Positions 1 to 64,000 of a stretch of DNA of 64,000 bases are shown in pieces. A program made the position numbers and the translations under genes. Numbering within the stretch: the stretch's first letter is position 1; the number at the start of each line of letters is the position of its first letter. This DNA is from Torpedo marmorata (taxonomy: Eukaryota), in the NCBI GenBank assembly GCA_977017645.1, contig OZ360246.1, positions 54,808,001-54,872,000 of the forward strand, given 5' to 3'. A model generated the notes under the pieces. The model did no database searches. It worked only from the letters and a program-made list of their open reading frames with translations, and was not told the DNA's origin.

Positions 1-112
1 CCACACAGACACAGGGAGAACGTACAAACTCCTTACAGACAGCGCCACATTCGAACCTGGGTCGCGGCGCTGTGATAGCATTGAACCAACTGCTACGCTA
101 ACCGTGACACCC
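1..112 (-). mobile_element. tRNA-derived V-SINE (HE1-like), 5' part, cut by the window edge
   Basis: The reverse complement reads gggtgtcacggttagcgtagcagttgg...ccaggttcgaatgtggcgctgtctgtaaggagtttgtacgttctccctgtgtctgtgtgg. This gives a tRNA-like head with a B-box (GGTTCGAAT) followed by the start of the V-domain. It is homologous to the copy at 1356-1594. Confidence 0.85.
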
Positions 113-402
113 TAATTTCAGTTCTTATTTCAGATTTTTTTTAATTTACAATTAATAAGACAGACTTTTTGTCAGAATGGTTCGGAAAGGCCAAGTCTTC
201 CCAATAATCTCTCATTTTCATTGCAGGATGTTATTATGAGCCAATTACCAATTTCAAAGATATGTCTGGCATCATTTAGATCACATACTGGAAGAAATAA
301 TCAAGCCTTGCTCAAACTACCAAATCAGTTCTTCCAGTTTGGAAGCTGCAAGTTCCATTTCCATGGCTTTTTTCACTCAGCTGCTCAATTGCTGAAGTAG
401 GA

Positions 403-583
403 TTTAAGTTCCTCAGAGTAAACATCTCCAGCAACCTGCCCTGGTCCAACCACACTGGCGTAATGGCAAAGAAAGCAAACCAGCGCCTCTACTTCCTCAG
501 AAGGCCAAGAGAATTTGGCATGTCATCTGCATTCCCCCAGCAACTTCTGCAGATGCAGCATTCATAGGATCCAGTCAGAGTGC
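403..583 (+). mobile_element. Degraded non-LTR retrotransposon ORF2 fragment (Rex1/Babar-type, post-RT region)
   Basis: Manual translation from 403 gives FKFLRVNISSNLPWSNHTGVMAKKANQRLYFLRRPREFGM, then after a frameshift SNFCRCSIHRIQSEC. This matches the recalled fish-LINE motif FKFLGxxIxxDLxWxxHxxxxxKKAQQRLYFLRRLRKFG...FYRCTIESIL. Confidence 0.8.
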
Positions 584-990
584 TTCAAATCAAGTCAAGT
601 TTATGTCATTTGATTGCACAAGTACAACCTGATGAAACAACGTTCTCCGGTCCTCGGTGCAAAACACACATACTCACAACCAGACACAACACACATATAG
701 ACAAACAATACATATGCAGGACAAGTATTCATATATACAAATAAATAAATAAATAATGTTTCGTAGATATGAGCGTCTCGGATGGTTAGCGTGGGCAGTT
801 CCTTTGGTCGTACAGCATTCTCACTGTCCGTGTGAAGAAGCTGTTCCTCAGCCTGGTGGTGCTGGCTCTGATACTCCTGTATCTCTTTCCCGATGGGAGC
901 AGCTGAAAGATGCTGTGTGCAGGGTGGAAGGGATCCTCAATGATTTTGCGCGCCCTCTCCAGACAACGATCCCAGTAGATCACGTCGATG
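584..990 (-). mobile_element. 5'-truncated Rex1/Babar-type LINE 3' end, apparently younger, nested in an older copy
   Basis: ORF 786..1070(-) contains IYWDRCLERARKIIEDPFHPAHSIFQLLPSGKRYRSIRASTTRLRNSFFTRTVRML, the typical ORF2 C-terminus. A 3' UTR follows, ending in a short (cttga)-type tandem tail at about 584-600. Confidence 0.85.
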
Positions 991-1015
991 GGGGAGGGGG
1001 AGGGGGAAGGGAGAC

Positions 1016-1355
1016 TACCTTGGAAAATCAGGCAACATATTAAAAGACCCATCTCACCCCAGAAATACATTCTTCACCTCCCTCCCACCGGGAAGAAGTC
1101 ATGAGTGTGAGATCACACACCGCCAGATTCGAGGGCAGTTTCATTCCCATCGTTATCAGACACCTGAATGAATCTAACACGAGCAAAATGATGTTGCCTT
1201 TGCCTTATACCAATCAATCTCTCTGTAACTCTGCACGCTGTACTGTTTTTAACTGCTGCACTATGGATGGTTTGACTACCTGGACTGCTCACAAAAGAAA
1301 CTTTCTCAGCTTGGTACATGTGACAATAAATATGAACTTTATATGAAAATATGAA
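1016..1355 (+). mobile_element. Continuation and 3' end of the plus-strand Rex1/Babar-type LINE
   Basis: Translates as YLGKSGNILKDPSHPRNTFFTSLPPGR, then after a frameshift SVRSHTARFEGSFIPIVIRHLN. The 3' UTR has gtacatgtgacAATAAA and a degenerate (tatgaa)n tail. Confidence 0.75.
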
Positions 1356-1594
1356 GGGCAGCACGGTTAGTGTGGCGGTTAGCGCAACGCTGTTTCAGCG
1401 CCAGCGACCGGGGTTCGAATCCTGCACTGTCTGTAAGGACTTTGTACGTTCTCCCCGTGTCTGCGTGGGTTTCGTCTGAGTGCTCCGGTTTCCTCCCACC
1501 CTTCAAAATGTACCAGGGTTGTCGGATAATTGGGTGTAATTGGGCGGCATGGGGTCGTGGTATGTCTAAATTTTTTTTTTAATTAAAAATAAAA
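1356..1594 (+). mobile_element. tRNA-derived V-SINE (HE1-like)
   Basis: Head gggcagcacggttagtgtggcggttagcgc, B-box GGTTCGAATCC at 1412-1422, V-domain tttgtacgttctccccgtgtctgcgtgggtttc...tgctccggtttcctcccac, and an A/T-rich tail. Confidence 0.9.
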
Positions 1595-3002
1595 CTTGAA
1601 CTTTAGCACCACATACCTCAAACCCCTAAGTTCACAGCAGCAACACACAACTGCCAGCTCACACCAAAGGTTCGTAAGATGCTGATCCTCATGCTGGTGA
1701 AACACATATCTATCTGTTGCTCATTATTAATTCATCGCTCTGGAATACGACAATTTTCTCAGCACCTCGATTTATTAACCTATATTTATCTTCTAGAATC
1801 CATTTTCCATATGCAGGTTTTGTGATGTTGAGCCAAATCTATTCAGAATAGCACAGTATCCACATTCTGTTTTCCTTTTGCAATATCAATACCTCTTAAA
1901 AACTTTATCGACGAAACATATTCCTGCTCAAAATGTTTTATTTAATTTGCAGTAAAAAGTAGGATGCAGCCCACGTGATTTTGAGTGAGCTCTCAGCTGT
2001 GGATGTACTGCATGCAGTCTGTATGTTAAATATTCAGTGCTTTACAGCAAATGCTGGAGATTTCCAAAATAATCGGCATTGGAGAAGGAAGACATATACA
2101 TGCAGGAGCTCGCAACCGTTGGCCCTTGACTTACAGGGCACCATTAAACACATGGATTTGAGGGGCAATTTTTTTTTCTTTCCACAATTTATTTAAGCTG
2201 CAAGCTGCAATATGCAATCAAGTTATTTCCTGCAACAGCCCTGCAATTGCACTTTCAATAAATAAAATGCATGCAATCGAATAAAGTGGAACAAAGGAAA
2301 ACGATAGCTTAGCAGCTCAACATTAGCATTCTCCGTGAAACCCTCCCGTGATGACACACTCATCAGCGCACAATGTGACAAAAAGGACCAAAATAAAGAG
2401 AACAGCAAGAAGGGAGTTTCCTTTGGATACCAGAAAACAAAGATGCAATTCTATGCCTTGGATTTGTAGGTAGAGAACAATTCTGATTAATCTCTGAAAT
2501 TCAGCGTTAAACCTATTCCCGTTTCATATTTATAACATGCAAGCATTGCTCCCTCCATTGTTCTATTCTCCAAATGCCCAATTTCAGTGGATCCCAGTTC
2601 ATCTTGACGCCTCACTTATCTGTCAGCTTGTTTTGTCACTTGTCTCAAAAACAATTTTCTCACATATATTCAAGTTATCATTTCTTTTTGGGTTTGCGTC
2701 AGTTCAATGTAAACTAATCCCTGATATAATTAAGTCTGGCAGAAAATGTAGTCTGCAGCGTAAAGACAAAATTCCCACTTTAGGCTTAATGCAGAGCTTG
2801 AGCAGTTCCTGACTAAAGGTTACGGTGGGAGCAAATTTGAACTGGCGAAGAGTGGCAGAGCTCCAGGAGAAAGGACCATGGCAACTTGATTGTGAATTAC
2901 CTGGAACACCGTGAACCCTTCTGCCCTGAACTCCATGCCAGGGGCACATTCTAGACCACCAACCACTAGCACACTTTGCTCCTTGTAAACTAATTTTCTT
3001 GA

Positions 3003-3242
3003 ACATCTACAAGATATAGGAGCAGAAGTAGGCCCATCAGCCCATCGAGTCTGCTCCGCCATTCTAATCATAAGCTGATCCATCCTCCCACTCAGCCCCA
3101 CTCCCCGGCTTTCTCCCCGTAACCCTTGATGCCCTGACTAATCAAACACCTGTCAGTCTCTGCCTTAAATACACCCTGTGACCTCGCTTCCACAGCCACC
3201 TGTGGCGACAAGTTCCAGACTCACGACCCTCTGGCTAAAGAA
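3003..3242 (-). mobile_element. CR1-clade (HER1-like) LINE 3' terminus
   Basis: The minus strand encodes FFSQRVV...VFKAETDRCLISQGIKGYGEKAG. It ends in gaatggcggagcagactcgatgggctgatgggcctacttctgctcctatatcttg, the characteristic elasmobranch CR1 3' UTR. Confidence 0.85.
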
Positions 3243-3830
3243 CATCACAAATAACCGTTATCCAAACTCCCCCTTTTACGTAAAACTGGGAGAAAAATTG
3301 CAGTCACCAGCTACTCCACGTGTACCTGCAGCTGCTCTCTTTAACATCAACTCAAATGATCAACCAATTCATCCATGTGCACACGCTAACTCCCTGAGCA
3401 GGCAGCCAGCTTCAGCCTGCTGGAGTAGCCCTGAGACTGACTGACAGTCCATACTGCTAATTAACCCAATCGCCGTACAGATAGAAAAGTTAACATCAAC
3501 TGAAAAGACACCCCATCTCGATCACAACACAAATCCAGCTTTCCTCAGAGTAATCCTGGACCACACACTTTCTTACAACAGCCACACTGAATTCAAAAAG
3601 AAAATTTCTGCCTGAATCAATATCATCCGGGATGTTGCACACTAGAAAAGCAGGGATATGCCAACCACAACTAGACTTAGTGATCCTTTCTCCTGTATCG
3701 AGTGCTTGTCTAGAGTGGGAACGCTCTGTCCGTACAACATGGCCCAGTGCTGGCTGCATTCAACCAGCAAATATCTGCAGTCTGCATTACCGCAGATCCT
3801 ACAGATGGAACCAAAAGAAAGAGAAAACCA
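3243..3830 (+). mobile_element. Highly degraded Vingi/Ingi-like LINE reverse-transcriptase relic
   Basis: Collinear peptide remnants FYVKLGEK, LFNINSNDQPIHP, NPAFLRVILDHTLSY and ACLEWERS resemble the recalled Vingi/Ingi RT motifs FFVE, LFNIYTNDQP, PKYLGVTLDRTLTY and YACPVW. Many indels and stops are present. Confidence 0.55.
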
Positions 3831-4149
3831 CGTGGGAGGTCTCATCACTGCAGTAAAACAGCTTCAGGTAACCAGCGCTGGCATGAAAATCATCAGCAAG
3901 AACTGTGCAGACACAAGTGGGAGATCTTGACTGTGGAGTCAACAGGACGGTAGGATGATCAAGCAGCTTGGTGTTGGAGCAGAGGAGAAATAGGTCACCT
4001 GGAAGACCCCACGTTACATCAACTGAGTGGTCAGGAGCCAACAGAGCGAAGAGGGGCTTTGTTCATGCAGAATGTGAGTTTTAAAGTATTGACAAAAGTA
4101 GAGAAGCAGAGCACATTCCATTGGGTAGGTTGATGATTCAGCAAGGCTA

Positions 4150-4620
4150 AGGCTGATTGTGAAGAACAACTCCTTATTTCCAAAAACAGTAAAACATTGG
4201 GTAAGGGACACTAACCGGTGTAACGAATCCTCAGAAACATCCCAAGTCTGTTCAAATGTTCTGGAAATCTGGAAGTTTGTCTGTATAAATATGCAACTTG
4301 TGAGCCAAGCGGCAGACTCCCTTGTGGTGAGACTAGCTGCATGTGGCAGTGCCCCTCGCTGGAACAGAGTTCTTGCGCTTTGCAAAGCAACAATAAAGTA
4401 TGGTGAAATATGCAACTGTATTTGCATTTGTTTGTCAAGTAATCTCAGTTGCACTTTCCCATTACAGTGCCTGCGATTATGGTGAGAGGTGGATTGTGAA
4501 ACACCTTTTTGTTGGCTCACTGCTCAAGGAGAGCACAAAATAGCCCGAGATCAACGCTGGGCCAACTCATGAGCCATGGAATGGAGCTTGATGGCTTTAG
4601 TTGGTGAACACAAGATAACA
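4150..4620 (-). mobile_element. Possible very old RTE-like LINE RT fragment
   Basis: Only weak remnants, such as SEDSLHRLV...FTISL in ORF 4014..4520(-), reminiscent of RTE 'SEEALQRL...GLTISLKKT'. No intact YADD motif is visible. Confidence 0.25.
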
Positions 4621-5667
4621 ACTCACTCACATTTGCATCACAACCACACGAAGTCAACCAATCTCCAGATCCAGCAAGTCTGACAGCACTGAAAAGTTGG
4701 TGTTTATGTTCTACATGAACTTTCTATCTGCCTTGGTATTGACCCTTGTATTCCCTTCTCTCTTACATACTAGAGCAGCTTCCACTTAATCAATCTATTT
4801 ACTCAATGCCACGATCATCCATCTGTATCACTCCGAATGAAGATGCTGCTCCTGATTTATTACTCCTGACAAGTGGGGACTCCCAGCCAGGATGCATGAG
4901 GACAAGGAGCAAGTCGCACAGTAAATCCGAATTCAAAATCACAAATTCTTGAGGTGGGTTACGAACAAGTGTTTTCCCATTGACAGAACGATCACGCTCA
5001 TGTACCATCCACACATGGAAGTTTAATCTACTCAACACATGATTTTATGAACGTTTTCACCCAGCACCAAAACACAGGCCACGCCATCAAAGTAACATAC
5101 ATTTTACAAACTGGATCCAAGATGGAAGTGAACTCTCCACTCCCACACTCCCACTGGGCTCACTTTTGGCAAATGACCCAACATCAAGGCAGGAGGGGCA
5201 GTACAGGCCACAAGAAATTCTTCCTCCAGGACAAATGTGGAGCAAGCAAGGTCCTGTTGGAGGGACCAGCACATCAGGCACATCCATGGGTAGAAATGGG
5301 AGATCAACAATCCGGCCGGGAATCTTTATCAGACCAGAGGGAAAAGGTGATATCACGTGTATAAAGGGGAAAAGAAGCTGGGGGAGGGGGGACAGAAGTG
5401 ATAGGTGTGGGAGGTGGCGAGGCAGGTAAAGGGAGAAACCACAGGAAGGCGGGAGGAAACGTTAGAAGGAAAGAAGTACAGCAGTGGGTAAAGATGAGAT
5501 GGAAACAGAAGGAGGTGGGGGTTACGTAAAATGTGAAACATCAAAGACTGTGCAGAGAGGGTCAAGGTTGTCCTGGGACAAGTGTCAGGAAGTCAGGAGG
5601 AAAATCCATGGCTCGCACATCCCTGGTCCGGAGCACGGACGTAATGTGACCCCCGGGCCGTGTCAAA

Positions 5668-5892
5668 CCCCCGCACCGGGACCCCCGGGCCGTGCCCCCC
5701 ACCACCGGGACCCCCCTCCCGCACACCGGGACCCCCCCCCGCACACCGGGACCACTGGACCGCCCCCCCCCCCACACCTGGACCCCTGGACCGCCCCCCC
5801 CCCCACACCGGGACCCCCCCCCCCGCACACTGGGACCCCTGGACCACCCACCCCCCCCCCCCCCACACCGGGACCCCTGGACCGGGACCCCG
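5668..5892. repeat. GC-rich minisatellite (cccc(n)[g/c]cacaccgggaccc[ctgga])n, G-quadruplex-prone on the minus strand
   Basis: About 8 imperfect copies of caccgggacc/cacctggacc separated by long C tracts. Confidence 0.8.
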
Positions 5893-6158
5893 TCTCCGGA
5901 GGGATGCCCCAGCCTGAGCTGATGATGGTGCGGACACTTACAACGCGATGCGCCGGGCACAGTAACTCCGTGCACACAACGTGGACACAACGTGGACAAC
6001 TTTCCCTGTCCCTGCCCCCGGGGAGGGAGCGTGAACACCGAGCCGCAGTGTCCGCGCTCGGGACGGACGCCCGTCGCTCGGCAGCCCGCCCCGCCTCGCC
6101 CCGCCATCCTCCCGCTCCCGCAACCCCGGTCCGCGCCGAGCGGCAGAGCGCGGAGTAC

Positions 6159-6210
6159 CTTCCAGCGCCCCCGCGGCGGGGAGCAGCCACACGATCCAGA
6201 AGATGGCCAT
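6159..6210 (-). CDS. First coding exon (signal peptide MAIFWIVWLLPAAGALE + 1 nt) of a secreted or type-I membrane protein; best guess an EphB-family receptor tyrosine kinase (EPHB4-like layout)
   Basis: ATG at 6210 in a strong Kozak context (ccacaATGG), a hydrophobic 17-aa leader ending A-G-A-L-E, then a donor GAAG|GTACTC at 6159/6158 (52 nt, phase 1), all inside a CpG island. From recall, EphB first exons end in ...A(L/V/M)E-G|, and human EPHB4 exon 1 encodes 52 coding nt (MELRVLLCWASLAAALE+G). Exon 2 was not found in the window, so the gene identity is unconfirmed. Confidence 0.6.
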
Positions 6211-7249
6211 TGTGGAGAGCGCTGAGCGCCGACTGCCTGCCTGCCCTGGCCGCGGAACGCCGACTGAGGCGCCGCACCATCCGCGGCGCGGGGAGGGGTC
6301 GCCTCGCAGCCGGCCAGCCCAGCTCGCCTCCCCCACGGGCGTACGCCGCGTCTCCGGCAGCCGCCACCTTCGGCGTTCCAGTAACAGCCCAGTCCACGTT
6401 CACCACAGCAAGCACAAAGCAACGTGGTGCACCCCTGTCCACGATTACTCCTCGCTCCCCCACCCCCGGCCGCAGTGGTACCTTCCGCGGCTGTCAATCA
6501 TCCAGATGTGGTTGTAGATCAGCTCCCCCGGCTCAGCGCTGCTCTGGTCAGGCACTGCACTTCCAGGTGTCCTCCCCTCCCCCCGGCTATGCGCTGCTCT
6601 GGTCAGGCACCGCAATTCCAGATGTGTCCCACGGCTCTTCGCTGCTCTGGTCAGGCACTGCAGTTCCAGATGTGCCAACCCAGCTCTGCGCTGCACTGGT
6701 CAGTCACTGTCACCAGAATGGACCCCCGGCTCAGCGCTGCTCTGGTCAGGCACTGCAATTACAGATGTGTCCCCGGCTGTGCTGCTCTGGTCAGAACCTG
6801 AAATTCCAGATGTGGCCCCCGGCTCTGCGCTGCCCTGGTCATACACTGCAATTTCAGATGTGCCCCCGGCTCTGAGCTGCTCTGATGAGAGACTGCAATT
6901 CCAGATGTGGACCCGGCTCTGTGATGCTCTGCCAAGTCACTAAAATTCCAGATGTTCCTCCGGCTCTGCTCTGGTCAGGCACTGCAATTCCAGATGTGTC
7001 CCCTGGCTCAGCACTGCTCTGGTCAGGCTCTGCAATTCCAGATGTGTCCCCTGGCTCAGCACTGCTCTGGTCAGGCTCTGCAATTCCAGATGTGTCCCCT
7101 GGCTCAGCACTGCTCTGGTCAGGCTCTGCAATTCCAAATGTGACCCCCGGCTCTGCGCTGCTCTGGTCTGGCACTACAATTCCAGATGTGCCACCCAGCT
7201 CTGCGCTCTCTGGTCAGAGACTGCAATTCCAGATGTGACCGGGCTCTGC

Positions 7250-10200
7250 GCTGCTCTGGTCAGGCACCACAATTCCAGATGTGTCTCCGGCTCTGCACTG
7301 CTCTGGTGAGTCACTGCAATTCCAAATGTGCCCACGGCTCTGCGCTGCTCTGGTCAGGCACTGCAATTCCAGAAGTTCCCCTTGCTCTGAGCTGCTCGGA
7401 ACAGATAATGAAATTCCAGATGTGGCCCGGCTCTGTGCTGCTCTGGTCAGTCACTGCAATTCCAGATGTGCCTCTGGCTCTGCTCTGGTCAGGCACTGCA
7501 ATTTCACATGTAACCCCTGGCTCTTCGCTGCTCTGGTCAGGCACTGCCATTCCAGATGTGACCACACGGCTCCGCACTGCTCTGGTCTGGCATTACATTT
7601 CCAGATGTGGGCCCTGGCTCAGCGCTCCTCTGGTCAGTCACTGCAATTCCAGATGTGACCATCCGCTCGGCACTGCTCTGGTCATGCACTGCAGTTCCAA
7701 ATGTGCCAACCCGGCTCTGCACTGCACTGGTCAGAGACTGCAATTCCAGATGTGGCCCCGGCTCTGCCGTGCTCTGGTCAGTCACTGTAATTCCAGTATT
7801 GCACCATGGCTCTGTGCTGCTCTGGTCAGGTACTGCAGTTCCAGATGTGGTGGCCTGGTTCTGTGCTGCTCTGTTCAGACACTACAATTCCAGATGTTCC
7901 CCGGCTCTACGCTGCATTAGTTAGAGTGCAATTCCAGATGTGGCCATGGCTCTGCCCTTCTCTGGTCACACTGCTGTTCCAGATGTGCCCCCACCCGGCT
8001 CTGTGCTATATTGGTCAGTCACTGCAATTCCAGATGTGGCCCCCGATTCTGTGCTGATCTGGTCAGCCACTACAAATCGAGTTGCCACCCCAGCTCTGCA
8101 CTGCTCTAGTCAGAGGCTGCAAATCCAGATGAGGCTCCAACTCTGCACTGCTCTGGTCATACACTGTAATTTCAGATGTGTGCCCCCGGCTCTGTGCTGC
8201 TCTGGTCATGCACTATAATTCCAGATGTGCCCCAGGCTCTGAACTGCTCTGATCAGAGACTACAATTCCAGATGTGGCCCCGGCTCTGCGCTGCTCTGGT
8301 CAGGCAACTCAATTCCAGATGTTTCCCCGGCTCTGCGCTGTTCTGGTCAGGCACTGCATTTCCAGATGTGGCCCCTGGCTCAGCACTGCTCTGGTCAGAC
8401 ACAGCAATTTCACATGTGGTCCCTCGGCTCTGCGCTGCTCTGGTCAGAGACTGCAATTCCAGATGTGACGCTACTCTGTGCTGATCTGGTCAGTAACAAC
8501 AATTCCAGATGTGCCCCCGGCTCTGAGCTGCTCTGATGAGAGACTGCAATTCCAGATGTGGACCCGGCTCTGTGCTGCTCTGGCCAGTCACTGAAATTCC
8601 AGATGTTGCCCTGACTCAGTGATGCTCTGGTCAGGCACTGCAATTCCCAGTGTGACCACCCGGCTTCGCACTGCTCTGGTCAGGCACTGCATTTCCAGAT
8701 GTGTCCCCTGGCTCAGCACTGCTCTGGTCAGGCTCTGCTATTCCAGATGTGACCCCCAGCTCTGCGCTGCTCTGGTCTGGCACTACAGTTCCAGATGTGC
8801 CACCCCGGCTCTGCGTTCTCTGGTCAGAGACTGCAATTCCAGATTTGACCTGGCTCTGCGCTGCTCTGGTCAGGCACCACTATTCCAGATGTGTCTCCGG
8901 CTCTGCACTGCTCTGGTGAGTCACTGCAATTCCAGATGTGCCCACGGCTCTGTGCTGCTCTGGTCATACACTGCAATTTCAGATGTGGGCCCCCGGCTCT
9001 GTGCTGCTCTGACCAGATAATGCAATTCCAGATGTGACCCGGCTCTGCCCTGCTCTGGTCAGTCACTGCAATTCCAGATGTTCCTCTGGCTCTGCTCTGG
9101 TCAGGCACTGCAATTTCACATGTAACCCCTGGCTCTTCGCTGCTCTGGTCAGGCACTGCCATTCCAGATGTGACCACACGGCTCCGCACTGCTCTGGTCT
9201 GGCACTGCATTTCCAGATGTGGGCCCTGGCTCAGCGCTCCTCTCGTCAGTCACTGCAATTCCAGATGTGACCACCCGTTCGGCACTGCTCTGGTCAGGCA
9301 CTGCAGTTCCAAAAGTGCCAACCCGGCTCTGCACTGCACTGGTCAGAGACTTCAATTCCAGATGTGGCCCCGGCTCTGCCCTGCTCTGGTCAGTCACTGT
9401 AATTCCAGTATTGCACCATGGCTCTGTGCTGCTCTGGTCAGGTACTGCAGTTCCAGATGTGGTGGCCTGGTTCTGTGCTGCTCTGTTCAGACACTACAAT
9501 TCCAGATGTTCCCCGGCTCTGCACTGCATTAGTCAGTGCAATTCCAGATTTGGACCTGGCTCTGTCCTGCTCTGGTCACACTGCAATTCAAGATGTGCCA
9601 CCGCCCGGCTCTGTGCTATTTTGGTCAGTCACTGCAATTCCAGATGTGGCCCCGGTTCTGTGCTGATCTGGTCAGCCACTACAAATCGAGTTGCCACCCC
9701 AGCTCTGCACCGCTCTAGTCAGAGGCTGAAAATCCAGATGTGGCTCCAACTCTGCACTGCTCTGGTCATACTCTGTAATTTCAGATGTAAGCCCCCGGCT
9801 CTGTGCTGCTCTGGTCAGGCCCTATAATTCCAGATGTGCCCCCGGCTCTGAACTGCTCTAATCAGAGACTACAATTCCAGATGTTTCCCCGGCTCTGCGC
9901 TGTTCTGGTCAGTCACTTCAATTTCAGAGGTGACCCTCGGTCCTGCATTGCACTGGTCAGGCACTGAAATTCCAGATATGGCACTCCGGCTCTGTTCTGC
10001 TCTGGTCAGGCACGGCATTTCCAAATATGGCCCCTGGCTCAGCACTGCTCTGGTCAGACACAGAAATTTCACATGTGGTCCCTCGGCTCTGCGCTGCTCT
10101 GGTTTGGCACTACAATTCCAGATGTGACACCCCAGCTCTGCGCTGCTCTGGTCAGAGACAGCAATTCCAGATGTGCCCCCGGCTCTGAGCTGCTCTGATG

Positions 10201-13200
10201 AGAGACTGCAATTCCAGATGTGGACCCGGCTCTGTGCTGATCTGGTCAGCCACTACAAATCGAGTTGCCACCCCAGCTCTGCACTGCTCTAGTCAGAGGC
10301 TGCAAATCCAGATGTGGCTCCGACTCTGCACTGCTCTGGTCATACACTGTAATTTCAGATGTGGGCCCCCGGCTCTGTGCTGCTCTGGTCAGGCACTATC
10401 ATTCCAGATGTGCCCCCAGCTCTGAGGTGCTCTGATCAGAGACTGCAATTCCCGATGAGGCACCAGCTCTGCGCTGCTCAGGTCAGGCAACTCAATTCCA
10501 GGTGTGTCCCCGGCTCAGCGCTGTTCTGGTCAGGCACTACAATTCCAGATGTGCCCCACGGCTCTTCTCTGCTCTGGTCAGGCACTGCAGTTCCAGATGT
10601 GCCAACCCGGCTCTACGCTGCACTGGTCAGTCACTGCAATTCCAGGTGTGACACCGGCTCTGCGCTGCTCTGGTCAGGCACTGCATTTCTAGATGTGCCC
10701 CTGGCTCAGCACTGCTCTGCTCAGGCACTGCAATTACAGATGTGGCCCCCGGTTCTGTGCTGCTCTGGTCAGACACTACAGTTCCAGATGTCCGCCCGGC
10801 TCTGCGCTGCATTGGTCAGAGACTGCAATTCCAGATGTGGCCACGACTCTGTCCTGCTCTGGTCAGTCACTGTCATTGCAGATGTGCACCATGTCTCTGT
10901 GCTACTTTGGTCAGGCACTGCAGTTGCAGATGTGCCCCTTAGCTCTTTGCTGCTCTGGTGAGTCACGGCAATTCCAGATGTGCCCCAGCTCTGCACTATT
11001 CTGGTCATACACTGCAATTTCAGATGTGGGCCCCCGGCTTTGTGCTGCTCTGGTCAGGCACTGCAATTCCAGATGTGCCCCTGGCTCTGAGCTGATCTGA
11101 CAAGATACTTCAATTCCAGATGTGGCCCGGCTCTGCGCTTCTCTGGCCAAACACTGCAATTCCAGATGTGAATCTGGCTCTGCTCTGGTCATGCACCACA
11201 ATTCCAGATGTTGCCACCAGCTCTACATTGCTCTTGTCAGGCACTGCAATTCCAGATGTGACTCCCGTCTTTTCGCTGTGCTGGTCAGGCAATGCAGTTC
11301 CAGATATGGACCCGGCTCTGTGCTGATCTGGTCAGCCACTACAAATCGAGTTGCCACCCCAGCTCTGCACTGCTATAGTCAGAGGCTGCAAATCCAGATG
11401 TGGCTCCGACTCTGCACTCCTCTGCTCATACACTGTAATTTCAGATGTGGGCCCCCGGCTCTGTGCTGCTCTGATTAGGGACTACAATTCCAGATGGTTC
11501 TCCGGCTCTGCTCTGCTCTGGTCAGGCACTGCAATTCCAGATGTAGCCCCCGGATCTGTACTGCTCTGGTCAGGCACTATCATTCCAGATGTGCCCCCAG
11601 CTCTGAGGTGCTCTGATCAGAGACTGCAATTCCCGATTTGGCACCGGCTCTGCGCTGCTCAGGTCAGGCAACTCAATTCCAGGTGTGTCCCCGGCTCAGC
11701 GCTGTTCTGGTCAGGCACTACAATTCCAGATGTGCCCCACTGCTCTTCTCTGCTCTGGTCAGGCACTGCCGTTCCAGATGTGCTAACCCGGCTCTACGCT
11801 GCACTGGTCAGTCTCTGCAATTCCAGGTGTGACACCGGCTCTGCGCTGCTCTGGTCAGGCACTGCAATTCTAGATGTGCCCCTGGCTCAGCACTGCTCTG
11901 CTCAGGCACTGCAATTACAGATGTGCCCCCGGCTGTACTGCTCTGGTCAGACACTGCAATTCCAGATGTGGCCCTCGGTTTTGTGCTGCTCTGGTCAGAC
12001 ACTACAGTTCCAGATGTCCGCCCGGCTCTGTGCTGCATTGGTCAGAGACTGCAATTCCAGATGTGGCCACGGCTCTGTCCTGCTCTGGTCAGTCACTGTA
12101 ATTGCAGATGTGCACCATGGCTCTGTGCTGCTCTGGTCAGGCACCACAATTCCAGATGTGTCTCCGGCTCTGCACTGCTCTGGTGAGTCACTGCAATTCC
12201 AAATGTGCCCACGGCTCTGCGCTGCTCTGGTCAGGCACTGCAATTCCAGAAGTTCCCCTTGCTCTGAGCTGCTCGGAACAGATAATGAAATTCCAGATGT
12301 GGCCCGGCTCTGTGCTGCTCTGGTCAGTCACTGCAATTCCAGATGTGCCTCTGGCTCTGCTCTGGTCAGGCACTGCAATTTCACATGTAACCCCTGGCTC
12401 TTCGCTGCTCTGGTCAGGCACTGCCATTCCAGATGTGACCACACGGCTCCGCACTGCTCTGGTCTGGCATTACATTTCCAGATGTGGGCCCTGGCTCAGC
12501 GCTCCTCTGGTCAGTCACTGCAATTCCAGATGTGACCATCCGCTCGGCACTGCTCTGGTCATGCACTGCAGTTCCAAATGTGCCAACCCGGCTATGCACT
12601 GCACTGGTCAGAGACTGCAATTCCAGATGTGGCCCGGCTCTGCCGTGCTCTGGTCAGTCACTGTAATTCCAGTATTGCACCATGGCTCTGTGCTGCTCTG
12701 GTCAGGTACTGCAGTTCCAGATGTGGTGGCCTGGTTCTGTGCTGCTCTGTTCAGACACTACAATTCCAGATGTTCCCCGGCTCTACGCTGCATTAGTTAG
12801 AGTGCAATTCCAGATGTGGCCATGGCTCTGCCCTTCTCTGGTCACACTGCTGTTCCAGATGTGCCCCCACCCGGCTCTGTGCTATATTGGTCAGTCACTG
12901 CAATTCCAGATGTGGCCCCCGATTCTGTGCTGATCTGGTCAGCCACTACAAATCGAGTTGCCACCCCAGCTCTGCACTGCTCTAGTCAGAGGCTGCAAAT
13001 CCAGATGAGGCTCCAACTCTGCACTGCTCTGGTCATACACTGTAATTTCAGATGTGTGCCCCCGGCTCTGTGCTGCTCTGGTCATGCACTATAATTCCAG
13101 ATGTGCCCCAGGCTCTGAACTGCTCTGATCAGAGACTACAATTCCAGATGTGGCCCCGGCTCTGCGCTGCTCTGGTCAGGCAACTCAATTCCAGATGTTT

Positions 13201-16200
13201 CCCCGGCTCTGCGCTGTTCTGGTCAGGCACTGCATTTCCAGATGTGGCCCCTGGCTCAGCACTGCTCTGGTCAGACACAGCAATTTCACATGTGGTCCCT
13301 CGGCTCTGCGCTGCTCTGGTCAGAGACTGCAATTCCAGATGTGACGCTACTCTGTGCTGATCTGGTCAGTAACAACAATTCCAGATGTGCCCCCGGCTCT
13401 GAGCTGCTCTGATGAGAGACTGCAATTCCAGATGTGGACCCGGCTCTGTGCTGCTCTGGCCAGTCACTGAAATTCCAGATGTTGCCCTGACTCAGTGATG
13501 CTCTGGTCAGGCACTGCAATTCCCAGTGTGACCACCCGGCTTCGCACTGCTCTGGTCAGGCACTGCATTTCCAGATGTGTCCCCTGGCTCAGCACTGCTC
13601 TGGTCAGGCTCTGCTATTCCAGATGTGACCCCCAGCTCTGCGCTGCTCTGGTCTGGCACTACAGTTCCAGATGTGCCACCCCGGCTCTGCGTTCTCTGGT
13701 CAGAGACTGCAATTCCAGATTTGACCTGGCTCTGCGCTGCTCTGGTCAGGCACCACTATTCCAGATGTGTCTCCGGCTCTGCACTGCTCTGGTGAGTCAC
13801 TGCAATTCCAGATGTGCCCACGGCTCTGTGCTGCTCTGGTCATACACTGCAATTTCAGATGTGGGCCCCCGGCTCTGTGCTGCTCTGACCAGATAATGCA
13901 ATTCCAGATGTGACCCGGCTCTGCCCTGCTCTGGTCAGTCACTGCAATTCCAGATGTTCCTCTGGCTCTGCTCTGGTCAGGCACTGCAATTTCACATGTA
14001 ACCCCTGGCTCTTCGCTGCTCTGGTCAGGCACTGCCATTCCAGATGTGACCACACGGCTCCGCACTGCTCTGGTCTGGCACTGCATTTCCAGATGTGGGC
14101 CCTGGCTCAGCGCTCCTCTCGTCAGTCACTGCAATTCCAGATGTGACCACCCGTTCGGCACTGCTCTGGTCAGGCACTGCAGTTCCAAAAGTGCCAACCC
14201 GGCTCTGCACTGCACTGGTCAGAGACTTCAATTCCAGATGTGGCCCCGGCTCTGCCCTGCTCTGGTCAGTCACTGTAATTCCAGTATTGCACCATGGCTC
14301 TGTGCTGCTCTGGTCAGGTACTGCAGTTCCAGATGTGGTGGCCTGGTTCTGTGCTGCTCTGTTCAGACACTACAATTCCAGATGTTCCCCGGCTCTGCAC
14401 TGCATTAGTCAGTGCAATTCCAGATTTGGACCTGGCTCTGTCCTGCTCTGGTCACACTGCAATTCAAGATGTGCCACCGCCCGGCTCTGTGCTATTTTGG
14501 TCAGTCACTGCAATTCCAGATGTGGCCCCGGTTCTGTGCTGATCTGGTCAGCCACTACAAATCGAGTTGCCACCCCAGCTCTGCACCGCTCTAGTCAGAG
14601 GCTGAAAATCCAGATGTGGCTCCAACTCTGCACTGCTCTGGTCATACTCTGTAATTTCAGATGTAAGCCCCCGGCTCTGTGCTGCTCTGGTCAGGCCCTA
14701 TAATTCCAGATGTGCCCCCGGCTCTGAACTGCTCTAATCAGAGACTACAATTCCAGATGTTTCCCCGGCTCTGCGCTGTTCTGGTCAGTCACTTCAATTT
14801 CAGAGGTGACCCTCGGTCCTGCATTGCACTGGTCAGGCACTGAAATTCCAGATATGGCACTCCGGCTCTGTTCTGCTCTGGTCAGGCACGGCATTTCCAA
14901 ATATGGCCCCTGGCTCAGCACTGCTCTGGTCAGACACAGAAATTTCACATGTGGTCCCTCGGCTCTGCGCTGCTCTGGTTTGGCACTACAATTCCAGATG
15001 TGACACCCCAGCTCTGCGCTGCTCTGGTCAGAGACAGCAATTCCAGATGTGCCCCCGGCTCTGAGCTGCTCTGATGAGAGACTGCAATTCCAGATGTGGA
15101 CCCGGCTCTGTGCTGATCTGGTCAGCCACTACAAATCGAGTTGCCACCCCAGCTCTGCACTGCTCTAGTCAGAGGCTGCAAATCCAGATGTGGCTCCGAC
15201 TCTGCACTGCTCTGGTCATACACTGTAATTTCAGATGTGGGCCCCCGGCTCTGTGCTGCTCTGGTCAGGCACTATCATTCCAGATGTGCCCCCAGCTCTG
15301 AGGTGCTCTGATCAGAGACTGCAATTCCCGATGAGGCACCAGCTCTGCGCTGCTCAGGTCAGGCAACTCAATTCCAGGTGTGTCCCCGGCTCAGCGCTGT
15401 TCTGGTCAGGCACTACAATTCCAGATGTGCCCCACGGCTCTTCTCTGCTCTGGTCAGGCACTGCAGTTCCAGATGTGCCAACCCGGCTCTACGCTGCACT
15501 GGTCAGTCACTGCAATTCCAGGTGTGACACCGGCTCTGCGCTGCTCTGGTCAGGCACTGCATTTCTAGATGTGCCCCTGGCTCAGCACTGCTCTGCTCAG
15601 GCACTGCAATTACAGATGTGGCCCCCGGTTCTGTGCTGCTCTGGTCAGACACTACAGTTCCAGATGTCCGCCCGGCTCTGCGCTGCATTGGTCAGAGACT
15701 GCAATTCCAGATGTGGCCACGACTCTGTCCTGCTCTGGTCAGTCACTGTCATTGCAGATGTGCACCATGTCTCTGTGCTACTTTGGTCAGGCACTGCAGT
15801 TGCAGATGTGCCCCTTAGCTCTTTGCTGCTCTGGTGAGTCACGGCAATTCCAGATGTGCCCCAGCTCTGCACTATTCTGGTCATACACTGCAATTTCAGA
15901 TGTGGGCCCCCGGCTTTGTGCTGCTCTGGTCAGGCACTGCAATTCCAGATGTGCCCCTGGCTCTGAGCTGATCTGACAAGATACTTCAATTCCAGATGTG
16001 GCCCGGCTCTGCGCTTCTCTGGCCAAACACTGCAATTCCAGATGTGAATCTGGCTCTGCTCTGGTCATGCACCACAATTCCAGATGTTGCCACCAGCTCT
16101 ACATTGCTCTTGTCAGGCACTGCAATTCCAGATGTGACTCCCGTCTTTTCGCTGTGCTGGTCAGGCAATGCAGTTCCAGATATGGACCCGGCTCTGTGCT

Positions 16201-16400
16201 GATCTGGTCAGCCACTACAAATCGAGTTGCCACCCCAGCTCTGCACTGCTATAGTCAGAGGCTGCAAATCCAGATGTGGCTCCGACTCTGCACTCCTCTG
16301 CTCATACACTGTAATTTCAGATGTGGGCCCCCGGCTCTGTGCTGCTCTGATTAGGGACTACAATTCCAGATGGTTCTCCGGCTCTGCTCTGCTCTGGTCA
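7250..16400 (+). repeat. Higher-order tandem duplication, period 4876-4877 bp (copy 1 ~7250-12126, copy 2 ~12127-16400)
   Basis: Identical ORFs at a constant offset (7311/12188, 7806/12682, 8619/13495, 11110/15986). Few differences, e.g. ggctctgc ~7713 vs ggctatgc ~12590, and a 1-bp C indel ~7757/12633. Confidence 0.95.
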
Positions 16401-18676
16401 GTCACTGCAATTCCAGATGTGACCACCCGTTCGGCACTGCTCTGGTCAGGCACTGCAGTTCCAAAAGTGCCAACCCGGCTCTGCACTGCACTGGTCAGAG
16501 AATTCAATTCCAGATGTGGCCCCGGCTCTGCCCTGCTCTGGTCAGTCACTGTAATTCCAGTATTGCACCATGGCTCTGTGCTGCTCTGGTCAGGTACTGC
16601 AGTTCCAGATGTGGTGGCCTGGTTCTGTGCTGCTCTGTTCAGACACTACAATTCCAGATGTTCCCCGGCTCTGCACTGCATTAGTCAGTGCAATTCCAGA
16701 TGTGGACCTGGCTCTGTCCTGCTCTGGTCACACTGCAATTCAAGATGTGCCACCGCCCGGCTCTGTGCTATTTTGGTCAGTCACTGCAATTCCAGATGTG
16801 GCCCCGGTTCTGTGCTGATCTGGTCAGCCACTACAAATCGAGTTGCCACCCCAGCTCTGCACCGCTCTAGTCAGAGGCTGAAAATCCAGATGTGGCTCCA
16901 ACTCTGCACTGCTCTGGTCATACTCTGTAATTTCAGATGTAAGCCCCCGGCTCTGTGCTGCTCTGGTCAGGCCCTATAATTCCAGATGTGCCCCCGGCTC
17001 TGAACTGCTCTAATCAGAGACTACAATTCCAGATGTATCCCCGGCTCTGCGCTGTTCTGGTCAGCCACTTCAATTTCAGAGGTGACCCTCGGTCCTGCAT
17101 TGCACTGGTCAGGCACTGAAATTCCAGATATGGCACTCCGGCTCTGTTCTGCTCTGGTCAGGCACGGCATTTCCAAATATGGCCCCTGGCTCAGCACTGC
17201 TCTGGTCAGACACAGAAATTTCACATGTGGTCCCTCGGCTCTGCGCTGCTCTGGTTTGGCACTACAATTCCAGATGTGACACCCCAGCTCTGCGCTGCTC
17301 TGGTCAGAGACAGCAATTCCAGATGTGCCCCCGGCTCTGAGCTGCTCTGATGAGAGACTGCAATTCCAGATGTGGACCCGGCTCTGTGCTGATCTGGTCA
17401 GCCACTACAAATCGAGTTGCCACCCCAGCTCTGCACTGCTCTAGTCAGAGGCTGCAAATCCAGATGTGGCTCCGACTTTGCACTGCTCTGGTCATACACT
17501 GTAATTTCAGATGTGGGCCCCCGGCTCTGTGCTGCTCTGGTCAGGCACTATCATTCCAGATGTGCCCCCAGCTCTGAGGTGCTCTGATCAGAGACTGCAA
17601 TTCCCGATGTGGCACCAGCTCTGCGCTGCTCAGGTCAGGCAACTCAATTCCAGGTGTGTCCCCGGCTCAGCGCTGTTCTGGTCAGGCACTACAATTCCAG
17701 ATGTGCCCCACGGCTCTTCTCTGCTCTGGTCAGGCACTGCAGTTCCAGATGTGCCAACCCGGCTCTACGCTGCACTGGTCAGTCACTGCAATTCCAGGTG
17801 TGACACTGGCTCTGCGCTGCTCTGGTCAGGCACTGCATTTCTAGATGTGCCCCTGGCTCAGCACTGCTCTGCTCAGGCACTGCAATTACAGATGTGGCCC
17901 CCGGTTCTGTGCTGCTCTGGTCAGACACTACAGTTCCAGATGTCCGCCCGGCTCTGCGCTGCATTGGTCAGAGACTGCAATTCCAGATGTGGCCACGACT
18001 CTGTCCTGCTCTGGTCAGTCACTGTCATTGCAGATGTGCACCATGGCTCTGTGCTACTTTGGTCAGGCACTGCAGTTGCAGATGTGCCCCTTAGCTCTTT
18101 GCTGCTCTGGTGAGTCACGGCAATTCCAGATGTGCCCCAGCTCTGCACTATTCTGGTCATACACTGCAATTTCAGATGTGGGCCCCCGGCTTTGTGCTGC
18201 TCTGGTCAGGCACTGCAATTCCAGATGTGCCCCTGGCTCTGAGCTGATCTGACAAGATACTTCAATTCCAGATGTGGCCCGGCTCTGCGCTTCTCTGGCC
18301 AAACACTGCAATTCCAGATGTGAATCTGGCTCTGCTCTGGTCATGCACCACAATTCCAGATGTTGCCACCAGCTCTACATTGCTCTTGTCAGGCACTGCA
18401 ATTCCAGATGTGACTCCCGTCTTTTCGCTGTGCTGGTCAGGCAATGCAGTTCCAGATATGGACCCGGCTCTGTGCTGATCTGGTCAGCCACTACAAATCG
18501 AGTTGCCACCCCAGCTCTGCACTGCTATAGTCAGAGGCTGCAAATCCAGATGTGGCTCCGACTCTGCACTCCTCTGCTCATAAACTGTAATTTCAGATGT
18601 GGGCCCCCGGCTCTGTGCTGCTCTGATTAGGGACTACAATTCCAGATGGTTCTCCGGCTCTGCTCTGCTCTGGTCA
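14125..18676 (+). repeat. Higher-order tandem duplication, period 2276 bp
   Basis: ORF offsets 14294/16570, 14745/17021 and 15986/18262. The junction at ~16400 jumps back to gtcactgcaattccagatgtgaccacccgttcgg. Confidence 0.93.
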
Positions 18677-21600
18677 GGCACTGCAATTCCAGATGTAGCC
18701 CCCGGATCTGTACTGCTCTGGTCAGGCACTATCATTCCAGATGTGCCCCCAGCTCTGAGGTGCTCTGATCAGAGACTGCAATTCCCGATTTGGCACCGGC
18801 TCTGCGCTGCTCAGGTCAGGCAACTCAATTCCAGGTGTGTCCCCGGCTCAGCGCTGTTCTGGTCAGGCACTACAATTCCAGATGTGCCCCACTGCTCTTC
18901 TCTGCTCTGGTCAGGCACTGCCGTTCCAGATGTGCTAACCCGGCTCTACGCTGCACTGGTCAGTCTCTGCAATTCCAGGTGTGACACCGGCTCTGCGCTG
19001 CTCTGGTCAGGCACTGCAATTCTAGATGTGCCCCTGGCTCAGCACTGCTCTGCTCAGGCACTGCAATTACAGATGTGCCCCCGGCTGTACTGCTCTGGTC
19101 AGACACTGCAATTCCAGATGTGGCCCTCGGTTTTGTGCTGCTCTGGTCAGACACTACAGTTCCAGATGTCCGCCCGGCTCTGCGCTGCATTGGTCAGAGA
19201 CTGCAATTCCAGATGTGGCCACGGCTCTGTCCTGCTCTGGTCAGTCACTGTAATTGCAGATGTGCACCATGGCTCTGTGCTGCTTTGGTCAGGCACTGCA
19301 GTTGCAGATGTGCCCCTTAGCTCTTTGCTGCTCTGGTGAATCACGGCAATTCCAGATATGCCCCAGCTCTGCACTATTCTGGTCATACACTGCAATTTCA
19401 GATGTGGGCCCCCGGGTTTGTGCTGCTCTGGTCAGGCACTGCAATTCCAGATGTGCCCCTGGCTCTGAGCTGATCTGACAAGATACTTCAATTCCAGATG
19501 TGGCCCAGCTCTGCGCTTCTCTGGTCAATCACTGCAATTCCAGATGTGCATCTGGCTCTGCTCTGGTCATGCACCACAATTCCAGATGTGGCCACCAGCT
19601 CTACATTGCTCTTGTCAGGCACTTCAAATCCAGATATGACTCCCGTCTTTTCGCTGCGCTGGTCAGGCAATGCAGTTCCAGATGTGCCCCTGGCTCTGTG
19701 CTGATCTGACCAGATACTGCAATTCCAGATGAGGCCAGGCTCTGCGCTGCTCTGGTCAGTCTGCAATTCCAGATGTGCATCTGGCTCTGCTCTGGTCAGG
19801 CGCCGCAATTCCAGATGTGACCCGGCTCTGTGCTGCTCTTGTCAGGCACTCCAATTCCACATGTGACCCACGTCTTTTCCTTGCTTTGGTCAGGCAATAC
19901 AGTTCCAGATGTGCCCCTGGTTCAGCGCTGCTCTGCTCAGGCACTGCAATTACAGATGTGCCCCGGCTGTGCTGCTCTGGTCAGACTACAATTCCAGATG
20001 TGGCCCCTGGTTCTGTGATGCTCTGGACAGACAACACAGTTCCTGATGTCCCCCCGGTTCTGCGCTGCATTGGTCAGAAACTGCAATTCCAGATGTGGCC
20101 CCGGCTCTGCCCTGCTCTGGTCAGTCACTGTAATTGCAGATGTGCACCATGGCTCTGTGCTGCTCTGGTGAGTCACGGCCATTCCAGATGTGCCCCTGGC
20201 TCTGAGCTGATCTGACAAGATACTTCAATTCCAGATGTGGCCCGGCTCTGCGCTTCTCTGGCCAAACACTGCAATTCCAGATGTGAATCTGGCTCTGCTA
20301 TGGTCATGCACCACAATTCCAGATGTTGCCACCAGCTCTACATTGCTCTTGTCAGGCACTGCAATTCCAGATGTGACGCCCATCTTTTCGCTGTGCTGGT
20401 CAGGCAATGCAGTTCCAGATATGGACCCGGCTCTGTGCTGATCTGGTCATGCACTGCAATTCCAGATGTGCCCCTGGCTCTGAGCTGATCTGACAAGATA
20501 CTTCAATTCCAGATGTGGCCCGGCTCTGCGCTTCTCTGGCCAAACACTGCAATTCCAGATGTGAATCTGGCTCTGCTCTGGTCATGCACCACAATTCCAG
20601 ATATTGCCACCAGCTCTACATTGCTCTTGTCAGGCACTGCAATTCCAGATGTGACTCCCGTCTTTTCGTTGTGCTGGTCAGGCAATGCAGTTCCAGATAT
20701 GTACCCGGCTCTGTGCTGATCTGGTCAGCCACTACAAATCGAGTTGCCACCCCAGCTCTGCACTGCTCTAGTCAGAGGCTGCAAATCCAGATGTGGCTCC
20801 GACTCTGCACTCCTCTGCTCATACACTGTAATTTCAGATGTGGGCCCCCGGCTCTGTGCTGCTCTGATCAGGGACTACAATTCCAGATGGTTCTCCGGCT
20901 CTGCTCTGCTCTGGTCAGGCACTGCAATTCCAGATGTAGCCCCCGGATCTGTACTGCTCTGGTCAGGCACTATCATTCCAGATGTGCCCCCAGCTCTGAG
21001 GTGCTCTGATCAGAGACTGCAATTCCCGATTTGGCACCGGCTCTGCGCTGCTCAGGTCAGGCAACTCAATTCCAGGTGTGTCCCCGGCTCAGCGCTGTTC
21101 TGGTCAGGCACTACAATTCCAGATGTGCCCCACTGCTCTTCTCTGCTCTGGTCAGGCACTGCCGTTCCAGATGTGCCAACCCGGCTCTACGCTGCACTGG
21201 TCAGTCTCTGCAATTCCAGGTGTGACACCGGCTCTGCGCTGCTCTGGTCAGGCACTGCAATTCTAGATGTGCCCCTGGCTCAGCACTGCTCTGCTCAGGC
21301 ACTGCAATTACAGATGTGCCCCCGGCTGTACTGCTCTGGTCAGACACTGCAATTCCAGATGTGGCCCCCGGTTCTGTGCTGCTCTGGTCAGACACTACAG
21401 TTCCAGATGTCCGCCCGGCTCTGCGCTGCATTGGTCAGAGTCTGCAATTCCAGATGTGGCCACGGCTCTGTCCTGCTCTGGTCAGTCACTGTAATTGCAG
21501 ATGTGCACCATGGCTCTGTGCTGCTTTGGTCAGGCACTGCAGTTGCAGATGTGCCCCTTAGCTCTTTGCTGCTCTGGTGAGTCACGGCAATTCCAGATAT

Positions 21601-22420
21601 GCCCCAGCTCTGCACTATTCTGGTCATACACTGCAATTTCAGATGTGGGCCCCCGGGTTTGTGCTGCTCTGGTCAGGCACTGCAATTCCAGATGTGCCCC
21701 TGGCTCTGAGCTGATCTGACAAGATACTTCAATTCCAGATGTGGCTCAGCTCTGCGCTTCTCTGGTCAATCACTGCAATTCCAGATGTGCATCTGGCTCT
21801 GCTCTGGTCATGCACCACAATTCCAGATGTGGCCACCAGCTCTACATTGCTCTTGTCAGGCACTTCAATTCCAGATATGACTCCCGTCTTTTCGCTGCGC
21901 TGGTCAGGCAATGCAGTTCCAGATGTGCCCTGGCTCTGTGCTGATCTGACCAGATACTGCAATTCCAGATTAGGCCAGGCTCTGCGCTGCTCTGGTCAGT
22001 CTGCAATTCCAGATGTGCATCTGGCTCTGCTATGGTCAGGCGCCGCAATTCCAGATGTGACCCGGCTCTGTGCTGCTCTTGTCAGGCACTCCAATTCCAC
22101 ATGTGACCCACGTCTTTTCCTTGCTTTGGTCAGGCAATACAGTTCCAGATGTGCCCCTGGTTCAGCGCTGCTCTGCTCAGGCACTGCAATTACAGATGTG
22201 CCCCGGCTGTGCTGCTCTGGTCAGACTACAATTCCAGATGTGGCCCCTGGTTCTGTGCTGCTCTGGACAGACAACACAGTTCCTGATGTCCCCCCGGTTC
22301 TGCGCTGCATTGGTCAGAAACTGCAATTCCAGATGTGGCCCCGGCTCTGCCCTGCTCTGGTCAGTCACTGTAATTGCAGATGTGCACCATGGCTCTGTGC
22401 TGCTCTGGTGAGTCACGGCA
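18221..22420 (+). repeat. Higher-order duplication, offset 2241 bp (a ~1963-bp unit plus an extra 278-bp block at ~20184-20461)
   Basis: ORF offsets 18790/21031, 19254/21495 and 19498/21739. ORFs 20225/20503 differ by 278. Confidence 0.9.
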
Positions 22421-25400
22421 ATTCCAGATGTGCCTCAGCTCTGCACTGCTTTGGTCATACACTGCAATTTCAGATGTGCCCCTGGCTCTGAGCTGCTCTG
22501 ACCAGATACTGCAATTCCAGATGTTGACCGGCTCTGCGCTGCTCTGGTCAGTCACTGCAATTCCAGATGTGCGCCTGGCTCTGCTCTGCTCTGGTCATGC
22601 ACTGCAATTCCAGGTGTGCATCTGGCTCTGCTCTGCTCTGGTAATGCACCACAATTCCAGATGTGGCACCGGCTCTGCACTGCTCTTGTCAGGCACTGCA
22701 ATTCCAGATGTGACCCCTGTCTTTTCGCTGCTCTGGTCAGGCAATGCAGTTCCAGATGTGCCTCTGGCTCTGAGCTGCTCTGACCAGATACTGCAATTCC
22801 AGATGTGGACAGGCTCTGCGCTGCTCTGGTCAGTCACTACAATTCCAGATGTGTATCTGGCTCTGCTCTGGTCAGGTGCCGCGATTCCAGATGTGCCCCT
22901 GGCTCAGCGCTGCTCTGCTCAGGCACTGCAATTAGAGATGTGCCCCCAGTTCTGTGCTGGATTGGTCAGAGACTGGAATTCCAGATGAGGCCCCGGCTCT
23001 GCCTGCTCTGGTCAGTCACTGAAATTCCAGATGTGAACCTTGCTCTGTGCTGTCCTGGTCAGGCATTGCAGTTCCAGATGTGCCCCCTGTCTCTGTGCTG
23101 TGCTGATCAGGCACTGCAATTTCAGATGTGCCCCCCAGCTCTGCACTGCTCTGGTCAGGCAATACCGTTCCAGGTGTGCCCCCACCCGGATCTGTGCCAT
23201 ATTGGTCAGTCACTGCAATTCCAGACGTGGCCCCCGGCTGTGCACTGCCCTGGTAAGGCCCTGCCGTTCCAGATGTGCCCCCACCCGGCTCTGTGCTATA
23301 TTGGTCAGTCACTGCAATTCCAGATGTGGCCCCCGGCTCTGTGCTGCTCTGGACAGGCACTACAAATCGAGATCCCACGCCCGCAGCTCTGCACTGCTCT
23401 GGTCAGAGGCTGAAATTCCAGATGTGGCTCCGGCTCTGCTCTGCTCTGGTGAGTCACTGCAATTCCAGATGTGCCCTCGACACTGCGCTGCCCTGGTCAT
23501 ACACTGCAATTTCAGATGTGGGCCCCCGGCTCTGTGCTGATCTGGTCAGGCACGACAATTCCAGATGTGCCCCGGCACTGAGGTGCTCTGATTAGAGAGT
23601 GCAATTCCACATGTAACCCCGGCTCTGTGCTGCTCTGGCAAGTCACTGAAATTCCAGATGTGCCTCCGGCTCTGCTCTGCTCGTGTCAGGCACTGCAATT
23701 CCAGATGTAGCCCCCGGATCTCCGCTGCTCTGGTCCGGCACTGCAATCCCAGATGTGGCCCCTGGCTCAGCACTGCTCTGGTCAGACACAGCAATTTCAC
23801 ATGTGGTCGCTCGGCTCTGCGCTGCTCTGCTCTGGCACTACAATTCCAGATGTGACACCCTGGCTCTGCGCTGCTCTGGTCAGGCACCACAATTCCAGAT
23901 GTGTCCCTGGCTCTGTACTGTTCTGGTCAGGCACCGCAATTCAAGATGTGTCCCACGTCTCTTCGCTGCTCTGGTCAGGCACTGCAGATCCAGATGTGCC
24001 AACCTGGCTCTGCGCTGCACTGGTAGGTCACTGCAATTCCAGATGTGACCCCGGCTCTGCGCTGCTCTGGTCAGGCATTGCAATTACAGATGTGCCCCCG
24101 GCTATGCTGCTCTGTTCAGACACTGCAATTCCAGTATTACACCATGGATCTGTGCTGCTCTGGTCAGGCCCTGCAGTTATAGATATGGCCACCCGGTTCT
24201 GTGCTTCCTTGGTCAGAGTGAAATTTACGATGTGGCCCCGGCTCTGCCCTTCTCTGGGCAGTCACTACAGTTCCAGATGTGTCCCCCAGATCTGCACTGC
24301 TCTGATCAGGCACTGCAGTTCCAGATGTGCCCACTGGCTCTGTGCTGTGCTGGTCAGGCACTGCAATTTCAGATGTGGCCCCGGATCTGCACTGCTCTGC
24401 TCATTGCAATTTCAGATGTGGGCTCCCGGCTCTGTGCTGCTCTGGACAGGAACTGCAATTCCAGATGTGCCCTTGGCTCTGAGCTGCTCTGACCAGATAC
24501 TGCAATTCCAGATGTAGCCCGGCTCTGCACTGCTCTGGTCAGTCACTGCAATTCCTGATGTGTATCTGGCTCTGCTCTGCTCTGGTCAGGCACCGCAGTT
24601 CCAGATGTGGCCCCGGCTCTGCACTGCTCTTGTCAGACACAGCAATTCCAGATGTGACCCCCGTCTTTTCACTGCTCTGGTCAGGAACGCAGTTCCAGAT
24701 GTGCCGCTGGCTCTGCACTGCTCTGGTTAGAGGCTGAAATTCCAGATGTGGCCCGCCTCTGCGCTTCTCTGGCCAGTCACTTAAATTTCAGACGTGGGAC
24801 CCCTTGTCTGTGCTGATATGGTCGGGCACAACAATTCCAGATGTGCCCAAGGTTCTGAGCTGCTCTGATGAGAGACTTCAATTCCAGATATGGCCCCGGC
24901 TCTGTGCTGCTCTGGCCAGTCACTGAAATTCCAGATGTGCCTACGGCTCTGCTCGGCTCTGGTCAGGCACCACAATTCCAGATTTAGCTCCCGGATCTGC
25001 GCTTCTCTGGTCAGCCACTACAAATCGAGTTGCCACCCCAGCTCTGCACTGCGCTATTCAGAGGCTGCAAATCCAGATGTGGATCCGACTCTGCGCTGCT
25101 CTGGTGAGTCACTGCAATTCCAGATGTGCCCCCGGCTGTGCACTGCTCTGGTCATACACTGTAATTTCAGATGTGGGCCCCTGGCTCTATGCTTCTCTGG
25201 TCAGGCACTATAATTTTTGATGTGCCCCCGGCTCTGAGCTGCTCTGATCAGAGACTACAATTCCAGATGTGGCCCCGGCTCTGCACTGATCAAGTCAGGC
25301 AACTCAATTCCAGATGTTTTCCCGGCTCTGCCCTGCTCTGGTCAGTCACTGCAATTGCAGATGTGCACCATGGCTCCGTGCTGCTCTGGCCAGGCACTGC

Positions 25401-27764
25401 AGTTCCAGGTGTGCCCACACCCGGCTCTGTGGTATATTGGTCAGTCACTGCAATTCCAGAGGTGACCCTCGGTCCTGCATTGCACTGGTCAGGCACTGAA
25501 ATTGCAGATATAGCCCCGGCTCTGTGCTGCTCTGGTCAGGCATCGCAATTCAAGATGTGTCCCACGGCTCTTCTCTGCTCTGGTCAGGCACTGCAGTCCA
25601 GATGTGCCAACCTGGATCAGCGCTGCACTGGTCAGTCATCGCAATTCCATATGTGACCCCGGCTCTGCGCTGCAAATCAAGATGCCCCTCCCCCCCCAGC
25701 TCTGAACTGCTCTAGTCAGAGGTTGCCATTCCAAATGTGGCTCCGTCTCTGCGCTGCTCTGGTGAGTCATGGCAATTCCAGATGTGCCCCCGGTTCTGCC
25801 CTGCTCTGATCAAACACTGCAATTTCAGATGTGGGCCCCCGGCTCTATGCTGCTCTGGTCAGGCTCTGCAATTCCAGATGTTCCCCTGGCTCTGAGCTGC
25901 TCTGACCAGATACTGCAATTCCAGATGTGGCCCGGCTCTGCGCTACTCTGGTCAGTCTCTCCAATTCCAGATGTGCATCTTGCTCTGCTCTGCTCTGGTC
26001 AGACCCCGCAATTCCAGATGTTGCCCCGGCTCTGCGCTGCTCTTGTCAGGCACTGCAATTCAAGCTGTGACCCCCCGTCTTTTCGCTGCTCTGGTCAGGC
26101 AATGCAGTTCCAGTAGTGCCCCTCGCTCAGCGCTGCTCTGCTCAGGCACTGCAATTACACATGTGCCCCCGGCTGTGCTGCTCTGGTCAGGCATGGCAGT
26201 TCCAGATGTGCCCCCACCCGGCTCTGTGCTATATTGGTCAGTCACTGCAATTCCAGATGTGGCCCCGGCTATCTGCTGCTCTGAACAGGCACTACAAATC
26301 GAGATCCCCACCCCCGCAGCTCTGCACTGCTCTGGTCAGAGGCTGAAATTCCAGATGTGGCTCCGGCTCTGCTCTGGTGAGTCACTGCAATTCCAGATGT
26401 GATCCCGACACTGCGCTGCCCTGGTCATACAGTACAATTTCAGATGTGGGCCCCATGCTCTGTGCTGATCTGGTCAGGCACGACAATTCCAGATGTGCCC
26501 CGGCACTGAGGTGCTCTGATAAGAGACTGCAATTCCACATGTGGCCCCGGCTCTGTGCTGCTCTGGCCAGTCACTGAAATTCCAGATGTGCCTCCGGCTC
26601 TGCTCTGCTCGGGTCAGGCACTGCAATTCCAGATGTAGCCCCCGGATCTCCACTGTTCTGGTCAGGCACTGCAATCCCAGATGTGGCCCCTGGCTCAGCG
26701 ATGCTCTGGTCAGGCACTGCAATTCCCGTTGTGACCACCCGGCTTCACAATGCTCTGGTCAGGCACTGCATTTCCAGATGTGGCACCTGGCTCAGCACTG
26801 CTCTGGTCAGACACAGCAATTTCACATGTGGTCCCTCGGCTCTGCGCTGCTCTGTTCTGGCACTACAATTCCAGATGTGACACCCCGGCTCTGCGCTGTT
26901 CTGGTCAGGCACCACAATTCTCGATGTGCCCCTGGCTCAGCACTGCTCTGATCAGGCACTGCAATTACAGATTTGTCCCCTAGCTCTGTGCTGTGCTGGT
27001 CAGGCTCTGCATTATCAGACGTGTCCGACAGCTCTGCACTGCTCTGGCCAGGCACTGCAGTTCCAGATGTGCCCCCACCTGGGTCTGTGGTATATTGGTC
27101 AGTCACTGCAATTCCGGATGTGCATCTGGTTCTGCTCTGCTCTGTACAGGCACTTCAAATCGAGATCCACCCACGCTGCTCTGGTCAGAGACTGCAATTC
27201 CAGATGTGACCCGGCTCTGCTCTGCTCTGGTCAGGCACTACAATTCCAGATGTGTCCCTGGCTCTGCACTGTTCTGGTCAGGCATCGCAATTCAAGATGT
27301 GTTATACTGCTCTACTCTGCTCTGGTCAGGCACTGCAGTCCAGATGTGCCAACCCGTATCAGCGCTGCACTGGTCAGTCATTGCAATTCCAGATGTGACC
27401 CCGGCTCTGTGCTGCTCTGGTCAGGCATTGCATTTCTTGATGTGCCCCTGGCTGAGCACTGCTCTGCTCAGGCACTGCAATTACAGATGTGCCCCCAGCT
27501 GTGATGCTCTGGTCAGACACTGCAATTCCAGTATTGCACCATGGCTCTATGCTGCTCTGGTCAGGCACTGCAGTTCCAGATGTGGCCCCCCAGTTCTGTG
27601 CTGCTTTGGTCAGACACTAAAATTCCAGATGTTCCCTGGCTCTGCGCTGCATTGGTCAGAGTGCAATTCCAGATGTGGCCCAGGCTCTGCCCTGCTCTGG
27701 TCAGTCACTGCAATTCCAGATTGTCCCCCAGCTCTGCACTGCTCTACTCAGGCACTGCAGTTCC

Positions 27765-30700
27765 AGATGTGCCCCCACCCGGCTCTGTGCTATATTGGTC
27801 TGTAACGGCAATTCCAGGTGTGACCCTCAGCTCTGCACCTCGCTGGTCAGTCACTGCAATTCCAGTATTGCACCATGGCTCTGTGCTCTTCTGGTCATGT
27901 ACTGCAGTTCCAGATGTGGTGCCCCGGTTCTGTGCTGCTCTGGTCAGACACTACAATTCCATTTGCCCCCACCCCCCCCCCCGGCTCTGCGCTACATTGG
28001 TCAGAGTGCAATTCCAGTTGTGGCCCTGGCTCTGCCCTGCTCTGGTCACACTGCAATTCCAGATGTGTCCCTCAGCTCTGCACTGCTCTGGTCAGGCACT
28101 GCAGTTCCAGATATGCCCCCACCCGGCTCTGTGCTATATTGGTCAGTCACTGCAATTCAAGTTGTGTCCCCCGGTTCTGTGCTGCACTGGTCAGCCACTA
28201 CAAATCGAGTTGCCACCCCAGCTCTGCACTGCTCTAGTCAGAGGCTGAAAGTCCAGATGTGGCTCAGACTCTGCGCTGCTCTGGCGAGTCACTGCAATTC
28301 CAGATGTGTCCCCCAGCTCTGTACTGCTCTGGTCAGGCACTGCAGTTCCAGATATGCCCCCACCCGGCTCTTTGGTATATTGGTCATACACTGTAATTTC
28401 AGATGTGGGCCCCTTCCTCTGTGCTGCTCTGGTCAGGCACTATAATTCCAGATGTGCCCCCGGCTCTGAGCTGCTCTGATCAGACTATAATTCCAGATGT
28501 GTCCTCGGCTCTGCGCTGCTCAAGTCAGGCAACTCAATTCCCGATGTTTTCCCGGCTCTGCCCTGCTTTGGTCAGTCACTGCAATTGCAGATGTGCACCA
28601 TGGCTCTGTGCTGCTCTGGTCATGCACTGCAGTTCCAGATGTGCACCCTAGCTCTGTGATGTGCTGGTCAGGCACTGCAATATCAGATGTGTCCCCCAGC
28701 TCTGCACTGCTCTGGCCAGGCACTGCAGTTCCAGGTGTGCCCCCACCCGGCCCTGTGGTATATTGGTCAGTCACTGCAATTCCAGAGGTGACCCTCGGTC
28801 GTGCATTGCACTGGTCAGGCACTGAAATTGCAGATATGGCCCCCGGCTCTGTGCTGCTCTGGTCAGGCATGACAAATCAAGATGCCCCCCCCTTACCAGC
28901 TCTGCACTGCTCTAGTCAGAGGTTGCCATTCCAGATGTGGCTCCGGTTTCTGCACGGCTCTGGTGAGTCACGGCAATTCCCTATGTGCATCTCGCTCTGC
29001 TCTGCTCTGGTCAGTCACCGCAATTCCAGATGTGGACCCGGCTCTGCACTGCTCTGGTCATACACTGCAATTTCAGATGTGGGCCCCCGGCTCTGTTCTG
29101 CTCTGATCAGGCACTGTAATTCTTGATGCGCCCCTGGCTCTGAGCTGTTCTGACCAGATACTGCAATTCCAGATGTGGCCCGGCTCTGCGCTGCTCTGGT
29201 CAGTCACTGCAATTCCAGATGTGCATATGGCTCTGCTCTGATCAGACACCGCAATTCCAGATGTGGACCCGGCTCTGCGCTGCTCCTGTCAGGCACTGCA
29301 ATTCAAGCTGTGACCCCCGTCTTTTCGCTGCTCTGGTCAGGCAATGCAGTTCCAGTTGTGCCCCTGGCTCAGCGCTACTCTGCTCAGGCACTGCAATTAC
29401 ATATGTGTCCCCGGCTGTGCTGCTCTGGTCAGGCATGGCAGTTCCAGATGTGCCACCTGGATCTGTGCTGTGCTGGTCAGGCACTGCAATTTCAGATGTG
29501 CCCCCACCCGGCTCTGTGCTATATTGGTCTGTAACGGCAATTCCAGGTGTGACCCTCGGCTCTGCACCTCGCTGGTCAGTCACTGCAATTCCAGTATTGC
29601 ACCATGGCTCTGTGCTCCTCTGGTCATGTACTGCAGTTCCAGATGTGGTGCCCCGGTTCTGTGCTGCTCTGGTCAGACACTACAATTCCATGTGCCCCCA
29701 CCCCCCACCGCAGGCTCTGCGCTACATTGGTCAGAGTGCAATTCCAGATGTGGCCCTGGCTCTGCCCTGCTCTGGTCACACTACAATTCCAGATGTGTCC
29801 CTCAGCTCTGCACTGCTCTGGTCAGGCACTGCAGTTCCAGATATGCCCCCACCCGGCTCTGTGCTATATTGGTCAGTCACTGCAATTCCAGTTGTGGCCC
29901 CCGGTTCTGTGCTGCTCTGGTCAGCCACTACAAATCGAGTTGCCACCCCATCTCTGCACTGCTCTAGTTAGAGGCTGAAAGTCCAGATGTGGCTCCGACT
30001 CTGCGCTGCTCTGGTGAGTCACTGCAATTCCAGATGTGTCCCCCAGCTCTGTACTGCTCTGGTCAGGCACTGCAGTTCCAGATATGCCCCCACCCGGCTC
30101 TGTGCTATATTGGTCATACACTGTAATTTCAGATGTGGGCCACTTCCTCTGTGCTGCTCTGGTCAGGCACTATAATTCCAGATGTGCCCCCGGCTCTGAG
30201 CTGCTCTGATCAGACTACAATTCCAGATGTGTCCCCGGCTCTGCGCTGCTCAAGTCAGGCAACTCAATTCAAGATGTTTACCCGGCACTGCCCTGCTTTG
30301 GTCAGTCACTGCAATTGCAGATGTGCACCATGGCTCTGTGCTGCTCTGGTCAGGAACTGCAGTTCCAGATGTGCACCCTAGCTCTGTGATGTGCTGGTCA
30401 GGCACTGCAATATCAGATGTGTCCCCCAGCTCTGCACTGCTCTGGCCAGGCACTGCAGTTCCAGGTGTGCCCCCACCCGGCTCTGTGGTATATTGGTCAG
30501 TCACTGCAATTCCAGAGGTGACCCTCGGTCCTGCATTGCACTGGTCAGGCACTGAAATTGCAGATATGGCCCCCGGCTCTGTGCTGCTCTGGTCAGGCAT
30601 GACAAATCAAGATGCCCCCCCGCCTTACCAGCTCTGCACTGCTCTAGTCAGAGGTTGCCATTCCAGATGTGGCTCCGGTTTCTGCACGGCTCTGGTGAGT

Positions 30701-31230
30701 CACGGCAATTCCCTATGTGCATCTCGCTCTGCTCTGCTCTGGTCAGTCACCGCAATTCCAGATGTGGACCCGGCTCTGCACTGCTCTGGTCGTACACTGC
30801 AATTTCAGATGTGGGCCCCCGGCTCTGTTCTGCTCTGATCAGGCACTGTAATTCTTGATGCGCCCCTGGTTCTGAGCTGTTCTGACCAGATACTGCAATT
30901 CCAGATGTGGCCCGGCTCTGCGCTGCTCTGGTCAGTCACTGCAATTCCAGATGTGCATATGGCTCTGCTCTGATCAGACACCGCAATTCCAGATGTGGAC
31001 CAGCCTCTGCGCTGCTCCTGTCAGGCACTGCAATTCAAGCTGTGACCCCCGTCTTTTCGCTGCTCTGGTCAGGCAATGCAGTTCCAGTTGTGCCCCTGGC
31101 TCAGCGCTACTCTGCTCAGGCACTGCAATTACATATGTGCCCCCGGCTGTGCTGCTCTGGTCAGGCATGGCAGTTCCAGATGTTCCACCTGGATCTGTGC
31201 TGGTCAGGCACTGCAATTTCAGATGTGCCC
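27765..31230 (+). repeat. Higher-order tandem duplication, period ~1730 bp
   Basis: Rare variant tgtaacggca at 27801 and 29530; ORF offsets 28191/29921 and 28520/30250. Confidence 0.88.
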
Positions 31231-34029
31231 CCTAGCTTTGCACTGCTGTGGTCAGGCCCTGCCGTAACAGATATGCCCCCACCCGGCTCTGTCCTATATT
31301 GGTCAGTCACTGCAATTCCAGATGTGGCCCCCGGCTCTGTGCTGCTCTGGCCATTCACTGAAATTCCAGATGTGCATCCTGCTCTGCTCTGCTCGGGTCA
31401 GGCACTGCAATTCCAGATGTAGCCCCCGGATCTCCGCTGCTCTGGTCAGGAACTGCAATCCCAGATGTGGCCCCTGGCTCAGCGATGCTCTGGTCAGGCA
31501 CTGCAATTCCCAGTTTGACCACCCGGCTTCGCACTGCTCTGGTCAGTCACTGCAATTCTAGTATTGCACCATGGCTCTGTGCTCCTCTGGTCATGTACTG
31601 CAGTTCCAGATGTGTTGCCCCGGTTCTGTGCTGCCCTGGTCAGACACTACAATTCCAGGTGCCCACCCCCCGGCTCTGCGCTACATTGGTCAGAGTGCAA
31701 TTCCAGATGTGGCACTGGCTCTGCCCTTCTCTGGTCACACTGCAATTCCAGATGTGTCCCCATCTCTGCACTGCTCTGGTCAGGCACTGCGGTTCCAGAT
31801 ATGCCCCCACCCGGCTCTGTGCTATATTGGTCAGTCACTGCAATTCCAGATGTGGCCCCCGGTCCTGTGCTGCACTGGTCAGTCACTACAAATCGAGTTG
31901 CCACCCCAGCTCTGCACTGCTCTAGTCAGAGGCTGCAAATCCAGATGTGGCTCCGACTCTGCGCTGCTCTGGTGAGTCCCTGCAATTCCAGATGTGTCCC
32001 CCAGCTCTGCACTGCTCTGGTGAGGCACTGCAGTTCCAGATATGCCCCCATCCGGCTCTGTGCTATATTGGTCATAGACTGTAATTTCAGATGTGGGCCC
32101 CTGGCTCTGCGCTGCTCAAGTCAGGCAACTCAATTCCAGATGTTTTCCCGGCTGCCCTGCTCTGGTCAGTCACGGCAATTGCAGATGTGCACCATGGCTC
32201 TGTGCTGCTCTGGTCAGGCACTGCAGTTCCAGATGTGCCCCCTAGCTCTGTGCTGTGCTCGTCAGGCACTGCAATATCAGATGTGTCCCCAAGCTCTGCA
32301 CTGCTCTGGCCAGGCACTGCAGTTCCAGGTGTGCCCCCACCCGGATCTGTGGTATATTGGTCAGTCACTGCAATTCCAGAGGTGACCCTCGGTCCTGCAT
32401 TGCACTGGTCAGGCACTGAAATTGCAGATATGGCCCCCGGCTCTGTGCTGCTCTGGTCAAGCATGACAAATCAAGATGCCCCACCACCCCCCCTCCCCCG
32501 CTCACCAGCTCTGCACTGCTCAAGTCAGAGGTTGCCATTCCAGATGTGGCTCTGGCTCTGCGCTGCTCTGGTGAGTCACAGCAATTCCAGATGTGCATCT
32601 GGCTCTGCTCTGCTCTGGTCAGTCACCGCAATTCCAGATGTGGACCAGGCTCTGCACTGCTCTGGTCATACACTGCAATTTCAGATGTGGGCCCCCGGCT
32701 CTGTGCTGCTCTGGCCAGGCACTGTAATTCCAGATGTGCCCCCGGCTCTGAGCTGCTCCGAGCAGATACTGCAATTCCAGATGTGGCCCGGCTCTGCACT
32801 GCTCTGGTCAGTCACTGCAATTCCAGATGTACATATGGCTCTGCTCTGCTCTGGTCAGACACCGCAATTCCAGATGTGGCCCTGGCTCTGCGCTGCTCTT
32901 GTCAGGCACTACAATTCAAGCTGTGACCCCCGTCTTTTCGCTCTCTGGTCAGGCACTGCAATTTTAGATGTGCCCGCTAACTTTGCACTGCTGTGGTCGG
33001 ACCCTGCCGTTCCAGATATGCCCCCACCCGGCTCTGTCCTATATTGGTCAGTCACTGCAATTCCAGATTTGGCCCCCGGCTCTGTGCTGCTCTGGACAGG
33101 CACTGAAAATCGAGATCCCCCACGCAACTCTGCACTGCTCTGGGCAGAGGCTGAAATTCCAGATGTGGCTCCGGCTCTGCTCTGCTCTGGTGAGTCACTG
33201 CAATTCCAGATGTGCCCCCGACACAGCGCTGCCCTTGTCATACACTGCAATTTCAGATGTTGGCCCCCGGCTCTGCGCTGATCTGGTCAGGCACTGCAAT
33301 TCCCGATGTGCCACGGCTCTGAGCTGCTCTGATCAGAGACTGCAATTCCACATGTGGCCCCGTCTCTGTGCTGCTCTGGCCATTCACTGAAATTCCAGAT
33401 GTGCCTCCTGCTCTGCTCTGCTCGGGTCAGGCACTGCAATTCCAGATGTAGCCCCCGGATCTCCGCTGCTCTGGTCAGGAATTGCAATCCCAGATGTGGC
33501 CCCTGGCTCACCGATGCTCATGTCAGGCACTGCAATTCCCAGTGTGACCACCCGGCTTCGCACTGCTCTTGGTCAGGCACTGCAATTCCCGATGTTACCA
33601 CCCGGCTTCACACTGCTCTTGTCAGGCACTGCATTTCCAGATGTGGCACCTGGCTCAGCACTGATCTGGTCAGACACTGCAATTTCACATGTGGTTACTC
33701 GGCTCTGCGATGCTCTGGTCTGGCACTACAATTCCAGATGTGACACCCCGGCTCTGCGCTGCTCTGGTCAGAGACTGCAATTCCAGATAAGACCCGGCTC
33801 TTAGCTGCTCTGGTCAGGCACTGCAGTTCCAGATGTGCCAACCCGGCTCTGCGCTGCACTGGTCAGTCACTGCAATTCCAGATGTGACCCCGGATCTGCG
33901 CTGCTCTGGTCAGGCACTGCAATTCTAGATGTGTCACTGGCTCAGCACTGCTCTGCTCAGGCATTGCAATTACAGATGTGCCCCCGGCTGTGCTGCTCTG
34001 GTCAGACACTGCAATTCAGGTATTGCACC

Positions 34030-37000
34030 ATGGCTCTGTGCTGCTCTGGTCAGGCACTGTAATTCCAGATGTGCCCCCGGCTCTGAGCTGCTCCGAGCAG
34101 ATACTGCAATTCCAGATGTGGCCCGGCTCTGCGCTGCTTCGGTCAGTCACTGCAATTCCAGATGTACATATGGCTCTGCTCTGCTCTGGTCAGACACCGC
34201 AATTCCAGATGTGGCCCTGGCTCTGTGCTGCTCTTGTCAGGCACTGCAATTCAAGCTGTGACCCCCATCTTTTCGCTCTCTGGTCAGGCAATGCAGTTCC
34301 AGTTGTGCCCCTGGCTCAGCGCTACTCGGCTCAGGCACTGCAATTACATATGAGCCCCCGGCTGTGCTGCTCTGGTCAGGCAGGGCAGTTCCAGATGTGC
34401 CCCCTGGATCTGTGCTGTGCTGGTCAGGCACTGCAATTTCAGATGTGCCCGCTAACTTTGCATTGCTGTGGTCAGACCCTGCCGTTCCAGATATGCCCCC
34501 ACCCGGCTCTGTCCTATATTGGTCAGTCACTGCAATTCCAGATTTGGCCCCCGGCTCTGTGCTGCTCTGGACAGGCACTACAAATCGAGATCCCCCCCCG
34601 CAACTCTGCACTGCTCTGGGCAGAGGCTGAAATTCCAGATGTGGCTCCGGCTCTACACTTCTCTGGTGAGTCACTGCAATTCCAGATGTGCCCCCGACAC
34701 AGCGCTGCCCTGGTCATACACTGCAATTCCCGATGTGCCACGGCTCTGAGCTGCTCTGATCAGAGACTGCAATTCCACACGTGGCCCCGTCTCTGTGCTG
34801 CTCTGGCCATTCACTGAAATTCCAGATGTGCATCCTGCTCTGCTCTGCTCGGGTCAGGCACTGCAATTCCAGATGTAGCCCCCGGATCTCCGCTGCTCTG
34901 GTCAGGAATTGCAATCCCAGATGTGGCCCCTGGCTCACCGATGCTCATGTCAGGCACTGCAATTCCAGGTGTGACCACCCGGCTTCGCACTGCTCTTGTC
35001 AGGCACTGCATTTCCAGATGTGGAACCTGGCTCAGCACTGATCTGGTCAGACACTGCAATTTCGCATGTGGTTACTCGGCTCTGCGATGCTCTGGTCTGG
35101 CACAACAATTCCAGATGTGACACCCCGGCTCTGCGCTGCTCTGGTCAGAGACTGCAATTCCAGATAAGACCCGGCTCTGCGCTGCTCTGGTCAGGCACTA
35201 CAATTCCAGATGTGTCCCTGGCTCTGCACTGTTATGGTCAGGCACTGCAATTCAAGATGTGTCCCACGGCTCTTCGCTGCTCTGGTCAGGCACTGCAGTT
35301 CCAGATGTGCCAACCCGGCTCTGCGCTGCACTGGTCAGTCACTGCAATTCCAGATGTGACCCCGGATCTGCGCTGCTCTGGTCAGGCACTGCAATTCTAG
35401 ATGTGTCACTGGCTCATCACTGCTCTGCTCAGGCATTGCAATTACAGATGTGCCCCCGGCTGTGCTGCTCTGGTCAGACACTGCAATTCCAGTATTGCAC
35501 CATGGCTCTGTGCTGCTCTGGTCAGGCACTGCAGTTCCAGATGTGGCCCCCCGGTTCTGTGCTGCTTTGGTCAGACACTACAATTCCAGATGTCCCCCCG
35601 GCTCTGCGCTGCATTGCTCAGAGTGCAATTCAAGAAGTGGCCCTGGCTCTGGTCACACTGCAATTCCAGATGTGTTCCTCAGCTCTGCACTGCTCTGGTC
35701 AGGCACTGCAGTTCCAGATGTGGTGCCCCGGTTCTGTGCTGCTATGGTCGGATATTACAATTCCAGGGGCCCCCCGGCTCTGCGCTACATTGATCAGAGT
35801 GCAATTCCAGATGTGGCCCTGGCTCTGCCCTGCTCTGGTCACACTGCAATTCCAGATGTGTCCCCACCCGACTCTGTGCTATATTGGTCAATCACTGCAA
35901 TTCCAGGTGTGGCCCCCGGTTCTGTTCTGCACTGGTCAGCCACTACAAATCGAGTTGCCACCCCAGCTCTGCACTGCTCTAGTCAGAGGCTGCAAATCCA
36001 GATGTGGCTCCGACTCTGCGCTGCTCTGGTGAGTCACTGCAATTCCAGATGTGTCCCCCAGCTCTGCACTGCTCTGGTCAGGCACTGCAGTTCCAGATAT
36101 GCCCCCACCCGGCTCTGTGCTATATTGGTCATACACTTTAATTTCAGATGTGGGCCCCTGCCTCTGTGCTGCTCTGGTCAGGCATTATAATTCCAGATGT
36201 GCCCCCGGTTCTGAGCTGCTCTGATCAGAGACTACAATTCCAGATGTGGCCCCGGCTCTGCGCTGCTCAAGTCAGGCAACTCAATTCCAGATGTTTCCCG
36301 GCTGCCCTGCTCTGGTCAGTCACTGCAATTGCAGATGTGCACCATGGCTCTGTGCTGCTCTGGTCAGGCACTGCAGTTCCAGATGTGCCCCCTAGCTCTG
36401 TGCTGTGCTGGTCAGGCACTGCAGTTCGAGGTGTGTCCCCACCCGGCTCTGTGGTATATTGGTCAGTCACTGCAATTCCAGAGGTGACCTGCGGTCCTGC
36501 ATTGCACTGGTCAGGCACTGAAATTGCAGATATGGCCCCCGGCTCTGTGCTGCTCTGGTCAAGCATGACAAATCAAGATGTCCCCCCCCTTCCCCCCCGC
36601 TCACTAGCTCTGCACTGCTCAAGTCAGAGGTTGCCATTCCAGATGTGGCTCTGGCTCTGCGCTGCTCTGGTGAGTCACTGCAATTCCAGATGTGCATCTG
36701 GCTCTGCTCTGCTCTGGTCAGTCACCGCAATTCCAGATGTGGACCCGGCTCTGCACTGCTCTGGTCATACACTGCAATTTCAGATGTGGGCCCCCGGCTC
36801 TGTGCTGCTCTGATCAGGCACTGTAATTCCAGATGTGCCCCCGGCTCTGAGCTGCTCCGAGCAGATACTGCAATTCCAGATGTGGCCCGGCTCTGCGCTG
36901 CTCTGGTCAGTCACTGCAATTCCAGATGTACATATGGCTCTGCTCTGCTCTGGTCAGACACCGCAATTCCAGATGTGGCCCCGGCTCTGCGCTGCTCTTG

Positions 37001-39600
37001 TCAGGCACTGCAATTCAAGCTGTGACCCCCGTCTTTTCGCTGTCTGGTCAGGCAATGCAGTTCCAGTTGTGCCCCTGGCTCAGCGCTACTCTGCTCAGGC
37101 ACTGTAATTACATATGAGCCCCCGGCTGTGCTGCTCTGGTCAGGCAGGGCAGTTCCAGATGTGCCCCCTGGATCTGTGCTGTGCTGGTCAGGCACTGCAA
37201 TTTCAGATGTGCCCGCTAACTTTGCATTGCTGTGGTCAGACCCTGCCGTTCCAGATATGCCCCCACCCGGCTCTGTCCTATATTGGTCAGTCACTGCAAT
37301 TCCAGATTTGGCCCCCGGCTCTGTGCTGCTCTGGACAGGCACTACAAATCGAGATCCCCCCCCGCAACTCTGCACTGCTCTGGGCAGAGGCTGAAATTCC
37401 AGATGTGGCTCCGGCTCTACACTTCTCTGGTGAGTCACTGCAATTCCAGATGTGCCCCCGACACAGCGCTGCCCTGGTCATACACTGCAATTCCCGATGT
37501 GCCACGGCTCTGAGCTGCTCTGATCAGAGACTGCAATTCCACACGTGGCCCCGTCTCTGTGCTGCTCTGGCCATTCACTGAAATTCCAGATGTGCATCCT
37601 GCTCTGCTCTGCTCGGGTCAGGCACTGCAATTCCAGATGTAGCCCCCGGATCTCCGCTGCTCTGGTCAGGAATTGCAATCCCAGATGTGGCCCCTGGCTC
37701 ACCGATGCTCATGTCAGGCACTGCAATTCCAGGTGTGACCACCCGGCTTCGCACTGCTCTTGTCAGGCACTGCATTTCCAGATGTGGAACCTGGCTCAGC
37801 ACTGATCTGGTCAGACACTGCAATTTCGCATGTGGTTACTCGGCTCTGCGATGCTCTGGTCTGGCACTACAATTCCAGATGTGACACCCCGGCTCTGCGC
37901 TGCTCTGGTCAAAGACTGCAATTCCAGATATGACCCGGCTCTGCGCTGCTCTGGTCAGGCACTACAATTCCAGATGTGTCCCTGGCTCTGCACTGTTCTG
38001 GTCAGGCACCACAATTCAAGATGTGTCCCACGGCTCTTCGCTGCTCTGGTCAGGCACTGCAGTTCCAGATGTGCCAACCCGGCTCTGCGCTGCACTGGTC
38101 AGTCACTGCAATTCCAGATGTGACCCCGGATCTGCGCTGCTCTGGTCAGGCACTGCAATTCTAGATGTGTCCCTGGCTCAGCACTGCTATGCTCAGGCAT
38201 TGCAATTACAGATGTGTCCCCGGCTGTGCTGCTCTGGTCAGACACTGCAATTCCAGTATTGCACCATGGCCCTGTGCTGCTCTGGTCAGGCACTGCAGTT
38301 CCAGATGTGGCCCCCGGTTCTGTGCTGCTTTGTCAGACACTACAATTCCAGATGTACCCCCGGCTCTGCGCTGCATTGGTCAGAGTGCAATTCAAGAAGT
38401 GGCCCTGGCTCTGGTCACACTGCAATACCAGATGTGTTCCCCAGCTCTGCAATGCTCTGGTCAGGCACTGCAGTTCCAGATGTGGTGCCCCGGTTCTGTG
38501 CTGCTCTGGTCGGATACTACAATTCCAGGTGCCCCCCGGCTCTGCGCTGCATGGGTCAGAGTGCAATTCCAGATGTGGCCCTGGCTCCTCCCTGCTCTGG
38601 TCAGGCACTGCAGTTCCAGATATGCCCCCACCGGCTCTGTGCTATATTAGTCATTCACTACAATTCCAGTTGTGGCCCCCGGTTCTGTTCTGCACTGGTC
38701 AGCCACTACAAATCGAGTTGCCACCCCAGCTCTGCACTGCTCTAATCAGAGGCTGCAAATCCAGATGTGGCTCCGACTCTGCGCTGCTCTGGTGAGTCAC
38801 TGCAATTTCAGATGTGTACCCCAGCTCTGCACTGCCCTGGTCAGGCACTGCAGTTCCAGATATGCCCCCACCCGGCTCTGTGCTATATTGGTCATACACT
38901 GTAATTTCAGATGTGGGCCCCTGCCTCTGTGCTGCTCTGGTCAGCCATTATAATTCCAGATGTGCCCCCGGCTCTGAGCTGCTCTGATCAGAGACTACAA
39001 TTCCAGATGTGGCCCCGGCTCTGCGCTGCTCGTCAGGCAACTCAATTCCAGATGTTTTCCCGGCTCTGCCCTGCTCTGGTGAGTCACTGCAATTGCAGAT
39101 GTGCACCATGGCTCTGCACTGCTCTGGTCAGGCACTGCAGTTCCAGATGTGCCCCCTAGCTCTGTGCTGTGCTCGTCAGGCACTGCAATATCAGATGTGT
39201 CCCCCAGCTCTGCACTGCTCTGGCCAGGCACTGCAGTTCTTGGTGTGCCCCCACCCGGCTCTGTGGTATATTGGTCAGTCACTGCAATTCCAGAGGTGAC
39301 CCTCGGTCCTGCATTGCACTGGTCAGGCACTGAAATTGCAGATATGGCCCCCAGCTCTGTGCTGCTCTGGTCAGGCATGACAAATCAAGATGCCCCCCCT
39401 CACCAGCTCTGCACTGCTCTAGTCAGAGGTTGCCATTCCAGATGTGGCTCCGGCTCTGCGCTGCTCTGGTGAGTCATGGCAATTCCAGGTGTGCATCTGG
39501 CTCTGCTCTGCTCTGGTCAGTCACCGCAATTCCAGATGTGGACCCGGCTCTGCACTGCTCTGGTCATACACTGCAATTTCAGATGTGGGCCCCCGGCTCT
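34030..39600 (+). repeat. Higher-order tandem duplication, period ~2764 bp
   Basis: ctccgagcag at 34091 and 36855; ORF offsets 34237/37001, 34714/37478 and 35936/38699. The distal half is more diverged. Confidence 0.85.
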
Positions 39601-42600
39601 GTGCTGCTCTGGTCAGGCACTGTAATTCCAGATGCGCCCCTGACTCTGAGCTGCTCTGACCAGATACTGCAATTCCAGATGTGGCCCGGCTCTGCGCTGC
39701 TCTGGTCAGTCACTGCAATTCCAGATGTGCATCTGGCTCTGCTCTGCTCAGACACCGCAATTCCAGATGTGGAACGTCTGTGCGCTGCTCTTGTCAGGCA
39801 CTGCAATTCAAGCTGTGACCCCCGTCATTTCGCTGCTCTGGTCAGGCAATGCAGTTCCAGATGTGCCCCCTGGATCTGTGCTGTGCTGGTCAGGCACTGC
39901 AATTTCAGATGTGCCCCCCAGCTGTGCATTGCTCTGGTCAGGCCCTGCCGTTCCAGATATGCCCCCACCCGGCTCTGTCCTATATTGGTCAGTCACTGCA
40001 ATTCCAAATGTGGCCCCCGGCTCTGTGCTGCTCTGGACAGGCACTGAAAATCGTGATCCCTCCCCCCCCCCCCGCAGCTCTGCTCTGATCTGGTGAGTCA
40101 CTGCAATTCCAGATGTGCCCCCGACACTGCGCTGCCCTGGTCATACACTGCAATTTCAGATGTGGGCCCCCGGCTCTGTGCTGATCTGGTCAGGCACTGC
40201 AATTCCCGATGTGCCACGGCTCTGAGCTGCTCTGATCAGAGACTGCAATTCCACATGTGGCCCCGTCTCTGTGCTGCTCTGGCCATTCACTGAAATTCCA
40301 GATGTGCCTCCTGCTCTGCTCTGCTCGGGTCAGGCACTGCAATTCCAGATGTAGCCCCCGGATCTCCGCTGCTCTGGTCAGGAACGGAAATCCCAGATGG
40401 GGCCCCTGGCTCAGCGATGCTCTGGTCAGGCACTGCAATTCCCGATGTGACCACCCAGCTTCGCACTGCTCTGGTCAGGCACTGCAATTCCCGGTGTGAC
40501 CACCTGGCTTCGCACTGCTCTTGTCAGGCACTGCATTTCCAGATGTGGCACCTGGCTCAGCACTGCTCTGGTCAGACACTGCAATTTCACATGTGGTTGC
40601 TCGGCTCTGCGCTGCTCTGGTCTGGCACTACAATTCCAGATGTGACACCCCGGCTCTGCGCTGCTCTGGTCAGAGACTGCAATTCCAGATATGACCCGGC
40701 TCTGCGCTGCTCTGGTCAGGCACTACAATTCCAGATGTGTCCCTAGCCCTGCACTGTTCTGGTCAGGCACTGCAATTTCAGATGTGGGCCCCCGGCTCTG
40801 TGCTGCTCTGGTCAGGCACTGTAATTCCAGATGTGCCCCCGGCTCTGAGCTGCTCCGAGCAGATACTGCAATTCCAGATGTGGCCCGGCTCTGCACTGCT
40901 CTGGTCAGTCACTGCAATTCCAGATGTGCATATGGCTCTGCTCTGCTCTGGTCAGACACCGCAATTCCAGATGTGACCCCGGCTCTGCGCTGCTCTTGTC
41001 AGGCAACGCTATTCAAGCTGTGACCCCCGTCCTTTCGCTGCTCTGGTCAGGCAATGCAGTTCCAGTTGTGCCCCTGGCTCAGCGCTACTCTGCTCAGGCA
41101 CTGTAATTACATATGTGCCCCCGGCTGTGCTGCTCTGGTCAGGCATGGCAGTTCCAGATGTGCCCCCCAGCTTTGCACTGCTGTGGTCAGGCCCTGCCGT
41201 TCCAGATATGCCCCCACCCGGCTCTGTCCTTTATTGGTCAGTCACTGCAATTCCAGATGTGGCCCCCAGCTCTGTGCTGCTCTGGACAGGCACTGCAAAT
41301 CGAGATCCCTCTCCCCCGCAGCTCTGCACTGCTCTGGTCAGAGGCTGAAATTCCAGATGTGGATCCTGCTCTGCTCTGCTCTCGTGAGTCACTGCAATTC
41401 CAGATGTGCCCCTGACACTGCGCTGCCCTGCTCATACACTTCAATTTCAGATGTGGGCCCCCGGCTCTGTGCTGCTCTGGACAGGCACTGCAAATCGAGA
41501 TCCCTCCCCCCTCACCCCCCGCAGCTCTGCACTGCTCTGGTCAGAGGATGAAATTCCAGATGTGGATCCTGTTCTGCTCTGCTCTGGTGAGTCACTGCAA
41601 TTCCAGATGTGCCCCTGACACTGCGCTGCCCTGCTCATACACTTCAATTTCAGATGTGGACCCCCGGCTTCGCACTGCTCTGGTCAGGCACTGCAATTCC
41701 CGATGTGACCACCCGGCTTCGCACTGCTCTTGTCAGGCACTGCATTTCCAGATGTGGCACCTGGCTCAGCACTGCTCTGGTCAGACACTGCAATTTCACA
41801 TGTGGTTGCTCGGCTCTGCGCTGCTCTGGTCTGGCACTACAATTCCAGATGTGACACCCCGGCTCTGCGCTGCTCTGGTCAGAGACTGCAATTCCAGATG
41901 CGTCCCTGGCTCTGCACTGTTCTGGTCAGGCACCACAATTCAAGATGTGTCCCACAGCTCTTCGTTGCTCTGGTCAGGCACTGCAGTTCCAGATGTGCCA
42001 ACCCGGCTCTGCGCTGCACTGGTCAGTCACTGCAATTCCAGATGTGACCCTGGCTCTGCTCTGTGCTGCTCTGGTCAGGCACTGCAATTCTAGATGTGTC
42101 AATGGCTCAGCACTACTCTGCTCAGGCATTGCAATAACAGATGTGCCCCCGGCTGTGCTGCTCTGGTCAGACACTGCAATTCCAGTATTTCACCATGGCT
42201 CTGTGCTGCTCTGGTCAGGCACTGCAGTTCCAGATGTGGCCCCCCGGTTTTGTGCTGCTTTGGTCAGACACTACAATTCCAGATGTCCTCCCGTCTCTGC
42301 GCTGCATTGGTCAGAGTGCAATTCCTGATGTGGCCCTGGCTCTGGTCAGGCACTGCAGTTCCAGTTGTGGTGCCCCGGTTCTGTGCTGCTCTGGTCAGCC
42401 ACTACAAATCGAGTTGCCACCCCAGCTCTGCACTGCTCTAGTCAGAGGCTGCAAATCCAGATGTGGATTCTGCTCTGCTCTGCTCTCGTGAGTCACTGCA
42501 ATTCCAGATGTGCCCCTGACACTGCGCTGCCCTGCTCATACACTTCAATTTCAGATGTGGGCCCCCGGCTCTGTGCTGCTCTGGTCAGCCACTACAAATC

Positions 42601-45600
42601 GAGATGCCACCCCAGCTTCACAATACCCTAGTCAGAGGCTGCAATTCAAAATGTGGTTCCAACTCTGCACTGCTCTGGTGAGTCACTACAGTTCCAGATG
42701 TGCCCCCGGCTCTGCGCTGCTCTAGTCAGTCACTGCAATTCCAGATGTTCCTCCAGCTCTGCTCTGCTCAGGCACTGCAATTACAGATGTGGCCCCCTGG
42801 CTTCTGTGCAGCTCTGGTCAGACAATACAAATCCAGATGTCCCCCCGTCTCTGCGTTGCATTGGTCAGAGACTGCAATTCCAGATGTGGCCCCGGCTCTG
42901 CCTTGCTCTGGTCAGTCATTGCAATTTCAGTATTGCACCATGGCTCTGTGATGCTCTGGTCAGGCACTGCAGTTCCAGATGTGATCTCCCGGTTCAGTGC
43001 TGCTCTGGTCAGACACTACAATTCCAGATGTCCCCGCGGCTCTGCGCTGCATTGGACAGAGTGCAATTCCAGAAGTGGCCCTGGCTCTGGTCACACGGCA
43101 ATTTCAGATGTGTTCCCCACCTCTGCACTGCTCTGGTCAGGAACTGCAGTTCCAGATGTGCCCCACCCGGCTCTGTGCTATATTGGTCAGTCACTGCGAT
43201 TTCAGGTGTGACCCTCGGCTCTGCACCTCGCTGATCAGGCACTGCAATACCAGATGTGGCCCCTGGTTATGTGCTGCTCTGGTCAGCCACTACAAATCGA
43301 GATGCCACCCCAGCTCCGCAATACTCTAGTCAGAGGCTGCAATTCAAAATGTGGCTCCAACTCTGCGCTGCTCTGGTGAGTCACTGCAGTTCCAGATGTG
43401 CCCCCCGGCTCTGTGCTGCTCTGGTCAGGCACTATAATTCCAGATGTGCCCCCGGATCTGTGCTGCTATGGTCAGGCACTGCAGTTCCAGATGTGCCCCC
43501 CAGCTCTGCATTGCTCTGGACAGGCACTGCTGTTCCTGGTGTGCCCCCACCCGGCTCTGTGGAATATTGACCAGTCAATGCAATTCCAGAGGAGACCCTC
43601 GATTCTGCATTGCACTGGTCAGGCACTGCAATTCCAGATATAGCACCCAGCTCTGCACTGCACTAGTCAGAGGCTGCAAATGTAGATGTGACTCCGGCTC
43701 TTCGCTGCTCTGGTGAGTCACTGCAATTCTAGATGTGCCCCCTGCTCTGCGCTGCTCTGGTCATACACTGCAATTTTCAGATGTGGACCCCCGGCTCTGT
43801 GCTGCTCTGGTCAGGCAATGCCGTTCCAGATGTGCCCCCACCCGGATCTTTGCTATATTGGTCAGTCACTGCAATTCCAGATGTGGCCCCCGGCTCTGTG
43901 CTGCTCTGGTCAGGCACTACAAATCGAGATCCCCCCACCCCCACCTCTGCACTGCTCTAGTCAGAGGCTGCAATTCCGGATGTGGCTCCGGCTCTGCTCG
44001 GCTCTGGTGAGTCATTGCAATACCAGATGTGACCCCGACTCTGTGCTGCCCTGGTCATACACTGCAATTTCAGATGTGGGCCGCATGCTCTGTGCTGATA
44101 TGGTCAAGCACAACAATTCTAGATGTGCCCCCGGCTCTGAGCTGCTCTGATGAGAGACTGCAATTCCAGATGCGGCCCCAGCTCTGTGCTGCTCTGGCCA
44201 GTTACTGAAATTCCAGATGTGCCTCCGGCTCTGCTCTGCTCAGGCACTGCAATTCCAGATGTGGCCCATGGCTCAGCGATGCTCTGGTCAGGCACTGCAA
44301 TTCTCGGTGTGACCACACGGCATCGCACTGCTCTGGTCTGGCACTGCATTTCCAGATTTGGCCCCTGGCTCAGCACTGCTCTGGTCAGGCTCTGCAATTC
44401 CAGATGTGGCCCGGCTCAGCGCTGCTCTGCTCACACACGGCAATTTCACATGTGGTCCCTCGGCTCTGCGCTGCTCTGGTCTGGCACTACAATACCACAT
44501 GTGACACCCGGCTCTGCGCTGCTGTGGTCAGAGACAGCAATTCCAGATGTGACCCGGCTCTGCGCTGCTCTGGTCAGGCATCACAATTGCAGATGTGTTC
44601 CCTGCTCTGCGCTGTTCTGGTCAGGCACCGCAATTCCAGGTGTGTCCCATGGCTCTTCGCTGCTCTGGTCAAGCACTGCTGTTCCAGATGTGCAAACCCA
44701 GCTCTACGCTGCACTGGTCAGTCACTGCAATTCCAGATGTGACCCGGCTCTGCACTGCTCTGGTCATACATTACAATTTCAGATGTGGCCCGGCTCTGCG
44801 CTGCTCTGGCCAGTCACTGCAATTCCAGATGTGTATCTGGCTCTGGTCTGCTCTGGTCGGGCACCACAATTCTAGATGTGGCCCCGGCTCTGCGCTGCTC
44901 TTGTCAGGCACTGCAATTCCAGATGTGACCCCGTCTTTTGACTGCTCTGGTCAGGAACGCAGTGCCTGATATGCCCCCTGGCTCTGCACTGCTCTGGTCA
45001 GAGGCTGCAATTCCTGTTGTGGCCCGGCTCTGCGCTTCACTGGCCAGTCACTGAAATTTCAGATGTGGGCCCCTGTGTCTGTGCTGATATGGTCAGGCAC
45101 AACAAATCCTGATGTGCCCCCGGCTCTGAGCTGCTCTGATGAGAGACTGCAATTTCAGATGCGGCCCCGGCTCTATGCTGCTCTGGCCAGGCACTGGAAT
45201 TCCAGATGTGGCCCCTGGCTCAGTGATGCTCTGGTCAGGCACTGCAACTCCCGGTGTGACCACCCGACATCGCACTGCTCTGGCCAGGCACTGCAATTCC
45301 AGATGTGCCCCCGGCTGTGCTGCTCTGGTCAGGCACTGCAATTCCAGATGTGCCCCCGGCTGTGCTGCTCTGGTCAGGCACTGCAGTTCCATATGTGGCC
45401 CCCCGGTTCTGTGCTGCTTTGGTCAGACACTACAATTCCAGATGTCCCCCGGCTCTGCGCTGCATTGGTCAGAGTGCAATTCCAGATATGGCCCCGGCTC
45501 TGCCTCGCTCTGGCCAACACTGCAATTCCAGATGTGTCCCCCAGCTCTGCACTGCTCTGCTCAGGCACTGCAGTTCCAGATGTGCCCCACCCGGCTCTGT

Positions 45601-48600
45601 GCTATATTGGTCAGTAACTGCAATTCCAGGTTTGACCCTCGGCTCTGCACCTCGCTGGTCAGGCACTGCAATTCCAGATGTAGCACCCGGTTCTCTGCTG
45701 CTCTGGTCAGCCACTACAAATCGAGATGCCACACCAGCTCCGCAATACTCTAGTCAGAGGCTGCAATTCAAAATGTGGCTCCAAATCTGCGCTGCTCTGG
45801 TGAGTCACTGCAGTTCCAGATGTGCTCCCGGCTCTGTGCTGCTCTGGTCAGTCACTGCAATTCCAGATGTGTATCTGGCTCTACTCTGCTCAGGCACTGC
45901 AATTACAGATGTGGCCCCCCGGTTCTGTGCTGCTCTGGTCAGACAATACAGTTACAGATGTCCCCCGTCTCTGTGCTGCATTGGTCAGAGACTGTAATTC
46001 CAGATGTGGTCCCGGCTCTGCCCTGCTCTGGTCAGTCATTGCAATTCCAGTATTTGCACCATGGCTCTGTGCTGCTCTGGTCAGGCACTGCAGTTGCAGA
46101 TGTGGTCCCCGGTTCTGTGCTGCTCTGGTCAGACACTACAATTCCAGATGTATCCCCGGCTCTGCGCTGCATTGGTCAGAGACTGCAATTCCAGAAGTGG
46201 CCCTGGCTCTGCCCTGCTCTGGTCACAGTGCAATTCCAGATGTGTCCCCTAGCTCGGCACTGCTCTGGTCAGGCACAGCAGTTCCAGATGTGCCCCACCC
46301 AGCTCTGTGCTATATAGGTCAGTCACTGCAATTCCAGATGTGCCCCGGCTCTGCTCTGCTCTGGTCATACACTGTAATTTCAGATGTGGTCCCTCGGTTC
46401 TGTGCTGCTCTGGTCAGGCACTATCATTCCAGATGTGCCCCCAGCTCTGAGCTGCTCTGATCAGTCTGCGATTCCAGATGTGCAACCGGCTCTGCGCTGC
46501 TCAGGTCAGGAAAATCAATTCCAGATGTTTCCCCGGTTCTGCGCTATTCTGGTCAGGCACTGCAATTCCAGATCTGTCCCACGGCTCTTTACTGCTCTGG
46601 TCAGGCACTGCAGTTCCAGACGTGCCAACCCGGCTCTACGCTGCACTGGTCCGTCACTGCAATTCCAGATGTGACACCAGTTCTGCGCTGCTCTGGTCAG
46701 GCACAGCAAATCTAGATGTGCCCCTGGCTCAGCACTGCTCTTCTCAGGCACTGCAATTACAGATGTGCCCCCGGCTGTACTGCTCTGGTCAGACACTGTA
46801 ATTGCAGATGTGCACCATGGCTCTGCACTGCTCTGGCCAGGCACTGCAGTTCCTTGTGTGCTCCCACCTGGCTCTGTGGTATATTGGTCAGTCACTTCAA
46901 TTCCAGTGGAGACCCTCGATTCTGCATTGCACTGGTCAGGCACTGCAATTCCAGATATAACCCCCGATTCTGTGCTGCTCTGGTCAGGCGCAACAAATCG
47001 AGATGCCGCCCCCCCCCCTCCAGCTCTGCACTGCACTAGTCAGAGGCTGCAATTCTAGATGTGCCCCCGGCTCTGCGCAGCTCTGGTCATAAACTGCAAT
47101 TTTCAGATGTTGACCCCCGGCTCTGTGCTGCTCTGGTCAGGCACTGCCGTTCCAGATGTGGCTCCGTCTCTGTGCTGCTCTGGTCAGTCACTGTAATTGC
47201 AGATGTGCACCATGGCTCTGTGCTGCTCTGGTGAGTCACGGCAATTCCAGATGTGCCACAGCTCTGCATTGCTCTGGTCATACACTGCAATTGCAGATGT
47301 GGACCCCCGGCTCTGTGCTGCTCTGGTCAGGCACTGCAATTACAGATGTGCCCCTGGCCCTGAGCTGCTCCGACCAGATACTACAATTCCAGATGAGGTC
47401 CGGCTCTGCGCTTCTATGGTCATACACTGCAATTCCAGATGTGGCCCCGGCTCGGCACTGCTCTTGTCAGGCACTGCAATTCCAGATGTTACCCCCGTCT
47501 TTTCGCTGCTCTGGGCAGACAATGCAGTTCCAGATGTGCCCCTGGCTCTGGGTTGCTCTGACCAGATACTGCAATTCCAGATGTGGCCAGGCTCTGGGCT
47601 GCTCTGGTCAGTCACTGCAATTCCAGATGTGCATCAGGCTCTGCTCTGGTCAGGCACCGCAATTCCAGATGTGACCCACGTCTTTTCCTTGTTTTGGTCA
47701 GGCAATACAGTTCTAGGTGTGCCCCTGGCTCAGCGCTGATCTGCTCAGGCACTGCAATTAGAGATGTGCCCCCGGTTCTGTGGTGCTCTGGTCAGACACT
47801 ACAATTCCAGATGTCCCCCCGGCTCTGCGCTGCATTGCTCAGAGACTGCAATTCCAGATGTGGCCCCGGCTCTGCCTGCTCTGGTCAATCACTGGAATTC
47901 CAAATGTGGGCCCATGCTCTGTGCTGATATGGTCAGGCACAACAATTCTAGATGTGCCCCCGGCTCTGAGCTGCTCTGATGAGAGACTGCAATTCCAAAT
48001 GCGGCCCCGGCTCTGTGCTGCTCTGGCCAGTCACTGAAATTCCAGATGTGCCTCCGGCTCTGCTCTGGCCAGTAACTGAAATTCCAGATGTGCCTCCGGC
48101 TCTGCTCTGATCTGGTCAGGCACTGTAATTCCAGACGTGGTCCCTGGCTCAGCGATGCTCTGGTCAGGCACTGCAATTCCCGGTGTGACCACACGACATC
48201 GCACTGCTCTTGTCTGGCAATGCAATTCCAGATGTGACCCCCGTCTTTTGACTGCTCTGGTCAGGAACGCAGTGCCAGATGTGCCCCTGGCTCTGCACTG
48301 CTCTGGTCAGAGGCTGCAATTCCAGATGTGGCCCGGCTATGCGCTTCACTGGCCAGTTACTGAAATTTCAGATGTGGGCCCCTGTGTCTATGCTGATATG
48401 GTCAGGCACAACAATTCCTGATGTGCCCCCGGCTCTGATCTTCTATGATGAGAGACTGCAATTCCAGATGCAGCCCCAGCTCTGTGCTGCTCTGGCCAGT
48501 CACTGAAATTCCAGATGTGCCTCCGGCTCTGCTCTGCTCTGGTCAGGCACTGTAATTCCAGATGTGGCCCCTGGCTCAGCGATGCTCTGGTCAGGCATTG

Positions 48601-51600
48601 CAATTCCCGGTGTGACCACACGACATCGCACTGCTCTGGACTGGCACTGCATTTCCAGATGTGGCTCCTGGCTCAGCATTGCTCTGGTCAGAGACAGCCA
48701 TTCCAGATGTGACTCGGCTCTGCACTGCTCTGGTCAGGCACCACAATTGCAGAAGTGTTCCCTGCTCTGCGCTCTTCTGGACTGGCACCACAATTCCAGA
48801 TGTATCCCATGGCTCATCGCTGCTCTGGTCAAGCACTGCTGTTCCAGATGTGCAAACCCAGCTCTGCGCTGCACTGGTCAGTCACTGCATTTCCAGATGT
48901 GACCCCGGCTCTGCACTGCTCTGGTCATACACTACAATTTCAGATGTGACCCGGCTCTGCGCTGCTCTGGCCAGTCACTGCAATTCCAGATGTGTATCTG
49001 GCTCTGGTCTCTCTGGTCAGGCACTGCAATTCCAGATGTGGCCCCGGCTCTGCGCTGCTCTTGTCAGGCACTGCAATTCCAGATGTGACCCCCGTCTTTT
49101 GACTGCTCTGGTCAGGAACGCAGTGCCAGATGTGCCCCTGGCTCTGCACTGCTCTGGTCGGAGGCTGCAATTCCAGATGTGGCCCGGCTCTGCGCTTCAC
49201 TGGCCCGTCACTGAAATTTCAGATGTGGGCCCCTGTGTCTGTGCTGATATGGTCAGGCACTACAATTCCAGATGTGCCCCGGCGCTGAGCTGCTCTGATG
49301 AGAGACTGCAATTCCAGATGTGGTCCGGCTCTGCGCTTCTCTGGTCATACACTGCAATTCCAGATGTGGCCCTTGCTCTGCACTGCTCTTGTCAGGCACT
49401 GCAACTCCAGATGTTACCCCGTCTTTTCGCTGCTCTGGGCAGACAATGCAGTTCCAGATGTGCCCCTGGCTCTGAATGGCTCTGACCAGATACTGCAATT
49501 CCAGATGTGGTCAGGCTCTGCGCTGCTCTGGTCAGTCACTGCAATTCCAGATGTGAATCAGGCTCTGCTCTGGTCAGGCACCGCAATTCCAGATGTGACC
49601 CCGGCTCTGTGCCGTTCTTGTCAGGCACTCCAATTCCAGATGTGACACACGTCTTTTCCTTGCTTTGGTCAGGCAATACAGTTCCTGGTGTGCCCCTGGC
49701 TCAGCGCTGTTCTGATCAGGCACTGCAATTAGAGATGTGCCCCCGGTTCTGTGCTGCTCTGGTCAGACACTACAATTCCAGATGTCCCCCCGGCTGTGCG
49801 CTGCATTGCTCAGAGACTGCAATTCCAGATGTGGCCCCGGCTCTGCCCGCTCTGGTCAGTCACTGAAATTCCAGATGTGCGCCTTGCTCTGTGCTGCACT
49901 GGTCAGGCATTGCAGTTCCAGATGTGCCCCCTGGCTCTGTGCTGTGCTGGTCAGGCACTGTAATTTCATATGTGCCCCCAGCTCTGCACTGCTCTGATCA
50001 GGCAATGCCGTTTCAGATGTGCCCCCAGCCGGATCTTTGCTATATTGGTCAGTCACTGCAATTCCAGATGTGGCCCCCGGCTCTGTGCTTCTCTGGTCAG
50101 GCACTACAAATCGAGATCCCCCCACCCCTAGCTCTGCACTGCTCTACTCAGAGGCTGCAATTCCAGATGTGGCTCCGGCTCTGCTCGGCTCTGGTGAGTC
50201 ATTGCAATTCCAGATGTGACCCCGACTCTGCGCTGCCCTGGTCATACACTGTAATTTCAGATGTGGGCCCATGCTCTGTGCTGATATGGTCAGGCACAAC
50301 AATTCTAGATGTGCCCCCGGCTCTGAGCTGCTCTGATGAGAGACTGCAATTCCAGATGCGGCCCCGGCTCTGTGCTGCTCTGCCCAGTTACTGAAATTCC
50401 AGATGTGCATCCGGCTCTGCTCTGCTCAGGCACTGCAATTCTAGACGTGGCCCCTGGCTCAGCGATGCTCTGGTCAGGCACTGCAATTCCCGGTGTGACC
50501 ACACGACATCGCACTGCTCTAGTCTGGCACTGCAATTCCAGATGTGACCCCGTCTTTTGACTGCTCTGGTCAGGAACGCAGTGCCAGATGTACCCCTGGC
50601 TCTGCACTGCTCTGGTCAGAGGCTGCAATTCCAGATGTGGCCCGGCTATGCGCTTCACTGGCCAGTCACTGAAATTTCAGATGTGGGCCCCTGTGTCTAT
50701 GCTGATATGCTCAGGCACAACTATTCCTGATGTGCCCCCGGCTCTGATCTTCTCTGATGAGAGACTGCAATTCCAGATGCGGCCCCAGCTCTGTGCTGCT
50801 CTGGCCAGTCACTGAAATTCCAGATGTGCCTCCGGTTCTGCTCTGCTCTGGTCAGGCACCGTAATTCCAGATGTGGCCCCTGGCTCAGCGATGCTCTGGT
50901 CATGCACTGCAATTCCCGGTGTGACCACACTACATCGCACTGCTCTGGTCTGGCACTGCATTTCCAGATGTGGCCCCGGCTCTGCACTGCTCTGGTCAGA
51001 GGCTGCAATTCCAGATGTGGCCCGGCTCTGCACTTCACTGGCCAGTCACTGAAATTTCAGATGTGGCCCCCTGTGTCTGTGCTGATATGGTCAGGCACAA
51101 CAATTCCTGATGTGCCCCCGGCGCTGAACTGCTCTGATGAGAGACTGCACTTGCAGATGCGGCCCCGGCTCTGTGCTGCTCTGGCCAGGCACTGCAATTC
51201 CACATGTGGCCCCTGGCTCAGCGATGCTCTGGTCAGGCACTGCAATTCTCGGTGTGACCACCCGACATCGCACTGCTCTGGTCAGGCACTGCATTTCCAG
51301 ATGTGGCTCCTGGCTCAGCACTGCTCCGGTCAGTCACTACAATTCCAGTATTGCACCATGGCTCTGTGCTGCTCAGGGCATGTACTGCAGTTCCAGATTT
51401 GGTGCCCCGGTTCTGTGCTGCTCTGGTCAGACACTACAATTCCAGGTGCCCCCCCCCCGGCTCTGGGCTACATTGGTCAGAGTGCAATTCCAGATGTGGC
51501 CCTGGCTCTGCCCTGCTCTGGTCACACTGCAATTCCAGAAGTGTCCCCCAGCTCTGCACTGCTCTGGTCAGGCACTGCAGTTCCAGAGGTGACCCACGGT

Positions 51601-54600
51601 CCGGAATTGCACTGGTCAGGCACTGCAATTACAGATATGGCCCCCGGCTTGTGCTGCTCTGGTCAGGCATGACAAATCAAGATGCCCCCCCACCAGCTCT
51701 GCACTGCTCTAGTCAGAGGTTGCCATTCCAGATGTGGCTCCGGCTCTGCGCTGCTCTGGTGAGCCTCGGCAATTCCCTATGTGCATCTGGCTCTACTCTG
51801 CTCTGGTCAGTTACCCCAATTCCAGATGTTGACCCGGCTCAGCACTGCCCTGCTCAGGCATTGCAATTACAGATGTGCCCCCGGCTGTGCTGCTCTGGTC
51901 AGACACTGCAATTCCAGTATTGCACCATGGCTCTGTGCTGCTCTGGTCAGGCACTGCTGTTCCAGATGTGCCCCCCCCGGTTCTGTGCTGCTTTGGTCAG
52001 ACACTACAATTCCAGGTGCCCCCCGGCTCTGCGCTACATTGGTCAGAGTGCAATTCCAGATGTGGCCCTGGCTCTGCCCTGCTCTGGTCACACTGCAATT
52101 CCAGATGTGTCCACCAGCTCTGCACTGCTCTGGTCAGGCACTGCAGTTCCAGATATGCCCCCACCCGGCTCTGTGCTATATTGGTCAGTCACTGCAATTC
52201 CAGATGTGGCCCCCGGTTCTGTGCTGCACTGGTCAGCCACTACAAATCGAGTTGCCACACCAGCTCTGAACTGCTCTAGTCAGAGGCTACAAATCCAGAT
52301 GTGGCTCCGACTCTGCGCTGCTCTGGTGAGTCACTGCAATTCCAGATGTGTCCCCCAGCTCTGCACTTCTCCGGTCAGGCACTGCAGTTCCAGATATGCC
52401 CCCACCCGGCTCTGTGCTATATTGGTCAGTCACTGCAATTCCAGATATGGCCCCCGGCTCTGCGCTGCTCAAGTCAGGCAACTCAATTCCAGATGTTTTC
52501 CCGGCTCTTCCCTGCTCTGGTCAGTCACTGCTATTGCATATGTACACCATGGCTCTGTGCTGCTCTGGTCAGGCACTGCAGTTCCAGATGTGCCCCCTAG
52601 CTCTGTGCTGTGCTGGTCAGGCACTGCAATATCAGATGTGTCCCCCAGCTCTGCACTGCTCTGACCAGGCACTGCAGTTCCAGGTGTGCCCCCATCCGGC
52701 TCTGTGGTATATTGGTCAGTAAATGCAATTCAGAGGTGACACGCCGGCTCTGCATTGCACTGGTCAGGCACTGAAATTGCAGGTATGGCCCCCGGATCTG
52801 TGCTGCTCTGGTCAGGCATGACAAATCAAGATGCCCCACCCCTTACCAGCTCTGCACTGCTCTAGTCAGAGGATGCCATTCCAGATATGGCTCCGGCTCT
52901 TCGCTGCTCTGGTGAGTCACGGCCATTCCAGATGTGAATTGGGCTCTGCTCTGCTCTGGTCCGTCACCGCAATTCCAGATGTGGGCCCCGGCTCTGTGCT
53001 GCTCTGGTCAGGCACTGTAATTCCAGATGCGCCCCTGGCTCTGAGCTGCTCTGACCAGATACTGCAATTCCAGATGTGGCCCGGCTCTGCGCTGCTCTGG
53101 TCAGGCAATGTGGTTCCAGTTGTGCCCCTGGTTCAGCACTACTCTGCTCAGGCACTGCAATTACATATGTGCCCCCGGCAGTGCTGCTCTGGTCAGGCAT
53201 GGCAGTTCCAGATGTGCCCCCTGGATCTGTTCTGTGCTGGTCAGGCACAGCAATTTCAGATGTGCCCCCCAGCTTTGCACTGCTCTGGTCAGTCCCTGCC
53301 GTTCCAGATATGCACCACCCGGCTCTGTACTATATTGGTCAGTCACTGCAATTCCAGATGTGGCCCTCGGCTCTGTGCTACTCTGGACAGGCACTAAAAA
53401 TCGAGATCCCTCCTCCCCTTCCCCCACCGCAGCTCTGCACTATTCTGGTCAGAGGTTGAAATTACAGATGTGGCTCCGGCTCTGCTCTGCTCTGGTGAGT
53501 CACTGAAATTCCAGATATGACCCCGACACTGCGCTGCCCTGCTCATACACTGCAATTTCATATGTGGGCCCCCGGCTCTGCGCTGATCTGGTCAGGCAGT
53601 GCAATTCCCGATGTGCCACGGCTCTGAGCAGCTCTGATGAGAGACTGCAATTCAACATGTGGCCCCGTCTCTGTGCTGCTCTAGCCATTCACTGAAATTC
53701 CAGATGTGCCTCCTGCTCTGCTCTGCTCGGGTCAGGCACTGCAATTCCAGATGTAGCCCCCGGATCTCCGCTGCTCTGGTCAGGAACTGCAATCCCAGAT
53801 GTGGCCCCTGGCTCAGTGATGCTCATGTCAGGCACTGCAATTCCCAGTGTGACCACCTGGCTTTGCACTGCTCTGGTCAGGCACTGCATTTCCAGATGTG
53901 GCACCTGGCTCAGCACTGCTCTGGTCAGACACAGCAATTTCACATGTGTTCGCTCGGCTCTGCGCTGCTCTGGTCTGGCACTACAATTCCATATGTGACA
54001 CCCCGGTTCTGCGCTGCTCTGGTCAGAGACTGCAATTCCAGATGTGACCCGGCTCTGCGCTGCTCTGGTCAGGCACCAGAATTCCAGATGTGTCCCTGGC
54101 TCTGCACTGTTCTGGTCGGGCACCACAATTCAAGAAGTGTCCCACGGCTCTTCGCTGCTCTGGTCAGGCACTGCAGTTCCAGATGTGCCAACCCGGCTCT
54201 GCGCTGCACTGGTCAGTCACTGCAATTCCAGATGTGACCCCGGATCTGCGCTGGTCTGGTCAGGCACTGCAATTCTAGATGTGTCACTGGCTCAGCACTG
54301 CTCTGCTCAGGCATTGCAATTACAGATGTGCCCCCGGCTGTGCTGCTCTGGTCAGACACTGCAATTCCAGTATTGCACCATGGCTCTGTGCTGCTCTGGG
54401 CAGGCACTGCAGTTCCAGATATGCCCCCACCCGGCTCTGTGCTATATTGGTCATACACTGTAATTTCAGATGTGGGCCCCTGCCTCTGTGCTGCTCTGGT
54501 CAGGCACTATAATTCCAGATGTGCACCCGGCTCTGAGCTACTCTGATCAGAGACTGCAATTCCAGATGTGGCCCCGGCTCTGCGCTGCTCAAGTCAGGCA

Positions 54601-55069
54601 ATTCAATTCCAGATGTTTTCCCGGATCTTCCCTGCTCTGGTCAGTCACTGCAATTGCAGATGTGCACTATGGCTCTGTGCTGCTCTGGTCAGGCACTGCA
54701 GTTCCAGATGTGCCCACTAGCTCTGTGCTGTGTTGGTCAGGCACTGCAATATCAGATGTGTCCCCCAGCTCTGCACTGCTCTGGCCAGGCATTGCTATTC
54801 CAGGTGTGCCCCCACCCGGCCCTGTGGTATATTGGTCAGTCACTGCAATTCCAGAGGTGACCCTCGGTCCTGCATTGCACTGGTCAGGCACTGAAATTGC
54901 AGATATGTCCCCCGGCTCTGTGCTGCTCTGGTCAGGCATGACAAATCAAGATGTCCCCCCTCCTCACCAGCTCTGAAATGCTCTAGTCAGAGGTTGCCAT
55001 TCCAGATGTGGCACCGGCTCTGCTCTGATCTGGTCAGTCACCGCAATTCCAGATGTGGACCCGGCTCTG

Positions 55070-58000
55070 CACTTCTCTGGTCATACACTGCAATTTCAGA
55101 TGTGGCCTCCCTGCTCTGTGCTGCTCTGATCAGGCACTGTAATTCCAGATGCTCCCTGGCTCTGAGCTGTTCTGACCAGATACTGCAATTCCAGATGTGG
55201 CCCGGCTCTGCGCTGCTCTGGTCAGTCACTGCCATTCCAGATGTGCACATGGCTCTGCTCTGCTCTGGTCAGACACCGCAATTCCAGATGTGGACCCGGC
55301 TCTGCGCTGCTCTTGTCAGGCACTGCAATTACATATGTGCCCCCGGCTGTGCTGCTCTGGTCAGGCATGGCAGTTCCAGATGTGCCCCCTGGATCTATGC
55401 TGTGCTGGCCAGGCACTGCAATTTCAGATGTGCCCCCCTGCTTTGCACTGATCTGGTCAGGCCCTGCCGTTCTAGATATGCCCCCACCCGGCTCTGTCCT
55501 ATATTGGTCAGTCACTGCAATTCCAGATGTGGCTCCCGGCTCTGTGCTGCTCTAGACAGGCACTAAAAATCGAGATCCCCCCCGCAGCTCTGCACTGCTC
55601 TGGTCAGAGGCTGAAATTCCAGATGTGGATCCTGCTCTGCTCTGCTCTGGTGAGTCACTGCAATTCCAGATGTTCTCCCGACACTGCGCTGCCCTGGTCA
55701 TACACTGCAATTTCAGATGTGGGCCCCCTGCTCTGCGCTGAGCTGGTCAGGCACTGCAATTCCCGATGTGCCACGGCTCTGAGCTGCTCTGATCAGAGTG
55801 TGCAATTCCACATGTGGACCCGTCTCTGTGCTGCTCTGGCCATTCACTGAAATTCCAGATGTGCCTCCTGCTCTGCTCTGCTCGGGTCAGGCACTGCAAT
55901 TCCAGGTGTAGCCCCCGGATCTCCGCTGCTCTGGTAAAGAACTGCAATCCCAGATGTGGTCCCTGGCTCAGCGATGCTCATGTCAGGCACTGCAATTCCC
56001 GATGTGACCACCTGGCTTCGCACTGCTCTGGTCAGGCACTGCATTTCCAGATGTGGCACCTGGCTCAGCACTGTTATGGTCAGACACAGCAATTTCACAT
56101 GTGGTCGCTCGGCTCTGCGCTGCTCTGGTCTGGCACTATAATTCCAGATGTGACACCCCGGCTCTGCGCTGCTCTGGTCAGAGACTGCAATTCCAGATGT
56201 GACAAGGCTCTGCTCTGCTCTGGTCAGTCACTGCAATTCCAGATGTGCCTCCAGTTCTGCTCTGCTCAGGCACTGCAATTACAGATGTGTCCCTAGCTTT
56301 CCACTTCTGGTCGGGCACCACAATTCAAAATGTGTCCCACGGCTCTTCGCTGCTCTGGTCAGGAACGGCAGTTCCAGATATGGACCCGGCTCTTCGCTGG
56401 TCTGGTCAGGCACTGCAATTCCAGATGTTTGCCCGACTCTGCACTGCTCTGGTCAGTCACTGCAATTCCAGATGTGCCTCCAGCTCTGCTCTGCTCAGGC
56501 ACTGCAATTACAGATGTGGCCCCCGGTTCTGTGCTGCTCTGGTCAGACAATGCAAATCCAGATTTCCCCCCGTCTCTACGCTGCATTGGTCAGAGACTGC
56601 AATTCCAGATGTGGTCCCGGCTCTGTCCTGCTCTGGTCAGTCATTGCAATTCCAGTATTGCACCATGGCTCTGTGCTGCTCTGGTCAGGCACTGCAATTC
56701 CAGTTGTGGCCCCCCGGTTCGCTGCTGCTTTGTTCAGACACTACAATTCCAGATATCCCCCGGCTCTGCGCTGCATTGGTCAGAGTGCAATTCCAGATGT
56801 GGTCCCGGCTCTGCCCTGCTCTGGTCAGTCACTGCAATTCCAGATGCGTCCCCCAACTCTGCACTGCTCTGGCCAGGCACTGCAGTTCCAGGTGTGCCCC
56901 CACGCGGCTCTGTGGTATATTGGTCAGTCACTGCAATTCCAGAGGAGACACTCGACTCTGCACCTCGCTGATCAGTCACAGCAATTCCAGATGTGTCCCC
57001 CAGCTCTGCACTGCTCTGGCCAGGCACTGCAGTTCCAGGTGTGCCCCCACCCGGATCTGTGGTATATTGGTCAGTCACTGCAATTCCAGAGGTGACCCTC
57101 GGTTCTGCATTGCACTGGTCAAGCACTGCAATTCCAGATATGGACCCGGCTCTGTGCTGCTATAGTCAGGCGTGATAAATCGAGATCCCCCCCCCAGCTC
57201 AGCACTGCACTAGTCAGAGGCTGCAAATCTAGATGTCGCTCCGGCTCTTCGCTGCTCTGGTGAGTCACTGCAATTCACATGTGCCCCCGGCTCTGCGCTG
57301 CTCTGGTCATACACTGCAATTTTCAGATGTGGGCCGCCGGCTCTGTGCTGCTCAGGTTTGGCACTACAATTCCAGATGTGACACCCCGGCTCTGCGCTGC
57401 TCTGGTCAGAGACTTCAATTCCAGATGTGACCCGGCTCTGCGCTGCTCTGCTCAGGCACAACAATTCCAGATGTGTCACTGGCTCTGCATTGTTCTGGTC
57501 GGGCACCGCAATTCAAGATGTCTCCCACGGCTCTTCGCTGCTCTGGTCAGGCACTGCAGTTCCAGATGTGCCAACCCGGCTCTGCGCTGCACAGGTCAGT
57601 CACTGCAATTACAGATGTGCCCCCGGCTGTGCTGCTCTGGTCAGACACTGCAGTTCCAGATGTGGCCCCCCGGTTCTCTGCTGCTTCGGTCAGACACTAC
57701 AATTCCAGATATACCCCGGCTCGGCGCTGCATTTATCACAGTGCAATTCCAGATGTGGCCCCGGCTCTGCCTGCTCTGGTCAGTCACTGCAATTCCAGAT
57801 GTGTCCCCCAGCTCTGCACTGCTCTGCTCAGGCACTGAAGTTCCAGATGTGCCCCCACCCGGCTCTGTGCTATATTGGTCTTTAACTGCAATTCCGGGTG
57901 TGACCCTCGGCTCTGCACCTCGCTGGTCAGGTATTGCAATTCCAAATGTGGCCCCCGGTTCTGTGCTGCTCTGGTCAGCCACTGCAAATCGAGATTCCAC

Positions 58001-61000
58001 CCCAGCTCTGCACTGCACTAGTCAGAGGCTGCAAATCTAGATGTGGCTCTGGCTCTTTGCTGCTCTGGTGAGTCACTGCAATTCCAGATGTGCCCCCGAT
58101 TCTGCGCTTCTCTGGTCATACACTGCAATTTTCAGATGTGGTCCCCCGGCTCTGTGCTGCTCTGGTCTGGCACGACAATTCCAGATGTGATACCCAGGCT
58201 CTGCGCTGCTCTGGTCAGAGACGGCAATTTCATATGTGACCCGGCTCTGCGCTGCTCTGGTCAGGCACCACAATTCCAGATGTGTCCCTGGTTCTGCACT
58301 GTTCTGGCCGGGCACCGCAATTCAAGATGTCTCCCACGGCTCTTCTCTGCTCTGGTCAGGCACTGCAGTTCCAGATGAGCCAACCCGGATCTGCGTTGCA
58401 CTGGTCAGCCACTGCAATTCCAGATGTGACCCAGGCTCTGCGCTGCCCTGGTCAGGCACTGCAGTTCCAGATGTGCCCCCTGCTCTGTGCTGCTCTGGTC
58501 AGGCACTATAATTCCAGATGTGCCCCCGGCTCTGAGCTGCTCTGATCAGACACTGCAATTCCAGAAGTGAACCCGGATCTGCGCTGCTCTGGTCAGTCAC
58601 TGCAATTGCAGATGTGCCTCCAGCTCTGCTCTGCTCAGGTACTGCAATTACAGATGTGCCCCCCCCGGTTCTGTGTTGCTCTGGTCAGGCACTGCAGTTC
58701 CAGATGTGATCCCCTGTTCTGTGCTGCTCTGGTCAGACATTACAATTCCAGATGTACCCCCGGCTCTGCACTGCATTGGTCAGAGACTGCAATTCCAGAT
58801 GTGTCCCCCAGCTCTGCACTGCTCTGGTCAGGCACTGCAGTTCCAGATGTGCCCCACCCGGCTCTGTGCTATATTGGTCAGTCACTGCAATTCCAGGTGT
58901 GACCCTCGGCTCTGCACCTCGCTGGTCAGGCACTGCAATTCCAGATGTGGCCCCCAGTTCTGAGCTGCTCTGGTCAGCCACTACAAATCGAGATGCCACC
59001 CCAGCTCTGCACTTCTCTCGTCAGAGGCTGCAAATCCAGATGTGGATCCGACTCTGTGCTGCTCTGGTGAGTCACTGCAAATCCAGAAGTGCCCCCGGCT
59101 CTGCGCTGCTCTGGTCATACACTGCAATTTCAGATGTGGCCTCCCTGCTCTGTACTGCTCTGATCAGGCACTGTAATTCCAGATGCTCCCTGGCTCTGAG
59201 CTGTTCAGACCAGATACTGCAATTCCAGATGTGGCCCGGCTCTGCGCTGCTCTGGTCAGTCACTGCCATTCCAGATGTGCACATGGCTCTGCTCTGCTCT
59301 GGTCAGACACCGCAATTCCAGATGTGGACCCGGCTCTGCGCTGCTCTTGTCAGGCACTGCAATTACATATGTGCCCCCGGCTGTGCTGCTCTGGTCAGGC
59401 ATGGCAGTTCCAGATGTGCCCCCTGGATCTGTGCTGTGCTGGCCAGGCACTGCAATTTCAGATGTGCCCCCCTGCTTTGCACTGATCTGGTCAGGCCCTG
59501 CCGTTCTAGATATGCCCCCACCCGGCTCTGTCCTATATTGGTCAGTCACTGCAATTCCAGATGTGGCTCCCGGCTCTGTGCTGCTCTAGACAGGCACTAA
59601 AAATCGAGATCCCCCCCGCAGCTCTGCACTGCTCTGGTCAGAGGCTGAAATTCTAGATGTGGATCCTGCTCTGCTCTGGTGAGTCACTGCAATTCCAGAT
59701 GTTCTTCCGACACTGCGCTGCCCTGGTCATACACTGCAATTTCAGATGTTGGCCCCCTGCTCTGCGCTGAGCTGGTCAGGCACTGCAATTCCCGATGTGC
59801 CACGGCTCTGAGCTGCTCTGATCAGAGTGTGCAATTCCACATGTGGACCCGTCTCTGTGCTGCTCTGGCCATTCACTGAAATTCCAGATGTGCCTCCTGC
59901 TCTGCTCTGCTCGGGTCAGGCACTGCAATTCCAGGTGTAGCCCCCGGATCTCCGCTGCTCTGGTCAGGAACTGCAATCCCAGATGTGGCCCCTGGCTCAG
60001 CGATGCTCATGTCAGGCACTGCAATTCCCGGTGTGACCACCTGGCTTCGCACTGCTCTGGTCAGGCACTGCATTTCCAGATGTGGCACCTGGCTCAGCAC
60101 TGCTATGGTCAGACACAGCAATTTCACATGTGGTCGCTCGGCTCTGCGCTGCTCTGGTCTGGCACTATAATTCCAGATGTGACACCCCGGCTCTGCGCTG
60201 CTCTGGTCAGAGACTGCAATTCCAGATGTGACACGGCTCTGCTCTGGTCAGTCACTGCAATTCCAGATGTGCCTCCAGTTCTGCTCTGCTCAGGCACTGC
60301 AATTACAGATGTGTCCCTGGCTTTCCACTTCTGGTCGGGCACCACAATTCAAAATGTGTCCCACGGCTCTTCGCTGCTCTGGTCAGGAACTGCAGTTCCA
60401 GATATGGACCCGGTTCTTCGCTGGTCTGGTCAGGCACTGCAATTCCAGATGTTTGCCCGACTCTGCACTGCTCTGGTCAGTCACTGCAATTCCAGATGTG
60501 CCTCCAGCTCTGCTCTGCTCAGGCACTGCAATTACAGATGTTCTGTGCTGCTCTGGTCAGACAATGCAAATCCAGATGTCCCCCCGTCTCTACGCTGCAT
60601 TGGTCAGAGACTGCAATTCCAGATGTGGTCGCGGCTCTGTCCTGCTCTGGTCAGTCATTGCAATTCCAGTATTGCACCATGGCTCTGTGCTGCTCTGGTC
60701 AGGCACTGCAATTCCAGTTGTGGCCCCCCGGTTCGCTGCTGCTTTGGTCAGACACTACAATTCCAGATATCCCCCGGCTCTGCGCTGCATTGGTCAGAGT
60801 GCAATTCCAGATGTGGCCCCGGCTCTGCCCTGCTCTGGTCAGTCACTGCAATTCCAGATGCGTCCCCCAACTCTGCACTGCTCTGGCCAGGCACTGCAGT
60901 TCCAGGTGTGCCCCCACGCGGCTCTGTGGTATATTGGTCAGTCACTGCAATTCCAGAGGAGACACTCGACTCTGCACCTCGCTGATCAGTCACAGCAATT

Positions 61001-62790
61001 CCAGATGTGTTCCCCAGCTCTGCACTGCTCTGGCCAGGCACTGCAGTTCCAGGTGTGCCCCCACCCGGATCTGTGGTATATTGGTCAGTCACTGCAATTC
61101 CAGAGGTGACCCTCGGTTCTGCATTGCACGGGTCAAGCACTGCAATTCCAGATATGGACCCGGCTCTGTGCTGCTCTGGTCAGGCGTGACAAATCGAGAC
61201 CTCCCCCCCCCCAGCTCAGCACTGCACTAATCAGAGGCTGCAAATCTAGATGTCGCTCCGGCTCTTCGCTGCTCTGGTGAGTCACTGCAATTCACATGTG
61301 CCCCCGGCTCTGCGCTGCTCTGGTCATACACTGCAATTTTCAGATGTGGGCCGCCGGCTCTGTGCTGCTCAGGTTTGGCACTACAATTCCAGATGTGACA
61401 CCCCGGCTCTGCGCTGCTCTGGTCAGAGACTTCAATTCCAGATGTGACCCGGCTCTGCGCTGCTCTGCTCAGGCACAACAATTCCAGATGTGTCACTGGC
61501 TCTGCATTGTTCTGGTCGGGCACCGCAATTCAAGATGTCTCCCACGGCTCTTCGCTGCTCTGGTCAGGCACTGCAGTTCCAGATGTGCCAACCCGGCTCT
61601 GCGCTGCACAGGTCAGTCACTGCAATTACAGATGTGCCCCTGGCTGTGCTGCTCTGGTCAGACACTGCAGTTCCAGATGTGGCCCCCCGGTTCTCTGCTG
61701 CTTCGGTCAGACACTACAATTCCAGATATACCCCGGCTCGGCGCTGCATTTATCACAGTGCAATTCCAGATGTGGCCCCGGCTCTGCCCTGCTCTGGTCA
61801 GTCACTGCAATTCCAGATGTGTCCCCCAGCTCTGCACTGCTCTGCTCAGGCACTGAAGTTCCAGATGTGCCCCCACCCGGCTCTGTGCTATATTGGTCTT
61901 TAACTGCAATTCCGGGTGTGACCCTCGGCTCTGCACCTCGCTGGTCAGGTATTGCAATTCCAAATGTGGCCCCCGGTTCTGTGCTGCTCTGGTCAGCCAC
62001 TGCAAATCGAGATGCCACCCCAGCTCTGCACTGCACTAGTCAGAGGCTGCAAATCTAGATGTGGCTCTGGCTCTTTGCTGCTCTGGTGAGTCACTGCAAT
62101 TCCAGATGTGCCCCCGATTCTGCGCTTCTCTGGTCATACACTGCAATTTTCAGATGTGGTCCCCCGGCTCTGTGCTGCTCTGGTCTGGCACGACAATTCC
62201 AGATGTGATACCCAGGCTCTGCGCTGCTCTGGTCAGAGACGGCAATTTCATATGTGACCCGGCTCTGCGCTGCTCTGGTCAGGCACCACAATTACAGATG
62301 TGTCCCTGGTTCTGCACTGTTCTGGCCGGGCACCGCAATTCAAGATGTCTCCCACGGCTCTTCTCTGCTCTGGTCAGGCACTGCAGTTCCAGATGAGCCA
62401 ACCCGGATCTGCGTTGCACTGGTCAGCCACTGCAATTCCAGATGTGACCCAGGCTCTGCGCTGCCCTGGTCAGGCACTGCAGTTCCAGATGTGCCCCCCT
62501 GCTCTGTGCTGCTCTGGTCAGGCACTATAATTCCAGATGTGCCCCCGGCTCTGAGCTGCTCTGATCAGACACTGCAATTCCAGATGTGGCCCCGGATCTG
62601 CGCTGCTCTGGTCAGTCACTGCAATTGCAGATGTGACTCCAGCTCTGCTCTGCTCAGGTACTGCAATTACAGATGTGCCCCCCCCGGTTCTGTGTTGCTC
62701 TGGTCAGGCACTGCAGTTCCAGATATGATCCCCTGTTCTGTGCTGCTCTGGTCAGACATTACAATTCCAGATGTACCCCCGGCTCTGCGC
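55070..62790 (+). repeat. Higher-order tandem duplication, period ~4.01-4.03 kb
   Basis: ORF offsets 55038/59072, 56734/60748, 57210/61227 and 58043/62061. Confidence 0.9.
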
Positions 62791-64000
62791 TGCATTGGTC
62801 AGAGACTGCAATTCCAGATGTGGTCGCGGCTCTGTCCTGCTCTGGTCAGTCATTGCAATTCCAGTATTGCACCATGGCTCTGTGCTGCTCTGGTCAGGCA
62901 CTGCAATTCCAGTTGTGGCCCCCCGGTTCGCTGCTGCTTTGGTCAGACACTACAATTCCAGATATCCCCCGGCTCTGCGCTGCATTGGTCAGAGTGCAAT
63001 TCCAGATGTGGCCCCGGCTCTGCCCTGCTCTGGTCAGTCACTGCAATTCCAGATGCGTCCCCCAACTCTGCACTGCTCTGGCCAGGCACTGCAGTTCCAG
63101 GTGTGCCCCCACGCGGCTCTGTGGTATATTGGTCAGTCACTGCAATTCCAGAGGAGACACTCGACTCTGCACCTCGCTGATCAGTCACAGCAATTCCAGA
63201 TGTGTCCCCCAGCTCTGCACTGCTCTGGCCAGGCACTGCAGTTCCAGGTGTGCCCCCACCCGGATCTGTGGTATATTGGTCAGTCACTGCAATTCCAGAG
63301 GTGACCCTCGGTTCTGCATTGCACTGGTCAAGCACTGCAATTCCAGATATGGACCCGGCTCTGTGCTGCTCTGGTCAGGCGTGACAAATCGAGACCTCCC
63401 CCCCCCCAGCTCAGCACTGCACTAGTCAGAGGCTGCAAATCTAGATGTCGCTCCGGCTCTTCGCTGCTCTGGTGAGTCACTGCAATTCACATGTGCCCCC
63501 GGCTCTGCGCTGCTCTGGTCATACACTGCAATTTTCAGATGTGGGCCGCCGGCTCTGTGCTGCTCAGGTTTGGCACTACAATTCCAGATGTGACACCCCG
63601 GCTCTGCGCTGCTCTGGTCAGAGACTTCAATTCCAGATGTGACCCGGCTCTGCGCTGCTCTGCTCAGGCACAACAATTCCAGATGTGTCACTGGCTCTGC
63701 ATTGTTCTGGTCGGGCACCGCAATTCAAGATGTCTCCCACGGCTCTTCGCTGCTCTGGTCAGGCACTGCAGTTCCAGATGTGCCAACCCGGCTCTGCGCT
63801 GCACAGGTCAGTCACTGCAATTACAGATGTGCCCCCGGCTGTGCTGCTCTGGTCAGACACTGCAGTTCCAGATGTGGCCCCCCGGTTCTCTGCTGCTTCG
63901 GTCAGACACTACAATTCCAGATATACCCCGGCTCGGCGCTGCATTTATCACAGTGCAATTCCAGATGTGGCCCCGGCTCTGCCCTGCTCTGGTCAGTCAC
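60590..64000 (+). repeat. Higher-order tandem duplication, period 2195 bp (second copy cut by the window end)
   Basis: tggtcgcgg at 60626 and 62821; ORF offsets 60748/62943 and 61227/63422. Confidence 0.9.

Follow-up and report, generated by a model that had tools for sequence, protein, structure and literature searches.

A tandem array of a 47-bp satellite, more than 57 kb long, ends about 300 bp upstream of the start codon of a candidate first coding exon within the window, the stretch of 64,000 nucleotides of DNA analysed here. We consider this arrangement best explained, with a probability of roughly 0.6, by a passive, methylated satellite whose edge is held by a self-protecting CpG-island promoter. 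The array is most likely ordinary satellite DNA which expanded until it reached the promoter, its passivity being argued from absence. The boundary is sharp, as under 300 bp separate a long, methylated-looking array from the start codon of a probable developmental gene, with a TALE site at the border, and the locus offers a compact test case for the resistance of CpG islands to neighbouring heterochromatin. The features referred to below are the following.

1-6158, minus strand: part of intron 1 (>6.1 kb), containing LINE and SINE fragments
5601-6500, no strand assigned: CpG island, GC 73%, CpG observed/expected 0.85
5648-5884, minus strand: G-rich minisatellite with two G-quadruplex-type motifs (5783-5804 and 5836-5864)
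5907-5952, plus strand: possible lone monomer relic, marginal, 33 of 50 aligned columns
6159-6210, minus strand: coding part of exon 1, 17 codons and one base, AG/GT, phase-1 donor
6211-6500, minus strand: predicted unique 5' UTR and core promoter
6463-6510, plus strand: possible degenerate edge monomer enclosing the DECA site, 34 of 50 aligned columns
6491-6500, minus strand: perfect match to the TALE (Pbx/Prep) DECA site, TGATTGACAG, directly adjoining the last fragment of the array
6501-6524, plus strand: 10-bp monomer tail with a CAGATG E-box (6501-6510), then a 14-bp non-monomer spacer
6525-64000, plus strand: 47-bp satellite array, a patchwork of variants in about 150 classes, without a fixed higher-order period
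6525-6769, plus strand: first five monomers, probable fringe of the unmethylated island, 9 of 10 consensus CpGs kept
7250-11525 and 12127-16401, plus strand: near-perfect 4.28-kb duplication within the array, one mismatch and one gap

Leader exon and CpG-island promoter

The candidate exon displays a strong Kozak context, an 8-residue hydrophobic core and an A-G-A cleavage motif followed by Leu16-Glu17. Features of such a 52-nt signal-peptide leader exon recur in 2 of 1,000 shuffles, by criteria chosen after inspection of the sequence, as were those for the DECA site. The product is predicted to be secreted or to be a type I membrane protein; it may be an EphB (EphB4-like) receptor. In Eph genes the first exon encodes the signal peptide and ends in phase 1, as found here, and leader exons which end with Leu-Glu in phase 1 are typical of EphB3, EphB4 and EphB6. 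Furthermore, the length of the leader and the residue Leu16 agree with human EphB4, whose ectodomain is given as Leu16-Arg539 in the available part of the source (10.64898/2025.12.08.692997), the agreement in mature start being a weak one of a single residue.

While an EphB gene is the probable identity, it is a serious possibility, independent of the other alternatives discussed below, that the exon is real and belongs to a gene for something other than an EphB receptor, or that promoter and exon are dead. Only 17 codons are visible, and 52-nt phase-1 leader exons are also found in unrelated genes such as RS1. Searches for homologues of the leader, with a short query and low sensitivity, gave no match among PDB sequences and none among 510 candidates of a protein set, and a literature search yielded no confirmation of the EphB exon-1 length. 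No exon 2 emerged within the 6.1 kb of partial intron either: none of 35 acceptor-donor candidates in 1-6158 appeared Eph-like by eye, and in the 32 of 86 stop-to-stop frames of this segment compared with Pfam no Eph domain was detected, the one match above cut-off being PF09004 in a LINE fragment. On the other hand, the cleavage motif followed by Leu16, the mature start of human EphB4, and the Leu-Glu phase-1 ending argue for EphB, and the intact island argues against a dead promoter. The empty protein searches weigh little, because the same search missed even the Pfam-positive LINE fragment. By analogy with amniote synteny, the gene might be EPHB6 and the array might be followed by the T-cell receptor beta locus. 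A search of the window for V(D)J signal sequences found none.

The segment 6211-6500 contains two Sp/Klf-like boxes (at 6290 and 6458) and a single upstream ATG, out of frame, at 6280, while it harbors neither a TATA box nor a splice acceptor with a pyrimidine tract. A promoter derived from decayed array is ruled out, since this segment fits the monomer no better than shuffled sequence (161 and 139 of 200 shuffles score equally high). The island surpasses the usual thresholds (GC >50-55%, CpG observed/expected >0.6, length >500 bp), and beyond exon 1 its sense (minus) strand shows a G skew. It probably contains the transcription start site, to which this skew and the missing upstream acceptor point indirectly. 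The monomer fragment is 290 bp, and the first clean monomer 314 bp, away from the A of the ATG at 6210. With the exon at 6210-6159 present, a credible leader and a CpG island, the proposal of the first-pass annotation that a candidate first coding exon and its promoter lie directly beside the array, some 300 bp away, is supported. Its statement that less than 300 bp are left for promoter and 5' UTR omits about 560 bp of the same island within intron 1. CpG-island promoters are compact, and enhancers may sit downstream or beyond the array, so that the choice it posed between intronic regulation and a regulatory array is a false one.

Composition and turnover of the array

Wraparound alignment resolves a head-to-tail series of 1,212 monomers that begins at 6525 and continues up to the end of the window, where the final one is partial. 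TRF reports a period of 47 with 1209.7 copies at 6580-64000 (72% matches, 5% indels) and a period-142 row beginning at 6525, which bears out the array described earlier as starting at about 6501-6525; its length of >57 kb is a lower bound, as the array runs off the window. The 1,211 full monomers, 855 of them distinct, have a mean identity of 84% to the consensus, to which none is equal, and of 76% to each other, with a GC content of 56%. All 5,385 occurrences of consensus 14-mers are in plus orientation, and only two of the 1,211 monomers match at fewer than 32 of 47 positions, from which an array free of insertions and inversions follows; transposon insertions were likewise not found in 6525-64000. 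In its head-to-tail monomers over tens of kilobases the array corresponds to a satellite. The monomer had not been recognised as a described family, in agreement with a literature search that returned no match, and apparently represents an undescribed one.

A coding function is ruled out: the longest stop-free frame of 468 codons is equalled in length in 114 of 200 shuffles of monomer order, and two array frames gave nothing at the Pfam cut-off. The array is thus non-coding, as expected of a satellite. No tRNA was found, and a tRNA or RNA-gene origin was dropped; an Rfam search of 1-9000 gave nothing credible, its single match being at chance level (E 0.55), and four monomers showed no special secondary structure (z 0.06). 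Pseudo-ORFs of the array, employed as a proxy for the satellite elsewhere, matched none of 8,000 candidates in a protein search and gave two weak, unnamed matches in the full scan (E 3e-4 and 9e-4, identity 43% and 30%). As the LINE-fragment control likewise retrieved nothing, these empty results are evidence neither of absence nor of novelty.

Internally, 34 copies of at least 500 bp and 92-100% identity are found at many different offsets, and variant "words" reappear across the whole array with irregular spacing. In monomer space the best lag reaches an identity of 0.776 against a median of 0.756, and the array is a scrambled patchwork of variants rather than a higher-order repeat of fixed period. 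Such a pattern would arise if segments of 0.5-5 kb underwent unequal exchange in register or slippage and thereby reshuffled a library of old monomer variants, about 150 in number. The 4.28-kb duplication is either very recent or an assembly duplicate.

It is improbable, though compatible with the preferred explanation, that a pericentromeric or subtelomeric satellite domain of a small chromosome has its edge here and that the array, structural rather than locus-born, belongs to a family at many loci, with the gene as the last euchromatic one before it. Its length, continuity and single orientation would fit such a domain. According to the available portions of the respective reports, a 46-bp satellite occurs in a shark, its sequence different by eye (PMC11406177), and the CNM satellite, with a unit of similar size (41 bp), and PO41 on chicken dot chromosomes share the short, divergent monomer, the long array and segmental copies of tens of monomers (PMC9974502). 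CNM, compared here by description and not by sequence, forms regular centromeric higher-order repeats (PMC9974502), whereas the present array is scrambled. On zebra finch microchromosomes the hypermethylated satellite Tgut191A adjoins gene-rich euchromatin, as does the array, although its unit is 191 bp by name and the lineage another (10.1101/2025.10.14.682431, available part). Against the domain speak the lack of a regular higher-order repeat, the absence of telomeric repeats from the window, the GC-rich monomer and the marginal monomer relic inside the island, which hints at a local history.

CpG decay and the array edge

Relative to the consensus, 832 distinct monomers show C>T changes at 26% of CpG sites against 6% elsewhere, a fourfold excess, and G>A changes at 20% against 8%; CpG observed/expected is 0.31 in the array and 0.85 in the island. 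This decay suggests historical methylation in the germ line, and the array is presumably methylated and heterochromatic today. The first five monomers retain 9 of 10 consensus CpGs as compared with an array average of 43%. Six of 1,207 five-monomer windows, the edge window included, reach this value; the window size was chosen post hoc, and sizes of 3-10 monomers give 4-15 of about 1,205.

At the island side of the junction, the exact DECA 10-mer occurs in none of 1,000 island shuffles and the relaxed form in two. The terminal E-box at 6503-6508 is located 2 bp from this candidate site, to which TALE factors may bind. In the available text of PMC6023610, TALE factors on DECA promote H3K27ac and access compact chromatin, and NF-Y usually binds about 20 bp away. 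With these elements the present site shares the exact TGATTGACAG at the edge of a CpG-island promoter, whereas no CCAAT box is found near the present site, the nearest being 1.5 kb distant. A position flush with a satellite edge is not described in that portion of the paper.

According to the preferred explanation, the edge of the array would be fixed where it meets the unmethylated promoter. The DECA site at the outer edge, the Sp/Klf boxes and the island would keep this compact and self-sufficient promoter open, its protection would reach about 250 bp into the array, and deletions or expansions reaching into it would be disfavoured by selection at the array edge. The array would be a passive neighbour and distal regulation would come from elsewhere. 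In keeping with this explanation, short shark chromosomes are enriched in tandem repeats (PMC10620051, available part).

An assembly misjoin, by which array and promoter would not be neighbours in vivo, is very improbable. Long satellites are prone to assembly errors and the 4.28-kb stretch is duplicated with only two differences, but CpGs are kept specifically in the monomers adjoining the island, the edge consists of a ragged fragment and a spacer with no N gap, and the first monomers are not copied from one internal block, their nearest neighbours being scattered. The edge CpG retention and the flush DECA site argue that the junction is real and old.

A further reading is a long shot: the array would have arisen at this locus from the TALE/E-box element of the promoter and would act, through its copy number, as a rheostat of the EphB-type gene, or else as a landing pad for bHLH factors, while a barrier at the DECA site would divide the open promoter from satellite chromatin. 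It draws on the monomer-like relics at 6463-6510 and 5907-5952. The score of the former, given the 10-bp tail, is equalled in 84 and 57 of 1,000 shuffles; that of the latter is reached in 2 of 300, as one among several post hoc tests, and vanishes with plain consensus scoring. If true, this would be a satellite-sized, promoter-derived regulatory repeat of a vertebrate, two orders of magnitude above typical promoter VNTRs.

The E-box and comparison with regulatory repeats

The array contains 766 copies of CAGATG and 556 of TTCCAGATGT. Since CAGATG is a variant of the bHLH E-box (10.1101/2023.05.29.541540, available part), the array might be an active cis-element whose approximately 770 E-boxes, in a fixed context, recruit or sequester bHLH factors of the TWIST/HAND/NeuroD type, or whose size determines how far methylation encroaches on the island, the gene thus being tuned by copy number. 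In this case the terminal E-box and the DECA site, 2 bp apart, would form a composite TALE-bHLH element. Promoter VNTRs that act on methylation and expression provide a precedent, as far as the sources at hand extend. We regard this as unlikely. The E-box is kept in 61% of distinct monomers, where 58% are expected from its columns and five other CpG-free hexamers are kept in 58-62%; being no better conserved than neighbouring bases, it offers no evidence that a regulatory motif is under selection. The decay of CpGs implies an array that is methylated and probably closed, some motif is expected in any 47-mer, and its copy number follows amplification. The earlier suggestion of a cis-regulatory array, a new system, is accordingly not borne out by E-box conservation and the methylation-decay signature. 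Satellite motifs may, however, function without outstanding conservation, a point against the passive reading.

A second such point is that, in humans, expression-associated repeats include promoter-proximal VNTRs at a 7.9-fold enrichment (10.1101/2020.12.16.423078, available part). In the same portion of that study, human eVNTRs and mVNTRs resemble the array in their minisatellite unit, GC-richness and position within 2 kb of a probable start site, here 290-314 bp from the ATG of the inferred first exon; they differ in a mean span of 353 bp as opposed to >57 kb, the present array being known from one sequence only, and the array shows no preferential constraint on a factor-binding motif in its unit. 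Should array length tune the gene, promoter-VNTR regulation would extend to satellite scale and satellite turnover would gain a direct route to phenotype. Repeats near promoters and satellites by euchromatin on small vertebrate chromosomes are already described in the literature available to us. The INS VNTR is a promoter-proximal VNTR. The D4Z4 and DXZ4 macrosatellites, likewise large arrays whose size could set the local chromatin state, consist of homogeneous units of about 3 kb, and D4Z4 encodes DUX4, whereas the present array is built from a non-coding, 16%-diverged unit of 47 bp with a mean pairwise identity of 76%.

Architecture and turnover of the 47-bp array

The first-pass annotation placed a satellite directly on a promoter, and this juxtaposition is real. 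A head-to-tail array starts at 6525 with 1,212 monomers, the last one partial, as counted by wraparound alignment, from which 11 spurious rows upstream of 6525 were left out; TRF reports period 47 and 1209.7 copies, reaching the window end. The array edge and the most conspicuous internal repeat are as follows:

6501-6510, 10-bp monomer tail, followed by a 14-bp spacer
7250-16401, duplicated 4.28-kb block inside the array (1 mismatch and 1 gap)

The 1,211 full monomers, 855 of them distinct, show a mean identity of 84% to the consensus and a mean pairwise identity of 76%. Consensus 14-mers occur 5,385 times one way and never the other way, and only two of the 1,211 monomers match fewer than 32 positions; the array is therefore free of transposon insertions and inversions. 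It is non-coding: the longest stop-free frame is equalled in 114 of 200 monomer-order shuffles, and two long frames have no Pfam match at cut-off. C-run expansions at joints of one monomer variant (27966-27982, 32479-32499, 36582-36598 and 40058-40073) form G-quadruplex-type motifs on the minus strand.

Internal copies of at least 500 bp (n = 34) are 92-100% identical at offsets of 1.6 to 26 kb, and 48% of the array lies within an exactly recurring 100-mer. No fixed higher-order period was found in the array (best lag 0.776 identity versus a median of 0.756), and 148 variant classes (delimited at 6 differences) reappear over its whole length in short conserved runs whose spacing is irregular. 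We infer an older multi-monomer unit scrambled by repeated in-register unequal exchange or slippage. The 4.28-kb duplication is either a very recent event or an assembly duplicate.

Across 832 distinct monomers, the two consensus CpGs show C>T in 26% and G>A in 20%, compared with 6% and 8%, respectively, at C and G elsewhere. Together with an array CpG o/e of 0.31, this transition excess is a signature of long-term germ-line methylation.

The monomer is provisionally regarded as undescribed. Its sequence was not found in the running text of open-access papers, and the matches listed for chondrichthyan satellites contain no description of it. A shark Y satellite with a 46-bp unit differs in sequence by eye (PMC11406177). 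Tandem repeats are richer on short shark chromosomes (PMC10620051), and small bird chromosomes bear 41-bp satellites (PMC9974502) as well as methylated satellites adjoining euchromatin (10.1101/2025.10.14.682431).

The candidate gene start

The CpG island at 5601-6500 (GC 73%, o/e 0.85) harbors 12 ATGs on both strands, and only that at 6210 on the minus strand lies in a strong Kozak context, opens a frame with an 8-residue hydrophobic core and is followed by a splice donor. This combination arises in 2 of 1,000 shuffles, or 5 of 1,000 without Kozak, under criteria chosen post hoc with the exon already seen. As none of 17 upstream AGs carries a pyrimidine tract (no more than 9 pyrimidines in 15 positions) and the sense strand downstream is G-skewed, 6159-6210 is probably exon 1. 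A gene start adjoining the array is credible, and the 290 bp upstream of the ATG are unique DNA. An out-of-frame ATG at 6280 on the minus strand starts a frame that continues without a stop beyond exon 1; should this ATG lie within the 5′ UTR, it could lower translation.

EphB leader exons typically end with Leu-Glu in phase 1. In the candidate leader an A-G-A cleavage motif precedes Leu16, and an ectodomain construct of human EphB4 likewise starts at Leu16 (10.64898/2025.12.08.692997; Eph context in PMC11754216 and PMC4898815). An EphB gene is somewhat favored on these features; counting against the label, RS1 likewise has a 52-nt leader exon (PMC9658040) and exon 2 was not found in the window. 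Homology searches of the leader gave no match, which is uninformative because a Pfam-positive LINE fragment also matched nothing.

The array-promoter junction and the role of the array

Two features of the junction, a DECA site and CpG retention in the first monomers, are absent from the first-pass annotation. Flush with the terminal array fragment lies a TALE DECA (Pbx/Prep) site:

6491-6500, minus strand, exact DECA motif TGATTGACAG

The exact motif occurs in none of 1,000 island shuffles and a relaxed form in 2 of 1,000. Only 2 bp separate it from the E-box of the terminal fragment (both within 6491-6510), and the two could constitute a composite element or merely mark the point where the array halted. 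In zebrafish, Prep/Pbx bind the DECA motif, gain access to sites occupied by nucleosomes and favor H3K27ac, and DECA elements alone mostly showed no enhancer activity (PMC6023610). CCAAT, the usual DECA partner, is not near this site, the nearest being 1.5 kb away. A relaxed DECA-type site, TGANTGACAG, is present on the plus strand of intron 1 (3438-3447).

The first five monomers (6525-6769), also of high identity to the consensus, keep 9 of 10 CpGs versus 1,045 of 2,422 overall. Such retention is reached by 6 of 1,207 five-monomer windows (4-15 for window sizes of 3-10) and suggests that the protection of an unmethylated island extends about 250 bp into the array. A random misjoin of array and promoter in the assembly would not fit, as a CpG gradient at the array edge is not expected from it.

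Weak hints point to a local origin of the monomer. Conditioned on the tail, the match of 6463-6510 to the monomer is not significant, since 84 and 57 of 1,000 shuffles score at least as well; intronic 5907-5952 is monomer-like in array orientation, with a marginal profile score (2 of 300 shuffles) that plain scoring does not detect.

The proposal that the array acts as a cis-regulatory element was not borne out. CAGATG, a bHLH motif variant (10.1101/2023.05.29.541540), occurs 766 times, and 61% of distinct monomers keep it versus 58% expected from its own columns (58-62% for five other CpG-free hexamers), hence there is no sign of selection on it. Furthermore, the CpG decay argues against open chromatin. 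The sequence thus far offers no evidence of gene regulation by the array, which looks like a methylated satellite stopping at a CpG-island promoter. It is very improbable that the array derives from the promoter and serves as a satellite-scale E-box rheostat bounded by a TALE barrier. Judged from one sequence, a size-dependent methylation or position effect of the array is conceivable. Among human VNTRs associated with expression, repeats at most 2 kb from a TSS are overrepresented 7.9-fold, and the repeats tested span 353 bp on average (10.1101/2020.12.16.423078); among the titles listed for arrays near promoters, macrosatellite and VNTR work appears, with no comparable case.

Repeats in intron 1

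The following transposon fragments are found in intron 1:

~397-580, LINE fragment matching Pfam PF09004
~600-1000, LINE fragment
~1020-1170, LINE fragment
~1357-1565, tRNA-type SINE with a B-box at 1412
~3005-3240, LINE fragment
~3450-3700, LINE fragment

The LINE fragments are presumably Rex1-like and CR1-like and, we assume, resemble elasmobranch elements; the SINE we take to resemble the elasmobranch HE1 V-SINE. These likenesses suggest a shark or ray as the source. HE1 is a V-SINE of sharks and rays (PMC4824008). A G-rich minisatellite at 5648-5884 has a unit of 14-31 bp, and its sense strand contains two motifs of G-quadruplex type.
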